Positions 1-64,000 of a DNA stretch of 64,000 nucleotides are shown here, one piece after another. The notes under the pieces are model-generated. The model did not search any database, was not told the origin of the DNA, and saw only the letters and a list, made by a program, of their open reading frames with translations. The stretch is taken from contig OY820905.2 of NCBI GenBank assembly GCA_963555755.3, positions 3,712,001 to 3,776,000 of the forward strand, read 5' to 3'. The translations under genes were made by a program, and so were the position numbers. The number at the start of each line of letters is the position of its first letter. The stretch's first letter is position 1. This DNA is from Nitrospirales bacterium (GTDB lineage Bacteria > Nitrospirota > Nitrospiria > Nitrospirales > UBA8639).

Positions 1-837
1 GACCGCACCGCAGGTAAAGACGACGTTGTGGACGTAGCCAGTGATTTCCCAGGGATCCTCTGGGGCCAGCACCCATTCGTCTGAGACGCCGATAATTTTC
101 GCGGGGTTGGTGAGATCATGCAACGCTACGCCGAGGCGATAGACCGCCCCGTCCATGGTCTCGAATACTCCGTGGTAGATGCTGAGCCAGCCGCGCTCAG
201 TGCGGATCGGGGGCGCACCGGGACCGATTTTCGACTCATCCCAGTGGTATGGCACCGGTTTCATGACCACTTCGGAATCGCCCCAGTGCACCAGGTCCGG
301 TGACCATGACAGCCATACGGACCAAGGACTGATCTCAGAATGGGGACGATCCAGACGGGCGTAACGGCCATTGAACCGCTCTGGGAAGATGACGACATTA
401 CGCATGTCTGCCTGAGTGATCAGCGCAACCCGCTCGACGGATCGAAAGTCCATGGTTTTTGCCAGCCCGATACGCACACCGTGGCGTGAATAGGCGCTGT
501 AGGTAATCAGGTATTCCCCGTCTATATACGAGATTCTGGGGTCCTCCACCCCGAAGGCCTCGTATTCTGCAAATGCGCCTTCTGTCGATGGAATCATGAA
601 TGGTTCCGTTCCGGCTGTGAACTTGAACCCATCCTCACTCTCGGCGATCCCGATGATAGATCGACCACTGCGCAAATGGGATCGAAATAGCATGATGTAG
701 CGCCCGTTGTGCCGTGCGATGCCGGCGTTGTGCACGGTTTCCACCGGATAGGGGATATCGTGTCTGGTGAGGATCGGGTTGGTCGGGCAGCGTTCGATCA
801 CCGGCTGAATGTTACACCTGCTACGGGGAGCGGCCAT
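1..837 (-). CDS. GH130-family glycosidase/mannoside phosphorylase (partial, runs off window start)
   Basis: Manual translation from ATG 837 (GGAGG upstream): MAAPRSRCNIQPVIERCPTNPILTRHDIPYPVETVHNAG...LFRSHLRSGRSIIGIAESEDG, with EDPR and YVHNVVFTCG motifs further on. Absent from the ORF track, consistent with no stop inside the window. Confidence 0.85.
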   Translation of the reverse strand, partial: MAAPRSRCNIQPVIERCPTNPILTRHDIPYPVETVHNAGIARHNGRYIMLFRSHLRSGRSIIGIAESEDGFKFTAGTEPFMIPSTEGAFAEYEAFGVEDPRISYIDGEYLITYSAYSRHGVRIGLAKTMDFRSVERVALITQADMRNVVIFPERFNGRYARLDRPHSEISPWSVWLSWSPDLVHWGDSEVVMKPVPYHWDESKIGPGAPPIRTERGWLSIYHGVFETMDGAVYRLGVALHDLTNPAKIIGVSDEWVLAPEDPWEITGYVHNVVFTCGAV

Positions 838-2170
838 AGTCGTCCTCCAATCGAATAATGTCGTCTTCTCCGAAATAGTCCCCCATCTGAACTTCTACGA
901 AGACCAGTGGGATGTTGCCAGGGTTCATAACTCTGTGGACTGCACCCTTGGGTATGTCAACAGACTGCCCTGGCTTGAGCAGGGTTTCCTGTTCCCCGAC
1001 CGTGACCAGTGCCACCCCGCTGACCACAGTCCAGTGCTCTGCCCGGTGCTGGTGCTTCTGGAGACTCAGCCGCTTGCCTGGCTTGACGATGATCTCCTTG
1101 ACTTTGTGATCGTCCCGTTCGAGGAGGTTTTCGTAGTGTCCCCACGGTCGGTGATTCTCCCGGTCATCGAGAATCCTCTGGTAGACGTCCAGGTATCGAC
1201 GCGCCATGTGCTGGCAAGTGAAGCGTTCCTCTACCTCGTCCCGGCAGACGCGTCGGTCGAGTGAGTCAATTTTGCCCACGGCATGAATGGCTGCATTCAC
1301 ATCTGCGACAAGAAATCCCGTGCTGCCGTCGCGAATGAGTTCCGACATTGATCCACGTCCATATGCGATCACCGGCGTGCCACAGGCCATGGACTCGACC
1401 ACGCTCAGTCCAAAGGGCTCGTCGAATTGGATCAGGTGCAACAACGCCAGGGCACCGCCCAGAATCTCTTGTCTTTTTTCCGGCCCGACGGAGCCGATGT
1501 ATTTCACCCCGGATCCATCAATGTGCGGCTCGACGTGTTTCTTGAAGTACACCTCGTCCTGCACGATTCCCGCGATCACGAGCGGGATGCCAGTCCTGTG
1601 CGCCACCTCAATGGCTTCGTGGACACCCTTGTCGGGGTGGATGCGTCCGAAGAACAACAGGTAGTTTCCTGGATTTTCCTGATAGGGAAATTGTGCGAGA
1701 TCGATGCCATGATAGATGGTTGCGATATAATCGAGTTCACGACACTTGTCGGCCTCGCTGATAGCCACGTAGTACGTCCGCATGTTGTACTTCCGATACA
1801 CCGGCCAAATTGACGACGAAGAGAATCCATGTATGGTCGTGACGATCGGTGTATCGGCAAAACCACTGTAACTGAGCGGTAAAAAATCGAACTGGTTGTG
1901 AATCAGATCGAATTCATCCGCTCGCCTGAATACCTCCGCTATATGCAGGCATTCCCATACCTTTGGGTTGATCGAGAGGTCTTCTGAGTAGGGTCGTTCG
2001 CATACCCAGGAGAGTGTGCCACGGGTGAGGGAATCTCCGGTCGCAAACAGTGTTACGTCTATACCCATTGCCACCAGCTCCTCCGTAAGGAGGCTGACCA
2101 CGTTTTCCCAAGGTCCGTAATGACGCGGTGGTGTACGCCAGGACAGGGGACTTAACATCGCAATTTTCAT
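821..2170 (-). CDS. GT4 glycosyltransferase fused to a C-terminal mannose-6-phosphate isomerase (type II cupin) domain
   Basis: GT4 motifs GRIHPDKG and EPFGLSVVESMACGTPV. The C-terminal RPWGHY...LSLQKHQHRAEHW...EVQMGDYFGEDDIIRLEDDYGR matches the ManC-type PMI cupin. Confidence 0.9.
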   Translation of the reverse strand: MKIAMLSPLSWRTPPRHYGPWENVVSLLTEELVAMGIDVTLFATGDSLTRGTLSWVCERPYSEDLSINPKVWECLHIAEVFRRADEFDLIHNQFDFLPLSYSGFADTPIVTTIHGFSSSSIWPVYRKYNMRTYYVAISEADKCRELDYIATIYHGIDLAQFPYQENPGNYLLFFGRIHPDKGVHEAIEVAHRTGIPLVIAGIVQDEVYFKKHVEPHIDGSGVKYIGSVGPEKRQEILGGALALLHLIQFDEPFGLSVVESMACGTPVIAYGRGSMSELIRDGSTGFLVADVNAAIHAVGKIDSLDRRVCRDEVEERFTCQHMARRYLDVYQRILDDRENHRPWGHYENLLERDDHKVKEIIVKPGKRLSLQKHQHRAEHWTVVSGVALVTVGEQETLLKPGQSVDIPKGAVHRVMNPGNIPLVFVEVQMGDYFGEDDIIRLEDDYGRSP

Positions 2171-2226
2171 GTAGGACCTGCCTGCAAGGCTTCTAAACGC
2201 GGTGGGGTGGTGTTGTTAATAATGAT

Positions 2227-2367
2227 GGGCACCTCTAAAAACCGTCCTTTTCCGTGATGGCGGCGTCAGCCGCGTGCTCACATCCTCATGTATTCGCCCA
2301 TACACTCCGGTTTTCCGCGCGCGGCTTCCTTGCCCGCACAAAAAATGCCTGGTTTTTAAAGGTGCCC
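2227..2367. mobile_element. MITE-like family A, copy 1 (141 bp)
   Basis: TIR GGGCACCTCTAAAAACC/GGTTTTTAAAGGTGCCC with a TGAT direct repeat on both flanks; near-identical copies at 7370, 10852, 19761, 24032. Confidence 0.9.
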
Positions 2368-2565
2368 TGATGCTGTTAATAATCAGGAACAATTGTCCGA
2401 CATAGTAACACGATTTGCCGGACGGTCGACGGGAATAGAAAAAACATGCCGGGTATCGGATGGGACCAACTACGCGTTCCTCACTATTGGATTTTTCAAG
2501 CATGTCATTGGTGATGCCATTGAAGGCCAACATACCGTGCAAATAAAATATTCCACTATTATACT

Positions 2566-4119
2566 GTGTGGATTGCAATGCAAACTGCCTCAGACGAAAA
2601 AGCCTTGTTCCGGGTTGACACAGGAATGATGGAAACCAAACCTATTCTCTCTACTCTCCTTGCACGGCGTAAGTCGATTGTGATGAATGTGAAGATGGCC
2701 CGCGTCATTACCCGGCCGTATCTGCCTGCCGGTGAAAAACGTATCCGAAACGTTATCCACCGGGTGCTGAATCTGGACGAGGACCAGGCCTGTTCGATAC
2801 TGGAAACCATCTTGAATGACTTCTCTCACCGTCACCGGGGCTTCAGGGTGGCGCTAGAGCGAAATTTCGAAAGAGTAATCCCCTTTATACCGAACGTCGA
2901 TAACCTGTCGAAACAACGGCGGCTTCTGATCGGCGCGTACTTTACCGCGGAATACTCTGTGGAAGCGGCGGCGTTGTTCAATCCCTCCATCGTGCAATTT
3001 CCGTCTCAAGACACGGATCCTGAAGGATCCTGCCGTTTCATTATGAGCTTTCGTGCCACCGGTGAAGGACACATCTCATCCATCGAGTTTCGCAGCGGAA
3101 TTATTGATATGAACAACGATATCTATTTCGATCCCCTGAGCGATTACGTCGAAACTCCAGAAATTCATCACAATCCAAGCTATGACCGGGACCAGTTTCG
3201 GCTGAAACTTCAGGAAATGGGGGCGAGCAACCTGGTGACACAATGGCTCCTCAGCCAATTGGCGGACACATTTACCTTCCACGACCTTCAGGGAAAGATC
3301 GTCGAACTCCAGGGCGTCGACCATTTCACACCACGAGAGAAAGCGGATGGCATCGAAATGTCGATGTGGCTGGCGCAATCCAATTACCAAATTTTCTTTC
3401 AAAAAGATCACCCGATTTCCGAGCGGGTCATCTTTCCGGTCTCGGAATCCGAGCGTAAGGGGATTGAGGATGCCCGTTTCGTGCGTTTCGTTGATGAGGA
3501 TGGCACCGCGACCTACTACGCCACCTATACCGCGTACAACGGAGAGACGATCCTGCCGCACCTCATTGAGACTGGAGACTTTCTCTCATTTAAGATTACG
3601 ACCTTGAATGGAACACAGGCGCAGGACAAAGGAATGGCTCTGTTCCCGAGAAAGATTCGTGGAAAGTACGCCATGCTGTCACGTCAGGGTGGAGAGAACA
3701 ACATGATCATGTTCTCGGACAATCTGTACTTCTGGGAGAAGGCCCAAATTTTGCAAAAGCCTATGTTTCCATACGAATTCATACAAATGGGGAACTGCGG
3801 CTCTCCCATTGAGACACCTGAAGGTTGGCTTGTTTTGACCCACGGGGTTGGCCCGATGCGGACCTACAGTATCGGACTCGAGTTGCTGGACCTGGAAGAT
3901 CCAACCCGGATAATCAGACGGATCGACGAGCCGATTTTGGTGCCGAATGAACATGATCGTGAGGGATACGTCCCCAACGTGGTGTACAGTTGCGGTGCAA
4001 TAATCTACCAGGACGAATTAATCATCCCGTACGCCTCGGCCGACCAGCGCTGTGGCATAGCGACTCTGCCAGTACCGCCAGTGATGGCCAGGCTGGCACA
4101 GAGTTCCACCGATAGATAG
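2566..4119 (+). CDS. GH130-like glycosidase with N-terminal extension (true start may be later, e.g. ATG 2683)
   Basis: EYSVEAAALFNPS, GIEDARFV, DKGMALFPRKI, GNCGSPIET and EGYVPNVVYSCG motifs. Confidence 0.85.
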   Translation: MWIAMQTASDEKALFRVDTGMMETKPILSTLLARRKSIVMNVKMARVITRPYLPAGEKRIRNVIHRVLNLDEDQACSILETILNDFSHRHRGFRVALERNFERVIPFIPNVDNLSKQRRLLIGAYFTAEYSVEAAALFNPSIVQFPSQDTDPEGSCRFIMSFRATGEGHISSIEFRSGIIDMNNDIYFDPLSDYVETPEIHHNPSYDRDQFRLKLQEMGASNLVTQWLLSQLADTFTFHDLQGKIVELQGVDHFTPREKADGIEMSMWLAQSNYQIFFQKDHPISERVIFPVSESERKGIEDARFVRFVDEDGTATYYATYTAYNGETILPHLIETGDFLSFKITTLNGTQAQDKGMALFPRKIRGKYAMLSRQGGENNMIMFSDNLYFWEKAQILQKPMFPYEFIQMGNCGSPIETPEGWLVLTHGVGPMRTYSIGLELLDLEDPTRIIRRIDEPILVPNEHDREGYVPNVVYSCGAIIYQDELIIPYASADQRCGIATLPVPPVMARLAQSSTDR

Positions 4120-4155
4120 CCCAGCCCCGTTAGGCAGTTGGGGTCACATCGCTTC

Positions 4156-6492
4156 CTACGACGCCTCGCGAGCCTTCAATTGGGTAAGTTCTCCTTCCTG
4201 TGTGACATGCTCCAAACCGCGGTGGTTGTAGACGGCGAGCAGCGCCATGAGCCAGCAAAGAGAGGACTCTGCGCCCTGATTTTCATTCGCGCCATGCGTT
4301 TCCAGTCCATCCCGGCATCCCCCAGTGGAGTGGTCGTAGAGCGGAATCCTCAGGTCGTTCTCCCCCTGGTACCAGTTGAGACACCGGTACGCTTCAGCGA
4401 TCCATTCCTCGTCCCGCGTGCAGTTGAATGCCTCAATGCAGGCGTCCACCATCGCTGCTGCCTCGAGGGGCTGTTGATCGAATCGCGACTTTTCTCCGTC
4501 TCTGGCGAACCACCCCTGGTTGCCGATAGCGGCGAAATGGCAGCCTATCTCATCGGTCTGAACTTTCTTTAGCCAATCGAGCGCACGCAGTCCCATCTCT
4601 AGCATCTCCTGGTCTGGAAGCCATTGCCCTGAAAGCAGTAAAGCCTGTGGCAGTCTGGCGTTGTCGTAGGTCAGGACATCCTCACACCAGGGCCAGTCTT
4701 CGGTGGCGGAATCCCTGAACTGTTTCATGAGCTTGTTGGAAAGTATCTTGCGCATCTTTCTCGCCCGACTGTCCCCACTGTAGCGGGATAGGTACGCATG
4801 AATACCGATGATGACGAAGGCGATCGCCCGTGGGTGTGTGAAATGCTCGGTGGTTCCCAGCGCACGATGGAACAGGTCTGCCGCAAAATCCACCTGTCCC
4901 TTATCCCGACCCAACGCCACTGCGACGCCCAGGTCCCCCACCGCGCGACCGTGGGAATCCTCCGAGCCTGTTTCCTCGAGCCAGCGGTGATCATAGGACA
5001 TGAAGTTCCGGAACCGGTTGGTCTGACCATTGAAGGCATGGCCCAGAAAACTCAGGTACACGGTGATAAGGTCGCTCGGTGAGGAATCCAGAGGCTGGAG
5101 ATCCTGTGCCGTGACGGCGACAATCAACGCACGGGCATTGTCGTCCACGCAATAGCCGTGCGTCCGGTCTGGAACCGTGTACTGGGAGTGCTGAAGCATG
5201 CCCGTTTTATCGGTCATCCGGCGCACATGGTCCAGCTTGATCTCTGGTAGCTGTTGCTGGCGTAGTCCGAGGGTCTCCAATCTCCGCACGGGTACGATCT
5301 TTCGCAATCGTTGGCGTTTGGCCTCCACGAAGGTCTCGATATAGCGTCTGCCTACGTTGCTCCAGACCATTCTTCGACCGTAGTCATAGGCTCTCTTCTG
5401 CATGGCGCGGAGCTCGTCGGGATGGTCCAGGAGGTTGATGATCTTCCGTGCGAGTTGAATGTGATCCCGGAACGGAACCAATCTGCCTCGACCGTCGGCG
5501 AGCAGCTCCTGAGCGTGCCAATACGGTGTGGAGACCACCGCTTTGCCCATCCCAAACGCATAGGCAAGCGAACCGGATATAATCTGCGCCTCGTTCAGGT
5601 ATGGGGTGACATAAATATCTGCCGCCCCAATAAAGTCCCGCAAGTCCTCGTCGGCCATGAAACGGTCGTGGAAGACAATGTGGTCCGCGACACCGAGCTT
5701 TTTCGCGCGCAGATGAAGGCTGATTCTGTAGTTCTCCCCCTGTTCTGCCTTGAGGTGCGGATGGGTGGCGCCTACCACCAAGTAAATGACCTGTGGTTGG
5801 GCCTTCAGAATCTCCGGCAGGGCATCGATCACCACCTCAATGCCCTTTCCCGGCGAAAGCAGCCCGGAGGTCAGAATGACGCTCCTCCCCAATATGCTGA
5901 ACTTTTCCTTGTAGGCGTCGGATTCAACGAACGGGACGTCAGGAATGCCATGGTGAATCAGGATAATTTTCTCCTCCGGAACCTTGTAGATATCGCGCAG
6001 AAATTCGATTGACCGTTCGCTCATGACAACCAGCCGATCGGAGAATTCAGAGAGTTGCATCATAATATGCCGGTCCTGGAGGGTCGGATCTTTCAAGATC
6101 GTGTGCAAAGTCGTCACGACCGGAATCTTGATGTCACGCAACAGCTCGATAATGAAACTGCCCCGCTGGCCACCGAATATGCCGTATTCATGCTGGAGAC
6201 AGATCACGTCCACCTGGTTGAGGTTGAGCAGATCGGCGGTTAGGCTATATTCGTTCAGGAGGTTCTGGTTGATCTCGAACCGCACCTGAGACGGATAGGG
6301 ATAGCCTTCGGGCCGATCGTTCATCGCGACCGCCCAACAAGCTTTGTCCGGTGCATTCAGAGCGATTGATTCAAGAAGGTGCGAAGTGAATGTAGCCATG
6401 CCACACTGCCTGGGAAGGTAGTTCCCGATGAGGACAATGGCCTTTAGTGTTTCCCACTCCGGCCGTGAGCCTGTCTGGCTGTGGGTTTTCAT
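4156..6492 (-). CDS. GT4 glycosyltransferase with C-terminal alpha/alpha-barrel-like domain
   Basis: GNYLPRQCG, LQHEYGIFGG, GLLSPGKGIE and VVSTPYWHAQE motifs; C-terminal YCVDDNARAL...NENQGAESSL domain. Confidence 0.88.
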   Translation of the reverse strand: MKTHSQTGSRPEWETLKAIVLIGNYLPRQCGMATFTSHLLESIALNAPDKACWAVAMNDRPEGYPYPSQVRFEINQNLLNEYSLTADLLNLNQVDVICLQHEYGIFGGQRGSFIIELLRDIKIPVVTTLHTILKDPTLQDRHIMMQLSEFSDRLVVMSERSIEFLRDIYKVPEEKIILIHHGIPDVPFVESDAYKEKFSILGRSVILTSGLLSPGKGIEVVIDALPEILKAQPQVIYLVVGATHPHLKAEQGENYRISLHLRAKKLGVADHIVFHDRFMADEDLRDFIGAADIYVTPYLNEAQIISGSLAYAFGMGKAVVSTPYWHAQELLADGRGRLVPFRDHIQLARKIINLLDHPDELRAMQKRAYDYGRRMVWSNVGRRYIETFVEAKRQRLRKIVPVRRLETLGLRQQQLPEIKLDHVRRMTDKTGMLQHSQYTVPDRTHGYCVDDNARALIVAVTAQDLQPLDSSPSDLITVYLSFLGHAFNGQTNRFRNFMSYDHRWLEETGSEDSHGRAVGDLGVAVALGRDKGQVDFAADLFHRALGTTEHFTHPRAIAFVIIGIHAYLSRYSGDSRARKMRKILSNKLMKQFRDSATEDWPWCEDVLTYDNARLPQALLLSGQWLPDQEMLEMGLRALDWLKKVQTDEIGCHFAAIGNQGWFARDGEKSRFDQQPLEAAAMVDACIEAFNCTRDEEWIAEAYRCLNWYQGENDLRIPLYDHSTGGCRDGLETHGANENQGAESSLCWLMALLAVYNHRGLEHVTQEGELTQLKAREAS

Positions 6493-6657
6493 TGGGGAAG
6501 AGGAAAAACAAACTCCATTTTTTGACTAGCACGAAAGTAGCAAAGGGACCGAGTGGTGTCAATGACACCAATCAGCGGTTTAAAAATGTTCTTGGATTCA
6601 GCAGGCGCTTCAACCTAGAAACAGCAATTGGATCACAAAAGTCCGCGCAAGCTCTTA

Positions 6658-6837
6658 GGACCTGCGAGAAAATAACTTGAACAATCTCGCATCCAATCTT
6701 CGGGCCATCTTTGAACGGGCCTCAATCGAAAAACCCTCACCATAGCTGTGCTATGCCTCGAGTGTTTCTCAATCGTTTCGTCCAAATCCGACCCAAATCT
6801 TGGCGCGATATTGATCAAGTTATTTTCTCGCAGGTCC
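6658..6837. mobile_element. MITE-like family C, copy 1 (~180 bp)
   Basis: TIR GGACCTGCGAGAAAATAACTTGA/TCAAGTTATTTTCTCGCAGGTCC with TTA flanks; copies at 21676 and 45842. Confidence 0.9.
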
Positions 6838-6840
6838 TTA

Positions 6841-7103
6841 GGGTCCGTCACGAAATAACCGGGACAATTGGCCGAGACGATTTTGGAGCGAGCCAAGGAG
6901 CGAAGAGCGCGCATACCGGGAGTATGGAAGCGATGAGCGACGCCGGCGGAGCCCAAAAGCGTCCGGCCCTCCGGGGAGGCCCATCTTTGGCCCGGGGCGG
7001 CGTTGCTCCTCGGTCACAGAGCCCCGCTCTGCTCCCTCGTCGCGCCTTGCCCCGATCACAAATCTGGGCCTCCCAATTGTCCCGGTTATTTCGTGACGGA
7101 CCC
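6841..7103. mobile_element. MITE-like family D (263 bp)
   Basis: 31-bp TIR GGGTCCGTCACGAAATAACCGGGACAATTGG/CCAATTGTCCCGGTTATTTCGTGACGGACCC with TTA flanks. Confidence 0.85.
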
Positions 7104-7369
7104 TTAGCGCACCTGATAAAATACAAAAATGCCTTATCACCACCGAGGTGACTACGACTTTTTGTATTTCATCATGCACACCAATATCTTACACGGCTTT
7201 TTTTGCGCCCAACTGCCGTGTCTAGGTTCAAAGAAAAAACTTAGATGGGGGAAAAAGGCTACTTCTCTCGTTCCGTGGTGATCTGCTATCTGGTTCTTAG
7301 AGATCCGGGAAGGGGAGCGTAACGGGAGGAAATCTGAAAGAGCTGTCGGGAGTCTAAGGAGAAGATTAA

Positions 7370-7510
7370 GGGCACCTCTACAAACCAGGCATTTTTTGTG
7401 AGGGCAAGGAAGCCGCGCGCGGAAAACCGGAGTGTATGGGCGAATACATGAGGATGTGAGCACGCGGCTGACGCCGCCATCACGGAAAAGGACGGTTTGT
7501 AGAGGTGCCC
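7370..7510. mobile_element. MITE-like family A, copy 2 (inverted)
   Basis: Same TIRs; TTAA on both flanks. Confidence 0.9.
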
Positions 7511-7738
7511 TTAAGTGAATGACCGAATGTAGCGGTGACCGTCTTGGGCAGGTTCTTTATGAAATGCCCACAGGGACAGTAGACGGAGCAGGGCGCCAAG
7601 TCGAGGTTGTGAATCGTATGAATACAACCGTTTGGGAGTATCTTCATCAGGGTACATGCCCATGTACCGTTCCCTAATCAAGTCCTTGCCGCAGGCCACA
7701 CACTCAACGATTCCCGGAAAGTTCCCTTCTTCGCTCAT
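7511..7738 (-). CDS. Small hypothetical protein with CxxC (possibly a remnant)
   Basis: 75-aa ORF with ECVACG; its stop codon lies in the TTAA duplication of family A copy 2. Confidence 0.3.
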   Translation of the reverse strand: MSEEGNFPGIVECVACGKDLIRERYMGMYPDEDTPKRLYSYDSQPRLGALLRLLSLWAFHKEPAQDGHRYIRSFT

Positions 7739-7794
7739 TCAGGTGCTTTCCGTTTTGTGAATCAGAACAATGTGGGCCTGACCCAACAGGACAA

Positions 7795-8235
7795 CTATTC
7801 CTTGCACCAATTTGGTTTCCCTGCTTTATCGGTTGCTGGCAAGGCAAATTTTTTGTCCAGAAGCAGTTTGGATACATTTTTTCCATTCGCCATAATCCGG
7901 GCGGTGAGGTAGAAGTGCTCACCCCGCTCCAAGTCGAATAACTCAATCTCCCTGGCGTTTTCCAACACGGTATTCACAAAATTTCTGGCTTTGAGGGCAA
8001 GCTGTTTTTCCTTAACACATTGTCCGAGGATTTCGGGAGTGTCGATTCCGGCAATGCGGATTAAAAGCACGTCGCCAAAAATATTGGGAACATTGGGGAT
8101 CGAGACGAAACAGGAGTGGGCGTGGTAACACCGATGAAATGTGACATTATGAAAATGGGGGTCAATGGCTGAGACGGATGAGGGAGTAACCCCCCAGAAT
8201 ATACCAAGAAGAAGAATAAGACGGAAGAATTTCAT
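7795..8235 (-). CDS. Secreted thermonuclease (SNase-like) family protein
   Basis: Signal peptide; IRIAGIDTPE...C..EKQLALKARNFV motif; C-terminal WC. Confidence 0.8.
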   Translation of the reverse strand: MKFFRLILLLGIFWGVTPSSVSAIDPHFHNVTFHRCYHAHSCFVSIPNVPNIFGDVLLIRIAGIDTPEILGQCVKEKQLALKARNFVNTVLENAREIELFDLERGEHFYLTARIMANGKNVSKLLLDKKFALPATDKAGKPNWCKE

Positions 8236-8278
8236 CTCTAAACTGATTTTCCCTGACTGTGACGAATGTCTCTCATGA

Positions 8279-8593
8279 ACCTAGAAGCAGCAGTGTGGAT
8301 CACAAAGGTCCGGGCAAGCTCTTGGCCACCTGGTAAAATACATCACAACGAAGTGACCACGAATTTTTTTATTTCACCATGCGCACCAATATCTCACACG
8401 GCTTTTTTGCGTCCAACTGGTGTTTCGAAGCCTATCCGAGATTAGCGATCGTCACGAGGATGTGCTGGTTTGAGTCAGATATTTCGATCGTTTGAGGCGA
8501 ATAGTTGGGCTATTCAACGAGAAGGATCGGAATATCTGGCCAAATCCCGTGCATCCGGAGTAGATCCGTCTAATCTTTGACAGGCTCCTGGGA
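8279..8593. mobile_element. Degenerate family E copy with family F (8428-8587) inserted in its right TIR
   Basis: ACCTAGAAGCAGCAG start and E-like body, then an F-like body similar to 30157-30316; TGA on both outer flanks. Confidence 0.75.
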
Positions 8594-8861
8594 TGAAGGG
8601 GGAGAGTGTACCACAAAGAAAGGAGGACACAAAACGGAAAGCCAGTTGTTTCTCTTAAGAATTTGGCGACTCTCGTCCTTGAAGTCGGCCAGGGATTCTT
8701 AATTTTGGGGGTCAAGTTTCCATAAATTTTTGCCGAACAGAGGGAAGCTCTTGACCTTATTCAGGTTGTCAGAAAACCTGAGTCATGTCATGAGGTTTAG
8801 GTCAGTCGGAGGTCCAGAGGTTTATCTCGTCGTTACCCACTTTTTGCCATAAGAGGGGCTT

Positions 8862-9809
8862 ATGCGAAACCGGATTTCTTGTTCTGCTCAACAGTTAAGT
8901 CAACTTGAACCGGATATGGTGAAATCGGTGGTTGGTGGTCATGTGTATAAGCTAGGGAGTCAATATCTTTCCGAGAGTCGTGTACGAATTATTGATGCGC
9001 ATGAAGGACACATTAATTCCGAGGTGGATGGAACCTATGGTGTGTATTCCCAAACGATCCGGTTAAAGAGTGGCACTCTCTCCACCAAGTGTTCGTGTCC
9101 GGCTAGTGAACAACCGTTTTGCCGACATTGTGTTGCCGTATTGTTGCACTATTTCCATTCTCGGTCTCTGGAGGAAGTTGTGGTGGAACCTGTGCAAGAA
9201 CCTGTAAAAGAACCTGTGCAAGAACCTGTAAAAGAACCTTCTAAGAGAACTGCAAAAGAGTCCGCAAAAGAAATAGCCAGCGATCAGCCAGCCAGTGAGC
9301 CCCAGGCCGGGTCGCGCAATGTGGATTTCAAATTTCATGAAATTGGAGCGTTTGTTGATTGGATACACGGGGCCATGGATGCGTTGGCCAAGGATGAGCC
9401 TCTTCCCAGTATTCCGGATTTACCACCAGGAGCAGTTCGGAGTTGGACCGAGGCGATTCAGGACCTTCGAGTCCGATACCAGGCCAGTGAAGAAGAACGA
9501 ACCCAAGCCCAGACAGAATTACGCGATTGTCAGAATCAGATCGCTACCCTCACACAGGATTTGGACAAATCCACGAGCGAAGCCAAAAATTATAAAGTGA
9601 AGTACGCCGAAATGCGAAATGAGTTAGACCGTTGTCAAGAAATGCTTGAAGACCATGCGGTCGTTGTAAAAGAACGTGATAAGTACGTCGATCAAATGAA
9701 TGGGTTGCGAGGCGAGCTTTTGCGGAAAGGGGCTGAGCTTGATAGTTTGGCCGATTCTCTCAAGCAAGTCTCAAGTGCCTTGCAAGCCGCGACTCCCCCG
9801 CCGCGATAG
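8862..9809 (+). CDS. SWIM zinc-finger protein with C-terminal coiled coil
   Basis: CSCP...FCRHCVAVL SWIM motif; heptad-rich C-terminus. Confidence 0.8.
   Translation: MRNRISCSAQQLSQLEPDMVKSVVGGHVYKLGSQYLSESRVRIIDAHEGHINSEVDGTYGVYSQTIRLKSGTLSTKCSCPASEQPFCRHCVAVLLHYFHSRSLEEVVVEPVQEPVKEPVQEPVKEPSKRTAKESAKEIASDQPASEPQAGSRNVDFKFHEIGAFVDWIHGAMDALAKDEPLPSIPDLPPGAVRSWTEAIQDLRVRYQASEEERTQAQTELRDCQNQIATLTQDLDKSTSEAKNYKVKYAEMRNELDRCQEMLEDHAVVVKERDKYVDQMNGLRGELLRKGAELDSLADSLKQVSSALQAATPPPR
9186..9239 (+). repeat. In-frame 12/24-bp tandem repeat encoding EPVQ/EPVK
   Basis: (GAACCTGTGCAA GAACCTGTAAAA)x2 followed by GAACCT. Confidence 0.9.
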
Positions 9810-9951
9810 GTTATAGTCCAGCGCAAGGCGAAGCTCCTCTTCTCACCACCTCACGCCTCCCCGTTCACGAAGGTCAGGGGAATTTTCTACTTTTCCAAAA
9901 AAAATCCGCGCGAGCAAGTAGACCCAAGATTGTCTACCATTCCTCCACTGA

Positions 9952-10116
9952 ACCTAGAAACAGCAGTTGGGCGCAAAAAAGACGTGTAAGATATTGGTGT
10001 GCATCGTGAAAGAGAAAAAGTCGTGGTCACCTTTGTGGTGATGAGACATTTTTCTCTTTTGCGAGGTGCGCCAAGAGCTTGCGCGGACTTTTGTGATCCA
10101 ACTGCTGTTTCTAGGT
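9952..10116. mobile_element. MITE-like family E, uninterrupted copy (165 bp)
   Basis: TIR ACCTAGAAACAGCAGTTGG/CCAACTGCTGTTTCTAGGT with a TGA duplication. Confidence 0.9.
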
Positions 10117-10282
10117 TGAAGACAGATTCGATTCCATCCACAGCTCGAGACGATCCCTAATATCGGATAGCCTCCTAGCACATGCAACTCGGTTCCAATG
10201 TATGGTTGGACCATTTGTTGTAATATGGAGGGTGTTGACCTTTGAAGCCCTTCCCATGCGATTGAGAATCAGGCAAGGCTTA

Positions 10283-10439
10283 GGGTTCGCGCAAGAATAA
10301 CTTCCCCTATTTGGGCGTCGATCCATCCCGTCTGGCGGCGTTGCTCGTCCTTTCCATACGAGGAGTATGCGCAGTCCTCGCGCCTTGCCAGACAGGTGTC
10401 TCAGCACCCAAATAGGGGAAGTTATTCTTGCGCGAACCC
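10283..10439. mobile_element. MITE-like family B, copy 1 (157 bp)
   Basis: TIR GGGTTCGCGCAAGAATAACTTCCCCTATTTGGG and its complement; TTA duplication; copies at 15197, 24330, 47875. Confidence 0.92.
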
Positions 10440-10851
10440 TTAAAGAATCTCAAGGCGGCCTGCGCGATTGCTGTACCTGCTTCATTTGTATGACCGATGG
10501 CAGTCAACACTTCCTGAATGCTTTGAAACTTTCGATTAGAGAGTGCGGTGGCAATCGGGTCACGGGCCAAAAATGCTGATAAGACTCTCCGAATCGCGGC
10601 CAATTTAATAAATCGATACAGATCAAGGACGGAAGTCGGATCGGGTGTGGCAACGGTGAGGTGACCATTCGCAAATAAAAAGAAATCCAAGGTATGAAAA
10701 TGGGTGCCGGCCCCGACATCGACCAAGACGATATCCCCTTCCAATTTCCCTATGTGATTGAGGAGCCGTTTTTTTTCTGGTGGGGAAGGTTTGACGTGAG
10801 GAGGGTTTCTCCAGTACCCGAACTGAGGGACAAATTCGGGTGAAGGGATAA

Positions 10852-10992
10852 GGGCACCTCTAAAAACCGTCCTTTTCTGTGATGGCGGCGTCAGCCGCGT
10901 GCTCACATCCTCATGTATTCGCCCATACACTCCGGTTTTCCGCGCGTGGCTTCCTTGCCCTCACAAAAAATGCCTGGTTTTTAAAGGCGCCC
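10852..10992. mobile_element. MITE-like family A, copy 3
   Basis: ATAA duplication; lies inside the FlhG-like pseudogene. Confidence 0.92.
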
Positions 10993-11436
10993 ATAAGGGT
11001 TGAACCATACCTTGCAGGGTTTTGATTTTTCGATCGAGAAAGTCCGTGAGGGTTACTGTGGGGTGAAAGTGTCCGAATAGCACATGGAGATTAGCTCCCC
11101 CTGTGTCTCAATCAACTAGGGTGGTCCGAAATCCGCGTTTGACCAGCATAAGCCCTAGATTGCTAGCCACCATGTTTTTTCCGGCTCCCACTTTTCCGGA
11201 GGCTACCGATAGGAGTGTGGGCATCGATGTGTTGGGTGGACCTATTGATAAAAACGTCAAATGTGTGGTTGTAGTTCTGGGTGCAAGTATCAACGAGAAC
11301 CAAATAGTTCGGTAAACAGTTTCTGGAGTATCTCGATGAGGCAGGGCTATTTCATATTAGAGTGTAACTTCATAAATAATAAGGAATAATCGATTTAGGC
11401 TGGCTTTTTCTTTTCGTTTGAGGCATACTCTTTTTC

Positions 11437-13465
11437 ATGCCAGACGAATCCCCAAGCGGACAGCCGGACATCGATCTGGGGCAAGTGGTGGTTCGCCCAA
11501 TTGTCCGGGACGAGAAGGACACCTTCAAGACCCTGCTCGACAGACATCACTACCTCGGGTCTGCCCCGCTGATTGGCCCATCGATCCAATACCTCGCCTG
11601 TGTGCAGGATCGCTGGCTGGCCTTGCTGGTGTTTGCGGCGGCGGCCCTCAAATCGAAACCGCGCGACCACTGGATCGGCTGGCCCCCCTGTTTTCACTGG
11701 CAACGCCTCCATTTACTAGCCAACAACACCCGGTTTCTCATCCTGCCGGGCTGTTCGCAAAAGAACCTTGCCTCGAAAGTCCTGTCGCTCTGCACGAAAC
11801 GGATCACGGCTGATTGGCAAATGTGCCACGGCTACCCCGTGCTCCTCTTAGAAACCTTCGTCGATCCTGCCCGCTTCACCGGGACCTGCTATCGAGCCGC
11901 CGGGTGGCAGGAGCTCGGGCTGACCCGAGGGTTTCGCAAGGCCAATACGCGGTATGTTCCGCATGACCGCCCCAAACGAATTCTGGTCAGAAGTCTGCAT
12001 CCCCAAGCCCGAGCGATCCTGGCCCGCCCGATGTTGGAGCCGCTCTATCAGAAAGGAGAGGTACCTCAGATGCGATTGAATGCCAAGCAGACGAACTCCC
12101 TGTTTACCTATGTGGTGCAATTGACCGATCCACGCAATTTGCAAGGGCAACGACACACCCGACGCGCCCTCACCGCGATCATGTTCTGTGCCACCTTGTG
12201 CGGCGCCGATGGCTATGAAGCGATCTCGGACTGGGCCCAGCAGTTATCTCAGACGATGCGCAAGCGGCTGGGATGCACCAAACGAGGGGGCCGCTACCTC
12301 GTCCCGAGCCGCAGCACACTCTACCGATTTATCTCGGCCGTCGACCCCTGGGAAGTCGACACCCTGCTCGGCCGGTGGCTGGACACCTTTGGGGGGGAGG
12401 ATCAGGGCATCGCCATTGATGGCAAGACCATGCGGGGGACTTCGAAGGTCCCGAGCGAACAGACCCATGTCCTCAGCGCCGTCACCCATGACGAGGGGCG
12501 CCACCTCACCCCAAAAAAGTCGACACCAAGACCAATGAGATCCCCTGCGTGCGTCCCTTATTAGATGAGCTGGAGATCGAAGGGAAGGTCATCACGGCGG
12601 ATGCGCTCCTCACCCAGAAAGAGATCGCAAATTACCTTGTGCAAGAACGCGGGGCCGACTTCGTCTTCACCGTCAAGGGGAACCAGCCGACCTTGAAGCA
12701 CGACATTGAGGCCTTGGATTTGACCGCACAACGATGTGATGATGAGACGACCGATAAGGGCCATGGGCGAATCACGATCCGCAGGATCTGGTGCGACGAC
12801 TCCCTGAATGCCTCTGTCACCTTTCCCCATGTGCAGCAAGTCTTCTGCATTGAGAGGGAAGTCGCGCATCTCAAGAAGGGCATCACGACGGTAGATACCG
12901 TATGCGGAGTCACAAGTCAGTCACCAGCGAAGGCCTCGCCGAAGAAAATCCTCTCGCAAAACCGGAAGCATTGGAGTGTGGAGAATAAGCAGCATTATGT
13001 GTTGGATGTCACCTTTGATGAAGACCGGAGTCAGATCCGACGGCTCAATGGCCCGATGGTCATGACCTGTCTGCGACGCTTGCCCTGAATGCCTCTGTCA
13101 CCTTTCCCCATGTGCAGCAAGTCTTCTGCATTGAGAGGGAAGTCGCGCATCTCAAGAAGGGCATCACGACGGTAGATACCGTATGCGGAGTCACAAGTCA
13201 GTCACCAGCGAAGGCCTCGCCGAAGAAAATCCTCTCGCAAAACCGGAAGCATTGGAGTGTGGAGAATAAGCAGCATTATGTGTTGGATGTCACCTTTGAT
13301 GAAGACCGGAGTCAGATCCGACGGCTCAATGGCCCGATGGTCATGACCTGTCTGCGACGCTATGCCATCAGTCTCTTACGCGTGAAAGGCCAAACCAATA
13401 TCGCGCAGGCGTTTCGATGGCTCTGGGCCAAGCCCCATGTAGCCATCCGCATGGCTCTGCCCTGA
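11437..13465 (+). pseudogene. DUF4338-like/ISAs1 DDE transposase (-1 frameshift), disrupted by tandem duplication
   Basis: HHYLG, RDHWIGW, NNTRFLILP and ETFVDPARFTGTCYRAAGW, followed by IAIDGKTMRG, TNEI, ITADAL, VKGNQPTL and HWSVEN; premature TGA at 13086-13088. Confidence 0.85.
12802..13361 (+). repeat. Direct tandem duplication of 279 bp
   Basis: 12802-13080 is repeated at 13083-13361 with no differences seen; absent from copy 2. Confidence 0.95.
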
Positions 13466-13515
13466 AAAAGTGATCAAAAAAAACTCATGGAATCCCTTGC
13501 TTATAAAAAGAATGA

Positions 13516-14527
13516 TATGCCTTCCCATTTAACTAAGGTTGCTTCAGTTTATTGAATCCCAAGGGTTTTGAGCTGCTGGTCAGGATTTTCAACAAACTCT
13601 GGAAGGTACTCATTGGAGTCTCACGGCGGTTATAGCGAAAGACAAACTCATCAAGATAGTGTTGCAGGTATTTTGAATCCACTCCATGGTGAATCCCGTT
13701 CAGCCAGGTCTGCAGATTGCCGAACGCTCTATGGATGTGTGGAGCGTGCTTCCCAGCACTTGCTGGGTCACCCTGGGTCCGTCTCAGGTGTTCGTATCCT
13801 GCCAAGGCTTTTGCCGAGTATCCCTTCCAACCATCGGACTTGATCTTACTGCCCTCAGCGACATGGCTATTGAGGAATGCTTTGATCTCGTTCTCTCCAG
13901 CGTCTTGAAGAATCGCTAATCGTAAACGCCCTGCTTTCTCTCGAAAGTGATCCCCTTGTGTGTACGTGACAATTTCTACGGCTCCGGCTATTAACGTCTT
14001 GGTTTTCGCTTTCGCGACGCCACGGCCCGTTTTGCCTTTTACCGGTCCACCGATATGGGTTTCATCGGCTTCAACTGTTCCTGCGAGCCGTTCACGGTTC
14101 TGTCGTACCATTCCTCGTCGCAATCTGTGGAGCAAATACCAGGCGCTATCCACCTTCTTGATACTGAGTTGACGCTGCAATTGCACAGCACTGATGCCAG
14201 GTGTGTGCGTGGAGACGAAATAGGCAGCCCAAAACCAAAGCCGTAGCGGCAAGTGCGATCTATGCATCACTGTGCCGCTTAGCGGTGATGTCTGTCTATG
14301 ACACGACGAACACTCAAACCGGAAATATTTTTTGAGCCACCAACCACCGCGATGACCGCAAGCTGGACACATAAACCCGTCTGGCCACCGAATCGCCCGC
14401 AAGTACTCGAAGCACGCTTCTTCGGTGTGGAACCTAACAGAAAAATCCAAGATATCAGCAGCATACCCTGTGTCCATAGTCCAGCAGACTAGTCTAGGGA
14501 CTAACCTTAGTCAAATGGGAAGGCATA
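13516..14527 (-). mobile_element. IS1595-family insertion sequence
   Basis: 25-bp TIR TATGCCTTCCCATTT(A/G)ACTAAGGTT; 8-bp near-TSD AAGAATGA/ACGAATGA. Confidence 0.93.
13533..14477 (-). CDS. IS1595-family transposase
   Basis: Zn ribbon RWPDGFMCPAC...ECSSC; VEADETHIGG, SDGWKGY and YLDEFVFRYNRR motifs. Confidence 0.93.
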   Translation of the reverse strand: MDTGYAADILDFSVRFHTEEACFEYLRAIRWPDGFMCPACGHRGGWWLKKYFRFECSSCHRQTSPLSGTVMHRSHLPLRLWFWAAYFVSTHTPGISAVQLQRQLSIKKVDSAWYLLHRLRRGMVRQNRERLAGTVEADETHIGGPVKGKTGRGVAKAKTKTLIAGAVEIVTYTQGDHFREKAGRLRLAILQDAGENEIKAFLNSHVAEGSKIKSDGWKGYSAKALAGYEHLRRTQGDPASAGKHAPHIHRAFGNLQTWLNGIHHGVDSKYLQHYLDEFVFRYNRRETPMSTFQSLLKILTSSSKPLGFNKLKQP

Positions 14528-14563
14528 ACGAATGAAATGGCCCTGCTCGATGAGGCGAAACAC

Positions 14564-14592
14564 TTGCCTTTGGATGGGGGAAATGGTACTGT
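14564..14592 (+). promoter_or_regulatory. Putative sigma70 promoter of the rimP operon
   Basis: TTGCCT-N17-TACTGT with extended -10 TG. Confidence 0.5.
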
Positions 14593-14604
14593 TCGACTTC
14601 TAGG

Positions 14605-14630
14605 AAGTGGGCGAGAGCCCACTTTTTTTT
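14605..14630 (+). promoter_or_regulatory. rimP leader hairpin (terminator-like attenuator)
   Basis: AAGTGGGC-GAGA-GCCCACTT plus a T run; this is the GTGGGC/GCCCAC hairpin widely found upstream of rimP. Confidence 0.75.
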
Positions 14631-14671
14631 GCTTTGTCGCCCCACCGCGGCTCCATTCGTTAGGTCTAGGA

Positions 14672-15151
14672 TTGGATACCAAATATTTGGGGAAACAGGT
14701 TCAGCTCATGGCTGAGCCCATTGCACGGGCTCTGGACCTTGACTTGCTTGAAATCACTTGTCAAGGCAAGGGAGCTGGTTCGGTCGTTCGAATCACCCTT
14801 GATAAGAATGGAGGCGTGGGCATTCGAGACTGTGAGCAATTTCATCAGTCCCTGCGCCGAGCAATTGAGGTGGCTGACCCCGCGCCTTTTGCCTATAGGC
14901 TAGAGGTTTCATCCCCAGGTGTTGATCGCCTACTAAAGAATCTTAAGGATTACCAGCGGGTGGTGGGAAAAGTCCTCCAAGTGAAGATTCAGGACCCGGA
15001 TGGTGGGCAACAACAGGTGATCGGGCGGTTATCGACTCTCACGGAAACAGGTGTCACATTGTCGGTGCGAACGGGTAAGCAGCAAAAAACACATGAAGTT
15101 GAACTCCTTTGGGATTCCATCACAGAGGCCAAACAACTGGTGGAGTTTTAG
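14672..15151 (+). CDS. rimP: Ribosome maturation factor RimP (start TTG 14672 or ATG 14708)
   Basis: YRLEVSSPGVDR motif; position before nusA. Confidence 0.92.
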   Translation: MDTKYLGKQVQLMAEPIARALDLDLLEITCQGKGAGSVVRITLDKNGGVGIRDCEQFHQSLRRAIEVADPAPFAYRLEVSSPGVDRLLKNLKDYQRVVGKVLQVKIQDPDGGQQQVIGRLSTLTETGVTLSVRTGKQQKTHEVELLWDSITEAKQLVEF

Positions 15152-15196
15152 CGTGCGCATATTAGGGGTTCGTTAGAGAGACAGGGCTGTGAGTAA

Positions 15197-15354
15197 GGGT
15201 TCGTGCTAGAATAACTTCCCCTGTTTGAGTGCTGAGACGCCTGTCTGGCAAGGTGCGAGGACTGCGCATACTCCTCGTATGGAAAGGACGAGCAACGCCG
15301 CCAGACGGGATGGATCGACGCCCAAAACATGGGAAGTTATTCTTGCGCGAGCCC
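15197..15354. mobile_element. MITE-like family B, copy 2 (inverted)
   Basis: Family B TIRs; lies between rimP and nusA. Confidence 0.88.
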
Positions 15355-15371
15355 GAAGAAGGGGAATCGTT

Positions 15372-16622
15372 ATGAAGCATGAAATTATGGCCGTGATTGA
15401 GCAGGTTGGCCGTGAAAAAGGAATTGATAAGGAGCGAGTCCTGGCTGCCGTTGAATCTGCCCTTCTGACCGCAGCAAAAAAGCGATATGGAAGTAACGAA
15501 AATATACAAGTGCAAATTGACCATGAAACCGGGGAAATCTCGATAGTGTCGTTGAAAACGATTTCGGACCCCGTGACCGATGTCAAATCTCAAATTTCCC
15601 TGGAAGAAGCCCGGGAAATTGATTCGGAAGCGGAGGTAGGGGATGAAATCGGGTCTCTTTTGGAAATGGCAGAATTTGGGCGTATTGCGGCCCAGGCTGC
15701 CAAACAGGTGATCTGCCAGAAAGTCAGAGAAGCCGAATGGGAAGCTGTTGAACGAGAATATTCGAAAAAGGAAGGCGATCTGGTCCATGGGGTAATCCTG
15801 GGGCAGGAGCGTCGAAACTATTTGGTTGAAATTGGCAAAACGGAAGCCCTTCTCCCCATCAATGAACAAATTCCTCGTGAGGCCCATCGACGAGGAGATC
15901 GCGTGCGTGCCATGCTCTTGGAAGTTCGACGGACGCCTAAAGATGTCCAAGTGATCTTGACGCGAGCGCATCCGCAATTTGTGGTCAAGCTATTCCATTT
16001 GGAAGTGCCAGAAGTCATGGAAAAAATTGTGGAAATTAAGGGTGTGGTTCGTGAGCCTGGCGATCGGACCAAGATTGCCGTGTCTTCACGAGATAAGGCA
16101 GTTGATCCGGTGGGTGCCTGTGTTGGGATCAAAGGATCCCGGGTCCAAGCGATAGTCCGTGAGCTTAAAGGGGAAAAAATCGATATCATTCCTTGGACCA
16201 CCGATCCACGTGTGTTCATTGGCGAAGCCTTGAACCCTGCCTCTATTGAAAAAGTTGGGATTGACGAACAGAAAAAAGCGGCGCTGGTTGTTGTCGCGGA
16301 CTCCCAGCTTTCATTGGCCATTGGGAAAAACGGACAAAATGTTCGCCTTGCCGCGAAACTCACTGGGTGGAAAATTGATATTATTAGTGGCAGTGAATAT
16401 GAAAAGGAAAAGGTTGAACGGGAAAAGGAGATCAAGGCGGCTTTGGCTGAAGAAGCTGAAGCTCTGCGAGAGCAAGCCGGAGGAGAAAACTCAACTCCTT
16501 CAGAGGAGCCTGATTCTCCAGTAGAACCCGAAGTGGCTCAGGTTACGGCCGAAGCTTCGGAGGCGGTCTCGACTCCAGATTCCATTGAGGAAACTGGAGA
16601 ATCGAAGGAAACCTTATCCTAA
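15372..16622 (+). CDS. nusA: Transcription termination/antitermination factor NusA
   Basis: FGRIAAQAAKQVI, REPGDRTKIAV and LSLAIGKNGQNVRLA motifs. The ORF-track 5' extension is MITE sequence. Confidence 0.97.
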   Translation: MKHEIMAVIEQVGREKGIDKERVLAAVESALLTAAKKRYGSNENIQVQIDHETGEISIVSLKTISDPVTDVKSQISLEEAREIDSEAEVGDEIGSLLEMAEFGRIAAQAAKQVICQKVREAEWEAVEREYSKKEGDLVHGVILGQERRNYLVEIGKTEALLPINEQIPREAHRRGDRVRAMLLEVRRTPKDVQVILTRAHPQFVVKLFHLEVPEVMEKIVEIKGVVREPGDRTKIAVSSRDKAVDPVGACVGIKGSRVQAIVRELKGEKIDIIPWTTDPRVFIGEALNPASIEKVGIDEQKKAALVVVADSQLSLAIGKNGQNVRLAAKLTGWKIDIISGSEYEKEKVEREKEIKAALAEEAEALREQAGGENSTPSEEPDSPVEPEVAQVTAEASEAVSTPDSIEETGESKETLS

Positions 16623-16627
16623 AGATC

Positions 16628-19144
16628 GTGGGTGCTATGAGAGTTTATGAATTAGCCAAAGAATTGGGAATGGAAAGTAAGGTTCTGATTCCGGAGCTCG
16701 GTCGGCTCGAGATCACGGTATCTTCCCATAGTAATACTTTGACGGAAGATGATGTCCAGAAAGCCTTAGCGGCATTCGGTAAAACGCAAGTGAGCAGTCC
16801 TATTACCGCAAAGGGAAAGTCCGGAAGTGGGACCAAACTTCTGAAAAAGTCTGCTCGTACAGGAAAAGGACGTGAGGCGACGGTGGAACCAGAGCCTCCT
16901 CCCAAACCTGAGAAAAAGCATATTCTTATTAAACGGAAGCGCGAGGAAGTCGAAGCGCCTCCTCCGGAAATTGAAACTCTCGAAGGTATCACTCAGGAAA
17001 GTCTGCCACCTGTTGTGGGGACTGAAACGGACAAGGACATTCCGCTCTCTCCTGAAGTGGCCGCGGTCGCAGAAGCTTTACAATCGCCCTATCCAACTCC
17101 AGAGGAAGCTCTAGCAGAATTCAAAGATACGGTGGCTCCTCCTTCAGGGGAGGGCATGGCTCCCCTGAAACAAGAAGAGCCCGAAAAAGAGCAGGTCGCC
17201 TCGGAGGAAAAGCCCAAGAAGACCAAAAAAACAGGAAAACATCGTGATGAGGCCCTGTTTGCGCAAAAGTATGAAGATGCGGCTCGGTGGCAAGACCTTC
17301 GTCCTCTCCCCACCCTGAGGCGGGAAGAACGAACACGCCATATCCCGTCTGCCACGTCTACCGAGGTCACCAAGCCACGGAGAAAAACGGTGAAGTTGAA
17401 TTCCGGTCTGACCGTGAAGGAATTTGCCGAACACCTTGGCCAGCGATCCGGGGACATCATGAAAAGGTTGATGGAGATGGGCGTGATGTTGACGATCAAC
17501 CAACCCATGGATCTTGATGCCGGCTTGTTGATTGCTGAAGGCTTGGGTATTCAAGTCGAAGTGGCGGTGGAGAAAGAAGGTGAGGCCCTTCTTGAAGAAG
17601 CCCTTGAATCAACTGAGGACATGGAACTTGTGGGGCGTCCTCCGGTGGTCACCATTATGGGGCATGTTGATCATGGGAAAACGTCCCTCTTGGATGCGAT
17701 CCGGCAGACCAACGTAGCCGCCCAAGAGTCCGGGGGCATCACTCAGCATATTGGCGCCTACACGGTTTCGGTGGGTGAGAAGCAGGTCACGTTTCTTGAT
17801 ACTCCTGGGCATGAAGCGTTTACGGCTATGAGGGCACGAGGGGCTCAGGCCACGGATATTGTCGTGTTGGTGGTGGCTGCGGATGACGGGGTGATGCCGC
17901 AAACGGTGGAAGCCGCTCATCACGCTCAAGCTGCCAATGTTCCGATCATTGTGGCCATCAATAAAATAGACAAACCGGGAGCCAATCCCGACCGAGCCAA
18001 GCAGGGTCTGTCTGATCATGGACTCATTCCCGAAGCGTGGGGCGGGCAGACGATCTTTGTTGACGTGTCAGCCAAAGAAAAGCAGGGCCTCGACACGCTA
18101 CTCGAGATGATTCTGTTGCAAGCCGAGGTCATGGAATTGAAGGCTGATATTGCCCAACTGCCGAAGGGTATCGTGCTTGAGTCCAAATTAGATCGAGGGC
18201 GTGGCCCCGTCGCGACGGTGTTGATCCAGAGTGGCATCTTGAAAGTTGGGGTTCCCTATGTCGTGGGTACGACCAGTGGCCGGGTTCGGGCGATGTTGTC
18301 CCATGACGGGAAAAAAATGAAGGAAGCCAGGCCTTCCACGCCAGTGGAAGTCATCGGGTTGCTAGGATTACCCGCAGCCGGCGATAAGTTTGTGGTGGTG
18401 AAGGATGAACGAATGGCCCGTGAAGTGGCCGAAGACCGGCTCCATAAGCAGCGGACAGCCGAGCTTGGGACAGGTGTGACCCGAATGACCTTGGATGATT
18501 TGTATGTGCAAGGGAAGGATTTGGATAAAAAAGAGCTATCCATCTTGTTGAAAGCTGATACGAATGGTTCGGTGTGTGCGTTGCGTGAAGCCGTGCTGAA
18601 AATTCAATCTGACTTAGTGAATCTTCAGGTGATTCATAACGGAGTCGGGACCATCACAGAATCTGATGTCCTTTTAGCTTCGGCTTCAAAAGCCGTTGTC
18701 ATCGGGTTTCATGTGAGGCCTGAACCGAAAGTGTCTGCTTTGGCTGAACGTGAAGGGGTGGAGATCCGGTTGCATACCGTCATCTACAATGCGATCGCTG
18801 ATGTTCGGGCCGCTGCTGAAGGCATGCTTGAACCAACCCTTGTGGAACGTGTGTTGGGTCGGGCTGAAGTGCGGGAGGTGTTTACTATTCCCAAAATCGG
18901 AACCATCGCCGGGTGCTATGTGAATGACGGACACATCGCTCGTTCGAGTGAAGGGGTTCGGGTCCTTCGAGATCAGGTCACGATCTATGAAGGCAAGTTG
19001 GGGTCTCTGCGTCGATTTAAAGACGATGTGCGGGATGTGCAGCAGGGGTATGAGTGCGGAATCGGGGTCGAAAACTTTAATGATATCAAATTAGGCGATA
19101 TCATTGAGGCCTATGTGTTCGACAAAGAAACCGCGAAGTTGTAA
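16628..19144 (+). CDS. infB: Translation initiation factor IF-2
   Basis: RVYELAKEL N-terminus; GHVDHGKT, DTPGHEAF and NKID motifs. Confidence 0.98.
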   Translation: MGAMRVYELAKELGMESKVLIPELGRLEITVSSHSNTLTEDDVQKALAAFGKTQVSSPITAKGKSGSGTKLLKKSARTGKGREATVEPEPPPKPEKKHILIKRKREEVEAPPPEIETLEGITQESLPPVVGTETDKDIPLSPEVAAVAEALQSPYPTPEEALAEFKDTVAPPSGEGMAPLKQEEPEKEQVASEEKPKKTKKTGKHRDEALFAQKYEDAARWQDLRPLPTLRREERTRHIPSATSTEVTKPRRKTVKLNSGLTVKEFAEHLGQRSGDIMKRLMEMGVMLTINQPMDLDAGLLIAEGLGIQVEVAVEKEGEALLEEALESTEDMELVGRPPVVTIMGHVDHGKTSLLDAIRQTNVAAQESGGITQHIGAYTVSVGEKQVTFLDTPGHEAFTAMRARGAQATDIVVLVVAADDGVMPQTVEAAHHAQAANVPIIVAINKIDKPGANPDRAKQGLSDHGLIPEAWGGQTIFVDVSAKEKQGLDTLLEMILLQAEVMELKADIAQLPKGIVLESKLDRGRGPVATVLIQSGILKVGVPYVVGTTSGRVRAMLSHDGKKMKEARPSTPVEVIGLLGLPAAGDKFVVVKDERMAREVAEDRLHKQRTAELGTGVTRMTLDDLYVQGKDLDKKELSILLKADTNGSVCALREAVLKIQSDLVNLQVIHNGVGTITESDVLLASASKAVVIGFHVRPEPKVSALAEREGVEIRLHTVIYNAIADVRAAAEGMLEPTLVERVLGRAEVREVFTIPKIGTIAGCYVNDGHIARSSEGVRVLRDQVTIYEGKLGSLRRFKDDVRDVQQGYECGIGVENFNDIKLGDIIEAYVFDKETAKL

Positions 19145-19180
19145 CTTGCTTGGCATTCTGCCAAGCCCGTATCAGCGCAT

Positions 19181-19462
19181 ATGATTGTCGGAGTGTGTCA
19201 GGTTCGCTTACACTTGCCGGATGGTCATTCACTCAAGGCCAAGCGTCAAGTCCTCTCGAGCTTTAAAACGCGATTATGTCAAGCTTTCAATGTTTCTGTC
19301 GCCGAGGTTGGCGATCACGATCTTTGGCAGCAAGCGACATTGGGGATTGCCTGTGTGGCGAATGAAACACGCCATGTCAATGCGGTATTGGATCAGGTCC
19401 TGAATGTCATTCGATCCAACCCTCACCTGGAGTTATTGGAGTCGCACATCGAACTGTTGTAG
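19181..19462 (+). CDS. DUF503/YlxP family protein
   Basis: SLKAKRQV...FNVSVAEV..HDLWQ motif; typical position between infB and rbfA. Confidence 0.9.
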   Translation: MIVGVCQVRLHLPDGHSLKAKRQVLSSFKTRLCQAFNVSVAEVGDHDLWQQATLGIACVANETRHVNAVLDQVLNVIRSNPHLELLESHIELL

Positions 19463-19670
19463 GGAATGTTGAAAAAGGGCGTCAGCCATCGCCAAGGCTA
19501 CGGCAGACAAGCCAGCAGCGTTCTCGGCCCTTGGTTGTGCTCACGTACTCACCCGTACGCTCAGGGCGCCAAGCCTACTCCGCCGAAGTGGCTACGAAGG
19601 CCGGGAGCACCTGCGGCCTTGCTGAGCGCACCTCCCGCCTCCGCGAGGGCATGCTTTTTGAACATCCCCT
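19461..19670. repeat. Family G palindromic repeat/MITE with internal small insertions
   Basis: AGGGAATGTTGAAAAA...GCCAGCAGCGTTCTCG...GCGGCCTTGCTG...TTTTTGAACATCCCCT; begins at the ylxP stop codon. Confidence 0.85.
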
Positions 19671-19760
19671 GCTGCCCTTGGTGTGTGATAATAATGATGA
19701 GGCGCAGGTGAACGGCATGAGGAAAATATTTCAATTCATCAACAGGCTCTTGTAAGTAAT

Positions 19761-19901
19761 GGGCACCTCTACCAACCAGGCATTTTTTGTGAGGGCAAGG
19801 AAGCCGCGCGCGGAAAACCGGAGTGTATGGGCGAATACATGAGGATTTGGGCACGCGACTGACGCCGCCATCACGGAAAAGGACGGTTTTTAGAGGTGCC
19901 C
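19761..19901. mobile_element. MITE-like family A, copy 4
   Basis: Family A TIRs and body; TSD not clean. Confidence 0.88.
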
Positions 19902-19932
19902 TCTAATGATTATGCAAGTGGATCCGGTTGTT

Positions 19933-20346
19933 ATGTCTAAACCAACGTTTAAAAGAGCTGAGCGGGTGGCGGACCAACTTCGCATTGAGGTGGCTGATAT
20001 TCTTGCCAAAAAATCAAAAGATCCTCGACTTCATTCAGTGACAGTAACTGATGTGGAAGTCACCAAAGATCTTCGAATTGCGCGTGTGTATGTGTCCATA
20101 TTGGGTCCTCAGGATGGCAAACCAAATATCTTAAAAGCCTTAGCCAGTGCTTCAGGGTTTGTTCGGTCGGAATTGGGACGGCGCCTGGAGTTGCGCTACA
20201 CGCCTGAAGTGAAGTTCTGGGCTGACTCGAATGGGCCTCGTGCGGAACGAATCTTGGAAATCCTTGATACGTTGCCTCCCGCAGGCTCAGAAAGTGCCGC
20301 TGACTTAGGTGCTGATTACACGCCTCATTTGCCTGAGGGTCGATAG
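19933..20346 (+). CDS. rbfA: Ribosome-binding factor A
   Basis: RAERVADQL, KDPRL, DLRIARVY and LRYTPE motifs. Confidence 0.95.
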   Translation: MSKPTFKRAERVADQLRIEVADILAKKSKDPRLHSVTVTDVEVTKDLRIARVYVSILGPQDGKPNILKALASASGFVRSELGRRLELRYTPEVKFWADSNGPRAERILEILDTLPPAGSESAADLGADYTPHLPEGR

Positions 20347-20348
20347 AA

Positions 20349-21329
20349 ATGACGAACGAATCGGCGAGTGTTGTGATGTCTCCAGTCCTTGATGGGGTTG
20401 TGAATGTATCCAAACCGGTAGGGTGGACATCTCATGATGTTGTAGAAAAGTTGCGGCGGTCGCTTGGTATCCGCAAAGTGGGACATGCTGGAACCTTGGA
20501 TCCCATGGCAACGGGCGTGCTTCCCATTTTGATAGGAAAGGGCACGAGGTTATCGGAATATTTAGTCGAGTGGGATAAAGAATATGAAGCGGTCATGCGC
20601 TTGGGGCAGGATACAGATACTCAAGACGCGACCGGCGCGGTCATTCAGGAACGGTCTTATGCCGGGATGACCGAAGAATCGATCCGAACTGCAGCAGCGC
20701 AGTTTTTGGGAGCGCTGCAACAGGTGCCCCCGATGTATTCTGCGCTGAAGGTCGAGGGCCAGCCCCTGTACAAATTGGCTAGGGCTGGGAAAACGGTGGA
20801 GCGTGCGCCTCGGCCTATTACAATTTATCAGTTGGAAGTGTTGAAGGTTGAGATTCCAGACGTGTCTTTTCGGGTGACCTGTTCAAAGGGGACCTATATA
20901 CGCACCCTGTGTACTGATATTGGGCAGACTCTGGGTGTGGGAGGGCATTTGCGTCAATTGTGTCGAACGCGAGTTGGGCCGTTTCATATCGAAGATGCCA
21001 TGTCTCCCTTGGAAATCGACCAAGAATTTCTGTCGCATGGACATAATCAAGTCGTGCGGGGGCTTAATGCCGTGCTCAGCCACTTGCCGGAGGTCGTGAT
21101 TGATTCCTCCATGGTAACGCGAGCCTTACATGGAGCGCCGATCCCTCAATCGGCAGTCTCTCGAACGTTTGGGGAACCTTGCAAAGCCGGTCCTGCCCAA
21201 GAAATTCTGCGGGTCAAAGACCCTGCGGGGCAGTTGCTGGGGTTGGGAAAGTTTGCAAAGGATGCTTCCGATCCGTCAGAAATAGGCCTGCCATTGGTAT
21301 TTGTCAAAGTGTTTGGGCAATCAAGCTAA
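20349..21329 (+). CDS. truB: tRNA pseudouridine(55) synthase
   Basis: KVGHAGTLDPMATGVL, PPMYSALK and CSKGTYIR motifs. Confidence 0.97.
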   Translation: MTNESASVVMSPVLDGVVNVSKPVGWTSHDVVEKLRRSLGIRKVGHAGTLDPMATGVLPILIGKGTRLSEYLVEWDKEYEAVMRLGQDTDTQDATGAVIQERSYAGMTEESIRTAAAQFLGALQQVPPMYSALKVEGQPLYKLARAGKTVERAPRPITIYQLEVLKVEIPDVSFRVTCSKGTYIRTLCTDIGQTLGVGGHLRQLCRTRVGPFHIEDAMSPLEIDQEFLSHGHNQVVRGLNAVLSHLPEVVIDSSMVTRALHGAPIPQSAVSRTFGEPCKAGPAQEILRVKDPAGQLLGLGKFAKDASDPSEIGLPLVFVKVFGQSS

Positions 21330-21384
21330 TTTGTGATTTGCCTATATAGGCATTCGAATAATTTTCAGTAGGGAGGGGTGAAAT

Positions 21385-21654
21385 ATGGGGCTCGGAGTTG
21401 CAGTGAAAACCGATATCGTCAAGCAGCATCAACATCATGATAAGGATACGGGTTCTTCAGAGGTGCAGATTGCCTTGTTGACCAACCGCATCAATTATTT
21501 AACTGAACATTTTCGGACTCATAAAAAGGACCATCATTCACGGCATGGATTGTTGCGAATGGTGAGTCGGCGGCGACGGCTATTGAGTTACCTGCATCGT
21601 GTGGATGCGGCAAGCTATCGATCGCTGTTAGGCACGTTAGGACTGAGAAAATAA
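21385..21654 (+). CDS. rpsO: 30S ribosomal protein S15
   Basis: [13 protein letters not shown] and HKKDHHSR motifs. Confidence 0.98.
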
Positions 21655-21675
21655 AAGACTATTTGGAAAAGCCTG

Positions 21676-21854
21676 GGACCTGAGAGAAAATACCTTGGAC
21701 AATATCGCGCCAAGATTTGGGTTGGATTTGGACGGAACGATTGAGAAACACCCGAGGCATAGCACAGCTATGTTGAGGGTGTTTCGATTGAGGCCCGTTC
21801 AAAGATGGCCCGAAGATTGGATGCGAGATGTCCAAGTTATTTTCTCTCAGGTCC
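21676..21854. mobile_element. MITE-like family C, copy 2 (inverted)
   Basis: GGACCTGAGAGAAAATA/TATTTTCTCTCAGGTCC with a CTG duplication. Confidence 0.9.
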
Positions 21855-21881
21855 CTGGTGGGTGAGGAAGGAGAGAATTTC

Positions 21882-23984
21882 ATGGTGCATTCTGTTGAAT
21901 TGGAAGTCGCCGGTCGTACGTTGAGGCTCGAAACAGGCCATATGGCCAAGCAAGCGGATGGATCCATCCTTGCCACCTATGGTGACACGGTGGTGTTAGC
22001 TACCGCGGTAGCCTCAAGGAAGGTAAAACCCGACTCGGATTTTCTCCCCTTAACCGTCAATTATCAGGAAAAAGCCTATTCCGCTGGAAAAATTCCAGGA
22101 GGATTTTTTAAGCGAGAGGGCGCACCGTCGGAAAAAGAAACTCTGACGAGTCGATTAATTGATCGTCCGATCCGTCCTCTGTTTCCTAAGGGATATTTTT
22201 ATGAAACTCAGGTTGTGGTGTCCGTCTTATCCGTGGATCAAACAATGATATCGGATACCATGGGCATTACCGCTGGATCTGCGGCGTTGGCGATTTCCGA
22301 CATTCCATTTAACGGTCCACTTGCTGGAATACGAATTGGCCGGGTTGACGGGAACTTTGTAGTCAATCCCGACATACACATGCTGGCCAAGAGTGAATTG
22401 GACTTGGTCGTGGCTGGCACGGCGGAGGCCATCATGATGGTCGAGGCGGGAGCGGGTGGATTGTCCGAGGCCGTGATGCTTGAAGCCCTGGAACTCGCGC
22501 ATGGGGAAATTAAAAAAATTGTCGCGAAGGTCAATGAACTGAGAGAAAAAGTGGGGCGTCAGAAACGAGTACTTGAAGTGGAAACGGTGAGTGAAGAACT
22601 TCGAGCCCAAGTGAAACAACTGGCCTCCGCTCCCATTCGAGAAGCCGTATTCATTCCGAACAAAGCCGAACGCCAAGAACGATTAGATGAGATTTTGCAA
22701 GAAGCGATCGAAAAGCTCGGTGGGGAAGATTCTACATGCCATCGGCACATTAAAGACATGTACCATGACCTAGAATATGATGAAGTCCGGGATTTAATCT
22801 TGGAGAAAAAAGTCCGAGCCGATGGACGAGGGCCTACGGATATTCGCCCGATCACTTGTGAAACGGGGCTATTGCCACGCACCCATGGTTCTGCCCTGTT
22901 TACCCGAGGTGAGACCCAAGCTCTTGCGGTCGTGACCTTAGGCACCTCTGATGATGAGCAGCGTATTGATGCCCTCGAAGGGGAATATTTTCGAACATTT
23001 TTACTCCACTACAATTTTCCGCCTTTTTGTGTTGGGGAGGCCAGACCCATGCGAGGGCCAGGCCGTCGAGAAATCGGGCATGGAAAACTAGCCCTACGTG
23101 CACTCACATCCGTCATGCCAACCCGTGATGAGTTTCCGTATACCATCAGGCTGGTGTCGGATATTTTGGAATCGAATGGTTCATCATCGATGGCCACGGT
23201 GTGTGGGGGGTCCTTGGCCCTGATGGATGCCGGGGTGCCGATTAAAGAACCGGTTGCTGGAATTGCGATGGGTCTCATTAAAGAAGGAGACCGAGTCATC
23301 ATTCTCTCGGATATCTTGGGGCTAGAAGACCATCTTGGCGATATGGACTTTAAGGTCACTGGCACCAAAAATGGCGTGACGGCTTTGCAAATGGATATTA
23401 AAATTGGAGGCATCAACACGGAGTTGATGCGGCAAGCACTAGAGCAGGCGCGTGCTGGACGGTTGCACATTCTAGAGCGAATGAATGAAGCCTTGGCAGC
23501 TCCACGGCCTGATCTTGCGGCCTATGCCCCAAGAATTTTCACCATTCAAATTAAGCAGGATAAGATCAGAGACATCATTGGCCCGGGTGGCAAGATCATC
23601 AGAGGAATCATCGCTGAATGTGGCGTGAAAATGAATGTCGATGATTCTGGACTGGTGACTATTGCCGCTGTGGACGGAGATTCTGCCAATAAGGCCATCC
23701 AAATGGTGGAACAGTTAACGGAGGAGGTTGAGATTGGGAAGCTCTACCTCGGGACCGTCAGAAAAATTGTCGATTTTGGTGCGTTTGTCGAAATTCTTCC
23801 CAATGTCGATGGCCTCGTGCATATTTCCCAGCTGGCCCACCATCGTGTGAATGCGGTGTCTGATGAGCTTTCCGAAGGAGAGAAAATCATGGTTAAGGTG
23901 ATGGAAATTGACAGGCAAGGGAAGATTCGGTTGAGTCGGAAAGAGGCCTTAGCCGAATCCGAAGTCCCAACGGGCGAATCGTAA
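21882..23984 (+). CDS. pnp: Polyribonucleotide nucleotidyltransferase
   Basis: KIPGGFFKREG, RREIGHG and ESNGSSSMA motifs; KH and S1 domains; AAGGAG RBS before ATG 21882. Confidence 0.98.
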   Translation: MVHSVELEVAGRTLRLETGHMAKQADGSILATYGDTVVLATAVASRKVKPDSDFLPLTVNYQEKAYSAGKIPGGFFKREGAPSEKETLTSRLIDRPIRPLFPKGYFYETQVVVSVLSVDQTMISDTMGITAGSAALAISDIPFNGPLAGIRIGRVDGNFVVNPDIHMLAKSELDLVVAGTAEAIMMVEAGAGGLSEAVMLEALELAHGEIKKIVAKVNELREKVGRQKRVLEVETVSEELRAQVKQLASAPIREAVFIPNKAERQERLDEILQEAIEKLGGEDSTCHRHIKDMYHDLEYDEVRDLILEKKVRADGRGPTDIRPITCETGLLPRTHGSALFTRGETQALAVVTLGTSDDEQRIDALEGEYFRTFLLHYNFPPFCVGEARPMRGPGRREIGHGKLALRALTSVMPTRDEFPYTIRLVSDILESNGSSSMATVCGGSLALMDAGVPIKEPVAGIAMGLIKEGDRVIILSDILGLEDHLGDMDFKVTGTKNGVTALQMDIKIGGINTELMRQALEQARAGRLHILERMNEALAAPRPDLAAYAPRIFTIQIKQDKIRDIIGPGGKIIRGIIAECGVKMNVDDSGLVTIAAVDGDSANKAIQMVEQLTEEVEIGKLYLGTVRKIVDFGAFVEILPNVDGLVHISQLAHHRVNAVSDELSEGEKIMVKVMEIDRQGKIRLSRKEALAESEVPTGES

Positions 23985-24031
23985 ACTTTTTTTGAGTCGC
24001 TAGTAGCTCAAAACGGGTAGCTTTTTCTTTA

Positions 24032-24192
24032 GGGCACCTCTACAAACCAGGCATTTTGGTGAGGGCCCAGGCATTTTTTGTGAGGGCAAGGAAGCCGCGC
24101 GCGGAAAACCGGAGTGTATGGGCGAATACATGAAGATTTGAGCACGCGGCTGACGCCGCCATCACGGAAAAGGACGGTTTTTAAAGGTGCCC
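24032..24192. mobile_element. MITE-like family A, copy 5, with ~20-bp internal duplication
   Basis: The CCAGGCATTTT..GTGAGGGC segment is duplicated in tandem. Confidence 0.88.
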
Positions 24193-24329
24193 TTGAGTGT
24201 ATTTTAAGCACCTGCCGCTCTTGAACAGGTTGTATTTCTTGCCCAATGGTTTTCCATCATCATGGAAAGCTGAGTTCAGAACAAACCAGTTGGTCATGAT
24301 CACGGCAAATCGTTCAGGTTCAATCCTTA

Positions 24330-24486
24330 GGGCTCGCGCAGGAATAACTTCCCCTGTTTGGCCGTCGATCCATCCCGTCTGGCGGCGTTGCTCGTCCTTT
24401 CCATACGAGGAGTATGCGCAGTCCTCGCGCCTTGCCAGACAGGTGTCTCAACACCCAAACAGGGGAAGTTATTCCTGCGCGAACCC
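24330..24486. mobile_element. MITE-like family B, copy 3
   Basis: Family B TIRs; TTA duplication. Confidence 0.9.
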
Positions 24487-24559
24487 TTAACAGCGAAGAG
24501 TTCATCTTCGTCCATGCGGGTAAAGATAGTGAGCCATTTTCGTAAAGGCAATAAGCGTC

Positions 24560-25810
24560 ATGCGTAAAGTAGTGCTGGATAATGGTGTTCGGGTGGTTAT
24601 GGAGCGGATGTCGTCGTTGAAGTCCGTGGCCATCGGGATATGGATTAACGTTGGCACTCGTGATGAAAGCAAGGGGCAGGAGGGTCTGTCTCACTTTTTA
24701 GAGCACATGATGTTTAAAGGAACTAGGCGAAGGTCGGCATCCAAAATTTCCCAAGAGATTGATAACCTGGGCGGGGAGATGAATGCGTTTACCACGCATG
24801 AGTCCACCGTGTTTTATGTCAAAGTTTTAGATCAGCAGATTGATCAGGCCGTCGATTTGTTAGCGGACTTGTTTCATCACTCCCGTTTTGCCCCACCCGA
24901 AATTGAACGAGAAAAACAAGTCGTGCTTGAGGAAATCCGGACGGTGCGCGATGACCCTGAGGATTTTGTTCAAGAACTTCATGCCCACCACGTCATGCGA
25001 AGCCATCCCCTGGGCCGCTCCATTTTGGGTAATTCTTCCACGATGGAAGGCATAGGACGAAGGGACATCCTTGATTATGTGGATGAGCAATATCATCCCG
25101 AGAAGCTAGTCGTTTCCGTCGCAGGGAATTTCAACGAAAAAACGTTGCTGCCTCTCTTAAATCGCTCATTTGGAAAGTGGAGACCTTCTCGATCAAAACA
25201 TTGCAGCCTTGATTCTCGAAAACCGCCCAAGCTGTACATCGGGACTTTTGTGCATCCTAAACGATTGGAACAAGTCCATGTCTGTTTAGGTTTGCCTGGT
25301 ATTCCCGTGAACCATCCGACCCGGTATGCCGCTCATATTCTGAATGCGTTGTTTGGAGGGGGCGTGAGCTCTCGGCTCTTCCAGGAGGTCAGGGAAAAAC
25401 GGGGGCTGGCCTATACCATTTATTCGCAACTTTCTAGTTATTCTGATGCGGGGACGCTGACTATCTATGCCGCAACCGGCTCGAAAGAAGCATCCAAATT
25501 GGTTGATGTCGTGCGACGGGAAGTCCGAAAGCTTCGAAATCGAGGACCGGCAGTGCAGGAATTAATCCGCACAAAAAATCAGTTAAAAGGGACACTCATG
25601 CTTGGCCTGGAAGGCACGTACGGTCGAATGAATAAATTAGCCAAGGATGAAATTTGTCAAGGCCGCTACGTGTCTTTAAATGAAATGCTTTCCGAGATTG
25701 ACAAAATCTCAAAAGATCAGGTCCAGATTGTGGCTCAAGATCTCTTAAATATTGAGAAAATGACGGTGACAGCCTTGGGCCCCGTGCCCAAGACCGCGTT
25801 TTCCGCTTAA
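24560..25810 (+). CDS. M16-family zinc peptidase
   Basis: HFLEHMMFKGT (HxxEH), MNAFT and SSRLFQEVREKRGLAY motifs. Confidence 0.95.
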   Translation: MRKVVLDNGVRVVMERMSSLKSVAIGIWINVGTRDESKGQEGLSHFLEHMMFKGTRRRSASKISQEIDNLGGEMNAFTTHESTVFYVKVLDQQIDQAVDLLADLFHHSRFAPPEIEREKQVVLEEIRTVRDDPEDFVQELHAHHVMRSHPLGRSILGNSSTMEGIGRRDILDYVDEQYHPEKLVVSVAGNFNEKTLLPLLNRSFGKWRPSRSKHCSLDSRKPPKLYIGTFVHPKRLEQVHVCLGLPGIPVNHPTRYAAHILNALFGGGVSSRLFQEVREKRGLAYTIYSQLSSYSDAGTLTIYAATGSKEASKLVDVVRREVRKLRNRGPAVQELIRTKNQLKGTLMLGLEGTYGRMNKLAKDEICQGRYVSLNEMLSEIDKISKDQVQIVAQDLLNIEKMTVTALGPVPKTAFSA

Positions 25811-25858
25811 TCGGCCTCCCTGGGCCAAAAATATGGTGTAATTTGACAAAAAAGGCTC

Positions 25859-25887
25859 TTGACAACCTTGAGCCAGATGAGTAGCAT
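25859..25887 (+). promoter_or_regulatory. Putative sigma70 promoter
   Basis: TTGACA-N17-TAGCAT about 200 nt upstream of 26089. Confidence 0.55.
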
Positions 25888-26088
25888 GTGCCACTTGAAA
25901 TTAAGTGTTAAAAAGAACGCCTCATACTGATGTTTTGAAGTTGTAGGGTGCCGTGAGTGGAAAGGAGGTGGGCTCCCTTAATTTTCAAAAAAGGAAAACA
26001 GACGTTGCAATTGGAACCGGTGTTAGTTACAAAGTTAACTGTTGGTCTTTTCATTTTCATTATGTCATTCTAAGAAAAGGGGGGGGAA

Positions 26089-26646
26089 ATGAAGAAGTCA
26101 TTATTCCGTGGAGGAGTTGTTGCGCTCTTTGCCATCGGTCTGATTTTTGGGTTCCTTGGCACGGTGGAGGCCAAAAAAAAGAGCATCTTTGGTCCCTGCT
26201 CGACCAGTAAGAAATGCCAGGAGAAACCAATCGCCCTAGCTACCATTGGGGGCATGACCCTTGGCGGGAAAATAGCGACTAGTTTAAAGGGACGAGTGTA
26301 CAGTCATTGGGCCGACAATCCCAATGGGGAAATCCTCTTTGGTATTCAATATTGGAATACCAGTGAACCCGCTGAAACTGGTGATCCTCTTGGTCGCGCC
26401 TCTGACGATCGCAATGTGGCCATTCCTGATCCGTTGTTTGTGTGTTGCGCATGGGGCTTCCAGGGTGGTGAAGAAAAAAATGGTCCGTATGCTGGATGGT
26501 ACAACCCGCAAACGACTGTTCGTCTTCGCGTTAAGGATTCAGGATTGATGAAACAATTGACCGCTGCTTCACAAAAACTTGTGGCCATGGAAGTTCAACT
26601 GTCTGGTGGAAATACCATCACAAGTTTTAAGATTCTGGGTGATTAA
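26089..26646 (+). CDS. Exported hypothetical protein with 4 Cys
   Basis: Signal peptide ending VEA; CSTSKKC and VCCAW; G-rich RBS. Confidence 0.75.
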   Translation: MKKSLFRGGVVALFAIGLIFGFLGTVEAKKKSIFGPCSTSKKCQEKPIALATIGGMTLGGKIATSLKGRVYSHWADNPNGEILFGIQYWNTSEPAETGDPLGRASDDRNVAIPDPLFVCCAWGFQGGEEKNGPYAGWYNPQTTVRLRVKDSGLMKQLTAASQKLVAMEVQLSGGNTITSFKILGD

Positions 26647-26711
26647 GTTAGAAAACTAAAATTTATTAAGAAAAACACAAGTCTTTATCATTTACAGAGG
26701 AGGAGGGGATT

Positions 26712-27371
26712 ATGAAAGTTCGTACAACCGGGTTGGCAGTTTTAGCTGCCATTGCCTTGGTAAGCGGAATGGCCTCCAGTGCTTTTGCCATTGAAGCATT
26801 CCAAGAAAGGTTTGAATGGGGCGATCTCAGCAAGCCAACCACGCTTCATGCTCGAGTTGCGGTCACCGATCCTTACGACAAAGCAGCCTGGGTGAATGTG
26901 GCTGTGTTCGGCGGAAATGCGGAAAGTGGGTATTACTGGCAAAAGTATTTCCCTGGCAAAAACCTTAAAGTGTATGCTGGAAACGATGCCGTTTGGAGTA
27001 AATTACAAGCGCTCGGAAAAAGTTCTCACAGCCAAGCAGTGATGAGCGGGACCCAAGCGTCAAAGTACACACTCGTGGAATTGACAATACAAGAGACTGA
27101 ACAAAATTATCGTGTGGTATCGGCTATTAAAGAAATCTCGGAAGTTGCCGGTACGCCATCAAACCCACGAAGCATTCATAGCCTTCGTGGCGTTAACGAA
27201 GCCCAGACAATTGAGAATGAGGGTTGGTCAGGCAACAGACGGATGAGGTATGATGTGATGATTCCTGGGGTAGGCGGGGTTATAGGGGTCATTCCCAATT
27301 CCGACCAGAGCGCGCACATGTCCAAGCGCACCAAGAACGACGATGGGTTTGGTCACGAATACCTGAAATAG
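26712..27371 (+). CDS. Exported hypothetical protein
   Basis: Signal peptide ending AFA; strong AGGAGG RBS. Confidence 0.8.
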   Translation: MKVRTTGLAVLAAIALVSGMASSAFAIEAFQERFEWGDLSKPTTLHARVAVTDPYDKAAWVNVAVFGGNAESGYYWQKYFPGKNLKVYAGNDAVWSKLQALGKSSHSQAVMSGTQASKYTLVELTIQETEQNYRVVSAIKEISEVAGTPSNPRSIHSLRGVNEAQTIENEGWSGNRRMRYDVMIPGVGGVIGVIPNSDQSAHMSKRTKNDDGFGHEYLK

Positions 27372-27412
27372 ATATAATAAGTAAGATAAACCTCAAAGGT
27401 TTGTGATTATTC

Positions 27413-27452
27413 AAAAGGCGGGGCTCGAATCACCGAGCCCCGCCTTTTTTTT
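27413..27452. terminator. Bidirectional intrinsic terminator
   Basis: AAAAGGCGGGGCTCG-loop-CGAGCCCCGCCTTTTTTT between convergent genes. Confidence 0.9.
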
Positions 27453-30087
27453 ATTCAGAATCCAGGCGACGTTGAAGGTCGGCTAAACGATTGAGGGCTT
27501 CCAGCGGGGTCATGGAAAACAGATCCATCTGTTTCATTTCTTCAATTATTGGGTGCGGGGATGGCAAGCTATCCTCTAATTCATTGTCGTTTTTTTTGGT
27601 ATTGTGGTGAGATCCATCGGACTGTTCTAACTGAGATAACACTTCTTCCGCGCGTTTGAGAATTTGCAAGGGGATTCCTGCAAGCTGTGCTACGTGAATC
27701 CCGTAACTTCGATCAGCCCTCCCTGGTATAATCTTTCTTAAGAAAACAATAGTATCCTTTAATTCCTTCACGGCCATAGTGTAGTTTTTTATTCCACTGC
27801 GGTGATTCTCCAGATCTGTCATCTCGTGATAATGGGTCGCAAACAATGTCCGTGCTCCCAAGACCCCACGATCCTGAATGTATTCGGCTATTGACCAGGC
27901 GAGACTCAGGCCATCATATGTACTAGTACCACGTCCAATTTCATCCAGAAGAATTAAACTACGGTTTGTTGAGGCACCAAGGATTCTCGCGGTTTCAGCC
28001 ATTTCCACCATAAAGGTGCTTTGGCCGCCAGCAAGATTATCTGATGCACCGACTCTTGTAAAAATACGATCTACAAGCCCTATTTTTGCCTCTGAAGCAG
28101 GAACGAAACATCCGATGTGGGCGAGTAACACAATGAGTCCCGTTTGGCGAAGAAAAGTACTTTTCCCAGCCATATTGGGTCCGGTTATGAGCAAGAGCCG
28201 GTTTTCCTCAAGGTCCAATAACGCGTCATTTGCAATAAAGCCATCGGGCAGGAGAAGTTGTTCGAGAACCGGGTGGCGTCCATCCTGTATATGAATCACC
28301 CCTCCCTCGTGAAGTTCCGGTCGGGAGTAACGTTGTTTAGATGAAATTTCAGCAAAGTTTACTATAACATCGAGAATGCCCAACCGTCTGGCGATTCGCT
28401 GTATTCTTATAGTTTCCTGCCCGATTTTCTGACGAATTGTTTGAAACAATTCCTGTTCCAAATTCCGTAATTGGAGACTGGCTCCGGTCATGTGTTCTTC
28501 CAGGTTTCGTAATGCATCGCTCGTGAACCGTTCAGCATTGGCCAAGGTTTGCTTTCGGGTGAAGTGGGCCGGTACACGAGGAAGATTTGGTTTGGTCACT
28601 TCAAAATAGTAACCAAAGACCTGGTTATATTTTATCTTGAGGGAATCAATTCCTGACTGGCGGCGCTCCTGCTGTTCAAGATCCGTTATCCATCGGCTTC
28701 CATCTCTGGTGATCCGTCGAAGTTCATCAATCTGTTCGTTGTAGGAATCTTGAATAATACCACCCTCTTTGATGGATAGGGGAGCATCGGGCGAGATTGC
28801 TTGTTCGATAAAAACACCCATGTCTTCGAGATTGTCCCAGTCCTGAAGTAACCCTTTTAATAAGTGGCACTGAAAGGGAGTCAGAAGTTGGGAGATTTGA
28901 GCCAGCATTGAGAGTGCTTCTTGTAAATGAAGAAGATCTCGCGGGGTTGCCGATTCCATGGCTATCCGACTACTGATTCGTTCAAGATCGGGAATATTTT
29001 TTAAGGTGTGCCGTAACTCCAATCGAAGTTTGACTTCTTTTGTGATTTCCGTGACAGCATCCAGCCGTTCATTTATGGCGTGAACTTCTACGAGAGGGCG
29101 CACCAGCCATTGTCGCAGTAAGCGGCTTCCCATAGCCGTGACCGTGTGATCCAAAACCGAAAGAACGGTGGCATTTTTTTGATCGGGAGAAAGGGGGGTG
29201 AGAATTTCTAAATTTCGAAGGGTCATGGCATCCATGTGCATTTCGCGTGTTGCATGCCGGATTTGCGGTCGTTGAATGTGATGGTGCTGCAATAGTGGTT
29301 GGGTTCGATGCACATAGCGCAGAACCATGGCGGCTGCCTGGACAGACCCTATCGAACGATCGAGGCCTAAATCCTGTAGTCCTGAAACCTGAAATTGCTT
29401 GAGAAGAAGGTGTTGGGCTTCGTCGAAATCAGATCCCGTTTGGTCATCCGCTTTGACACAAGGAATTTTCAGGGCGGCAATGGCTGTTTGAAGTTTTGGT
29501 AAAGAACCTTGGGACTGGGAAGAGCTGGATGGAAGAATTAATTCTTGTGGGGCCGTACGAATTAATTCATCAAGCAGGTCATCTTGGGCATGGGGACCAC
29601 AAAACTCCGCAAGAAAAAATTCCCCAGTAGAAAGATCAACCGAGGCCAGACCAAAGTGAAGAGCGGCCCCTTCCCCAGACATCTCGCAAGCTATGGCGGT
29701 CAAAAAGTTTGATTCTTTGGCATCGAGCAGGTCTGCATCAAATAAGGTTCCAGGTGTATAGACTCTGACCACTTCCCGTCGAACTAACCCCTTGGCCATT
29801 TTCGGATCTTCGACTTGTTCGCAAAGCGCGACGGTTTTCCCGGATTTCAGAAGTTTTGAAATGTAATTGGAAGAAGCATGGTGGGGAATCCCGCACAGGG
29901 GTACAGGATTCGGATTATTTTTATCTCGTGAAGTGAGGGCAATATTGAGAATGCTGGAAGCCTCTTCCGCATCTTCAAAGAACATTTCATAGAAATCCCC
30001 CACGCGAAAAAATACGATGGCCTCCTGATGGGCATTTTTAATTTCTCGATATTGCCGCATCAAGGGTGTGAGTTCAGGATCGCTCAT
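27451..30087 (-). CDS. mutS: DNA mismatch repair protein MutS
   Basis: TPLMRQY, GDFYEMF, GPNMAGKST, STFMVEM and DEIGRGTST motifs. Confidence 0.98.
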   Translation of the reverse strand: MSDPELTPLMRQYREIKNAHQEAIVFFRVGDFYEMFFEDAEEASSILNIALTSRDKNNPNPVPLCGIPHHASSNYISKLLKSGKTVALCEQVEDPKMAKGLVRREVVRVYTPGTLFDADLLDAKESNFLTAIACEMSGEGAALHFGLASVDLSTGEFFLAEFCGPHAQDDLLDELIRTAPQELILPSSSSQSQGSLPKLQTAIAALKIPCVKADDQTGSDFDEAQHLLLKQFQVSGLQDLGLDRSIGSVQAAAMVLRYVHRTQPLLQHHHIQRPQIRHATREMHMDAMTLRNLEILTPLSPDQKNATVLSVLDHTVTAMGSRLLRQWLVRPLVEVHAINERLDAVTEITKEVKLRLELRHTLKNIPDLERISSRIAMESATPRDLLHLQEALSMLAQISQLLTPFQCHLLKGLLQDWDNLEDMGVFIEQAISPDAPLSIKEGGIIQDSYNEQIDELRRITRDGSRWITDLEQQERRQSGIDSLKIKYNQVFGYYFEVTKPNLPRVPAHFTRKQTLANAERFTSDALRNLEEHMTGASLQLRNLEQELFQTIRQKIGQETIRIQRIARRLGILDVIVNFAEISSKQRYSRPELHEGGVIHIQDGRHPVLEQLLLPDGFIANDALLDLEENRLLLITGPNMAGKSTFLRQTGLIVLLAHIGCFVPASEAKIGLVDRIFTRVGASDNLAGGQSTFMVEMAETARILGASTNRSLILLDEIGRGTSTYDGLSLAWSIAEYIQDRGVLGARTLFATHYHEMTDLENHRSGIKNYTMAVKELKDTIVFLRKIIPGRADRSYGIHVAQLAGIPLQILKRAEEVLSQLEQSDGSHHNTKKNDNELEDSLPSPHPIIEEMKQMDLFSMTPLEALNRLADLQRRLDSE

Positions 30088-30156
30088 TGTGAGAACGCGC
30101 TCTTTTCGTGATCAAAAGATTGTGGTATCAAAAAACTGAATTCCCGCTTCAGCTAG

Positions 30157-30316
30157 GAGCCTGTCCGAGATGAGCGATCGTTACGAGGATGTGCTGGTTT
30201 GAGTCAGATGTTTCGATCGTTTGAGGCGAATAGTGGGACTATTCAACGAAAAGGATCGGAAGATCTGGCCAAATCCAGCACATTCGTAGTAGATCAGTCT
30301 AATCTTGGACAGGCTC
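30157..30316. mobile_element. MITE-like family F, uninterrupted copy (160 bp)
   Basis: TIR GAGCCTGTCC/GGACAGGCTC with CTAG on both flanks; the right CTAG contains the tsaE stop codon. Confidence 0.9.
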
Positions 30317-30838
30317 CTAGTTTTCCTGACTCACAAGGGCGTTCAATAATTTCTGGCTTCTGGTGCCAAAGCCTTGGAGCATAACATGCCGTGAATAGCG
30401 GCTCCCGAATGTCAGATGAAGGGCGAGCCGGTCATCCGGAAGCTGAGCTTGGGAAAGCCGATCGGCCCATTCGATGACCACGACATGTTCGGTATCGAAA
30501 TATGCAGAGAGTCCGATCTCGTCAATTTCAATTGACCCTTCCAGGCGATACAGATCGACATGGGCAATCGGAGGTTGGTTCTCATATTCTTGGATAATCG
30601 TAAACGTGGGGCTGGTGACTTCCTCTGTCGAAAGCCCCATGCCTTTGGCCAGGCCACGAACAACACAGGTTTTCCCAGCGCCTAATTCACCGGTCAGGGT
30701 GATGACCTCACCACCACGCAATTCGTGTCCAATGGCCATGCCCAGTCGCTCGGTGTCTAATCGTGACCGCAAAAGGCATTTCCATTGATGTTTTCCCTTG
30801 TGAGAAAATCGAAGTTTTTGAAGTCGGAAATCTCCCAC
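30317..30838 (-). CDS. tsaE: tRNA t6A biosynthesis ATPase TsaE (start uncertain)
   Basis: GELGAGKT, VTSPTFTI, HVDLYRL and VIEWAD motifs. The ORF-track N-terminus is repeat-derived. Confidence 0.92.
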   Translation of the reverse strand: MGDFRLQKLRFSHKGKHQWKCLLRSRLDTERLGMAIGHELRGGEVITLTGELGAGKTCVVRGLAKGMGLSTEEVTSPTFTIIQEYENQPPIAHVDLYRLEGSIEIDEIGLSAYFDTEHVVVIEWADRLSQAQLPDDRLALHLTFGSRYSRHVMLQGFGTRSQKLLNALVSQEN

Positions 30839-30867
30839 GCCCGTCTCTTGATTTGAAAATTCCTTGA

Positions 30868-31083
30868 AGGGCCTGTTGAATATTGCACTCCAACAGCCAA
30901 TAAAAGCTCCAAATGAGCCACGCATCGTCAGTGGGAGGGAATGTTCAAAAAAGCATGCCCTGAGTCTTTCCGAAGGGTCTATCCAGCAAGGCCGCAGCCA
31001 TTTTGACGAGCGGAGCGTACTCATAGTACGTGAGCACGGCAAAATGGCGAGAACGCCGCTGGCGGCTTTTTTCAACATTCCCT
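30868..31083. repeat. Extended family G element
   Basis: G core at 30936-31083 plus an upstream arm starting AGGGCCTGTTGAA. Confidence 0.75.
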
Positions 31084-31100
31084 TGAAAGAAACCGTGGGT

Positions 31101-31129
31101 CCTGAGCCCTTCGGCAGGCTCAGGACAGA
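31101..31129. repeat. REP-like repeat split by the IS110 (other half at 32631-32640)
   Basis: CCTGAGCCCTTCGGCAGGCTCAGGACAGA...GTCGAAGGGC rejoins into a CCTGAG/CTCAGG plus CCCTTCG/CGAAGGG palindromic repeat. Confidence 0.7.
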
Positions 31130-31158
31130 CTTCCTATGAGGTTGTCAAGTCCTTTTAA

Positions 31159-32382
31159 TTACGCAGTTGCTCTTAGGTATTGTTTGGTCATATTCGCCAA
31201 ATGATATTGCTCGTCGTATGGCATCTGGTGTTCCCACATGCGGAAAATGATTTTCAACCATTTGGCCCCTAAGGCCCGCAGGGCCTGGTTGTGCCGATGG
31301 CCGCGGGTGCGACACTGTTGATAATAATGCTTCGCCCACTCACTGTGTCTCAACGACTGAAAGGCCAACTGCCAAATTGCCTGCCGAAGGTGCTTGTTGC
31401 ACGCAACACGAAATCGCACGACACAACTTTTCCCACTCTGCCGTGTCAGCGGCACGGTGCCGGCCTGGGCTTGCAGATGGCTCCAGGATGCCCAGCGGCC
31501 TGGGGCATCGCCCAATTCCGCCCACAAGCGGGGAATCATCGTGCCACTAAGGCCTCCCGGCAGCGTCCGCATCCACTCAGCTGCCGGGAGGGTTCCGAAA
31601 AAACGTTCAATCTCCGTCTTGTATTCCGTCACCGCGCGGTGGGTCACCAACACCTGCGCGATCAGCACGTCCACCAATCGGGCCTTGGCCCGCACGACAT
31701 GCTCGGGCACCGGTATTTGGGGCGCTTTCAGTTGCGTCCACAACTCGGTTGTCCGTGCCGGGCCCAGCCGATGCTGGCGCGCAAACCGCTGCCACTGGCT
31801 CAGCCGTAGCGTGGTCAGGGTGGCCGGGGTCGGATAGGTTTGCAGAAAATCCAACGCCAGCTGCGTAGTCAGGTCCCCAAAGAGATCCAGCACACGGGGG
31901 TAATATTCCTTCAGCATGCTCGTGAGCTGATTGAGCATCCGCGTCTGTTGGCGCCCGAGTCGCGCATGATCGCGGGTCAGGAGTTTTAATTCTTGGGCCG
32001 CGACCGAGCTGGGCGGCAGGGGCAGGAGGTGCCCGTGATCGGTGCGCAGAAACTCCGCCAAGACCCGCGCATCAAAGGGGTCACTTTTCGAGCCACTCAT
32101 CCGAAACCGATCGCGGGCGCGATCTAAGGCTTTGGGATTCACAGGATACACGACCACGCCATGATCCAACAGATAATCCACCACGCGCCCGTCGGGTTTT
32201 TCAATGGCCGCCCACAGCTCAATGCCGGCGGCACGCCATTCATCAAGTTGTCGCCCCCAGACGCTCAGCCCCGTTGGCGTATGGGCCACCATCCCTTCCC
32301 AGACGATCGCGCCCGTCTCCTCTCGCACACACACGCCATGCTGCTCCTCGCCCCAATCCACGCCCAGGTAATACCGTGCCAT
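31159..32382 (-). CDS. IS110 DEDD recombinase/transposase
   Basis: YLGVDW, AIE and KSDPFDA (DEDD RuvC-like); QAGTVP..RQSGK serine motif; AAGGAG RBS before ATG 32382. Confidence 0.95.
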   Translation of the reverse strand: MARYYLGVDWGEEQHGVCVREETGAIVWEGMVAHTPTGLSVWGRQLDEWRAAGIELWAAIEKPDGRVVDYLLDHGVVVYPVNPKALDRARDRFRMSGSKSDPFDARVLAEFLRTDHGHLLPLPPSSVAAQELKLLTRDHARLGRQQTRMLNQLTSMLKEYYPRVLDLFGDLTTQLALDFLQTYPTPATLTTLRLSQWQRFARQHRLGPARTTELWTQLKAPQIPVPEHVVRAKARLVDVLIAQVLVTHRAVTEYKTEIERFFGTLPAAEWMRTLPGGLSGTMIPRLWAELGDAPGRWASWSHLQAQAGTVPLTRQSGKSCVVRFRVACNKHLRQAIWQLAFQSLRHSEWAKHYYQQCRTRGHRHNQALRALGAKWLKIIFRMWEHQMPYDEQYHLANMTKQYLRATA

Positions 32383-32389
32383 GAATTTC

Positions 32390-32612
32390 TCCTTTCTCGA
32401 CGCTTCCCGTAGCGCGGTGAACGACTCGTTGGCCTTATATCGGTCCTCAGGGGGACGACTTCCTATTGAACGTTGCTCGCCGTTCCTTGCCTGGGGGGGA
32501 CTGTCTGTCCTGGCTCCTTGAGAGGGAGTAGGCCTTTTGGGTCCTCGCCCCAGCAAGCGCCAGGGATGCATGATCATGAATAAAGAACAGAACGTTACCA
32601 CAAATAACTCCA
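32390..32612 (-). ncRNA. Predicted IS110 bridge RNA
   Basis: Non-coding left end contains 8-10 nt segments matching both element ends and the target flank, arranged around short hairpins (see findings). Ends are approximate. Confidence 0.75.
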
Positions 32613-32669
32613 GAGGATTATATAAGGCCTGTCGAAGGGCCTATTCTGAGTGAAGAGAATACATCTCTG

Positions 32670-34232
32670 CTAGGTCCCGTCATTATGTTGAGCCTTCAGG
32701 ATGGCCTGAGGAATACAGGCGAGCAGATCTCGCGCAATAAGGCCGGCTTGTCCTATTTTCTGTGCGGCAATGTCTCCAGCAAGCCCATGAAGAAACACTC
32801 CCGCTCTAGCTGCTTGCCAGGGTGACAGTCCTTGGGCCAACAAGCCGGTGATCATACCCGTCAACACATCACCCATTCCTGCCGTGGCCATGCCAGGATT
32901 TCCCGTAGGACAAATCGCCGCTTTCCCGTCTGGCCCTGCCACGATGGTTCGAGCACCTTTGAGCACGAGAACACAGGAGTGGGATTGGGCAAAGTCTCGC
33001 GCAATGGTCAAACGATCAGCATTGATATCCCGCGTACTCCTGTGCCCCATGAGGCGCGCCATTTCTCCAGGATGTGGGGTAAGCACGGGCGTCGAACGAC
33101 AAGTGTTGAGAAGGTCAGCATCTCCAGCGAGGGCATTGAGTGCGTCGGCATCGATGACGCAAGGACGGTCTATCTCAGCGATCAATGCCTGAATCAATTC
33201 AACCGTTTCCGGTTGAGTGGTCAAACCGGGCCCAATGCCAATGGCATCTCGCGTTTGGGCAAATTCGTGGAGCAACGGTAAAGATTTCAAAGATAAGGTG
33301 TGCTCGTGTGTCTCAGGCATCGGCGCGGTCATGGCTTCTAAGGTCTTGGCTTCGAGACAGACATTGGCACTTTCGGGTGTGGCGACGGTTACCAGACCAG
33401 TGCCAACGCGAAGCGCAGCTAGAGTCGCTAAGGCCGCGGCTCCGGTTTTTCCCGGTGAGCCGGCAATGATCCCGGCGTGGCCGAATGTCCCTTTGTGAGA
33501 AGAAGCCTTTCGGCAAGGCAGTACCTCTTGAACGGAAAGCTGAGTGATGAGAGTTGTAGACAGGTTCATGTCGTCGATGTAATTCGTGGGGATGCCGATA
33601 TCGACGTAGTGAATATCGCCAACATGGTCAATCGCAGGCCCTAAAAACAACCCGAGTTTCGGGTAGCCGAACGTGGCAGTGAGCCGCGCCTGTACGGCAG
33701 TGCCCAAGATGGCTCCCGAGTCCGTGTGAATACCGGAGGGAATATCCACCGCGATGGCCGGAAGGCCGGAGTCAGAAATGGCCTCAATGGCTGTCCGATA
33801 CTCGTCTTGAACGGGCGATGAAATACCAGTGCCCAGCAAGGCATCAACAACGAAGTCGCTGTGGCCAAGCAATTGATGGATTTTGGCTTCTGAAGGGTTG
33901 CCCCATACTTTTGAGGTGCCGGCTAATTTGGCAAACCGTTGGTACATGGTCTTGGCGTCGCCCTTGAGGTCTCGAGGGTTGGCCAAAAGGCAGACGTGAA
34001 CCTTGCATTTTTTACCACGAAGTAGCCGGGCTACCACAAAGCCATCCCCACCGTTATTCCCCTTCCCGCAAAAGATGGTCACCGTTTTCCCGCGGGGCGA
34101 GCCGAAGGTCTGTTCCAAAGCCGCAACGACACCAATCCCCGCACGTTCCATCAAAACTTTACCGGGCACACCGGCCTCGTGGATCGTCCGTCGATCGAGT
34201 TCCTGCATTTGGCTGGCGGTCACGATGTTCAT
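32670..34232 (-). CDS. nnr: Bifunctional NAD(P)H-hydrate epimerase/dehydratase
   Basis: LMERAG, GKGNNGGDG, DALLGTG, SHKGTFG, TPHPGEMARL and AGMGDVLTG motifs. Confidence 0.95.
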   Translation of the reverse strand: MNIVTASQMQELDRRTIHEAGVPGKVLMERAGIGVVAALEQTFGSPRGKTVTIFCGKGNNGGDGFVVARLLRGKKCKVHVCLLANPRDLKGDAKTMYQRFAKLAGTSKVWGNPSEAKIHQLLGHSDFVVDALLGTGISSPVQDEYRTAIEAISDSGLPAIAVDIPSGIHTDSGAILGTAVQARLTATFGYPKLGLFLGPAIDHVGDIHYVDIGIPTNYIDDMNLSTTLITQLSVQEVLPCRKASSHKGTFGHAGIIAGSPGKTGAAALATLAALRVGTGLVTVATPESANVCLEAKTLEAMTAPMPETHEHTLSLKSLPLLHEFAQTRDAIGIGPGLTTQPETVELIQALIAEIDRPCVIDADALNALAGDADLLNTCRSTPVLTPHPGEMARLMGHRSTRDINADRLTIARDFAQSHSCVLVLKGARTIVAGPDGKAAICPTGNPGMATAGMGDVLTGMITGLLAQGLSPWQAARAGVFLHGLAGDIAAQKIGQAGLIARDLLACIPQAILKAQHNDGT

Positions 34233-34240
34233 GGTTTCCT

Positions 34241-34425
34241 AAAATCCGAAATACGAATCTCGAAATCCGAAACACATCCGAAATTCGAATGGGGCCATTT
34301 TTTATCTGGGACCTCGTGTCTTCAATTCGAAATACCAAGGCTATCCTGGCAGTTTTCCCCTGTTTGGGATATGTGTAATTTGATCATTGGGATGTGTTTC
34401 GGATTTCGATATTCGAGTTTCGAAA
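34241..34425. repeat. Heptamer-periodic inverted repeat
   Basis: AAATCCG AAATACG AATCTCG AAATCCG at the left, mirrored by CGGATTT CGATATT CGAGTTT CG at the right. Confidence 0.8.
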
Positions 34426-34457
34426 TGGTTCAGCCGGTGGGTTGTAACTTCGTCGAA

Positions 34458-35189
34458 TTAAATTAGAGATGACGCCCCCAATATCAATGCTTTCATTTCT
34501 CGGACGGCCCGCTCCAGACCTACCAGGACGGCTCGGGAAATGATGCTGTGGCCGATATTAAATTCAACAATTTCTCGGATCGCGGTGAGCGCCTGAATAT
34601 TTTGGTAGGTCAGTCCATGTCCGGCGTTCACTTCCAACCCGAGTCTATGCGCCAATTGTGTTCCTTCAAGAATGGCATCAAATTCTTTATTGATGTCCTG
34701 GGGTTGCCGACTATTGGCATAGCGTCCGGTATGCAATTCAATGGCATCAGCCCCAACTTTTTGGGCAGCTCGTATTTGACGAGGATCGGGGTCAATGAAC
34801 AGACTGACCGGAATTTGAGCATCATGAAAGGTATGGATTAAGGCCTTGATACGCTCGCGATGCTCGGTCACCGCTAGTCCGCCTTCCGTCGTGAGTTCTT
34901 GGCGTCGTTCCGGGACCAGCGTGACTTTATCGGGCCGGACTTGAAGTGCGATTTTGGTTACAGATTCCTCCACAGCCATTTCCAAATTTAACGAGTTGGG
35001 GACGGTCTCTCGAAGAAGTTTGAGATCGCGATCTTGAATATGGCGGCGGTCCTCACGAAGATGGATCACAATGCCATCTGCCCCACCAAGATCTACCAAG
35101 ACAGCAGCAGCAACGGGATCGGGTTCATGACCGCCCCGTGCCTGTCGCAGCGTCGCCACATGATCGACGTTGACGCCTAGCCTAACCAT
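34458..35189 (-). CDS. pdxJ: Pyridoxine 5'-phosphate synthase
   Basis: [32 protein letters not shown] and NIGHS motifs. Confidence 0.98.
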
Positions 35190-35435
35190 GCCAATCCTCT
35201 TTCCAGGGAATGCTTAATTTTCCTTGTTTCGACGAGGGTGGCATTATGGCAAATTGCCCAGGGGGTCGCAATCAATCAACCCCTTGCTGTAACCCAAAAT
35301 ACGTATATGATAAAGAGTGGTGGGATATTCGAAAACCGTTGGGAAAACACAGACTTTGATTGACTGGTTTTGAACCCTCTACTACAATAGTCGGATTCTC
35401 TACAAATAGAGAGCCTAATTAGGCAAATACCCTAA

Positions 35436-35722
35436 GAACCAGTCCGAGATTAGGGATCGTTGCGAGGGGGTACTGGGTTGAGTCAGATATTTCGATCGTT
35501 TGAGGCGAATAGTGAGGCTATTTAACGAAAACGGGGATTGTTCAAAAAGGCTGTCCAGCAAGGCCGCAGGGCTTTTGGCGCGCGGAGCGTACACGGAGTA
35601 CGTGAGCACGCCAAAAGCCCGAGAACGCGGCTGGCGGCCTTTTTCAACATTCCCCGAAAAAGATCGGAAGATCTGGCCAAGTCCAGCGCATTCGCAGTAG
35701 ATCCCTCATCTCGGACGGGCTC
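35436..35722. mobile_element. Family F element with family G (35532-35656) nested
   Basis: F body interrupted at AACG-AAAA by a 125-bp CGGGG...CCCCG element with an AAAA duplication. Confidence 0.85.
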
Positions 35723-35754
35723 ACAGATTTTCAAGGAAGGTCATACGCGTACGT

Positions 35755-36939
35755 ATGGAAAATTTCTTTCGCATTCAGCGGCTCCCGCCTTATGTGTTTG
35801 GTCAAGTTCAAGCACTGAAAATGGAAGCGCGTCAACAGGGCGAGGACATCATTGATCTGGGGATGGGAAATCCTGATCAAGCGACCCCGCCGCATATTGT
35901 CGAGAAATTGATTGAAGCCGCTCGAAAAGGTAAAAATCATCGCTATTCCGCGTCTCGTGGAATCACCAAGTTACGCCATGCGATTTGTGATTGGTACGGT
36001 CGGCAGTACGATGTGGACTTAGATCCCGAAACCGAAACCATTGTCACGCTTGGCGTGAAAGAAGGTCTATCGCATTTGTTGTTGGCGATGGTGGGACCAG
36101 GTGATGTGGTGTTGACGCCAACCCCGACGTATCCGATTCACATGTATGGAGTCATTATTGCCGGCGGTGAAGTCCGTGGAGTGGCCCTTGGCCCACAAGA
36201 AAATTTTTTCGAAAACCTCACACGTGCCTATCGACAGAGTCAACCACGTCCGCGCGTTTTGATTATGAGTTTTCCGCATAATCCCACGACCAGTGTGGTG
36301 GATCTTGAGTTTTTCAAAAAGGTCGTGGACTTTGCTCGCGAGCATCATGTCTACGTGATTCATGATTTAGCCTACGCTGATATCGTGTTTGACGGGTATC
36401 GGGCTCCCAGTTTATTGCAGGTGCCAGAGGCCAAAGAAATTGGTGTTGAGTTTTTTTCCTTGTCCAAGAGTTACAACATGCCCGGGTGGCGAGTGGGTTT
36501 TTGTGTGGGCAATAAAGACATCATTGGCATCCTGACAAAGATCAAAAGCTACCTTGATTACGGCATGTTCCAACCCGTACAAATTGCGAGCATCATTGCG
36601 CTGAACGGACCGCAGGATTGCGTGAAGTCCATCGTTGGCAGATATGAACGCCGACGCAATGTCTTGGTCTCGGGCCTGAATCGCGTGGGTTGGGCCGTGG
36701 ATTATCCACGAGCCACCATGTTCGTGTGGGCACGAATCCCTCCGGCCTATGCGGGAATGGGCTCAATAGAGTTTTCAAAGTTTTTACTCCGTGAAGGAAA
36801 AGTGGCCGTCTCTCCAGGCATTGGCTTTGGAGATGGCGGGGATGATTACGTGCGGTTTGCCCTCGTGGAAAATGAACATCGCATTCAACAAGCCGTTCGG
36901 GGAATCAAAGCGGCGCTCAAAATTCAAACACCGTCATGA
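35755..36939 (+). CDS. Class I/II PLP aminotransferase (AlaC-like)
   Basis: [24 protein letters not shown] and [14 protein letters not shown] motifs. Confidence 0.9.
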
Positions 36940-38252
36940 AATCATGTATCGACATTGGCTTGGTCGGATTAGGAACCGTGGGGACGGGGACGGCCAAAAT
37001 TTTGCTCGAAAACCGAGACCTGATTGCTCGTCGGGTTGGCGTTCCACTTGAACTCAAACGGATCGTGGATTTGGATGTGACCACGGATCGGGGCATTGCG
37101 CTTCCCGATGGCCTGCTCACTGCCGATCTCCCAGGCCTGCTCAATGATCCCACGATTGATATTATCATTGAACTCATCGGCGGGTATGACACGGCGAAAC
37201 GCATCATGCTCGATGCGATGGCCCAAGGCAAGCATGTCGTGACCGCGAACAAAGCGCTCCTTGCGGTTCATGGAGAAGATGTGTTTACCGCAGCGGCTCG
37301 CGCTGGTTTGGATGTTGGGTTTGAGGCGAGCGTGGGTGGCGGCATTCCCATCATCCGTGCACTGAATGAAGGGTTGGCCGCTAATCGATTGGCGTCCATC
37401 GTGGGTATTCTCAATGGTACCGCGAATTATATCCTCACGAAAATGCTCAGGGAACAGCAGGAATTCGAAGAAGCTCTGGCTCAAGCGCAAGCCGCGGGAT
37501 ATGCAGAGGCAGATCCCACGTTCGATATTCAAGGCATTGATTCTCTCCACAAATTAGCCATCATGGTGAATTTGGCTTATGGGACACCCGTGAATGTGAA
37601 GGACGTGTTTACGGAGGGCATTCAGCATGTCACGGCGTTGGACATTCAGTATGCGTCAGAACTGGGAATGGTCGTGAAATTATTGGGGATTGCCAAGCTT
37701 CATGACGGAGAAGTGGAGGCGCGTGTTCATCCAGCTCTTATTGACAAAGATTCGCCATTGGCTCAAGTCCATGGTGTGTATAACGCGATTCATATCGTCG
37801 GGGACGCGGTTGGGGACGTCATGTTGTATGGACAGGGAGCTGGAGCCCTGCCGACAGGGAGTGCCGTGGTCAGTGATGTGATTAGTATCGCACGGAACAT
37901 TCAACGGCAGGCCTGTGGGCGTGTGCCGCCGACATCGTTTCCGCTAGACCAGCGAGTTCCGATTCGAATTCGACCGATGGAAGAATTGACCACGCGATAT
38001 TATTTACGCTGCATGGTTCTGGATCGTCCTGGTGTGCTTTCGCAAATTGCGGGTGTGTTGGGCAATCATGGCATCAGCATTATGTCGGTGCTCCAGCAGG
38101 GTCGTCATGAAGCTCAAGCTGTTCCCTTAGTCATTATGACGCATCGGGCCTCTGAGCGATCCGTTCAGACTGCGCTAAAGGAGATCAATACGATGTCCTC
38201 CGTCGTGTCTCAATCCACCACACTCATTCGCGTTGAAGATGAAGAACGATGA
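36936..38252 (+). CDS. hom: Homoserine dehydrogenase (with ACT domain)
   Basis: [22 protein letters not shown] and GYAEADPT motifs. Confidence 0.97.
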
Positions 38253-38328
38253 GGTGGTGTGACCATATGAACCGGAGTCGAGTGCTGGTCCTGATGAAGA
38301 CATTTCAATTCTTTCTCAGTCATGGAGT

Positions 38329-39393
38329 GTGGCGATGATCCCGTGGCGCGGCGTCATTGAAGAATTTCGTAAATTTCTTCCTGTGTCGGAGCACACGCCT
38401 ATCATCAGTTTGTGCGAAGGTAATACGCCATTGATTCGAGCGGATCGTTTGGCCAAGAAGGTGTGTCCACAGGTGGAGTTGTATTTGAAGATCGAGGGTG
38501 CGAATCCGACCGGATCGTTTAAAGATCGTGGAATGACCCTTGCCGTTTCCAAGGCCATGGAAAAACAGGTGCGGGCGATCATGTGCGCCTCGACAGGGAA
38601 TACGTCTGCCGCTGCCGCAGCGTACGGAGGCAAAGCCGGGTTGCCGGTTTATGTACTCGTTCCTGCGGGAAACATTGCTCTCGGGAAGTTAGCCCAGGCC
38701 ATGGTGCATGGAGCCATTGTGTTTCAAATTGAAGGAAATTTCGACCAAGCGCTGACGATTGTTCGTGAACTCTGTGCCGACGATGAGTTCGAACTCGTGA
38801 ACTCCCTGAATCCGTTTCGATTGGAAGGCCAAAAGACTGCGGCAATGGAAGTGTGCCATCAACTTGGGAGAGCCCCGACGTTTCATTTTCTCCCGGTCGG
38901 CAATGCCGGAAATATTTCCGCCTATTGGAAAGGATACCGTGAATACCACAGGGCTGGACAAATTCATCAGCTGCCTAAGATGATGGGTTTTCAGGCTGAA
39001 GGCGCCGCCCCTATCGTTCGCGGTCATGTGATTGAAGATCCACAAACGGTGGCCACGGCGATTCGGATAGGAAACCCTGCGAGTTGGAAGCTTGCCCTCC
39101 AAGCGGTGGCTGAATCTTCAGGAAAGATTGATATTGTCACCGATGAGGACATATTGACTGCCTATCGTATTCTGGCAAAGGAAGAAGGGGTGTTTTGTGA
39201 ACCTGCTTCAGCTGCTTCCGTGGCTGGGGTTACCAAGTATAGCCAAGCCGGGCTGTTGCCCGAAGGCACTACTGTGGTGTGTACATTAACCGGACATGGA
39301 TTAAAGGATCCGGATATTGCCGTCGAAATCTCGCCCCGCCCCCGTACGGTCAAAGCAACACGGGAAGACGTGTTAGCATTGTTACGAGCTTAA
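38329..39393 (+). CDS. thrC: Threonine synthase
   Basis: EGNTPL, NPTGSFKDRG, CASTGNTS and PVGNAGN motifs. Confidence 0.97.
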   Translation: MAMIPWRGVIEEFRKFLPVSEHTPIISLCEGNTPLIRADRLAKKVCPQVELYLKIEGANPTGSFKDRGMTLAVSKAMEKQVRAIMCASTGNTSAAAAAYGGKAGLPVYVLVPAGNIALGKLAQAMVHGAIVFQIEGNFDQALTIVRELCADDEFELVNSLNPFRLEGQKTAAMEVCHQLGRAPTFHFLPVGNAGNISAYWKGYREYHRAGQIHQLPKMMGFQAEGAAPIVRGHVIEDPQTVATAIRIGNPASWKLALQAVAESSGKIDIVTDEDILTAYRILAKEEGVFCEPASAASVAGVTKYSQAGLLPEGTTVVCTLTGHGLKDPDIAVEISPRPRTVKATREDVLALLRA

Positions 39394-39451
39394 AGGATCC
39401 AACCTTCGTTAACGATTCCGTTCCCCATAGCCCAACATCTGAGAACCCAAC

Positions 39452-40687
39452 ATGAAAACAATCATTCTTCAAGGCGATGGCATCGCCGATCTTCCCACCT
39501 CCGAGCTTGGTAATCGAACTCCATTGCAAGTTGCGTCCACCCCCTCACTTGATTTCTTGGCTTCACACGGTGAATTTGGGTCGTTGACGTTGCCGGGCAC
39601 AGCACGGTCGCTCACCGGAGATGTGACGCACTTGGCCCTGTTGGGCTATGATCCAAAAAAGTATTATTCCGGTCCCGGTCCCTTGGCCGGTGCTGGTCTC
39701 GAAGTCGTGTTGGGCCAACAGGATGTCGCGTTTATCTGTAATATTGTCACCCTGGGAACGGCTCCTGGCCATGTGGAGGGGAATAAACTGGATGCCCACG
39801 TCGTGTTGGAAGATGATACAGCGGAAGACATTCGTACGGAGGATGCGCGTGAACTGATTGATATGGCCAATGAGCAACTTGGCTCGGAATCCATCCAATT
39901 TTATGCGGGCACAGGGTGCCGGCATTTGATGGTGTGGGTGGGGGGAGTCTCGAGGATGACCTGTCATGATCCGCATTTTGCCGTTGGTCAAGGCGTCAGC
40001 ACGTTCCTCCCTCAAGGGGATCAGGCTAATGTGCTCAAGGAATTAATGGAAGCGTCGCGGGTCATTCTGCGGAACCATCCTGTCAATCAGGGCCGAGTTG
40101 AAGCGGGCCTCAAACCAGGAAATGGTTTGTGGTTGTGGGGGCCGGGTAAGCCCATTGAATTGCCCTCATTCAAAGATCGATTTGGGATCTTAGGCGTGAC
40201 GCTGTCGAATTCCGATTTACATCTTGGCATCAGCCGTTGTGCGGGAATGAAAGGCCTCAATGTGGATACGGAAGGCGATTCCTCCCGCAGTGTCTTTGAA
40301 GCGTATGCTGACGTCGTGGTGAAGCTGATCGATCAAGTTCCATTGGTTTACATTCATGTTCAAGAACAACCGGATATTAGGGAAGGATATCCTAGGGAAA
40401 AGGTCACTCGGTTGGAGCAGTTCGATCAGGAATTAGTGGGACCACTGATGAAGCATGCGCAGCAAGCTGGAGATTGTCGAGTCTTGGTGGTCTGTAATCG
40501 GTGGGGAGGCGGTCGTGACGAACAGGCTGGAACGCCCTCGACCCCCTTTGTGTTGTATGAGAGTGGTACATCTCAAGAGAAAAATACCCAGAGGCAATTC
40601 AATGAAGTGGAGGCTCAGAAATCGCCTGTTGGGACGAAAGATGCCACACGATTCATGAATGGGTTCTTTGCAAAGCCTCCACGATAA
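39452..40687 (+). CDS. ApgM-like (cofactor-independent phosphoglycerate mutase family) protein with degenerate active site
   Basis: GDGIAD...LGNRTPLQVA.TP.LD, LLGYDP, RHLMVW, HPVN..R and WLWGPG motifs. Confidence 0.85.
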   Translation: MKTIILQGDGIADLPTSELGNRTPLQVASTPSLDFLASHGEFGSLTLPGTARSLTGDVTHLALLGYDPKKYYSGPGPLAGAGLEVVLGQQDVAFICNIVTLGTAPGHVEGNKLDAHVVLEDDTAEDIRTEDARELIDMANEQLGSESIQFYAGTGCRHLMVWVGGVSRMTCHDPHFAVGQGVSTFLPQGDQANVLKELMEASRVILRNHPVNQGRVEAGLKPGNGLWLWGPGKPIELPSFKDRFGILGVTLSNSDLHLGISRCAGMKGLNVDTEGDSSRSVFEAYADVVVKLIDQVPLVYIHVQEQPDIREGYPREKVTRLEQFDQELVGPLMKHAQQAGDCRVLVVCNRWGGGRDEQAGTPSTPFVLYESGTSQEKNTQRQFNEVEAQKSPVGTKDATRFMNGFFAKPPR

Positions 40688-41928
40688 TGGCGCTATTTGT
40701 CCAAAAATTTGGTGGGACCTCAGTTGGTGATCTCGAACGTATTCATCGGGTCGCCCAACGGATTGAAGAAACCATACGAGCCGGTCATCAAGTCGTGGTT
40801 GTGCTTTCCGCGATGAGTGGAGAAACCGACCGATTGATGCGACTGGCTCACGAAGTCACCTCGCATCCAGATGATCGTGAACTGGACGTCTTGCTCTCTT
40901 CTGGAGAGAGGGTCACGATTGCCCTCTTGGCCATGGCGCTTTGTGGTCGAGGGATCAATGCGCGTTCTTTTACCGGGCGTCAGGTGGGGATCGTCACGAA
41001 CAGTTCTCATACCCGTGCCCGCATCGAGAAAATCATGGCGTCTCCGGTTCGCCAAGCTCTAGCGGAAGGCGTGGTCCCAGTCGTCGCAGGGTTTCAGGGA
41101 GTGAATGAGCGTTCCGAGGTGACCACCTTAGGTCGCGGAGGATCTGACCTTACAGCGGTTGCCCTGGCGGCCTCGTTGAAAGCCGATCGATGTATGATTT
41201 TTACGGATGTGGATGGTGTGTATACGGCTGACCCTAAGGTTGTGCCGTCAGCCAGAAAAATTCACAAGTTATCGTATGAAGAGATGCTGGAGTTAGCCAG
41301 TCTGGGGGCCAATGTTCTTCAATCCCGATCAGTTGAATTTGCGGCGAAATACGGTGTTCCAGTAGAAGTAAAATCAAGCTTCCAGGAGGGGGAAGGTACA
41401 CTCGTGACACATGAAGATGCAGATATGGAACGGGCCGTTGTTTCAGGCGTGGCCGGTGATCGTAACCAAGCCAAAATCACCGTTGTTGGAGTGCCTGACC
41501 GGCCTGGGATTGCCGCGGATCTCTTTAGCGCCGTGGCAGGTGCATCAATTTCCGTGGATATGATTATTCAGAACGTGAGTCAGGGGTCCTTAGCCGATAT
41601 TTCGTTTACCGTGCCTCGTACGGATTTACCTCGGGCGTTGCCGATGATGGAGAAGGCCAAAATCGAACTTGGTGCGCAGACCATTGAAGTCAAGGATGAA
41701 ATTGCCAAAGTGTCGATTGTCGGTGTGGGGATGCGATCGCATTCGGGCGTGGCCTCTCGTATGTTTCAGGCCCTCTCCAGAGAAGGGATCAATATCCTGA
41801 TGATTAGCACCTCCGAAATAAAAATTTCCTGTGTGCTGGATGAACGAGATCTTGATTCTGCAATTAATGCCTTGCATCAAGAATTTGCTCTTGATGTTGA
41901 CGAATCACCTGGAACTTCGAAACAATAG
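40687..41928 (+). CDS. lysC: Aspartate kinase
   Basis: VQKFGGTSV, TTLGRGGSD and TDVDGVYTADP motifs; two ACT domains. Confidence 0.97.
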   Translation: MALFVQKFGGTSVGDLERIHRVAQRIEETIRAGHQVVVVLSAMSGETDRLMRLAHEVTSHPDDRELDVLLSSGERVTIALLAMALCGRGINARSFTGRQVGIVTNSSHTRARIEKIMASPVRQALAEGVVPVVAGFQGVNERSEVTTLGRGGSDLTAVALAASLKADRCMIFTDVDGVYTADPKVVPSARKIHKLSYEEMLELASLGANVLQSRSVEFAAKYGVPVEVKSSFQEGEGTLVTHEDADMERAVVSGVAGDRNQAKITVVGVPDRPGIAADLFSAVAGASISVDMIIQNVSQGSLADISFTVPRTDLPRALPMMEKAKIELGAQTIEVKDEIAKVSIVGVGMRSHSGVASRMFQALSREGINILMISTSEIKISCVLDERDLDSAINALHQEFALDVDESPGTSKQ

Positions 41929-41969
41929 AGGGCTGGACAGAGTGCATTCGTCCAAAGAGGGATACCATC

Positions 41970-43574
41970 GTGAGTAAGGAATCGGTTCAATTAGAAATCT
42001 ACGATACGACGCTTCGGGACGGCGCACAGGCAGAGGATGTGAGCTTTTCCGTGGAAGATAAAATTCGCATCGCGCAAAAATTGGATGAATTGGGGATTCA
42101 TTTCATCGAAGGGGGTTGGCCTGGTGCCAATCCGCGGGATATTGAATTTTTCCAGAAGATCAAGGCCATCCCGCTGCAGCATGCCAAGATTGTGGCCTTT
42201 GGGTCCACACGAAAGGCGGGAAATGCGGTGGATGACGACCCAACCCTCAAGGCTCTCCTCGATGCCGACACGCGGCTTATTACCATTTTTGGCAAGAGTT
42301 GGACGTTGCATGTGACGGATGCCTTGGGCACCACGTTGGAGAGTAATTTAGAATTAATCCAAGACTCCATTGTCTATCTTCGTTCACACGGAAAATCGGT
42401 GTTTTACGATGCCGAGCACTTTTTCGATGGGTTTAAGGCAGATCCAGAATATGCGCTGGAGACCGTGCTGCGTGCTGTCGAGGGAGGAGCCGAACGCATT
42501 ATTTTGTGCGATTCTAATGGCGGGACCATGCCCTGGGAAATTGAAGACATCTGGTCGAAAGTCCAAGACATCTGCCAAGTTCCACTGGGTATCCATGCCC
42601 ATAACGATGCGGACATGGCCGTGGCGAATACACTTGTTGCCGTCAAAATGGGCGCGCGGCAAGTCCAAGGTACGATGAACGGCATTGGGGAGCGGTGCGG
42701 GAATGTTAATTTGTGTTCGGTTGTAGCCAATCTTGAATTAAAGATGAATAAGCCGGTCTTGGGTGAAGGCAGGTTACAGCACCTTCGCAATGTCTCTCTC
42801 TATGTGTCGGAGATTGCGAATTTGTTGCCGAATAAGCGTCAGGCGTATATTGGGGATGCGGCCTTTGCTCATAAGGGCGGGGTCCATATCCACGCTGTTC
42901 AAAAAAACCCGCTGACGTATGAGCATGTCCGACCAGAATTGGTTGGAAATCGGCAACGCATATTGGTATCCGATAGCACGGGACGAAGTGGCGTGGCCCA
43001 TAAGCTTGAGGAATATGGGGTGACTCTGTCTAGGGATCATCCCCGTGTGCAACAATTGTTGGCCCAACTCAAGGATCGTGAGCGGGATGGGTACCAATTC
43101 GAGGGCGCGGAGGGTTCCTTTGAACTCATGGTACGGGAAGCGTTGGGCACGCATCGGCCCGCCTTTGAATTACTCGGGCTGCGAGTCATTGTCGAAAAAC
43201 GTGATGCCAATGAAGACCCGACCACGGAAGCCACTATTAAGGTCAAAGTGGGTCATGTCGTTGAGCATACGGCTGCCGTGGGGGATGGTCCGGTTAATGC
43301 CATTGACAACGCCCTCCGTAAAGCCTTGGAGAAGTTTTACCCAGAATTGCGAGAAGTTGAATTGCTCGATTATAAAGTCCGTGTCTTAGCGGGGAATCAC
43401 GGGACGGAATCGAAAGTTCGAGTGCTCATTGAATCGGGCGATCATAAGTCGAAATGGGGAACCGTCGGAGTCTCGGAAAATATCATTGAAGCTAGTTGGC
43501 AGGCTTTGGCTGACAGCATTGAGTATAAACTCCTCAATCGAGATCAGAAGCCCGAGGATTCCCATGGTGCTTGA
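41970..43574 (+). CDS. cimA: Citramalate synthase
   Basis: YDTTLRDGAQ, IEGGWPGANP, YDAEHFFDG, HAHND and AFAHKGGVH motifs. Confidence 0.92.
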   Translation: MSKESVQLEIYDTTLRDGAQAEDVSFSVEDKIRIAQKLDELGIHFIEGGWPGANPRDIEFFQKIKAIPLQHAKIVAFGSTRKAGNAVDDDPTLKALLDADTRLITIFGKSWTLHVTDALGTTLESNLELIQDSIVYLRSHGKSVFYDAEHFFDGFKADPEYALETVLRAVEGGAERIILCDSNGGTMPWEIEDIWSKVQDICQVPLGIHAHNDADMAVANTLVAVKMGARQVQGTMNGIGERCGNVNLCSVVANLELKMNKPVLGEGRLQHLRNVSLYVSEIANLLPNKRQAYIGDAAFAHKGGVHIHAVQKNPLTYEHVRPELVGNRQRILVSDSTGRSGVAHKLEEYGVTLSRDHPRVQQLLAQLKDRERDGYQFEGAEGSFELMVREALGTHRPAFELLGLRVIVEKRDANEDPTTEATIKVKVGHVVEHTAAVGDGPVNAIDNALRKALEKFYPELREVELLDYKVRVLAGNHGTESKVRVLIESGDHKSKWGTVGVSENIIEASWQALADSIEYKLLNRDQKPEDSHGA

Positions 43575-43591
43575 TTTTACACGTATTTTCC

Positions 43592-43620
43592 TTGACAATC
43601 CGGCTCTCTCTCGATACCGT
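43592..43620 (+). promoter_or_regulatory. Putative sigma70 promoter of the IHF gene
   Basis: TTGACA-N17-TACCGT. Confidence 0.5.
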
Positions 43621-43692
43621 GCTGGGAAAATTCTGGCGTTTTACGCCAGAAGTGTCATCCCTAAGGATACGAACCCTTCGTGAGGAGTCCCG

Positions 43693-43968
43693 ATGCGAAA
43701 AGCCGATATTGCCAACGAGATTTGCGAAAAGGTTGGGGCGTCGAAAGCCGAGTCCATGGAACTTGTTGAATATGTCCTGGATGCGATTAAGTCCGTGCTA
43801 AAGAATGGTGAACCTGTCAAGATCGCTGGTTTTGGGAACTTCATGGTTCGAAGCAAGGGCGAGCGCAAGGGACGAAATCCTCGGACCGGTGAGGAAATTG
43901 CCATTAGTCCCAGGCGAGTGGTGACATTTCGGGCTAGCCAAATTTTTAAAAAATACGTGAATTCCTAG
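43693..43968 (+). CDS. ihfA: Integration host factor subunit alpha
   Basis: GFGNF, GRNPRTGEEI and RRVVTF motifs; conserved ihfA-merR-tRNA-Pro order. Confidence 0.9.
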   Translation: MRKADIANEICEKVGASKAESMELVEYVLDAIKSVLKNGEPVKIAGFGNFMVRSKGERKGRNPRTGEEIAISPRRVVTFRASQIFKKYVNS

Positions 43969-44150
43969 TCACTCCTTAGGTTTGCTTCAATTTTGGCTCA
44001 GGACAAGGCGCAAGAAGCGCAGAACCGGAGCGTATTGGGAATACGTGAGGGCGCACGGTGCGAAGAGCACCACGTTTGTGCGCGCCGAAGGCTTGCGAGC
44101 ACCACAGTAATGCCGTCATGAGACAAAAGGGAAGTGACCTGAGGAGTGAC
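43968..44150. mobile_element. MITE-like family I (183 bp)
   Basis: TIR GTCACTCCT.AGGT/ACCT.AGGAGTGAC; ATTCCTA on both sides; contains the shared core hairpin. Confidence 0.7.
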
Positions 44151-44204
44151 GATTCCTAACGGAAACTCCTGCTGTGTCCGGGATTGACATGGAGGTCTTT
44201 GGGA

Positions 44205-44576
44205 ATGAAAATTGAGCTCAAGTACGACGACAAGTCGTTTTTTAAAATTGGCGAGGTGAGTGCGCTCACGAAGTTGCCTGCCTCCGTCCTCAGGTTTTGG
44301 GAATCAGAGTTTAGTTTTCTGCGCCCTCGAAAAAGCCAGGGACGTCATCGTGTCTATGATCGCCAATCGATAGAAACGGTGTTGGAAATTAAGCGAATGC
44401 TCTACGAAGAGGGGTATACCATTATGGGGCTCAAACGGTTTTGGCGACGGCGTCGAAGCCAGCCCCAAACAGAGGTTCCCGCAGACAAGGTCGAGCAGGT
44501 TCGACACGAACTTCAGGACATTTTAGGGATTTTAAATTCATATAGTGTGAAGTCGGGCGAAGTGAGCGTTTCCTAG
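44205..44576 (+). CDS. MerR-family HTH regulator
   Basis: FKIGEVS...VLRFWESEF..LRP.K and LYEEGYTI.G motifs. Confidence 0.92.
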   Translation: MKIELKYDDKSFFKIGEVSALTKLPASVLRFWESEFSFLRPRKSQGRHRVYDRQSIETVLEIKRMLYEEGYTIMGLKRFWRRRRSQPQTEVPADKVEQVRHELQDILGILNSYSVKSGEVSVS

Positions 44577-44577
44577 T

Positions 44578-44840
44578 AGGGACCTGTTGAAAAAGCCCGC
44601 CAGCGGCGTTCTTTGTAGACGTGAACCGTGATACGTGAAGCGGAAGAGTCCTTTTGACTTTTACCTTCTTGTTTCCTTACTCATCACGCGTCACCCATTA
44701 CGAATTAGGCCTTGCTGGGCGGCCATTGTGAACCGGTCCCTGGTAGTGCAGATCTGGAGTCCTGATCGAGACACGAGTTGCTGGGCAGGCTGTTCAAAAA
44801 GGTCCGAGAACGCCGCTGGTGGCCCTTATCAACAGCCTGC
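44578..44840. repeat. Two family G derivatives (44578-44741, 44785-44840)
   Basis: CTGTTGAAAAA...CGCCAGCGGCGTTC and GGCCTTGCTGG arms; the first has a heptamer-periodic interior. Confidence 0.7.
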
Positions 44841-44848
44841 TATGGTGT

Positions 44849-44925
44849 CGGGGCGTAGCGCAACCCGGTAGCGCACTCGCTTGGGGTGCGAGAGGTCGGC
44901 CGTTCAAATCGGCTCGCCCCGACCA
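44849..44925 (+). tRNA. tRNA-Pro(GGG)
   Basis: CGGGGCG acceptor stem; anticodon arm CTCGC-TTGGGGT-GCGAG; GTTCAAATC; encoded CCA. Confidence 0.97.
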
Positions 44926-45001
44926 CATATTTCCCCACTGTTCGACCAAGATTCAGCTGCTGAATGCGTGAGTGGCGATTTCTCCTTCTTTACATGATTC
45001 A

Positions 45002-45213
45002 GGTATCTCGTCGTTTGTATTTCGTATCTCGTGAAAAAATGAAGTGGGAGATGTGAGCGAGGCCTTTCGCGGTTTTACGAAATATAGTGTTTTACCCTTC
45101 AATGAAGACATCTTAAAAATCCCTCGCCCCCATGGAATGGGGGAATGGGGGAGAGGGCAAGGGTGAGGGGGTCTTAACGAATGGTTAACACACTATACGA
45201 ACGACGAGATACG
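45002..45213. repeat. Heptamer-type inverted repeat enclosing a CCCTC/GAGGG REP-like repeat
   Basis: GTATCTCGTCGTT...AACGACGAGATAC ends; inner CCCTCGCCCC...GGGGAGAGGG..GGGTGAGGGG. Confidence 0.65.
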
Positions 45214-45215
45214 TA

Positions 45216-45479
45216 TTACGCTTGCAGGTCATCCTCTTCTTCTATGAAATCTTCGCTTTCCGGCATGCCGTAGGCCACAAATTTGGCATAGGAAAGATAA
45301 ATGCCACTGCTATCAGCCATGGCCTTGGTTCCAGCCGTCATGCGCTCCAGTTTCTTGACATCGCTCCCTTCGCCCGATTGCAGAGAAACCAAGTACTCGT
45401 GTAAGACATCATTGTAGCGTTGCATCGATTGCTCGACTTCCAAATAGGCCTGCATTATCTGTTCTTTCATTGGTAACAC
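45216..45479 (-). CDS. Small acidic hypothetical protein
   Basis: 87-aa helical ORF with AAGGAG upstream. Confidence 0.7.
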   Translation of the reverse strand: MLPMKEQIMQAYLEVEQSMQRYNDVLHEYLVSLQSGEGSDVKKLERMTAGTKAMADSSGIYLSYAKFVAYGMPESEDFIEEEDDLQA

Positions 45480-45553
45480 TCCTTATCAAAATCAGAAAGT
45501 CACCATACACAAGGCTCTGAGGTCGGTCAACTGAATGCGTTGATATCCAAAAT

Positions 45554-45704
45554 GGGGATGTTGAAAAAGGGCGTCAGTCTTCGCCAAGGCTACGGCAGAC
45601 AAGCCAGCGGCGTTCTCGGCCCTTTGTCGTGCTCACGTACTTTCGTACGCTCCGCGCGCCAAAGTGCCTGCGGCCTTGCTGAGCGCATCTTTTTGAACAT
45701 CCCC
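45554..45704. repeat. Family G copy
   Basis: GGGGATGTTGAAAAAG/CTTTTTGAACATCCCC ends; closely similar to the 19461 copy. Confidence 0.88.
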
Positions 45705-45841
45705 TGTTGGTCTTGAGGTTTCATTGAACGGTCACATGCGAACGGCAATATAGTAATTTTTAATTATTGAATAGCCCAAAAATTTATTGTGGTCTGCCAT
45801 ACAGAAAAACTGGGACGACTGGTGTAGGGTAGGTCGTCTAA

Positions 45842-46020
45842 GGACCTGAGAGAACATAACTTGGACATCTCGCATCCAATCTTTGGGCCATCTTTGAACG
45901 GGCCTCAATCGAAAAACCCTCAACATAGCTGTGCTATGCCTCGGGATTTTCTCAATCGTTCCGTCCAAATCCGACCCAAATCTTGGCGCGATAGTGTCCA
46001 AGTTATGTTCTCTAAGGTCC
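45842..46020. mobile_element. MITE-like family C, copy 3
   Basis: Family C TIRs; TAA duplication. Confidence 0.9.
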
Positions 46021-46055
46021 TAATTGGGTGTGCAGCTGAATGAGGTGTTAATTCA

Positions 46056-46847
46056 ATGGACTGGGCGCTTTTTCTTTGGGCATGGTTGGTGACAACACCC
46101 ATAATGGTGGGGCTATGGTTGGCATATCGCTGGTACCACCGGAATGCGGCTTTGGCCGATGTAGGATTTTGTATGGGGTTTGGCCTTGTTGCCATTGGCT
46201 TAGGTCTGGTGACTGTGGGAGATGTGACGCATCGTATAGTGGTGGCGGTCATGGGCGCGGGGTATGCCTTTCGCCTCGGTGGGTATATTTTTCGTGTTCG
46301 TATTGTGAAAGCGACCGAAGACCCTCGCTATCAATCGCTTCGTGAAAAAATTGGAGGTCGAGCTGAATGGTGGTTGTTTGTGTATTTTATCGGCCAAGGG
46401 TTGGCTATCGCGGTACTGTCCGTACCTTTGCTGGTGCTCATGGCGAACCCCGAGGCCACCTGGAGTTTTTGGGAAATGGGAGGCATTCTTATTTGGGCAA
46501 TTGGTGTTGGTGGTGAAACGATAGCGGATGGTCAATTGAATCGCTTCCGACGACAATCTTCCAATCGAGGCAAAACCTGTAGGGAAGGTCTCTGGCGGTA
46601 TTCCCGACACCCCAATTATTTTTTTGAGGGCGTCCATTGGTGCGCGTATGTGGTCATGAGTGTTGGAATTTCTGATGGATGGCTGACCCTCGTTGGTCCC
46701 GTCCTCATGATCTGGGCTTTGCTCAAAGTGAGCGGGATTCCATTTGCCGAAGCGCAAGCCCTGGCCAGTCGCGGTGATGACTATCGTGACTATCAACGAA
46801 CCACCAATGCGTTTATCCCGTGGTTTCCCAAAGAGGCCAATCGTTGA
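46056..46847 (+). CDS. DUF1295 (steroid 5-alpha reductase-like) membrane protein
   Basis: EDPRY, E.IAD.QL..F, GLWRYSRHPNYFFE and YQRTTNAFIPW motifs. Confidence 0.92.
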   Translation: MDWALFLWAWLVTTPIMVGLWLAYRWYHRNAALADVGFCMGFGLVAIGLGLVTVGDVTHRIVVAVMGAGYAFRLGGYIFRVRIVKATEDPRYQSLREKIGGRAEWWLFVYFIGQGLAIAVLSVPLLVLMANPEATWSFWEMGGILIWAIGVGGETIADGQLNRFRRQSSNRGKTCREGLWRYSRHPNYFFEGVHWCAYVVMSVGISDGWLTLVGPVLMIWALLKVSGIPFAEAQALASRGDDYRDYQRTTNAFIPWFPKEANR

Positions 46848-46937
46848 GCGGTGAAGAAAAAGAGGACGCTACCCTTTACATGTCACTAAGAATGATTGAC
46901 CTGGTTAGCGGAAGGGAATGAACGATCAGTCCCTCTC

Positions 46938-47036
46938 TGTCATTTCGAGTGGAAGGAGAAATCTCTGTGTTGAGGGTGGACCGCCTGTCCCAGCGTGGCG
47001 GGAACGGCGAGATTTCTCCCAAGGGTGGAAATGACA
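46938..47036. repeat. Family H REP-like palindrome
   Basis: TGTCATTTCGA..GGAGAAATCT/AGATTTCTCC..GAAATGACA; a perfect version occurs at 52147-52217. Confidence 0.75.
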
Positions 47037-47093
47037 AACGGGGGGCCTCAGAGTGACAACAAGCTGGATCGTGCAGAAAAGTTAGGTATAACT

Positions 47094-47408
47094 CTATTCG
47101 CTTGACTGTTCAGGCAAAAGGTGAGATCCAACATCCATGCTGGCGTGAGGGATGCCGATGATTTCTATGATAGTGTCCGTGACTCTGTAGAAAATTATAT
47201 GCTTTCCTTCGGGAAGGCTTCTGTAATCTTTCAGTATGTCAGGTCTTGATCGTCCCAGATAGGGAGTTTTCACCAAATCATGGAATGTTTTTTCAAACTG
47301 GAAAACATATTTCTCGGCCTGCTGCTCGCCCCATCTTTCGAATGTGTACCGCCATATTTCTTGTAAATCATTCTTGGCAGCGGGCGTCAGCTTATAGTCA
47401 TTGGGCAT
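47094..47408 (-). CDS. parE: ParE-family toxin
   Basis: YKLTPAAKNDLQEIWRYT..RWG..QA..Y and HIIFYR motifs. Confidence 0.92.
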   Translation of the reverse strand: MPNDYKLTPAAKNDLQEIWRYTFERWGEQQAEKYVFQFEKTFHDLVKTPYLGRSRPDILKDYRSLPEGKHIIFYRVTDTIIEIIGIPHASMDVGSHLLPEQSSE

Positions 47409-47658
47409 TATGCTCTTGTTTGGCTTCTTCTATAATCTTCGAGATGGACTGATCAACGAATTCACCACGGTCGGCCTGCTCTGCCCCAACAGCTAGTTTC
47501 GTGCGAAGTTTCTCCAGCTTCATCTGATAGATCAACTCTTCGTGAGTTTCCATGAAGCGCAATGCTTCACGAATCACCTCACTCGCGTTGTTATAGAGAC
47601 CGGTTTGAACTTTTGATTTGACGATTTTTTCAAGCTCCGGTGTGAGTGATATATGCAT
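47398..47658 (-). CDS. parD: ParD-family RHH antitoxin
   Basis: ISLTPELE...V..GLYNNASEVIREALR motif; overlaps the toxin start. Confidence 0.92.
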   Translation of the reverse strand: MHISLTPELEKIVKSKVQTGLYNNASEVIREALRFMETHEELIYQMKLEKLRTKLAVGAEQADRGEFVDQSISKIIEEAKQEHNAQ

Positions 47659-47874
47659 GATGCAACCCTCCTATGTTTCATAGTGTGAGCAATGATACAA
47701 TGATTGTCAAAGTTTGTATTATTTAAAGAGTCACAGATGGGTGGAGACAGACTCGTTGCACCACTCCTGTTTCAGGATAGTTGTCGTGTCGGTTATGTTA
47801 AAAGTAGAACCACGGGGGTTTCTAGTTTTCACTGCTGTTTTAAGGTTCCGGCAAGTGTAAGACAACTTCCCTTA

Positions 47875-48030
47875 GGGTTCGCGCAAGAATTACTTCCCAT
47901 GGTAGGCGTCGATCCATCCCGTCTGGCGGCGTTGCTCGTCCTTTCCATACGAGGAGTATGCGCAATCCTCGCGCCATACCAGACAGGTGTCTCAGCACCC
48001 AAACATCTGAAGTAATTCTTGCGCGAACCC
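47875..48030. mobile_element. MITE-like family B, copy 4
   Basis: Family B TIRs and body. Confidence 0.9.
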
Positions 48031-48115
48031 TAAGGAGATTTATCTACGCGCGGGCCGGATTCAAAGAGACGAAATTCCATCGGAAATTCAAACATACATA
48101 ATATGGGGTGGATGA

Positions 48116-48820
48116 ATGGCTTTGGTTTTAATGAAGGGACAGGAAGTCTGGTTTTTGAATCGCTGGAAGAAACGGAACCATGTTGGGTCCGGCCGTGGGC
48201 GTATTGCTGCGATTACGGTCGCCATCCTAGTCTCTCTCGGGCCGATATTGGCACAGGCGCAGGATAAAATTTCTGACGAGGTGGCTGTTGCGGTCTCTCG
48301 TGGCCGAGTATTGGGTATTACTAGTGGAGGCGGGTTTGTCAGAGCGCGTCTGAGCGCTGGAGAAACCGTGCTCTTGACCGAATCAAAAGGCATCAACGCT
48401 TTGGTGCAAACGTCTGACCGATTGCTGGGGTTTTCCGGCCCAGTGCAGAGATGGAGAGAGCAACGATTGGATATCTCCGAGAGCGTGCAGAAAACCCAAG
48501 TCACCTCACGGTTGATTTTTGTCCGGACTGATAAGCGGCTGTATGGCTTTCAAGGCCCCATCGGTCGGTGGAAGGTGCAGGATCTCGGTGTTCAAGAAGA
48601 GCATCTCCAGACAGTCGTACAAAATCACATTGCCGTGGTCGTGACCGACCGACGGGTGTTAGGTTTCTCTACGTTTACCGGCGGGTTTTTCGCTGAAGAT
48701 TTATCCAATGATGAAACGATCGAACATGTCGAGGCTAATGATAACATCATTGTGTTGTTCACCTCGTCCCGAAAACTCATCTTTCGTTCGCGCTTAGCCG
48801 TGTGGGCGGAAACTCGATAA
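48116..48820 (+). CDS. Exported hypothetical protein with ~38-aa beta repeats (start uncertain)
   Basis: Signal-like segment ending AQA; repeated V.T..R..GF...G.W units. Confidence 0.75.
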   Translation: MALVLMKGQEVWFLNRWKKRNHVGSGRGRIAAITVAILVSLGPILAQAQDKISDEVAVAVSRGRVLGITSGGGFVRARLSAGETVLLTESKGINALVQTSDRLLGFSGPVQRWREQRLDISESVQKTQVTSRLIFVRTDKRLYGFQGPIGRWKVQDLGVQEEHLQTVVQNHIAVVVTDRRVLGFSTFTGGFFAEDLSNDETIEHVEANDNIIVLFTSSRKLIFRSRLAVWAETR

Positions 48821-49102
48821 AGGGCTGGACGTCCTTTTTTAATTGCCCCTAAAATTTGAGTACTTTTTCCCTTCTGTCATCCCCGACATCCCTAATCGGG
48901 GATACAGGTTTTTCCTTGTGTCATTTCGACCCCTTCTACCAATCATAGGTAGCTAATGCAACCGCTCCAGTTCTGGCTCCCTCATGCCCGATATCCTTTA
49001 TCGGGAATCCAGATTTCCTCTGGCAATGAATAGTCTTGGCAAGTTCAGAGCTGTGCGGGGTGTGGTTTTGGTAGGAATTATCTTGCAATGACAAGAGAGG
49101 TC

Positions 49103-49327
49103 TCAGGCATACATATACACGGGAGCGTGTTTGTGTGGCTTCATGGGTTGCTCTATCAATTCTTCCAAATGCCGGATAGTGTTGGGTGCGAGGAGGGTGT
49201 CGGAACAGACGTCACAGACTTCTGCGGGAACTCGTTCAAAAACAAGGACGTCCTCTCCGCGTTTCAGAGTGTGAACGATGAGGCGTTCCTCATAGTTTCC
49301 TGGGCATCCTTGAACACTGCATTGCAT
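49103..49327 (-). CDS. YgiT/MqsA-type zinc-finger protein
   Basis: MQCSVQGC...VPAEVCDVC motif. Confidence 0.85.
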   Translation of the reverse strand: MQCSVQGCPGNYEERLIVHTLKRGEDVLVFERVPAEVCDVCSDTLLAPNTIRHLEELIEQPMKPHKHAPVYMYA

Positions 49328-49329
49328 GT

Positions 49330-49665
49330 TTATTTTCCTCTTTGGAAAGGCGTCACCCATTTAGGCGCGCGTGGTTCATAAACCGTGATGATTATCGCAT
49401 GTTCAAGCGTTGTTGTACACACGACATGTACGTATCTTCCATGTGACGTTTGCTTGCAAATCAAACAGCAGGGACCCCGACGGTGTTCCGCATAATTTTC
49501 CACGAACGTGGCATCAAGAAGGACCTCCAGGATCTCCTCAAGGGAAATATCTTCCTCCACCATCTCCTGATGTCCGTGAAGAGTGATCCGAAGCTTGTCA
49601 GTTTCGGCTTGCCGTCGCAACTGCGCCAATATCGCGTCGGGATCCTGGGTATCAATGTCGGTCAT
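49330..49665 (-). CDS. DUF4258 family protein (putative RNase toxin)
   Basis: T.H...EM, HVVC and IITVYEP..PKW motifs; paired with the YgiT zinc finger. Confidence 0.85.
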   Translation of the reverse strand: MTDIDTQDPDAILAQLRRQAETDKLRITLHGHQEMVEEDISLEEILEVLLDATFVENYAEHRRGPCCLICKQTSHGRYVHVVCTTTLEHAIIITVYEPRAPKWVTPFQRGK

Positions 49666-49782
49666 GGTTACAAAAAGACGCGGAGAATTTAATGGTCTTC
49701 ACACATGGAGCCAAGGAAATCAAATTTTGTCAGCGAGTCTACCACAAGTTGGATGAATAAGCCGTGATTCCTAATTTTGCAG

Positions 49783-51686
49783 CAGGGCTATTTCATATTA
49801 AAGTGTAACTTTATAGATAATAAGGAATAATCGATTTAGGCTGGCTTTTTCTTTTCGTTTACGGCATACTCTTTTGCATGCCAGACGAATCGCCAAGCGG
49901 ACAGCCGGACATTGATCTGAGGCAAGTCGTGGTTCGCCCAATTGTCCGAGACGAAAAGGACGCCTTCAAGACCCTTCTCGACAGACACCACTACCTCGGT
50001 CATGCCCCGCTGATTGGCCAATCGATACAATATCTCGCCTGTGTGCAGGATCGCTGGCTGGCCTTGCTGGTGTTTGCGGCGGCGGCCCTCAAATCGAGAC
50101 CGCGAGACCACTGGATCGGCTGGCCCCCCTGTTTTCAATGGCAACGACTCCATTTACTGGCCAACAACACCCGGTTTCTCATGCTGCCGGGCTGTTCGCA
50201 AAAGAACCTCGCCTCGAAAGTCCTGTCGCTCTGCGCGAAACGGATCTCGGCCGATTGGCAACTGTACCACGGCTACCCCTTGCTCCTCTTAGAGACCTTC
50301 GTCGATCCTGCCCGCTTCACCGGGACCTGCTATCGGGCCGCCGGGTGGCACGAGCTCGGTCTGACACGAGGGTTTCGCAAGTCGAACACGTGTTATGTTC
50401 AGCATGAGAGACCGAAGCGCATCCTAGTCGTGCGGCTGCATCCCCAAGCCCGAGAGATCCTTGCACGCCCGATGCTTGATCAGCCCTATCAGAAAGGAGA
50501 AGCGCCTCAGATGAGATTGAATACAAAACAGACGGACTCCCTCTTTACGTATGTGGTGCAGCTGACCGATCCCCGCCATTTGCAAGGGCAACGGCACACC
50601 CGACGCGCCCTCACGGCGATCATGTTCTGTGCCACCTTGTGCGGCGCGCGCGGCTATGAAGCGATCTCGGACTGGGCCCAGCAGTTATCGCAGCCGATGC
50701 GCAAGCGGCTAGGCTGTACTCAGCGAGGGGGGCGCTACCTCGTCCCGAGCCGCAGCACTCTTTACCGCTTTATCACGGCCGTCGACCCCTGTGAAGTCGA
50801 TACCCTGCTCGGCCGGTGGCTGGACACCTTCGGCGGGGAGGATCAGGGCATTGCCATTGATGGGAAGACCATGCGGGGGACGTCGAAGGTCCCAAGCGAA
50901 CAGACCCACGTCCTCAGCGCCGTCACCCATCAAGCCGGGCGCCACCTCACCCAAAAAAAGTTCACTCCAAGACCAATGAGATCCCCTGCGTGCGGCCCCT
51001 GTTAGATGCGCTCGAGATCGCAGGGAAGGTGATCACGGCGGATGCGCTCCTCACCCAGAAAGAGATTGCCGAGTACCTGGTGCACGAACGCGGCGCCGAC
51101 TTCGTCTTCACCGTCAAGGGAAACCAGCCCACCTTGAAGCACGACATTGAGGCCTTAGCGTTGCGAGCACGCCGGTGCGATTATGCCACCACCGAGAAAG
51201 GCCATGGGCAGATCACGACCCGCAGGATCTGGTGCGATGACTCCCTGAATGCCTATGTCAACTTTCCTCATGTCCAGCAAGTCTTCTGCATTGAGAGGGA
51301 AGTGACGCATCTCAAGCAGGGCCTCACGACCGTCGAAGCGGTCTGCGGTGTCACGAGTCAGTCCAAAGACAAGGCGGGGCCGAAGACCATCCTCTCGCAA
51401 AACCGAAAGCATTGGAGTGTGGAGAATAAGCAGCATTATGTGTTGGACGTCACCTTTGATGAAGACAGGAGTCAGATACGAAGTCTCAATGGCCCAATGG
51501 TCATGACCTGTCTGAGACGCTATGCCATCAGTCTCTTACGCCTGAAAGGCTACACCAATATCGCGCAGGCGTGTAGACTGCTCTGGGGCAAGCCCCATTT
51601 AGCCATCCGCATGGCCCTGCCCTGAAAAAGAGGGCACAAAAAACCTCATGGAATCCCTTGCTTATAAAAAGAATGAAATGGCCCTG
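49783..51686 (+). mobile_element. ISAs1-family element, copy 2 (intact, 1904 bp)
   Basis: TIR CAGGGCTATTTCAT/ATGAAATGGCCCTG; 10-bp TSD AATTTTGCAG. Confidence 0.95.
49878..51625 (+). CDS. DUF4338-like/ISAs1 DDE transposase via -1 frameshift at A_AAA_AAG (50954-50960)
   Basis: ORF1 49878-51005; the -1 frame continues KVHSKTNEIPCVRPLL...ITADAL...HWSVEN. Confidence 0.88.
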
Positions 51687-51749
51687 AATTTTGCAGGGTG
51701 GGAATTGCTCACCTTTTAATTTTATGCGGGGGCGACACCCCACATTTAA

Positions 51750-52304
51750 ACCTAGAAACAGCAGTTGGATCACAAAAGTCCGCGTAAGCTCTTGACGCAA
51801 CCTAGGAGCCTGTCCAAGATTAGACTGATCAACTGTGGGTGTGCTGGAGGTGGCCAGATCTTCCGATCCTTTTCGGGGAATGTTGAAAAAGACCGCCAGC
51901 TGCGTTCTCGGGCTTTTGGTGTGCTCACGTACTCCGTGTACGCTCCGCGCGCCAAAACCCCTGCGGCCTTGCTGGATGGCCTTTTTGAACATTCCCCGTT
52001 TTCGTTAAATAGTCACCACTATTCGCCTCAAACGATCGAAACATCTGACTCAAACCAGCACCCCCTCGTCACGATCGCAAATCTTGGACAGGCACCTCGC
52101 AAAATAAAAAAAGTCTCATCACCACCAGAGATTACCCCCCCACTCTTGTCATTTCGACCCTTGGGAGAAATCTGTGGTTCGGCAGAAGGGAGATTTCTCC
52201 CAAGGGTCGAAATGACAGCCCCGAGGTGACTACGACTTTTTTTATTTCACCATGCACGCCAATATCTTACACGTCTTTTTTGCGCCCAACTGCCGTTTCT
52301 AGGT
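51750..52304. mobile_element. Family E copy carrying F (51806-52095), itself carrying G (51874-51998), plus palindrome H (52147-52217)
   Basis: ACCTAG/CTAGGT ends with a TAA duplication; each inner element retains its own TIRs. Confidence 0.88.
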
Positions 52305-52510
52305 TAAATCGTTGAAGAGGGCACAATGAGATTTTGCAGCTACGAGAGGCATAGGGATGGCTCAACAGGCCCTGAAGGAATAACACACGAGAGTGTTGCT
52401 TCACTCTACGCATGGTGCAGCACGAAACTATCCTTGTTTTCTCTTTTTTTCTCAACGTGTTAGATTTGCAGAGCTTGTTCAAACCTAATCCATAAATTTT
52501 CAATGAGCCC

Positions 52511-55500
52511 TTGCTTGCCAGTGGCATGACTGCTTCAGACCCCGACACTAACCCGCCCCCAACGCCGAAACCATCGGGAATAAGACGAGTCTTGAAATGG
52601 CTGGGGGTTTTCGCCGGCCTTGTTTTGATCCTTGTGTTGTGCGTCGTCTTGCTGTTGACCTATTGGTTCCCCTCTGAATTGGTGCGTGAGGAGTTAGAAG
52701 TGCGATTGTCTGACATGCTGGATGGGACGGTGCGCATTCGGGGTCTGTCCTTTAACCTTTTGCATGGACTGAGCTTACAGCACGTCGAATTTCAGAAAGG
52801 CCCACAGCCCATGCTTGAACTCGATCGTTTGGTTTTAGATTACAGCCTGTTCGGTCTTCTCCAGCAGAAGTTGAAAATCAATGAGGTTCGCATCGACGGA
52901 GCTGATCTTTCTCTCAACTTGGCAGAGTTACAGGGGGCTTCGGACGAACACGAGCCAGCTCCGCCTTCGACGGACCCTGGAGCGTTGCCTCCAATCCCTT
53001 TGAGCTTGGATCTCGAATCTTTGATCATCAGTCGGACCAATATTCAATTAGATGTGTCACCGGACCTTGCGGTGACGGTGCGTGATCTCAACCTTGAACT
53101 GTCTGGTGGAGTCGAACACGATCTTGTTCAACTCAAGGGTGTGGTGGTGGTGGCGCAAGTGGGGGTTGATCTTGAGGAGAAGGAACTCCGTTTTCCCCTT
53201 GGTCTGAGCTTCGATGTCAAAGCGGATTTGCCCTCACAACATCTGACCCTTGACCACGTGACGGTCACCTCAGAGCCGACGCTAGATTTGACGCTATCGG
53301 GAACAATCGAGGAGTTTCTCGGCAATCCGTCTGTTGATCTTTCGCTAGATGATACTCGGTTTGATATCCAGCGGATCTTGGCCTTAGTCCATGACTTTGT
53401 GCCAGCGGAATTTCATGATGTAAATGTCTCCGGAATCCTATCGCCCACATTGTTCGTCAAGGGAGGGCTTGGGGAGAGTGGGTTTTCCGGAGCGGTGAGC
53501 ACGGGCCTTGCGATTCAGGGTTTACAGACAGATCTTACCCAGTTTGAGATAAAACTCCATCCCACGAATGTGGAAGTGAATCTGACGGATGTGGTGATTA
53601 AAGACAATATGCCTGATGCCGGAACCATTGAGATTCACGTTCAGTCAGACAAGGCGGCGTTCCAGATTTATGAGGTCGAGGGCTTGGACTTTCAGTTTTC
53701 AGGAGATTACTTTGCCTTGGGGCCTGTGTCTGTGAAAATGAATGTTTCGGGCACAGCCAATTTACCGCCTCAAGAGCCGCTTGCGGCACTGACGCTTCCA
53801 TTCGCCGTACGACTCGACGCGCTTGGAAACTATCGTACGCAGGATGCCAAGATCAAACAGTTGGTGGTGGAATTGGGCAACCTACTGACGGTTCAACTCG
53901 ACGGGACTGTGAAACCCAATCCGGGTTCGCCCCAGACCATGAGTGTCGATCTGAAAACGCGGCTTGAACCTCACCTTGAGCATATTTTTCCCCTCGTTCC
54001 TCAAAATCTGTTACAGGATTTTTCTATTGAAAAACTCACTGCGCCGGATTTTCTCACCGTCCACGTTCAAGCGAGACTCGATACAGAGTATCGGCCGCTT
54101 GATGCAGACGTCTCAGCCAGAGGGAATGTGGGCAACATGACCATCAGGCAGAAAGCATTCTCTGCTGGAGGCACCCTCGACACCATGAATGTTGTTCTTG
54201 CGACCCGGTATAATGCTCAGAGGGAGGATGTCAGGGGATCCGTAACCGGGAACCTGACTCTCGTAGGTCTTGACTATGGGGAGATGGCTGCGGTTGGGCA
54301 AGTTGGTTTGGCGTTGGACACCTCCTTTAGCGGACGGCTCTCTTCCACCTTTGAGCTCAGCGAGTTGTTGTCTGAGCAAGCGTTAACCCTGTTGGTAAAG
54401 AACCTGCAGTATACCTCTCCGGAATTAGGGGTGGGCTTGGAGGAATTGACGTTATCCGCCACACTCCATGAAGACTTTGATGAACAACATTTTACGGTCG
54501 ATGAACTTCGTGTGACCAGTGAGTCGCTCATGGATGTGATGCTCGCCGCTGACTTTCACCAGGAGTCGAAGAGCTTTGATGTTTCGCTCGATATTCCCTA
54601 CGTGAATGTCGGGGAGTTGCAAAGCAAGTTGTCTGGTGAGGCAGTACAGAGTCTGAATGAATTGAATCCCGGGGGTACGATGTCACTTTCCATGAAGGCT
54701 TCGGGCCGAGTGCCTGAGGAACAGGACATCCAAGCATTGGACATTCCCGTTGCCCTGACCACCAAGCTTTCTTTGGACAACGTGCATGGAGCCTTTGCCG
54801 ACTATCTGGTGAATGGCGCTGAAGGCACGGTCTCTTTTTCTTTTGTGCCGGGCGATCGTCCTGTGGTGCAGGTGGAAACCGATCTTACGTTTGCCGAGGT
54901 GTTGTTGGAACCGGGGTTACCGCTTGAGCGTCTGTCCGGGACATTTGCCAAGTTTAATATCATGACGACAAATTTTGATGAAGTTGCGGTAAATACGTTG
55001 CATGTCGGAATGGACGGCGCGGATGTTTCCCTGGAAGGTACGATTGGCGGCATTCGAGAGATCATTGAAGGTAAGGGCAATGTGATGTCGAACTTGCCGG
55101 ATATGTTTGCCCAAGTGAACACCACTGTTCAGGTAAGCCTCGATGAATTTCAAACGGTGTTGCAGCCGATGGGGCTCATTGGCACAGGACAAGTTCAGGT
55201 TGGTGTGTCTCTCTTAAAGAAGGAGCGTGGCCCCCTGGCTCTGAAGCTGAATCTGGGAAGCCGAGGTATCCAATTCAGTCAGGAGGGAACACGAATAGAA
55301 AATATGGATGGGCAGATCACCATCCGAAAGCGACTGAACTGGATTGAAAACGCCGGTGCCAAATCCCAGACACGAATGTTTCGTCCAACTGATGTGCTGT
55401 CTCAGTTGCGTTCGATTAAAGGAAAAGAAAAGAGTTTGGCCGTTGAACGTCTCGATCTTGGATTGATCTCGGTGTCGAACTTTTCCGCGAATATTCTGTT

Positions 55501-56101
55501 TGATCAAGATGCCTTCAAGGTTCAAAATTTAGCCATGAATCTGCTGAATGGGGGGGTGGGCGGAAACATTATCGTGACCGGTGGTAAGGCGTTTGGTGTG
55601 GCAGGGCGATTTGAAGCGGCGCATCTCGACCTCAATCAATTGCTTGATGACACGCAACGAATATCCGGAGATAACCTGCTGGATGCGACCATTGGCCTGT
55701 CGGTCTTTTTTGACAAAGAGACCGGAGCGCTGGATCTGAGTCGAACTGAGGTGAAGCTGTTTATCACGCATATTGGCCAGGAAGCCGTTGATCGGTTGTT
55801 GGTATTGCTGGATCCCGAAGGCAGTAATCCCACCTTGGTTTCCGCGCGGTCGCAAATCACACTCGCCAATCCGTCCAAGGTGTCCCTGCAATTGACAAGA
55901 GGAATGCTGGGTTTGGAGATTCTGTTTAGTGAAGGCTTCCTCCAGCCGTTTCGGCTCAATCGAATTCCGATCGGGAAGATCAAACAATTTAAGGCTGTCA
56001 CGGAAGGCATTCCCGGTTGGGACAATGTGAGAGAGATCATGGCCTTTGTTGGCGCTCAGTCTTATGGTCTGGATGAACAGGGAAAACTGGTGCTGCAGTA
56101 A
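52511..56101 (+). CDS. Large AsmA-like/YdbH-like envelope protein (start may be ATG 52526)
   Basis: Single N-terminal TM helix after RRVLKW, then ~1100 aa of alternating hydrophobic beta-strand pattern; INEVRIDGADLSL is AsmA N-terminal-like. Confidence 0.7.
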   Translation: MLASGMTASDPDTNPPPTPKPSGIRRVLKWLGVFAGLVLILVLCVVLLLTYWFPSELVREELEVRLSDMLDGTVRIRGLSFNLLHGLSLQHVEFQKGPQPMLELDRLVLDYSLFGLLQQKLKINEVRIDGADLSLNLAELQGASDEHEPAPPSTDPGALPPIPLSLDLESLIISRTNIQLDVSPDLAVTVRDLNLELSGGVEHDLVQLKGVVVVAQVGVDLEEKELRFPLGLSFDVKADLPSQHLTLDHVTVTSEPTLDLTLSGTIEEFLGNPSVDLSLDDTRFDIQRILALVHDFVPAEFHDVNVSGILSPTLFVKGGLGESGFSGAVSTGLAIQGLQTDLTQFEIKLHPTNVEVNLTDVVIKDNMPDAGTIEIHVQSDKAAFQIYEVEGLDFQFSGDYFALGPVSVKMNVSGTANLPPQEPLAALTLPFAVRLDALGNYRTQDAKIKQLVVELGNLLTVQLDGTVKPNPGSPQTMSVDLKTRLEPHLEHIFPLVPQNLLQDFSIEKLTAPDFLTVHVQARLDTEYRPLDADVSARGNVGNMTIRQKAFSAGGTLDTMNVVLATRYNAQREDVRGSVTGNLTLVGLDYGEMAAVGQVGLALDTSFSGRLSSTFELSELLSEQALTLLVKNLQYTSPELGVGLEELTLSATLHEDFDEQHFTVDELRVTSESLMDVMLAADFHQESKSFDVSLDIPYVNVGELQSKLSGEAVQSLNELNPGGTMSLSMKASGRVPEEQDIQALDIPVALTTKLSLDNVHGAFADYLVNGAEGTVSFSFVPGDRPVVQVETDLTFAEVLLEPGLPLERLSGTFAKFNIMTTNFDEVAVNTLHVGMDGADVSLEGTIGGIREIIEGKGNVMSNLPDMFAQVNTTVQVSLDEFQTVLQPMGLIGTGQVQVGVSLLKKERGPLALKLNLGSRGIQFSQEGTRIENMDGQITIRKRLNWIENAGAKSQTRMFRPTDVLSQLRSIKGKEKSLAVERLDLGLISVSNFSANILFDQDAFKVQNLAMNLLNGGVGGNIIVTGGKAFGVAGRFEAAHLDLNQLLDDTQRISGDNLLDATIGLSVFFDKETGALDLSRTEVKLFITHIGQEAVDRLLVLLDPEGSNPTLVSARSQITLANPSKVSLQLTRGMLGLEILFSEGFLQPFRLNRIPIGKIKQFKAVTEGIPGWDNVREIMAFVGAQSYGLDEQGKLVLQ

Positions 56102-56199
56102 TGCGTAAAGCGTAATGCGTTATGAGTAAATGGCAAAGGAAAATACAGAGATGAGTTTAGGTCTCTTCACCCATGACGCATCACGTTTTACGCATCACG
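56099..56199. repeat. Heptamer-periodic inverted repeat
   Basis: TAATGCG TAAAGCG TAATGCG ... CGCATCA CGTTTTA CGCATCA CG. Confidence 0.7.
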
Positions 56200-56248
56200 A
56201 TTTTTCAGGAGGAGCCCAATGATGCCTCATCAAGGAGGAACACATACC

Positions 56249-56818
56249 ATGAAGCACATGAGTCAAACCATCCTTTGGCTCGTCCTAGTCTTTGTCGCTG
56301 GATGTGGTGGACCCTTGGTGGGTGTCACGGTAGTCGATGAGCGAACAGCCTTGGAAAATCAGGTGTTGGGAACCTATGAAGAGTTAAACCAGGAAGTGCT
56401 CTTAGTCGCGTCGGTTCGCTACATCGATCCCAAAGGAAAATTGAAAAAGTCTGCGGAAATTCCTTCCGGGAAGAAAAAGGTGATTCGGGCTCTCCAGCGT
56501 GCGTCATTCAATAAAGATGATATTGATCAGTACAAAGAACATGGGGTGCTCGGAGAGAACAATCAAGGTGGGATTACGCTCCTAGCCTCTGACAAGGTTC
56601 CCCCTGACCAATTGCCCTTTGTGGAACATCTGGTTCAGGAAGAAAACGCCGATCGTGAGATGGTCATGCGTCGGGTCATCGAGACGAATGAGAAACTCTC
56701 CAAGAAGGATTTTCCAAGGGTGAAAAAAATGTTTGCTTCATTAAATCGTGACAAAGCTTTGGCCGGGCACTTGATCCAATCCGAGGATGGCAAATGGACG
56801 AAAAAGGAAAAGAAATGA
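56249..56818 (+). CDS. Lipoprotein with YdbL/DUF1318-like domain
   Basis: AGGAGG RBS; lipobox VAGC; K..GVLGENNQG, LVQEENADR and G..IQSEDGKWTKK resemble YdbL. Confidence 0.75.
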   Translation: MKHMSQTILWLVLVFVAGCGGPLVGVTVVDERTALENQVLGTYEELNQEVLLVASVRYIDPKGKLKKSAEIPSGKKKVIRALQRASFNKDDIDQYKEHGVLGENNQGGITLLASDKVPPDQLPFVEHLVQEENADREMVMRRVIETNEKLSKKDFPRVKKMFASLNRDKALAGHLIQSEDGKWTKKEKK

Positions 56819-59800
56819 CAATAATCTGTTCGTCCCGCATCACGAGATTTCCAAAATCTTTAAAGAAGCTGATGTGGAGTCTTCTGTTCCTCGTGATGAG
56901 TGTTTTCTCTAGTCCCTGGCTCGGACAGGCTGCTGATGTTCATCAGGTCACCACGCATCCTGCACTGGAATATTTTCCTGCACCATCTCAAGACGGACGA
57001 TTTCTGGCCTTTGTGTCCGAACGATCGGGAAATGCGGACATTTGGTTGAAATCCTTGAGCCTTGGCGTAGTGTCCTTGCCCCGTCAACTAACGACGCATC
57101 CAGCCGTCGATAGAGATCCGTCCTTGAATGCTGAAGGCAGTCAATTGCTGTATGTCTCTCATAAGTCTGATCCTCGGGGAGACGTGTATCTGATGAATCT
57201 GACGACCGGCGAAGAGGAGCGACTCACCGGTTTAGGTACGGCAGATTCATTGCCGCAATGGGGAGAGGACGGAAATTCAATATTGTATCTCTCCCAGGAT
57301 GTGGTTTCTGGTGTTCAAACATTGAAACGACGAGCCGTAGCCAGTCATCAATCAACCACTCTGCTTTCAAATGTGTCCGCGTATACGATTGGGCCGGATG
57401 GCTGGATCGTGGTTTCGCAAAATGGAACATTGTTCCTTTTCAATGAGCAGACACCAGATCACGTGAAAAGCTTGGACGTGTCTTCGGGGTTGAACATGTG
57501 GTCGGCGATAAGTGGCGATCACTCTGTGGCCTGGACCCATTACGCGCAAGACAGCAATAAGGATGGGGTGTTGGATGCGAACGACGAATCTTCCATCTGG
57601 TTTGGTCAATGGGATTTCCAAGGCGGCACACAGCTCAGTCAGTATCACATGACGTCCTTAGGCCAATTCCATCTCTACCCGGCAGCGGCCCAAGGGTTTG
57701 TCTATTTTACGGATTTGGAAAAAGGGGACATCTTTCGAATCCGAATACAGGAATTTCTCGACGACTATTCCTCATTTGATCAGGCCAAAACACTGGCCGA
57801 CCGGCTATTGGATCGAGGCGAGATCAACAAGGGATTGGTCGTCCTCGCCAATATCTCGCGAAATTTGACGCAATCTCTTGATGAGGAAACCCGTGCCGAA
57901 TTTGATTTTGCCTACGCGGAACAGTTGATCGAGGCTGGTGAGTTTGTGCGAGCGCAACACGTGATCGAACCGTATGCAGAATCTTCAGGCGGGATTGGTG
58001 CGTTAGCAAACATTCACAAGGTCGTTCTGCCTCTGTACCAGCAAGCCCCTTCTATGAGTGAGGATGAACTCAAACGTGAGGTGAAAGCAGGCGCTGATGA
58101 GGTCATGGAAATCGGAGAAGTGTATGGAGAAAACGAAATCGTTTATGGCCAGGCTCTGATTGAAGCCGGTCGATTATATATGTTGATTGAAGATTCCCTT
58201 TCGGCTTTGGAATATTTAGTTCGCGTCGATGAGTTGGCGAACAAAGAGATTCGTGCCAAAGCCCTGTTTATCCGGGGAACGGTCTATCGGGGATTGGGAG
58301 ATCAAACCAGTGTACTCACGGTCTTCATTGATGTGATTACGATGTTTGGAGAAGACAGCTCGTGGGGAAAACGTGCGATCGCTCAAGCGATTGCCGTGTC
58401 GGAACAAGGGCAAGATGTGCATGAACACGTTGCCTCGCTTCGGGAACTCATTGCCCAGCAGGACACATTGAAGCTTTTGGTTGGGGCCACGCGGTTACGC
58501 ATCGCGGATTTGCTCGATGAGGCAGGCGAGCAGATCAAAGCTGTTCAAGCGCTTGACCGGTTGTTAGGCGAGCCTCCTCCCGACGTTCTGGCTTCCGACG
58601 CTCTGGTCACACAAGCCTATCGACGGAAAGCCGAGATTTTGGCTGCGGCCGAACGGTATGAGGAAGCGGCAGACATATATGGCATTCTCGTAGAACGAAC
58701 CGGAGAAGATCCGACGATGTTAGAGCAAGCCAAAGAACTCTTGGTCCTGCAACTGGTGAGAGAAGCAAGAAAGGATCGAACCATTGGCGAAGTCCGTATT
58801 GCCGCCAAGGCCTTTCGAAACATTACCGAAGATTACCCGGATTCGGTTGAAGCGCATCGCGGCTATATCAACACGAAGGTGATGCTGGAGGAGCTGCCTG
58901 AGGTGCAGGCGAGGTATCAAAATCTGGTTGCCCAGAAGCCTGATTCCTCGGTGTATCAATATAGTCAAGCCTTGGCGCTGTCCTATGCTCAGCCTCTTGA
59001 CGTGCCCAAAGTGGTGGAAATGCTTGAGGCGGCCATTCGTGTAGATCCGGGGGTTTCGTATTATCATCAGACCTTAGGGTGGGGCTATGAGCAGGAGGAG
59101 CAAATTGGTGGCAAACAAGGCTTTCTGGAAAAGGCGGAACACGAGTATCGGATTGCCCTTGAACTGAATGATGAATTCCGATTTCCTGATGTGGAGTCGA
59201 ATCTCCTCCTGAATCTTGGCAACACCTACCGGACGTTGGGTAATTTTCATGAGGCGTATCGGGCCTATCAACAGCGAGAGTCTGGCTATACACCAGCTGG
59301 GGATTCCGTGACTGAATTGCTGTACCGAAAAAACTATGGCGAGGCGTGCTTTAAGAGTGGGCGAACGGATGAAGCCTTGGTGCAGTATCAGTTAGCGTTT
59401 CATCGTGTTCCGGAAGACCAGAAAACTCTCAAAGCCGAATTGCTTGAACGGATTGCCCTCTCCTATCAAGACCTGGGAGACCATGCCAAAGCCGTCGATG
59501 CCTTTTCACAGGCATTGGAAATTAATCTCGAACTTGGCAACACAAAAAATCTTGCGCTGTTGCAACGGAACATTGGGGTGAGTCTGTACAACTTGAGCGT
59601 ATCCAGTTCAGGTGGGAGACGGGAGGCATTGAAGCGGGCGCTGAAAAACTATTTCACGAGCCTCGATACCCTCAAGCAATTTGGCGGAAAACAACAAAAG
59701 GAAAGCGCTGGTTTATTCAACGTCGATGTGGCGCTGGATGAGGGTGGCTCACAGGCTGCCACTGGATTTGACCAGAAGGGCGAACAGAAATTGATGTTTA

Positions 59801-62800
59801 GTTATATTGCGGGCACCTATGAGCGACTGGCTGAACCTGGCCCGGCGCGTGACTACTATCTGAAAAAACTTGAACTCATCTCTGAGACTGGTTTAACCGC
59901 GGGCAATGTGGGGCTCCTCACGGAAAAAGCCGTCGTACTGAACCGTGTTGGGTTGCTGTCTCATCAATTGGGTGAGGATGCCCAAGCCTTGGACTATATC
60001 CGGCAGTCCCTTGGCTACACCAAGACGTTAAGGTTGCCTTTTGGGACGGGAGTCAACCTGTATAATCTGTCGCGGTTGGCTGCTGAGGGTGTGCTTGGGG
60101 GACAGCCTGTTGATTGGACGATAATGACAACTCTCGTCGATGGTCTTGACCAGCACCTCGCAGAAGACCATGACGATGCTGCAACGTTTTATGCCCTGAC
60201 CAACACCGCTTTTTTGTTGTATCACTTGACCGAACCCCCACTCTTGGTTTCTCAAGATAGCGAAGGGACCATACAGGCCATGCATGCCTTTTATGACATG
60301 AAAAGTAAGGTATGGTCCTATTATACCAAGGCCGAAGAACTCTTGGTGCAGGGCTCAGTGCTTCCTGAAGGTCAGGTGTTGCCTACACAAGTTATTCTTA
60401 AGCTGAACAGGATGGAACTCGCGCAAGAGGCTGGAGAGCAGGAATCGTACCTGAAGATACAAGATGAATTATTGGCCCTGGTCGAACACCAAAATATTTC
60501 GAATGGTTGGTTGGGGTATGTTGCGCAAGCCGAGCAAGCTACTGATCAAGCCGAGCGGCAAGCCTTGCTCGCGCAAGCCTTTGATGCAGTGATGGCGCTG
60601 CCTTCACAGGTCTCCAATCCACAACAGGGAACAACCGCGGTTCTTGCTGGTTTGCAGACCTTATCTCGAATGTATGTGGATCAATTGGTAGAAGCTGAAT
60701 CCTATGCTCAGGCATTCGAAGTGGCCGAACGGCTGGACATGCGGGCTATGGTTATCCAATTGCAAGCGTCACTTGGTGAAGAGTTTTTCTTCAAAGGAGT
60801 GGGCGAATACGAAAGTGACCTTCGGGGTTTGTTGGCTGAGATCCGAAACAGTTTGGCCACGGCAAGGACTGAAGAAAGCGAAGCCTTGCTCATGGAACTC
60901 GAAGAGCTGTTATTTGGGCTGTATGAAGAATACCCGGCTGCCACGAGTTATTTCTGGCAATATCCGCCGCCAGAAGAAACGATGTCTCTCGTCTTGAACC
61001 CTGATCGAGTCTATCTCAAGGTCGTTGAAGGGATGAATCAGTTTCATGGGTTTATCCATGATGGGGCTGCAGTCCACTATGTTCCACTTGAAATGAGTGA
61101 AGGACGAGTTTCGGTGAAGGAGGTTCTGGGAGATTGGCTTTCAGGTGAAAGCCCCATGTATCTTTCAGTTCCGGATAATCATAGGCGAATGGTTACTCTG
61201 GCCCTGGCACCTACGAAGCCCGTGACGCGAGTATTCGGTTTTTATGACTTTGTGAGCGGGTATCACCAGCGAAGTGTTTTTTATTCCAATGTCGGGATTA
61301 TCGGTGAGTTGGCATTGGACCCCGGGCTCACAGCCGGTGATGTGCCGCTCTTGTCGCAACCATTGACTGGGGTCCCCAAGCACGATCATCCGATTGTGGA
61401 TCAATTGGACGTGTTAATTGCAACCCAACCACCTCAGGCGTTCAACTTTGTCTTGGCCGAAGAGTTGAAAGTACGAGAGCTCTTGCCGGTGGCGCGGTTG
61501 GCTGGGCGACCACACCATACGGCGGTTCTTTTTCATTCTCAGTCCTCCCGGGCTTCCTCAAATCCAGTCTTGATCTCGGCGCTCCTCCGAGCCGGGTTCC
61601 CGCATGTGGTGGTGGTTCGCGGCAATGACAATGAAAAAGCCGCGAGCCAGTTTGCCTCGCTGTACTTGGCCTACTTGAATGATGTGCCTCCCGACGAAGC
61701 CGTGTTCATGGCCAGAAGTGATGTGTGGGGGGCACAAGTGGGTTCCGCGCACGTCGAACTGTTTGGCTATGCGGGCATGAATGAGGAAGAGCGTGCCGAG
61801 TTTGCCGCATCCATTTACGATGAAGAGTTGGCAGCAGCCGTCAGCCTCTTTCAGGAAGACCAATTCGAACCGGCGTTGCAAAAAATGGAACATGCGCTTT
61901 CGGTGATTCATTATGCGGATAAATCCTCAGATTTTGCGGATTTGACCAAGCTGGCCGTGGATGCGTCTTTCAAGATTGGGAATTATCACAATGCCGTGTT
62001 TCATCAGAAGCGACTCCTGGAATCGCTTGATGAATCCACGCAACCCGAGGAACGCTCGGAAGCCTTGTATCGCTTGGGCATTCTCTATTCGCGGTCGGAA
62101 CAGTTCGATGAATCCATTCGGTATTTAGACGAAGCCATTCAATGGTGGACCAAAGCCGAGGAACTGGATCGTTTGGCTGAAGGCATCGCGCAATTGGGCG
62201 TGGTGCGGGAAAATATGGGGGCCTATTCCGATGCGTTGACGGAATTCGGCCGGTCGTTTGAGCTCTATGAGGAGATTGGCGAGATTGGCGATGTGGCCAC
62301 GCAGCATCGTCGCATTGGCCGGATTTATTACTTGCGATTAGGCCGATATGAAAAAGCCAGAGAACAGTTTCACGCGGCTCTCGACCTGTACCGCGAACTT
62401 GAAGATTCCAATGGGGAAGCCGAGACCTTGTTTGAGATTGGTCTGACCTACGAAAAGATGGGATTGTTTGATGAGGCCGATGAACAGTATCAGGCAGGCA
62501 ATCACATCGGCCAAGCGATTGAGTCGCCCTATCTGTTAGCGACAGGCAATTTGTATTTGGCCAATACGGCCTGGTTTCGAGGCGATTACCAAGAGGCGTT
62601 TCAGAATCTCACGCAGGCTGGCAAACAAGCCGATGCGGCTCAAGATGCGCAGCTCACCATTATGGTGAAAAATACGCGAGGCCTGATGTATTGGACCTTG
62701 AACGATTTGGATAAGGGGCTGACGCATTTAAAGCAAGCCGTGGTCTTGGCGGAAAAAACGGATATCAAAACCGAGCTGGCTTCGTCACTCAATAACTTGG

Positions 62801-64000
62801 GGCTGGTTTATCGGCAACAGGGGGATTACGTGACGTCACTGGAATACTTTGAACAAGCCAAAGCCATCGATGAAAGCCTGAACAGCCGCTGGGGGCTTGG
62901 CTACGATTATCGCAACATTGGCATGGCGTTGCTGAAGCTCGACCGATTGCAAGAGGCGTTGACACACTTTGTCCAAGCGGCTCAAACCAGTGCCGAAATC
63001 AAAAATGCCATCAATTGGGTTAAGGCGTTGCTGGAGCTGGGGAACGTGCACCGGAAGCTACAACATCCGGACCAGGCCGTGGAGTACTATGAACAGGCCT
63101 ATGATCTCTCCCAAAAATACGGCCTCAAAGAAGTGCTCTGGCGGGCGGCTGCAGGACAAGCCGGTGTTCTACAAGAACGTGGCCAAGCCGAAGATGCTTT
63201 TGGCTGGTACGCTACTGCCATTGATGTGGTGGAAGGCATGCGTGCCGCGCTGAAGATCGATGAGCTTCGCAATAGTTTTCAAGCCAATAAACAGGATCTC
63301 TATCGGGACACGATCACCTTGTTAGTAGAGATGGGTCGAACGGATGAAGCCTTTAATTATCTGGAACGGTCGCGTTCGAGAAGTTTTATTGACCTCCTGG
63401 GCAATCAGAAACTGACATTAAAAAACGAGGCTGATCAGGAAGCGCTTGAGCATATTGGCCAACTGGCTTTGCGAGTTGACGCCCTGACTCAAGAGCTTGG
63501 GAGCTATGACGAAGCGCCTCTTGAGTTTCAAGATACACTCAGGGATGCCAAAGTCGCGCATGAGGAAGCGCTTCTCGAACTCAAGCAGGACAATCCGGGC
63601 CTGAGCAGTTTCGTGTCCGTTGATCCCCTCAATCTCCCTCAGGTTCAAGAGATGCTGGATTCAGGCATTGCGCTGGTGTCTTACCTGATGGGGAAAGACA
63701 CCACCTATGTGTGGTTGATCCAAAAGAAAGAAACCAAATTTTTTCAGACGGCCGGGGGGGAAGCCGCGATTCTTCCACTGGTGAAACAGTATCGTGGCTT
63801 GGTTCAGAATACCGAACCTGTTGATAAAGAGCTGCGGGAGCTGTATGCACGCCTCATCAAGCCCTTTGAGCAAAACCTGAAGGGTGTTGAATATCTCGGA
63901 ATAATCCCCGATGGGGCGCTCCACTTTCTGTCATTTTCAGCGTTGAAGAATGATCAGGGATATCTCATTGATCGGTATCCGCTCTTTTATGCTCCGTCTG
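56815..64000 (+). CDS. Giant exported protein: TolB/PD40-like repeats + TPR arrays + CHAT domain (partial, >2390 codons)
   Basis: ATGA overlap with the upstream stop; signal-like N-terminus; PAPSQDGRFLAFVSERSGNADIW; many TPRs (SLNNLGLVYRQQGDY); ends with FNYLERSRSRSF...LGIIPDGALHFLSFSAL...YLIDRYPLFYAPS (CHAT start). All segments I translated were in one frame. Confidence 0.9.
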   Translation, partial: MTIICSSRITRFPKSLKKLMWSLLFLVMSVFSSPWLGQAADVHQVTTHPALEYFPAPSQDGRFLAFVSERSGNADIWLKSLSLGVVSLPRQLTTHPAVDRDPSLNAEGSQLLYVSHKSDPRGDVYLMNLTTGEEERLTGLGTADSLPQWGEDGNSILYLSQDVVSGVQTLKRRAVASHQSTTLLSNVSAYTIGPDGWIVVSQNGTLFLFNEQTPDHVKSLDVSSGLNMWSAISGDHSVAWTHYAQDSNKDGVLDANDESSIWFGQWDFQGGTQLSQYHMTSLGQFHLYPAAAQGFVYFTDLEKGDIFRIRIQEFLDDYSSFDQAKTLADRLLDRGEINKGLVVLANISRNLTQSLDEETRAEFDFAYAEQLIEAGEFVRAQHVIEPYAESSGGIGALANIHKVVLPLYQQAPSMSEDELKREVKAGADEVMEIGEVYGENEIVYGQALIEAGRLYMLIEDSLSALEYLVRVDELANKEIRAKALFIRGTVYRGLGDQTSVLTVFIDVITMFGEDSSWGKRAIAQAIAVSEQGQDVHEHVASLRELIAQQDTLKLLVGATRLRIADLLDEAGEQIKAVQALDRLLGEPPPDVLASDALVTQAYRRKAEILAAAERYEEAADIYGILVERTGEDPTMLEQAKELLVLQLVREARKDRTIGEVRIAAKAFRNITEDYPDSVEAHRGYINTKVMLEELPEVQARYQNLVAQKPDSSVYQYSQALALSYAQPLDVPKVVEMLEAAIRVDPGVSYYHQTLGWGYEQEEQIGGKQGFLEKAEHEYRIALELNDEFRFPDVESNLLLNLGNTYRTLGNFHEAYRAYQQRESGYTPAGDSVTELLYRKNYGEACFKSGRTDEALVQYQLAFHRVPEDQKTLKAELLERIALSYQDLGDHAKAVDAFSQALEINLELGNTKNLALLQRNIGVSLYNLSVSSSGGRREALKRALKNYFTSLDTLKQFGGKQQKESAGLFNVDVALDEGGSQAATGFDQKGEQKLMFSYIAGTYERLAEPGPARDYYLKKLELISETGLTAGNVGLLTEKAVVLNRVGLLSHQLGEDAQALDYIRQSLGYTKTLRLPFGTGVNLYNLSRLAAEGVLGGQPVDWTIMTTLVDGLDQHLAEDHDDAATFYALTNTAFLLYHLTEPPLLVSQDSEGTIQAMHAFYDMKSKVWSYYTKAEELLVQGSVLPEGQVLPTQVILKLNRMELAQEAGEQESYLKIQDELLALVEHQNISNGWLGYVAQAEQATDQAERQALLAQAFDAVMALPSQVSNPQQGTTAVLAGLQTLSRMYVDQLVEAESYAQAFEVAERLDMRAMVIQLQASLGEEFFFKGVGEYESDLRGLLAEIRNSLATARTEESEALLMELEELLFGLYEEYPAATSYFWQYPPPEETMSLVLNPDRVYLKVVEGMNQFHGFIHDGAAVHYVPLEMSEGRVSVKEVLGDWLSGESPMYLSVPDNHRRMVTLALAPTKPVTRVFGFYDFVSGYHQRSVFYSNVGIIGELALDPGLTAGDVPLLSQPLTGVPKHDHPIVDQLDVLIATQPPQAFNFVLAEELKVRELLPVARLAGRPHHTAVLFHSQSSRASSNPVLISALLRAGFPHVVVVRGNDNEKAASQFASLYLAYLNDVPPDEAVFMARSDVWGAQVGSAHVELFGYAGMNEEERAEFAASIYDEELAAAVSLFQEDQFEPALQKMEHALSVIHYADKSSDFADLTKLAVDASFKIGNYHNAVFHQKRLLESLDESTQPEERSEALYRLGILYSRSEQFDESIRYLDEAIQWWTKAEELDRLAEGIAQLGVVRENMGAYSDALTEFGRSFELYEEIGEIGDVATQHRRIGRIYYLRLGRYEKAREQFHAALDLYRELEDSNGEAETLFEIGLTYEKMGLFDEADEQYQAGNHIGQAIESPYLLATGNLYLANTAWFRGDYQEAFQNLTQAGKQADAAQDAQLTIMVKNTRGLMYWTLNDLDKGLTHLKQAVVLAEKTDIKTELASSLNNLGLVYRQQGDYVTSLEYFEQAKAIDESLNSRWGLGYDYRNIGMALLKLDRLQEALTHFVQAAQTSAEIKNAINWVKALLELGNVHRKLQHPDQAVEYYEQAYDLSQKYGLKEVLWRAAAGQAGVLQERGQAEDAFGWYATAIDVVEGMRAALKIDELRNSFQANKQDLYRDTITLLVEMGRTDEAFNYLERSRSRSFIDLLGNQKLTLKNEADQEALEHIGQLALRVDALTQELGSYDEAPLEFQDTLRDAKVAHEEALLELKQDNPGLSSFVSVDPLNLPQVQEMLDSGIALVSYLMGKDTTYVWLIQKKETKFFQTAGGEAAILPLVKQYRGLVQNTEPVDKELRELYARLIKPFEQNLKGVEYLGIIPDGALHFLSFSALKNDQGYLIDRYPLFYAPS

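Follow-up and report, generated by a model that had tools for sequence, protein, structure and literature searches.

Typing with ERIC repeats goes back decades. ERIC is an element of 127 bp with short, TA-ended repeats (PMC2229807), and it is co-transcribed and alters the stability of the upstream mRNA depending on its orientation (PMC2229807, PMC10969869). In the ERIC reviews consulted, the interior of the element is given no function beyond mRNA effects in Yersinia. Bacterial MITEs such as Correia/NEMIS, RUP, Chunjie, and QMITE are characterized (PMC10969869, PMC2229807) by terminal repeats matching those of an autonomous IS and by a target duplication, and as geneless, folding into a stable stem-loop, and undergoing nested insertion. 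The elements analyzed here share these properties. However, the usual account of MITEs has them derive from their IS by deletion, whereas the interior found here is missing from the matching IS and shared between IS families. A functional precedent for such an interior is the IHF site of the 155-bp Correia element, for which a role as a transposition aid has been proposed.

The window is a stretch of 64,000 nucleotides from a Nitrospirales bacterium (GCA_963555755.3, contig OY820905.2, positions 3,712,001 to 3,776,000 of the forward strand). A sequence-only reading had proposed that seven MITE families in it share a hairpin of the form NRTAN-(5-6)-NTAYN. All seven stems are found as proposed and in the proposed places: TGTAT/ATACA in family A (2289-2304), CATAC/GTATG in B (10355-10369), CATAG/CTATG in C (6741-6755), CATAC/GTATG in D (6912-6926), AATAG/CTATT in F (30229-30243), CGTAC/GTACG in G (51928-51942), and CGTAT/ATACG in I (44031-44045). 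The shuffled control suggested with that reading also speaks for the motif, with 24 perfect hairpins in the window, 22 of them in the named families, compared to 1.12 ± 1.03 (maximum 4) in 100 dinucleotide shuffles. Contig C1 contains 885 perfect hairpins, as against 83, 89, and 92 in three shuffles, and 681 of the 885 lie inside short repeats, which make up 6.6% of the contig. Such counts are inflated by copy amplification, and the decisive test is therefore the comparison between families. The observation is confirmed, and the system is bigger than first described.

The seven hairpins form the tip of a rod of 65-85 nt that is purine-rich on one strand and has two modules, an outer one consisting of the CAAGG/ACGCMG loop and an apical one consisting of a tandem-GA loop and the TA stem. 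The proposed flanks are present, CGGAG...TGAG in A, G, and I, and CAAGG...AYGCNG in A, B, D, G, and I, all on a single strand, the purine-rich one; at the A, B, C, and G copies given above this is the minus strand. Two details have to be adjusted: the downstream motif AYGC(C/G)G stands except for its fifth base, where C or A is commoner than G, and the purine of the NRTAN stem holds in the window families but is T in 11 of 45 cores taken from other genomes. The outer module is missing in C and F, which retain only the apical one, F being the weakest member with the apical stem only; two covariance models detect C weakly and leave F undetected. A reading of the F flanks as the outer module in a zero-turn form was rejected on the basis of cores L123 and L168, in which they prove to be a variant of the apical module. 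D contains two cores in opposite orientations, and the C rod has 2x2 purine loops about every 11 bp. Because a plain MAFFT alignment of all families left the tips out of register, the two size classes of the core were modelled separately. The cores are homologous in sequence, with about 14 consecutive bases after the apex common to A, I, and a second E. coli family. The fold is favoured on one strand: under RNA parameters, it is the purine strand that folds better in 37 of the 45 cores. The outer loop may resemble the symmetric loop of SRP RNA.

The distance between the two modules falls into two bands in 43 of the 45 well-paired cores of other genomes, with means of 13.5 ± 0.5 and 23.5 ± 0.6 nt, and no core among the 45 is spaced at 16-21. 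The core occurs across nine phyla with the same two spacing classes, A, G, and I belonging to the long and B and D to the short one; a viral scan, serving as control, had matches at chance level, with full pairing in 2 of 80. The gap between the classes is one helical turn. The step of 10.0 nt is closer to B-DNA (10.5 per turn) than to A-RNA (11), which leans weakly toward DNA, while in C the loops recur with a period of 11 bp, which leans the opposite way.

The ends of the seven families had been read as unrelated. This does not hold: there are five end classes, and any two of B, C, and D agree at 12 of 20 terminal bases, all three having a 3-bp TNA duplication. Family A (141 bp, 2227..2367, minus strand, as is its long-class core; copies at 7370..7510 on plus, 10852..10992 on minus, 19761..19901 on plus, and 24032..24192 on plus, the last with its left end doubled) has IS5-type ends, identical in 14 of 14 terminal bases to the IS5 elements L340, L341, and L364, and a 4-bp duplication in 95 of 118 cases. 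Family D (263 bp, 6841..7103, plus strand, with short-class cores at 6888-6952 on plus and 6992-7055 on minus) matches in 13 of 14 bases a complete 1289-bp ISAzo13 flanked by TTA; its duplication is seen in 10 of 37 cases. Family B (157 bp, 10283..10439, minus strand, with a short-class core; copies at 15197..15354 on plus, and 24330..24486 and 47875..48030 on minus) and family C (180 bp, 6658..6837, minus strand, inside an E copy; copies at 21676..21854 on plus, with CTG on either side, and 45842..46020 on minus) match ISAzo13 at 15 of 22 terminal bases and are probably ISAzo13-ended like D. The duplication is found in 82 of 143 cases for B (3 bp) and 51 of 77 for C.

Family F (160 bp, 30157..30316, plus strand; copy at 8428..8587, plus) matches an IS1182 in 14 of 14 bases and has a duplication in 12 of 40 cases, with CTAG as its target. 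Two further F copies, with approximate right ends, contain G copies: 35436..35724 (plus), with G at 35534-35654, a common hot spot, and 51806..52095 (minus), itself nested in an E copy at 51751-52303 and containing the G element 51876..51996 (minus, long-class core). G is also represented by a copy at 45554..45704 (minus), a copy with side hairpins inserted in its arms at 19462..19669 (minus), and a variant at 30869..31082 (plus) that has one more outer end, 68 bp upstream of its hairpin (30937-31082). The family duplication of G, 5 bp, is seen in 34 of 154 cases at the outer end and in 25 of 33 inside F, and the inner (hairpin) ends have no duplication in 80 of 98. Family I (43968..44150, plus strand, long-class core, added side hairpin at about 44049-44092) matches in 14 of 14 bases an IS66 with 12 copies in this genome; its 8-bp duplication agrees at 7 of 8 positions in the window copy and at 7 or more in 7 of 9 cases. 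The lengths fit the end type throughout these IS families, being 4 bp for IS5 (A), 3 bp for ISAzo13 (D), 4 bp for IS1182 (F), and 8 bp for IS66 (I). Family E (9953..10115, plus strand, 5-bp duplication) is a rod MITE of the same size; its tip is TCACC/GGTGA and it lacks the core, an in-genome counter-example. B, C, D, and F have often inserted into its copies.

By their ends, their length below 500 bp, and their many copies, the core-bearing elements are MITEs. The core was not found inside the matching IS among the elements at 15 IS-bearing loci searched. One end type occurs with different cores or without a core, the core pattern being present in only 9 of 34 paired IS66-type ends, and a derived side hairpin sits at the identical core position in IS66-ended, G-ended, and IS5-ended elements. 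A conserved structured module with swappable ends in a non-autonomous system, as first proposed, is supported by ends matching four IS families and by the absence of the core from those IS. Relative G305 has an empty site with a single TTA for the B copy 24330..24486 and lacks the A copy at the site orthologous to 19761..19901. The cognate transposases would mobilize the elements in trans. In this genome we found neither an ISAzo13 gene nor an autonomous partner of A-E, in a family search that was silent in the control genomes too. A BLAST of the 32-nt ends against plasmids for a helper gave chance-level matches besides one short E-like element (L211), and the E ends do not match the IS1380 of this genome. 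The G ends agree in 11 of 14 bases with an IS5 whose duplication is 4 bp instead of 5, and the IS5 L006/L007 was dropped as the G helper for the same discrepancy. A 343-aa frame between G ends turned out to be an IS110 inserted into G rather than its parent.

The possibility that the motif is already catalogued proved half correct, as the core is that of ERIC. ERIC, also IRU or RU-1, of Enterobacteriaceae and Vibrionaceae has the same CAAGG...GGAG-stem with TA-loop-TA-TGA...ACGCMG, the long-class spacing (25/25), and the identical folded strand, and is likewise intergenic, rod-shaped, and non-coding. A model built solely from this genome, using A, G, I, and a relative of G, gave ERIC as its top three matches in E. 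coli K-12; the whole-genome search found only 3 of the 12 primer-defined copies, and ERIC loci submitted directly scored 27-37 bits in 5 of 5 cases. In size and ends the elements differ from ERIC. ERIC is about 127 bp long and has its own terminal repeats, with TA at the ends, whereas the elements here have about 120-263 bp, IS5, ISAzo13, IS1182, or IS66 ends, and 3-, 4-, 5-, or 8-bp duplications. The ERIC1R and ERIC2 primers have no match in this genome at up to 4 mismatches, and 9 and 1 at 5 mismatches. The short class, one turn less, is present here and was not found in E. coli, where model R2 has no match.

A second E. coli K-12 repeat family, probably RSA, has nearly the same apical module as A and I but other arms, and no CAAGG/ACGCMG module in the five copies seen. 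RSA is listed as 150/151 bp with 6 copies, without coordinates (PMC5172473). The second family matches the Rfam sRNA sX9 weakly (29 bits, cut-off 44). Rfam 15 reports only a tRNA at gathering score over the window; for the family loci of this genome, 7 of 8 have no match at E≤1, and C has a weak match to a miRNA model. We found no Rfam family or publication that describes the shared core.

REP/REPIN-RAYT and attC likewise involve strand-specific folded DNA with conserved unpaired bases. However, the ends and duplications here are of the DDE type, without HUH or tyrosine-recombinase signatures. The RAYT locus L012 gave no match with model R1, and no attC boxes (RYYYAAC...GTTRRRY) were found around the cores.

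Variation among the copies bears on the role of the core. In G (187 copies), the non-consensus frequency is 0.022 at the motif bases, 0.117 at other inner positions, 0.34 in the outer arms, and 0.41 in the apical loop. At paired sites, 100 of 166 variants present in at least 3 copies keep the pairing, compared to 67 of 221 private ones (p=5e-9), and the ratio of G-T to A-C on the purine strand is 47:26 in shared (p=0.019) and 50:38 in private variants. Over all six families the depletion in the core loops has p=0.037, with little contrast in A. Selection on the lagging strand or on the transcript strand was considered and rejected, as the orientation counts show no such bias: the purine strand is the leading strand in 330 of 667 copies, 213 copies between co-directional genes are in sense vs 214, and the counts after stop codons are 117 vs 137, with genes called by a simple predictor. 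Just upstream of genes there is a slight excess of purine-strand-sense copies (96 vs 65, p=0.018), mostly from G, whose extra outer end shifts the distances, and A. Shared variants that keep the fold, together with the lack of orientation bias, point to a role in the element's own spread.

We therefore tentatively favour, at somewhat below an even chance, the interpretation that these are non-autonomous transposons with IS5, ISAzo13, IS1182, or IS66 ends and an ERIC-type interior that likely acts in cis for their own spread. The core would act in the form of a folded single strand to which a conserved host protein is predicted to bind, and would raise the chance of the element being copied whichever transposase reads the ends. 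The two loops would face the same side of the helix and form a two-point protein site, and the benefit may lie, e.g., in easier pairing of the ends of a 120-180 bp element or in shielding a single-stranded intermediate. New families would arise when a core gains new ends by nested insertion and deletion or by core-core recombination. Against the cis-acting role, C and F thrive with half a module. The four largest short families are all core-bearing (G 231, B 166, A 123, and C 93 copies); still, the 67 copies of core-less E and the sparse occurrence of the core between IS66-type ends show that it is neither required for nor a guarantee of high copy number. DDE transposition works on double-stranded DNA, and a role of the folded strand thus needs an extra step. 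More far-reaching, and doubtful, is a version in which the core of ERIC enhances transposition throughout bacteria independently of the transposase, as a folded ssDNA platform whose two loops are set apart by full helical turns, and which is read by a conserved host protein, can be borrowed by the miniature elements of any DDE family, and passes between wrappers.

Alternatively, the core may be kept for a benefit to the host. The RNA form of the core would then make insertions tolerable or useful, through mRNA processing, stability, or read-through, so that correct cores persist and spread, as proposed for ERIC in Yersinia. The reports of ERIC co-transcription and orientation-dependent mRNA stability (PMC2229807, PMC10969869) fit this, as do the G-U-rich, tandem-GA architecture, the better folding of the purine strand with RNA parameters, the weak sX9 match of the second E. 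coli family, and the slight excess upstream of genes. We nevertheless consider it unlikely: the excess is mainly that of G and A, and the balanced counts between co-directional genes and after stops mean that half of the transcribed copies would show the other strand. The RNase E site of ERIC, moreover, is reported to lie in the terminal repeat, outside the core.

The core itself may also be the selfish unit, copied or recombined by a non-DDE enzyme or by gene conversion, with the IS-type ends being hosts it entered and DDE transposition a second vehicle. The side hairpin shared by three wrappers, the A/I-type apex in the different arms of the second E. coli family, and the many G copies without a duplication at the hairpin ends would all follow, and HUH enzymes and integron integrases do recognize strand-specific hairpins with fixed unpaired bases; the genome has a RAYT gene. 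Yet in all families examined the ends are cleanly of IS type and the duplication has the length that goes with them, a hairpin with the two flanking motifs was seen outside the repeat clusters only once, families 7 and 26, whose ends are of the RAYT type, do not show the core, and attC boxes are absent around the cores. We consider this reading quite improbable. Finally, the core may have no function at all, all families descending from one ancient hairpin MITE whose ends drift to the available transposases. The sequence homology of the cores agrees with this, and template switching between hairpin arms, which yields two-sided changes without selection and can also be a source of the pair-keeping shared changes, would maintain the stems. 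Switching would, however, erase mismatched loops, whereas the loops are the best-conserved bases and are kept on one strand, and the two spacing bands 10 nt apart and the conservation in nine phyla would be left unexplained, so that we consider this very improbable.

Should selection maintain the core in elements moved by four or more IS families and across nine phyla, it would be a functional module with a partner, and an account of MITEs simply as emptied IS elements would then be incomplete. The fixed bases and the whole-turn spacing define exact mutants, and this genome offers matched wrappers with and without the core.

The observation made by the sequence-only reading, that seven MITE families share one core hairpin, is real. 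All seven hairpins are present as it described them, and hairpins of this kind are in clear excess over shuffled controls, with 24 in the window vs 1.1 ± 1.0 in 100 shuffles and 885 on the contig vs 83–92 in three shuffles; 681 of the 885 lie inside short repeats. Repeats with at least four occurrences make up ~738 kb of the genome (4.62 Mb, 51% GC), and de novo clustering recovers the same families plus additional ones. Full-length copies with both ends number 118 (A), 143 (B), 77 (C), 37 (D), 59 (E), 40 (F), 187 (G), and 6 (I), a looser search giving nine I copies that bear the core. Nearly identical G-type cores are found in records titled Nitrospira, Nitrospirae, and Nitrospirales. The window also holds housekeeping genes (rimP-nusA-infB-rbfA-truB-pnp, mutS, and the threonine pathway), a ParE-family toxin-antitoxin gene (47094–47408, minus strand) adjoining a REP-like repeat, and two ISAs1-like elements, one IS1595, and one IS110. 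The ISAs1-like copies (11437–13465 and 49878–51625) are split over several frames, the first frame of the element combining a DruA-like domain (PF14236) with a DDE-associated one, and ~39 related copies occur in the genome.

The 5-bp stem is the apex of a longer rod, legible on one purine-rich strand. In the outer loop, CAAGG stands opposite ACGCMG, and the apical module consists of tandem GA/GA, a G–T pair, and then the stem with its fixed T–A and A–T pairs and a variable loop. The modules are 22–24 nt apart in A, G, I, and one G relative (long spacing) and 13 nt apart in B and both D cores (short spacing); C and F have the apical module alone, and E has neither. With both RNA and DNA parameters, the purine strand outfolds its complement in A, B, C, E, F, G, and I, by only ~1 kcal/mol in G, and shows no such advantage in D, which carries two opposed cores. 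The core-less E (9953–10115) is a markedly strand-asymmetric rod (−100 vs −63 kcal/mol as RNA) with loops every ~11–12 bp. Its ends read CCTAG and its duplication is 5 bp long; no helper for it was found, and a short element with E-like ends is held by the plasmid region L211.

GTDB and viral contigs were scanned with a pattern in which the outer motif and both TA dinucleotides alone were fixed, and 80 of at least 121 and 80 of at least 120 loci, respectively, were examined. Among the matches listed, the three free stem pairs are all complementary at 45/80 genome loci vs 2/80 viral loci. By record title, and by our own assignment, these 45 listed cores belong to nine phyla (Bacteroidota, Desulfobacterota, Actinomycetota, Bacillota, Nitrospirota, Pseudomonadota, NC10, Planctomycetota, and Acidobacteriota), and in the listed matches stem pairs 1 and 2 show all four Watson–Crick types and pair 5 three. 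In 43 of the 45 listed cores the spacing on both arms falls in bands of 13.5 ± 0.5 and 23.5 ± 0.6 nt, and none of them has the 16–21 nt that the pattern permits; the 10-nt step, taken on both arms together, equals a single helical turn of the fold. In a structure-unfitted alignment of 24 short cores, hand-picked partly for apex pairing, 12 of 16 pairs vary on both sides and 87.5% of the cells pair, vs 61.6% when shuffled and 23–44% when slid, but the number of pairs with two-sided changes is not above shuffles (276/500). The structure-fitted alignment agrees with this picture.

The core is, as judged from sequence, related to the known element ERIC. In E. coli K-12, twelve ERIC copies located by means of the published ERIC2 primer (PMC10117815) have the same layout as the core. 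The covariance model R1, trained on 12 A-, G-, and I-type cores of the genome under study alone, gives matches in 24 of the 61 genomes searched in the phylum and 10 at E ≤ 1 in K-12. The three best of these 10 are ERIC copies defined by the primer, another two have the shape of ERIC, and the other five form a second repeat family whose apex resembles that of A and I. The whole-genome run missed 9/12 primer-defined copies; ERIC loci supplied directly were scored in 5/5 cases. In the window R1 also recovers B, I, and one D core, and misses C, F, and the second D core. The reverse model R2, whose training set was 24 short cores from other genomes, recovers every one of the four B copies, the two D cores, and, weakly, C (E 0.009, 0.047, and 2.3); it finds neither F in the window nor any match in E. 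coli. Since the window elements differ from ERIC in ends, length, and primer match, they are not ERIC but carriers of an ERIC-type core. The second K-12 family (positions 192690, 1007736, 2543699, 2689577, and 2746361; L082 and L084–L087), presumably RSA, has an apex near-identical to those of A and I, and its opposite strand weakly matches Rfam sX9.

Searches of the open-access literature, supplements apart, gave no description of one core common to MITEs of different IS families. Yang 2009 is reportedly a plant precedent. Its title appears among the references of PMC6696609. In passages of PMC10969869, PMC2229807, PMC11602168, and PMC2267715, and likewise of PMC2759123, PMC3049150, PMC5172473, and PMC10117815, ERIC, Correia, YPAL, and RUP figure as distinct families, and PMC2229807 gives the terminal repeats as the sole known DNA motif of ERIC. 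The pneumococcal BOX A1R primer, as printed in PMC10117815, contains the outer-module motif GCAAGGCG, and BOX may belong to the same group.

The ends proved less diverse than the seven unrelated types first proposed. Several distinct types exist, but family-specific duplications and IS-matching ends define, by sequence, five classes, four tied to an IS family, and B, C, and D share a 3-bp TNA duplication (82/143, 51/77, and 10/37 copies). A has a 4-bp duplication (95/118), F a 4-bp one (12/40, CTAG being the most frequent flank), and I an 8-bp one (at least 7 matches in 7/9 copies). In G a 5-bp duplication occurs at an outer end 68 bp upstream (34/154) and in 25/33 copies nested in F, and 80/98 remaining copies have none at the hairpin ends. 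One G variant (30869–31082, with many genomic copies) has three ends, the extra outer one, 68 bp upstream, carrying the 5-bp duplication. Insertion of B is confirmed by an empty site with one TTA in a relative (G305). Over 14 bases the ends of F and I do not differ from those of an IS1182 and a 12-copy IS66, respectively, of the same genome, and the A ends match 1.3-kb IS5 elements from other genomes of the phylum. For the D ends the match is a complete ISAzo13 of 1289 bp between TTA flanks, the sole complete one among 80 metagenome loci examined out of 120, to which the B and C ends match at 15/22 bases; the genome search found neither ISAzo13 nor any partner for A–E.

That a structured core resides within interchangeable ends is well supported. 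R1 finds no core within the matching IS elements, the one strong match at an IS5 locus (L340) falling outside the IS. A-type ends are found around a long core of another kind, around a short core, or with nothing between them; F-type ends elsewhere enclose full short and full long cores, and IS66 ends occur with and without a core. The same side hairpin recurs at the same core position in the I copy of the window, in three copies with G ends, and in copies with A ends from two relatives. The families insert into one another at fixed sites, a route by which new end–core pairs could arise. Genome-wide hot spots are G into F (45 left junctions), B into the E tip (32), E into C (21), and C, D, and F into E; examples in the window lie at 6614–7230, 35436–35724, and 51751–52303.

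Other elements adjoin or enter these MITEs. A 324-aa IS110 (NF033542) occupies one fixed site within a G-variant MITE (L001, G000:C1:1893134–1894491) and at the same site in ~11 other places, a second IS110 (L005) interrupts an E end, and a 480-aa IS110 frame (31159–32601, minus strand) ends 76 bp past the G-variant copy; RNA-guided elements appear to use the MITEs as landing pads. At several places (e.g., L002, G000:C1:497164–498651), an ISCR/IS91-type transposase frame has a C-like MITE (family 21, 7 copies) on its 5′ side. At 24396, contigs of four public runs exit B at a single core position into a common foreign sequence, which suggests that another element targets B in other strains. In another family of the phylum (L064–L066), core-bearing elements lie directly upstream of apparent tRNA genes, and those in L066 form a tandem pair.

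Private variants show an even distribution (0.41–0.60 per site), whereas variants in at least three copies amount to 0.33–0.38 in core loops and stems vs 0.75 in outer and 0.85 in apical loops, and preserve pairing in 100/166 cases vs 67/221 for private ones (p = 5e-9). The G–T to A–C ratio on the purine strand is 47:26 for the former and 50:38 for the latter. In G the deviation is 0.022 at motif bases and 0.34 across the outer arms, a difference that is small in A. That the core has no function is highly improbable. Orientation is random, with no bias relative to replichore (330/667) or to co-directional genes (213 vs 214), and a role in host-level RNA tolerance or regulation is fairly unlikely. 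Taken together, the shared-variant pattern and the random orientation point to selection acting while the element itself propagates. Against this count, however, the abundance of the core-less E, the 25/34 paired IS66-type ends without a core, the modest core-loop depletion (p = 0.037), and the fact that template switching can mimic compensatory change. A separate mobiliser belonging to the core itself is likewise fairly unlikely. Our preferred reading, a tentative one, is that the core would be a cis-acting folded platform, as DNA or RNA, whose two phased loops are bound by a predicted conserved host protein, and that it would raise propagation whatever the wrapper.

Follow-up and report, generated by a model that had tools for sequence, protein, structure and literature searches.

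The window analyzed here, a stretch of 64,000 nucleotides from a Nitrospirales bacterium, contains an IS110-group element that occupies the CT of a hairpin repeat dispersed in the host genome, and a predicted bridge RNA of the IS621 type very probably guides its recombinase there (we put the probability at about 0.92). Sequence comparison establishes the element ends, the CT core, a conserved predicted two-loop fold, and guides that change with the insertion site. On this evidence the element, which we call copy A, is an intact IS110-group insertion sequence at 31129-32624 (1,496 bp plus one CT core). Its neighbors are the nnr/yjeF and tsaE genes. The left end is long (242 nt) and the right end short (30 nt), which is the layout of the IS110 group and not that of IS1111; a long left end containing the RNA, combined with a short right end, is the IS110-group criterion in the part of PMC11208160 used here. 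The element and its flanks comprise the following features:

31099..31126, no strand assigned: host palindromic repeat hairpin with a 10-bp stem and an 8-nt loop; 60 module copies
31121-31126, minus strand: right target arm GTCCTG, in the host hairpin
31127..31128, minus strand: right copy of the CT core, from empty sites and relatives
31129..31158, minus strand: right end, with the left-donor arm ATAGGAAGT at 31129-31137 and a -35 box TTGACA at 31143-31148
31159..32382, minus strand: IS110 recombinase gene, 407 aa, PF01548 and PF02371, with D9, E61, D101, D104 and S316
32389..32395, minus strand: AAAGGAG, resembling a ribosome-binding site (putative function)
32617..32624, minus strand: start of the left end, with the right-donor arm TATAT at 32620-32624 and a -10 box TATAAT at 32617-32622 (putative promoter role)
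32625..32626, minus strand: left copy of the CT core, from empty sites
32627..32635, minus strand: host left target arm TCGACAGGC, in which 6 of the 8 core-proximal bases match the left guide

A preliminary description of this DNA had recognized an IS110 element, and the protein bears this out: it matches PF01548 (the DEDD RuvC-like domain; E = 2e-29) and PF02371 (the serine domain; E = 6e-12), and its catalytic residues are conserved. D9 and E61 are each kept in 127 of 128 aligned relatives, D101 and D104 each in 126 of 127, and S316 in 114 of the 116 relatives aligned at that position. The only structurally solved relatives are IS621 and ISCro4, both of them weak matches (E about 2e-7 to 5e-7). 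The relatives collected for comparison comprised 52 genome loci, the best 80 of 419 metagenome loci, and five more sequences (137 in all). We parsed 120 of them and missed 17, and removal of one duplicate left 119, with a left junction in 111, a right junction in 91, and both junctions in 87.

We read the core as CT, as in IS621, because the empty sites in one genome of the same genus and in two metagenomes have the sequence ...GC-CT-GTCCTG. In the genome (G061), the interval between nnr and tsaE is empty and reads ...CGACATGC-CT-GTCCTGAGCC; the four other tsaE loci from this genus that we examined are without the repeat. Metagenome contigs in runs X15 and X10 join position 31126 to position 32625. 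In the X15 contig, window bases 31109-31126 stand directly before 32625 and the flank is identical to the window, and in X10 the flank is a variant. The short core at the joined ends, present as a single copy in the empty sites of G061, X15 and X10, is an IS110 trait. Among the relatives the element ends are constant, CT-TATA on the left and AAGT-CT on the right (in patterns that demanded CT), and the word shared by both junctions stops at CT in 52 of 87 cases and is 1-2 bases longer in the others. Because our junction finder demanded CT, its presence at all of the relatives' junctions is partly by construction, and it is the empty sites that are the independent proof of CT.

The preliminary description had instead proposed a bridge system with a different core, AG, and right guides of 8-10 nt, a reading that we consider almost certainly wrong. 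AG is indeed repeated near both junctions at this one locus, and the 10-nt matches are exact, but an AG core predicts the empty site TTCGAC-AG-TCTGTCC whereas the empty sites actually read ...GC-CT-GTCC, and AG is found at that position in only 2 of 111 relatives. It would also give to the host a GT that, in every one of 62 unique right junctions (a pattern-selected set), belongs to the constant end of the element. Handshake bases had been taken for donor or target guide, and so both ends of the element were misplaced. A single-G core, read from the three paralogues in this genome, was another candidate and was dropped once the relatives gave constant AAGT-CT and CT-TATA ends.

With the core placed at CT, the predicted RNA and its guides can be laid out as follows:

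32419..32485, minus strand: predicted donor-binding stem-loop, from the constrained fold, the consensus fold and pair counts
32432..32433, minus strand: donor-loop handshake guide GC, which would pair with target positions 6-7 (GC) in the scheme given in part of PMC11208158
32434..32440, minus strand: right donor guide ATATA-AG, pairing with core CT and TATAT
32457..32466, minus strand: left donor guide ATAGGAAGT plus a core-facing C, an exact match to the right end
32486..32557, minus strand: predicted target-binding stem-loop, from the constrained fold, the consensus fold and pair counts
32503..32504, minus strand: target-loop handshake guide AC, which would pair with donor positions 6-7 (GT)
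32505..32512, minus strand: right target guide CAGGAC-AG, pairing with core CT and GTCCTG; covariation over 33 guide types
32530..32540, minus strand: left target guide CCAAAAGGC plus core CT; covariation over 50 guide types; matched perfectly by two empty genomic sites

Three sequence matches had been reported between the left end and the junctions, and all are exact: 32459-32466 is the same as 31130-31137 (CTTCCTAT), 32431-32440 is the reverse complement of 32620-32629, and 32503-32512 is the reverse complement of 31121-31130. The chance expectation per 245-nt end, counting both strands, is ~0.007 for a given 8-mer and ~0.0005 for a given 10-mer. The three matches sit inside the predicted loops and are conserved or covarying among relatives. 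The CTTCCTAT match is truly 9-10 nt long, consisting of ATAGGAAGT and one core-facing C (32457-32466), and by their sequence the extra matched bases are handshake guides of the IS621 type. If parts are assigned by the handshake scheme in the portion of Hiraizumi 2024 (PMC11208158) used here, GTCTGTCCTG consists of donor positions 6-7 (GT), the core and the right target arm, and lies opposite the handshake AC and the right target guide; GGCCTTATAT consists of a spare G, target positions 6-7 (GC), the core and the right donor arm, and stands opposite the right donor guide and the handshake GC. Both handshakes are complementary to their partners at copy A (AC to donor GT, and GC to target GC). 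The match between an expected left target guide, CCAAAAG, and the flank TCGACAG had been called poor, which is literally true (4 of 7) but omits the adjoining GC and CT, both of which match; in the right register, 6 of 8 left-guide positions plus CT are matched at copy A's site.

The 223-nt sequence 32612-32390, which had been suggested for folding, folds alone no better than its shuffles (z = 0.37), and the guides are partly paired when it is folded freely. If the guides are constrained to stay unpaired, two stem-loops with 12+12-nt internal loops result. Unconstrained RNAalifold on 46 left ends (copy A and, after thinning by hand, 45 of the other 59 distinct guide combinations) produces the identical two-stem-loop fold, in agreement with the proposed minus-strand layout in which the target loop is 5' of the donor loop. 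In the consensus fold 98.1% of cells are paired and 16 of 30 pairs are compensatory (both sides changed), compared to none as high among 500 shuffles and 21-51% paired in slid controls, although these pair counts are favored because the structure was scored on the alignment from which it came. A search of Rfam found no family over the element, its single match in the window being a tRNA elsewhere.

As the preliminary description had supposed, the guides are directly readable: they covary with the insertion sites over 33 right and 50 left guide types. At the five core-proximal positions the right guide types agree with their flanks at frequencies of 1.00, 0.95, 0.95, 0.98 and 0.90 (shuffled, 0.32-0.38), and position 6 has no family-wide covariation (0.17). 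The left guide types, each scored in the better of two registers, match on average 6.3 of 8 positions versus 3.4 when shuffled under the same rule (highest shuffle, 4.0), which rules out a candidate reading in which the left guide is unused in the family. A few types that the parser had mis-registered are retained, and the shuffles overstate significance because the relatives are kin.

The same covariation is seen within the genome, which has two paralogues of copy A: B (C1:3599334-3600834, locus L001; 81% amino acid identity) and C (C1:2415126-2416628, L002; 75%), the latter frameshifted near codon 25. Each of the three is in a different dispersed host repeat, and the right target guide shifts with the right flank (CAGGAC/GTCCTG in A, TACGA/TCGTA in B, and CCCGA/TCGGG in C). 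It is therefore very improbable that the matches are due to chance or are remnants of terminal repeats and that the protein alone selects the repeat. Such a reading fits the unremarkable fold of the single sequence, and the bridge RNA is a prediction from sequence, but guides change with flanks across the 33 and 50 types as well as among the three paralogues, and there are compensatory changes in the stems. We therefore prefer guidance by a bridge RNA.

The handshake bases vary among relatives. In the target loop they are AC in 93 of 119 and AG in 26 of 119. Those in the donor loop start with G in all 85 unique pairs, opposite C (79) or T (6); a GG handshake accompanies C or T at target position 6 in 11 of 11 cases, and GC accompanies G in 56 of 74, counts that come from related sequences and not from independent events. 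The left target guide lies in two registers within an equally long loop (alignment A3, columns 24-35), with 32 of the 50 types shifted by one base. Most of these shifted types place bases other than CT opposite the core, and over all 50 types CT stands there in 13. In copy A the left target, right target and right donor guides pair with the core, and the left donor guide faces it with CG. In the part of the Durrant supplement used here, an IS621-like row has CA, not CT, facing the core in the donor loop, so left guides that pair incompletely with the core also occur outside this clade.

The target is, as first described, a dispersed palindromic host repeat. It is a short palindrome with many dispersed copies and is extragenic at this locus, and hence REP-like: CCTGTCCTGAG occurs 62 times in the genome compared to 2.15 expected, and the module CTGTCCTGAR-N2-9-GAARG has 60 genome copies. 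When the empty site is folded as single-stranded DNA, the 10-bp stem starts just right of the core. The genome has 178 CT-GTCCTG sites, of which two match the left guide at 8/8 positions and two at 7/8; all four belong to one A-rich variant of a larger repeat, and all are empty. Two genome sites thus match all 16 guide positions. Copy A's own site has two left-arm mismatches (6/8 left, 6/6 right), though both perfect sites are empty. The target hairpin has beside it, at 30948-31084, another dispersed repeat of larger size, for which BLAST gave well over 100 hits in the genome. In many copies of the larger repeat the CTGTCCTGAG...GAAGG module is present as an optional insert, an arrangement suggestive of small mobile units nested in one another.

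In the subclade closest to copy A the left guide matches only 3-6 of 8 positions in 8 guide/site pairs, versus a mean of 6.9 in the other 77. This may reflect relaxed reading of the left arm or drift since insertion, in a sample that is small and related. Possibly, though we think it unlikely, targeting in this subclade is mainly by the right guide, the core, the handshake and about three proximal left bases, with the far left guide relaxed and the target hairpin perhaps helping. The last three left-guide bases match in 7 of the 8 pairs, and the totals are not clearly above a background of 60 repeat sites (fraction at least as high, 0.12-0.87), but those sites come from copy A's genome and not from the genomes of the subclade members. 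Near relatives share one right guide but differ in their A-rich left guides, and the right target arm is a hairpin stem. One-arm reactions have been reported for IS621 (in the part of 10.64898/2026.08.31.748434 used here), and the ISPpu10 target has a stem-loop (likewise for 10.64898/2026.03.19.712850). Against relaxation, the 8 pairs are few and related (three of them come from almost identical elements that share one repeat variant); guides may also have changed by drift once the elements had inserted; and the two unoccupied sites in copy A's own genome that match its left guide perfectly suggest that this guide is under selection over its full length.

If the left guide is relaxed, the closest subclade would be a natural right-arm-dominant bridge recombinase, a proposal that we regard as tentative and rather improbable: it would read a right arm of 6 nt together with the core, the handshake and some three bases on the left, and the target hairpin would replace the far left guide. 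One element could then use many variants of a repeat family. On the same tentative reading, the wider clade would accept a left guide in either of two registers, in most cases with no match to the core. As a separate observation, a 4-nt bulge in the target would improve the left-guide matches at L013-L015 (judged by eye and post hoc, in one repeat variant).

Guidance by the bridge RNA, which we favor, would proceed by analogy with IS621 (scheme drawn from portions of PMC11208160, PMC11208158 and PMC13626964). Circularization of the element would bring TTGACA and TATAAT together, 18 nt apart, and from this junction promoter the bridge RNA would be transcribed, starting near 32610. Through base pairing, the donor loop of this RNA would recognize ATAGGAAGT-CT-TATAT and its target loop CAAAAGGC-CT-GTCCTG. 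The RNA would be bound by a recombinase tetramer, which would use S316 to nick the top strands after CT, and exchange would be favored by pairing of the incoming strands with the handshake bases AC and GC. Copy A would have landed at a near-cognate repeat variant, matching at 6/8 left and 6/6 right positions. Whether IS621 is excised by cut-out or copy-out is disputed in the literature that we drew on in part.

The predicted circle junction rebuilds a sigma-70-type promoter, TTGACA-18-TATAAT, by sequence only, and the junction spacing to a TATA-type box is 16-18 nt in all 87 complete relatives. A promoter scan of the integrated element gave 2 weak sites versus 0.7 expected, with none at the left end. 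The assembled contigs of runs X8, X11, X1 and X4 contain no end-to-end joint, and contigs cannot show absence. Among the contigs of RNA run X8, the left end has a depth of about 6, the same as the next gene, with no sign of enrichment.

Since its predicted guide RNA matches both the element's own ends and its landing site around the usual CT core, copy A is a member of a class already described, as the preliminary description had stated, and its function is predicted to be IS621-like: the IS621-type features that can be read from sequence are present, core pairing by all four guides being seen in part (three of them in copy A). As far as the parts of the sources used here describe IS621, the two systems share an RNA in the long left end, the guide order LTG-RTG-LDG-RDG in two internal loops, a CT core, handshake dinucleotides beside RTG and RDG and a junction promoter (the RNA, its handshakes and the promoter being predictions here), short ATA/TAT donor arms, a REP-type target, and DEDD and serine domains. 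They differ in the protein, which is distant (phmmer E = 4.8e-7; 328 aa in IS621 versus 407 aa here), and, by the same partial sources, in the guides, which are particular to this element, in the right target arm (5-6 nt versus 2 in IS621) and in the left one (up to 8-9 nt versus 7). Unlike IS621, this clade has two left-guide registers, with core-facing CT confined to the 13 left-guide types noted above.

Other published IS110 elements, again as covered by the parts of the papers used here, show comparable behavior. ISPpu10 and ISPpu9 of Pseudomonas putida are likewise guided into a dispersed intergenic palindrome (10.64898/2026.03.19.712850; PMC12288879), although their repeat and guides differ from those of this element. 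ISPpu10 has CT duplicated at the site and a stem-loop in the target, as here, but its main hairpin is 5' whereas ours is on the right-target side (10.64898/2026.03.19.712850). The ISEc21 seekRNA has a non-coding region upstream of the transposase that matches both target strands, as here, and natural retargeting in a 72%-identical relative is comparable to what we see (PMC11187229). Bridge RNAs were predicted in 85.7% of catalogued IS110-group elements, and longer right guides were reported in IS621 orthologues (both in the part of PMC11208160 used here). REP targeting, longer right guides, natural retargeting and one-arm matching are therefore already in print. We found no publication on this clade by title or abstract, and in the parts of the Durrant supplements used here no row was assignable to it among the matches listed. 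A clean, distant clade of 407-aa proteins with at least 50 natural left and 33 right guides would be a further programmable recombinase, its natural guides are a data set for guide rules, and it includes three paralogues in one genome retargeted to three different host repeats. The relaxed left guide, if true, would exemplify in nature the one-arm matching by which off-target insertions arise.

By a class-wide DNA search, the left end is present in 3 of 401 genomes, and the relatives include some that are 88-90% identical. The genome also contains a fragment, D (C1:3130928-3131185, L003), which has a left end only, lacks the left guide and inner hairpin through deletion, and retains just a few codons of the transposase; a fuller element is found in genome G059 (L007/L016) between flanks near-identical to those of D. 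Two other right-end-like and two left-end-like words in the genome were set aside as chance, with no RNA nearby. Three contigs in run X10 stop or branch at window position 32628, just after the core and GC, and one of them enters a different flank, an indication that close relatives are inserted at other sites as well. Many of the Rokubacteria relatives (L021-L027, L029, L130-L141) are apparently inside frame-like repeated coding sequence and not in hairpins, and their hosts are other mobile elements or paralogous genes (flanks judged by eye). For the Binatia and deltaproteobacterial relatives (L040-L060), the targets are palindromic repeats of the type CCCTCACCC...CT-CTCCC, and the guides match them.

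Follow-up and report, generated by a model that had tools for sequence, protein, structure and literature searches.

What joins an AsmA-like protein, a lipoprotein with a YdbL domain and a very large TPR-CHAT protein on one strand of a Nitrospirales genome, and do the three work together in the cell envelope? The genes lie at the 3' end of the window, i.e., the whole stretch of 64,000 nucleotides that was analysed (GCA_963555755.3 OY820905.2:3712001-3776000). In the preliminary description, they were seen as a candidate envelope system of three co-oriented genes, the last two coupled by an ATGA overlap. Three intact ORFs were found on the + strand, with the ATGA overlap of genes 2 and 3 at 56815-56818. 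The unit also has an accessory SH3-M48 pair past the window end, and the proposed three-gene system stands as the core of this larger cassette.

Gene arrangement and coordinates

The features are as follows (extended coordinates continue the numbering of the window past position 64,000).

52529..56101, + strand: gene 1, predicted AsmA-like protein of 1,190 aa (Pfam AsmA; AlphaFold2)
TTG at 52511, + strand: alternative start of gene 1
56249..56818, + strand: gene 2, lipoprotein of 189 aa with lipobox Cys19, 'SVR' module and C-terminal YdbL domain
56408..56572, + strand: gene 2 residues 54-108, module with homology to the gene 4 tail (hhalign)
56815..64000, + strand: gene 3, giant protein of 2,605 aa, clipped by the window end
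56926..57783, + strand: TolB-like PD40 propeller, approximate, with boundaries estimated from alignment A1 (PD40 37.6 bits; TolB model 53.8)
57550-57576, + strand: DSNKDGVLD loop inside the propeller region
60901..61773, + strand: internal pseudo-CHAT without the His/Cys dyad (hhalign; Pfam CHAT in divergent giants)
63826..64000, + strand: C-terminal CHAT, only its start inside the window (CHAT 219 bits)
64678-65190 in extended coordinates, + strand: gene 4, leader, SH3 domain and tail (SH3_3 32.9 bits)
65190-66134 in extended coordinates, + strand: gene 5, leader and M48 zinc protease (M48 111.7 bits)

The ORF of gene 2 has alternative start bounds at 56219 and 56249 and ends at 56818 (+), and the gap between genes 1 and 2 is 117-147 bases long. 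With an upstream ATG at 56794 as the alternative start, the giant would have 2,612 aa. It was missing from the ORF track, probably because its frame runs off the window end. On the extended contig, the frame runs without a stop to position 64632 (G000:C1:3776632), and the CHAT domain, noticed earlier by its start only, proved complete (end at 64623) with an intact dyad (catalytic His codon at 64234, Cys codon at 64369). Genes 4 and 5 meet in a TAATG overlap.

The G+C content of the five genes is 0.47-0.51, near the genome value of 0.51. The host genome is 4.6 Mb in two contigs, and the giant's CHAT domain is its sole CHAT match. Among relatives of the giant with a species name, that of Candidatus Nitronereus thalassa is the closest, being 70% identical over residues 1-700. 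Promoter and terminator scans stayed at chance level (7 against 10.5 and 18 against 16.8, respectively). RNA-Seq was discarded as evidence of transcription: 16 short contigs fell on the cassette, yet 29 of 30 control bins, intergenic DNA included, were covered as well.

AsmA-like protein and lipoprotein

The gene 1 product gave a Pfam AsmA match of 31.3 bits (cut-off 29.8), confined to its N-terminal part. In the AlphaFold2 model (55 sequences, pLDDT 84.9), there is a helix at residues 19-46 and the remainder is almost all strands, the two faces of which differ in hydropathy by 2.21 over 51 strands, against a maximum of 1.96 in 500 shuffles. On this model, the protein is a predicted bridge in which a membrane helix at the N-terminus is followed by a long beta-sheet of amphipathic character. 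The best Foldseek match was LPD-3, which we take to be a bridge-like lipid transfer protein (E 5.8e-8, probability 1.0, TM only 0.15). With a second aligner, the match to LPD-3 was unspecific (Z 8.7, rmsd 50, 532 residues aligned), and the whole model recovered generic barrel and sheet matches (best Z 12.1, rmsd 10.7, 272 aligned). The GspN model reached 41 bits at the N-terminus of gene 1 (cut-off 50).

This protein had been called YdbH-like. The AsmA-like fold was borne out and orthology to YdbH by sequence was not: the Pfam scan of the gene 1 protein gave no YdbH-type match, PF11739 was present in one of 53 homologues, and the family profile barely matched the genome's own YdbH-like protein, with E 0.009 in a set of three sequences. 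A separate ydbH-ynbE-ydbL operon at C1:2702015-2705481 encodes a protein of 937 aa together with a small YnbE-like lipoprotein and a plain YdbL; its YdbH and YnbE labels are our assumption from gene order and the general character of those families. Judged by sequence, gene 1 is AsmA-like and probably not a YdbH orthologue, and the canonical operon elsewhere in the genome can cover the housekeeping bridge role. A supposed related locus in Leptospira was not confirmed, as the LIC_11026 model matched N-terminal parts only, at no more than 48.5 bits against 325, and a literature search by four locus tags found nothing.

Gene 2 was described earlier as a YdbL-like lipoprotein, and this holds. Its Pfam DUF1318 match is 43.1 bits (cut-off 27), the domain is present in all 43 family members, and the C-terminal half, which represents YdbL, superposes on E. 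coli YdbL 28oj with Z 12.1 and rmsd 1.8 over 87 residues. A lipobox Cys is found in 42 of the 43 members, and Asp is never found at position +2. By the E. coli sorting rule for this position, the lack of Asp at +2 in the gene 2 family points to the outer membrane. The YdbL of the cassette is thus not free or soluble, being fused behind the lipobox Cys in 42/43.

The N-terminal part of gene 2 is family-specific, with invariant residues at 33-43, Ser55 and Arg57, and is modelled after the lipid Cys as a low-confidence coil and then a helix. YnbE consists of one strand and a C-terminal helix, binds YdbL and loses its strand without YdbH, according to the accessible part of bioRxiv 10.64898/2026.03.16.712125. 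The modelled N-terminal layout of gene 2 would be analogous to YnbE without YdbH. No Pfam match to YnbE was found in the 43 members, no similarity to the genome's own YnbE was detected (E 0.29), and there is no separate YnbE gene in the cassette, as the 117-147 base gap leaves no room for one. Predicting residues 800-1190 of gene 1 in complex with residues 20-189 of gene 2 yielded no answer (score 0.01, mark 0.32, controls not folded) and speaks neither for nor against an interaction.

Giant TPR-CHAT protein

From its sequence, the giant is read as a signal-like leader, a TolB-like propeller, TPR arrays, a dead CHAT domain, another TPR array and a CHAT domain with the dyad. Pfam recognized PD40 (37.6 bits), many TPR families and CHAT (219 bits at residues 2338-2603), so the PD40-like repeats and long TPR arrays noticed earlier were recovered, and a TPR array precedes the dyad CHAT domain. 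The TolB propeller model gave 53.8 bits, under its cut-off of 343, and the neighbours are cassette genes, not tol-pal. The Csx29 model gave 34.6 bits, under its cut-off of 300. When the last 610 residues were compared with solved structures in phmmer, essentially only TPR proteins were returned, with E up to 0.01.

Counts over the family rest on a search with residues 1-700, which gave 110 proteins; 106 of them (P0121-P0226) were used, P0229 was handled separately, and three unrelated propeller proteins were dropped. The signal-like N-terminus claimed for this protein is a family feature: a hydropathy heuristic (not SignalP) called a hydrophobic leader in 89/106 giants and in only 1-2/106 when three internal windows served as controls. 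Among the 17 giants without a call, several start inside the propeller or fall just under the threshold, and a stricter 19-residue window misses the leader of this window's own giant. In most giants the leader is of the ordinary, non-lipoprotein type, the conserved propeller begins directly behind it, and no further membrane helix was seen (no 19-residue hydrophobic window over 1.6). Export of the giant is likely on these features. The DSNKDGVLD loop is present as described, with the motif D-[TS]-[ND]-x-[DN]-G in 83 of the 106 giants, and it may bind calcium.

The His and Cys of the dyad occupy their columns in 34/34 aligned giants; by motif, among giants with a complete C-terminus, His was found in 100/101 and Cys in 101/101. 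Divergent giants of Myxococcota keep His in 6/6 and Cys in 5/5 where the locus covered that stretch, and one divergent relative, P0229, is without the dyad. CHAT is the best conserved part of the giant (0.64-0.72 vs. 0.28-0.55).

The domain is also duplicated inside the protein. Residues of about 1370-1660 align to the C-terminal CHAT over 287 columns (hhalign probability 99.7, E 6e-26), with an alignment score of 182.7 vs. at most 16.4 for controls, and Pfam CHAT recognized the inner copy in two divergent giants (64-65 bits). This pseudo-CHAT has no conserved Cys, and no His occurs in more than 15 of 34 rows. A tree of 28 giants is a quick version in which long branches meet.

SH3-M48 pair and shared module

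A look at the genes downstream had been proposed, with an outer-membrane partner in mind. An SH3 protein and an M48 protease were found there; no conserved outer-membrane barrel, secretin or two-partner transporter was seen beside the cassette in the mapped loci, which were read from ORF lists with few neighbours scanned by Pfam. Residues 115-170 of gene 4 align with residues 54-108 of gene 2 (hhalign probability 93.5, E 2.4e-7). Without signal peptides, the module scored 47, vs. at most 17.2 in 60 shuffles and 13.4 in windows of other genes. The gene 2 profile, built with no gene 4 sequence, matched 8 of 79 gene 4 proteins, and the reverse search from gene 4 reached gene 2 proteins with E 1.3e-5 and 2.7e-4. 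The motif S-[VIT]-R opens the shared module in 42/43 lipoproteins and 22/22 SH3 proteins, and it is found in 9/10 divergent lipoproteins of Myxococcota. Atlas look-ups returned DUF1318 clusters, SH3 clusters and one unnamed cluster.

Gene 5 (314 aa) has no TPR tail and reaches 96 bits against the BepA cut-off of 570; HExxH, the downstream Glu and His-Pro are invariant in 21/21 M48 proteins. The next gene after SH3 is M48 in 67 of the 71 metagenome loci with room, and a giant precedes the SH3 gene in 25/61. In one genome, SH3 and M48 form a single fused gene right behind the giant. No gene 4 tail was found in G145, in G180 or in any of five genomes whose records are KSB1-type, Myxococcota-type or Magnetococcales. 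Distant SH3-M48 pairs adjoin CHASE2 adenylate cyclases in all three such loci checked, with the motif altered; the cyclase was considered as a sixth component and rejected, since it is seen only beside distant pairs. The SH3-M48 pair is an accessory module, because it is separable from the giant and found with other partners.

Distribution and linkage

The three-gene core recurs together across several bacterial phyla. In a set of at least 79 loci from a genome scan (21 full-length giants, 3 fragments and 55 other TPR-CHAT proteins), gene 2 lies directly upstream of 18/21 full-length giants in named genome records, among the matches listed. Likewise among the matches listed, gene 1 is present in 17/20 full-length-giant loci with room, genes 4 and 5 are adjacent to the giant in 11 of 17 with room, and genes 1, 2 and 4 are in none of the 55 other TPR-CHAT loci (first-round profiles). 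All five genes are kept in another order at L046, and the named isolate Geomonas oryzae S43 has all five in order.

Four samples, 434 genomes in total, had the lipoprotein subfamily in 96 and the giant in 93 of these 96. The counts come from related, often incomplete genomes, are uncorrected for phylogeny, and overstate independent events because much of the co-occurrence sits in clades. In the bacterium's own order (61 genomes), the gene 2 subfamily is in 17 and the giant in the same 17, adjacent in all; one giant without the lipoprotein comes from a 73%-complete genome. In Nitrospinota (61 genomes), presence is nested: gene 2 in 37, the gene 4 tail in the same 37, the giant in 35 and gene 1 in 33. 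The other 24 have none of the cassette beyond weak matches, and G096 and G103 have the lipoprotein without a giant. In this phylum, the cassette genes are dispersed among housekeeping loci and kept by over half of the sample; in G083 they are scattered at 1.11, 1.16, 1.79 and 2.74 Mb, up to about 1.6 Mb apart.

The phylum of NaphS2, presumably Desulfobacterota (161 genomes), has gene 2 in 8, the giant in those 8 and the gene 4 tail in 6; as a single protein served as the query, giants in the other 153 may have gone unnoticed. G145 and G180 were dropped as exceptions with the lipoprotein alone, as divergent giants were found elsewhere in both genomes. In Myxococcota (151 genomes), a gene 2-like protein is in 34 and the giant in 33 of these 34, 19 adjacent and 14 on other contigs; G342 has the lipoprotein without a giant at the threshold used, and gene 1 is next to gene 2 in 8 of 10 loci examined. 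With 35/61 Nitrospinota and 33/151 Myxococcota sampled, the giant is more than a rare island. The neighbourhood survey suggested earlier thus places the linkage and co-occurrence of AsmA, DUF1318 and CHAT far beyond one genome, and the three core genes very probably form one functional system. None of the outcomes that the preliminary description named as refuting it was observed.

Possible function

The cassette is tentatively interpreted as a specialised second bridge of the YdbH type that would have a periplasmic caspase-like protease of its own to control how it is assembled or turned over, a reading that we rate as plausible and somewhat short of probable. The lipid-anchored N-terminal segment of gene 2 would replace YnbE and cap the bridge at the outer membrane. 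The giant would remain periplasmic, with its propeller and TPR arms docked on the bridge or the lipoprotein and the dead CHAT acting as a binding or regulatory copy. When activated, it would cut the lipoprotein. The likeliest place is at or close to the near-invariant S-[VI]-R loop, which lies between the anchor segment and the YdbL domain; the cut would set the YdbL domain free or eliminate it, a parallel to the removal of free YdbL by DegP in E. coli. The SH3 protein, with its copy of the module and its M48 companion, may be an accessory adaptor, a decoy or a second substrate. We infer the periplasmic location, docking, substrate and cut site of the giant from the features described above.

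Too much YdbL is toxic, and DegP degrades the free protein in vitro, as stated in the accessible part of bioRxiv 10.64898/2026.03.16.712125. Proteolytic control is favoured because the core genes stay together without linkage, because the protease domain is under the strongest constraint, because a near-invariant Arg motif lies in the loop between the lipoprotein anchor and the YdbL domain, and because, in E. coli, the amount of YdbL is important and sensitive to protease. Arg is the residue after which clan CD proteases such as separase and metacaspases cleave. Cleavage specificity differs among TPR-CHAT enzymes (PMC11506125, accessible part), and many prokaryotic metacaspases may carry signal peptides (PMC3501461, accessible part). 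The Arg of S-[VI]-R could instead be structural or a binding site of M48, because the related module, with an altered motif, is also found where SH3-M48 pairs lie next to CHASE2 cyclases. An extended version, in which two proteases form a cascade gating the intermembrane bridge, with a separase-like cut at S-[VI]-R and the SH3-tethered copy as a decoy or relay to the second protease, is rather doubtful; its hosts would be major marine nitrite oxidisers, sulfate and metal reducers, and myxobacteria.

The giant could also be cargo, with genes 1 and 2 as its conduit or chaperone to the cell surface, where it would serve as a protease or adhesin. An AsmA-like beta-taco protein, GspN, is needed for surface lipoprotein transport (PMC12802150, accessible part). 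The N-terminus of gene 1 approaches the GspN model (41 bits, cut-off 50), and strict co-occurrence suits a dedicated transporter and its cargo equally well. The giant is acidic and mostly has the conserved DxNxDG loop (83/106), a type common in extracellular proteins. Since no conserved barrel, secretin or two-partner transporter lies beside the cassette in the mapped loci, the leader of most giants is ordinary and non-lipoprotein, and TolB-like propellers are typically periplasmic, we consider this unlikely. A switch for envelope stress or phage, in which damage or a foreign protein at the bridge is sensed through the TPR arms and sets off CHAT, and then a signal passes inward or the envelope is broken, has a precedent in DdvA, a periplasmic TPR-CHAT protein with the dyad that gates a defence island (PMC11506125, accessible part). 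The CHASE2 cyclases beside distant SH3-M48 pairs (3/3 loci checked) and a patchy distribution in one phylum sample (8/161) with signs of transfer would fit it. It is decidedly unlikely, since the giant lacks any membrane helix other than its leader, and neither a sigma factor nor a kinase or cyclase recurs next to the cassette in the mapped loci; moreover, the Nitrospinota genes, spread among housekeeping loci and retained in over half of the sampled genomes, are unlike mobile defence islands.

If the giant were mainly a scaffold organising the bridge, with protease activity minor or limited to self-processing, it would be understandable that one of its two CHAT copies lacks a conserved dyad across 34 aligned giants, that P0229 lost the dyad altogether and that propeller, TPR and dead CHAT make up about 85% of the protein. 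The dyad is nevertheless kept in 100-101 of 101 complete giants and in divergent giants of Myxococcota, and the active CHAT is the most conserved region, so that this role alone is quite improbable. Co-inheritance of neighbours with no common function is hardly credible: kin are not independent, and the SH3-M48 pair is separable and found with other partners, but the core content is kept when scattered (Nitrospinota, 14 Myxococcota genomes with genes on different contigs, G145 and G180), the five genes stay together through rearrangement at L046, and a homologous module is common to genes 2 and 4. Control of a second bridge by its own protease would bear on how AsmA-like bridges get assembled, regulated and dismantled, and the co-occurring bridge and protease, with a candidate substrate and site, can be tested with purified domains.

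Relationship to known systems

The cassette is a variant of the YdbH-YnbE-YdbL kind and probably works alike. As in E. coli, an AsmA-like membrane-anchored beta-sheet protein is followed by a lipoprotein and a YdbL domain, the YdbL fold matches 28oj, and there is a precedent for protease control of YdbL in DegP. Unlike in E. coli, YdbL forms one protein with a lipid-anchored extension that has motifs of its own, a 2,600-residue CHAT protease and the SH3-M48 pair are added, and the canonical operon coexists in the genome. Two defining features of the E. coli bridge, a separate YnbE gene and a free soluble YdbL, are missing.

In the literature searched, which leaves supplements and most subscription papers outside and covers the best 20 matches where more were returned, no description was found of a bridge, a lipoprotein and a giant CHAT protein paired, and the pairing of bridge and protease is, as far as searched, undescribed, as had been supposed. 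A CHAT domain and DUF1318 were not found together in full texts; CHAT and AsmA were found together in the DdvA work only, where the checked match was an author's name; and CHASE2, adenylate cyclase, M48 and SH3 were not found together. For most bacterial CHAT proteases, we know of no substrate.

Csx29 and separase are cytoplasmic and tied to CRISPR or chromosome segregation, respectively. Both Csx29/craspase and separase have, like the giant, a TPR array before a dyad CHAT protease (partly from the accessible text of PMC11506125). The earlier contrast with cytoplasmic Csx29 stands, and a periplasmic TPR-CHAT protein with the dyad is not itself new, as the accessible part of the same source describes Myxococcus xanthus DdvA, which is extracytoplasmic, has the His-Cys dyad and is proposed to be activated by a signal (PMC11506125). 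DdvA has 991 residues, a single membrane pass and a cytoplasmic anti-sigma domain (same part of PMC11506125), whereas the giant has a leader, a propeller and a duplicated TPR-CHAT unit, with no membrane anchor and no sigma partner seen.

GspN and TamB, AsmA-like proteins with a link to protein transport, share the beta-taco fold and a weak N-terminal similarity with gene 1, but gene 1 is about four times the length of the GspN model, and in the mapped loci neither TamA nor type II secretion genes were seen repeatedly next to the cassette. Gene 5 has the M48 catalytic motifs of BepA and LoiP and differs from them in its length of 314 aa without a TPR tail and in being paired or fused with an SH3 protein.

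Giant proteins and variant cassettes

Giants labelled Candidatus Nitrotoga branch within Nitrospirales in a quick tree, on very short branches and with a giant from Magnetococcales as their sister (entries P0152, P0163, and L013). This placement suggests either a recent transfer or mis-binning of the sequences. Protein P0229 is a divergent giant of 2,144 aa that has a leader of lipoprotein-like type but lacks the catalytic dyad.

The cassette is arranged differently in one group of Myxococcota (loci L121, L122, and L236-L239), where genes 1 and 2 are convergently oriented and not linked to the giant; at L121, a string of outer-membrane barrel and TPR genes is located behind gene 2. Among the loci L093, L094, L104, L016, and L022, one genome carries a second, partial copy of genes 1 and 2, and a giant frame of the same genome stops at 1,601 aa. 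Cassette genes are broken into several frames in three records of this set, possibly as a result of sequencing errors.

The accessory SH3 and M48 genes are joined into a single ORF at L223:3223-4455, directly 3' of a giant, and the reverse domain order was found in one partial protein with both domains (entries L223:3223-4455 and P0392). Distant SH3-M48 pairs at loci L211, L212, and L215 are adjoined by CHASE2 adenylate cyclases. A full-text literature search found no paper in which CHASE2, adenylate cyclase, M48, and SH3 occur together, and the distant pair and its cyclase may constitute a separate module that has not been described.

Neighbouring genes and mobile elements

The following features were annotated in the window, in its extension past the window end, and elsewhere in the source genome G000:
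47094-47658 and 49103-49665, two small gene pairs
48116-48820, protein of 234 aa containing a hydrophobic segment and apparent internally repeated units
49780-51700, insertion sequence in which a DruA-like domain is fused to a DDE_Tnp_1-associated domain; a second, overlapping ORF encodes the transposase core
51700-52520 and extended 66140-67200, interspersed repeats of ~170-390 bases on both flanks
Extended 67205-67895 (L001:15205-15895), short group II intron that lacks a long ORF and has two Rfam domain matches
G000:C1:2702015-2705481, canonical ydbH-ynbE-ydbL-like operon, separate from the cassette

The small gene pairs are putative toxin-antitoxin modules, and no Pfam family was above the cut-off for the 234-aa protein. 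Near-full copies of the insertion sequence occur 41 times in the genome, with 99.9-100% identity for the best matches, and the ORF overlap of this element suggests a programmed frameshift. The interspersed repeats gave 460-500 blastn matches in the genome. The group II intron is present in five near-full copies (89-100%), and an additional match to its 3' end, ~2 kb away from one of them, may be the mark of a longer parent.
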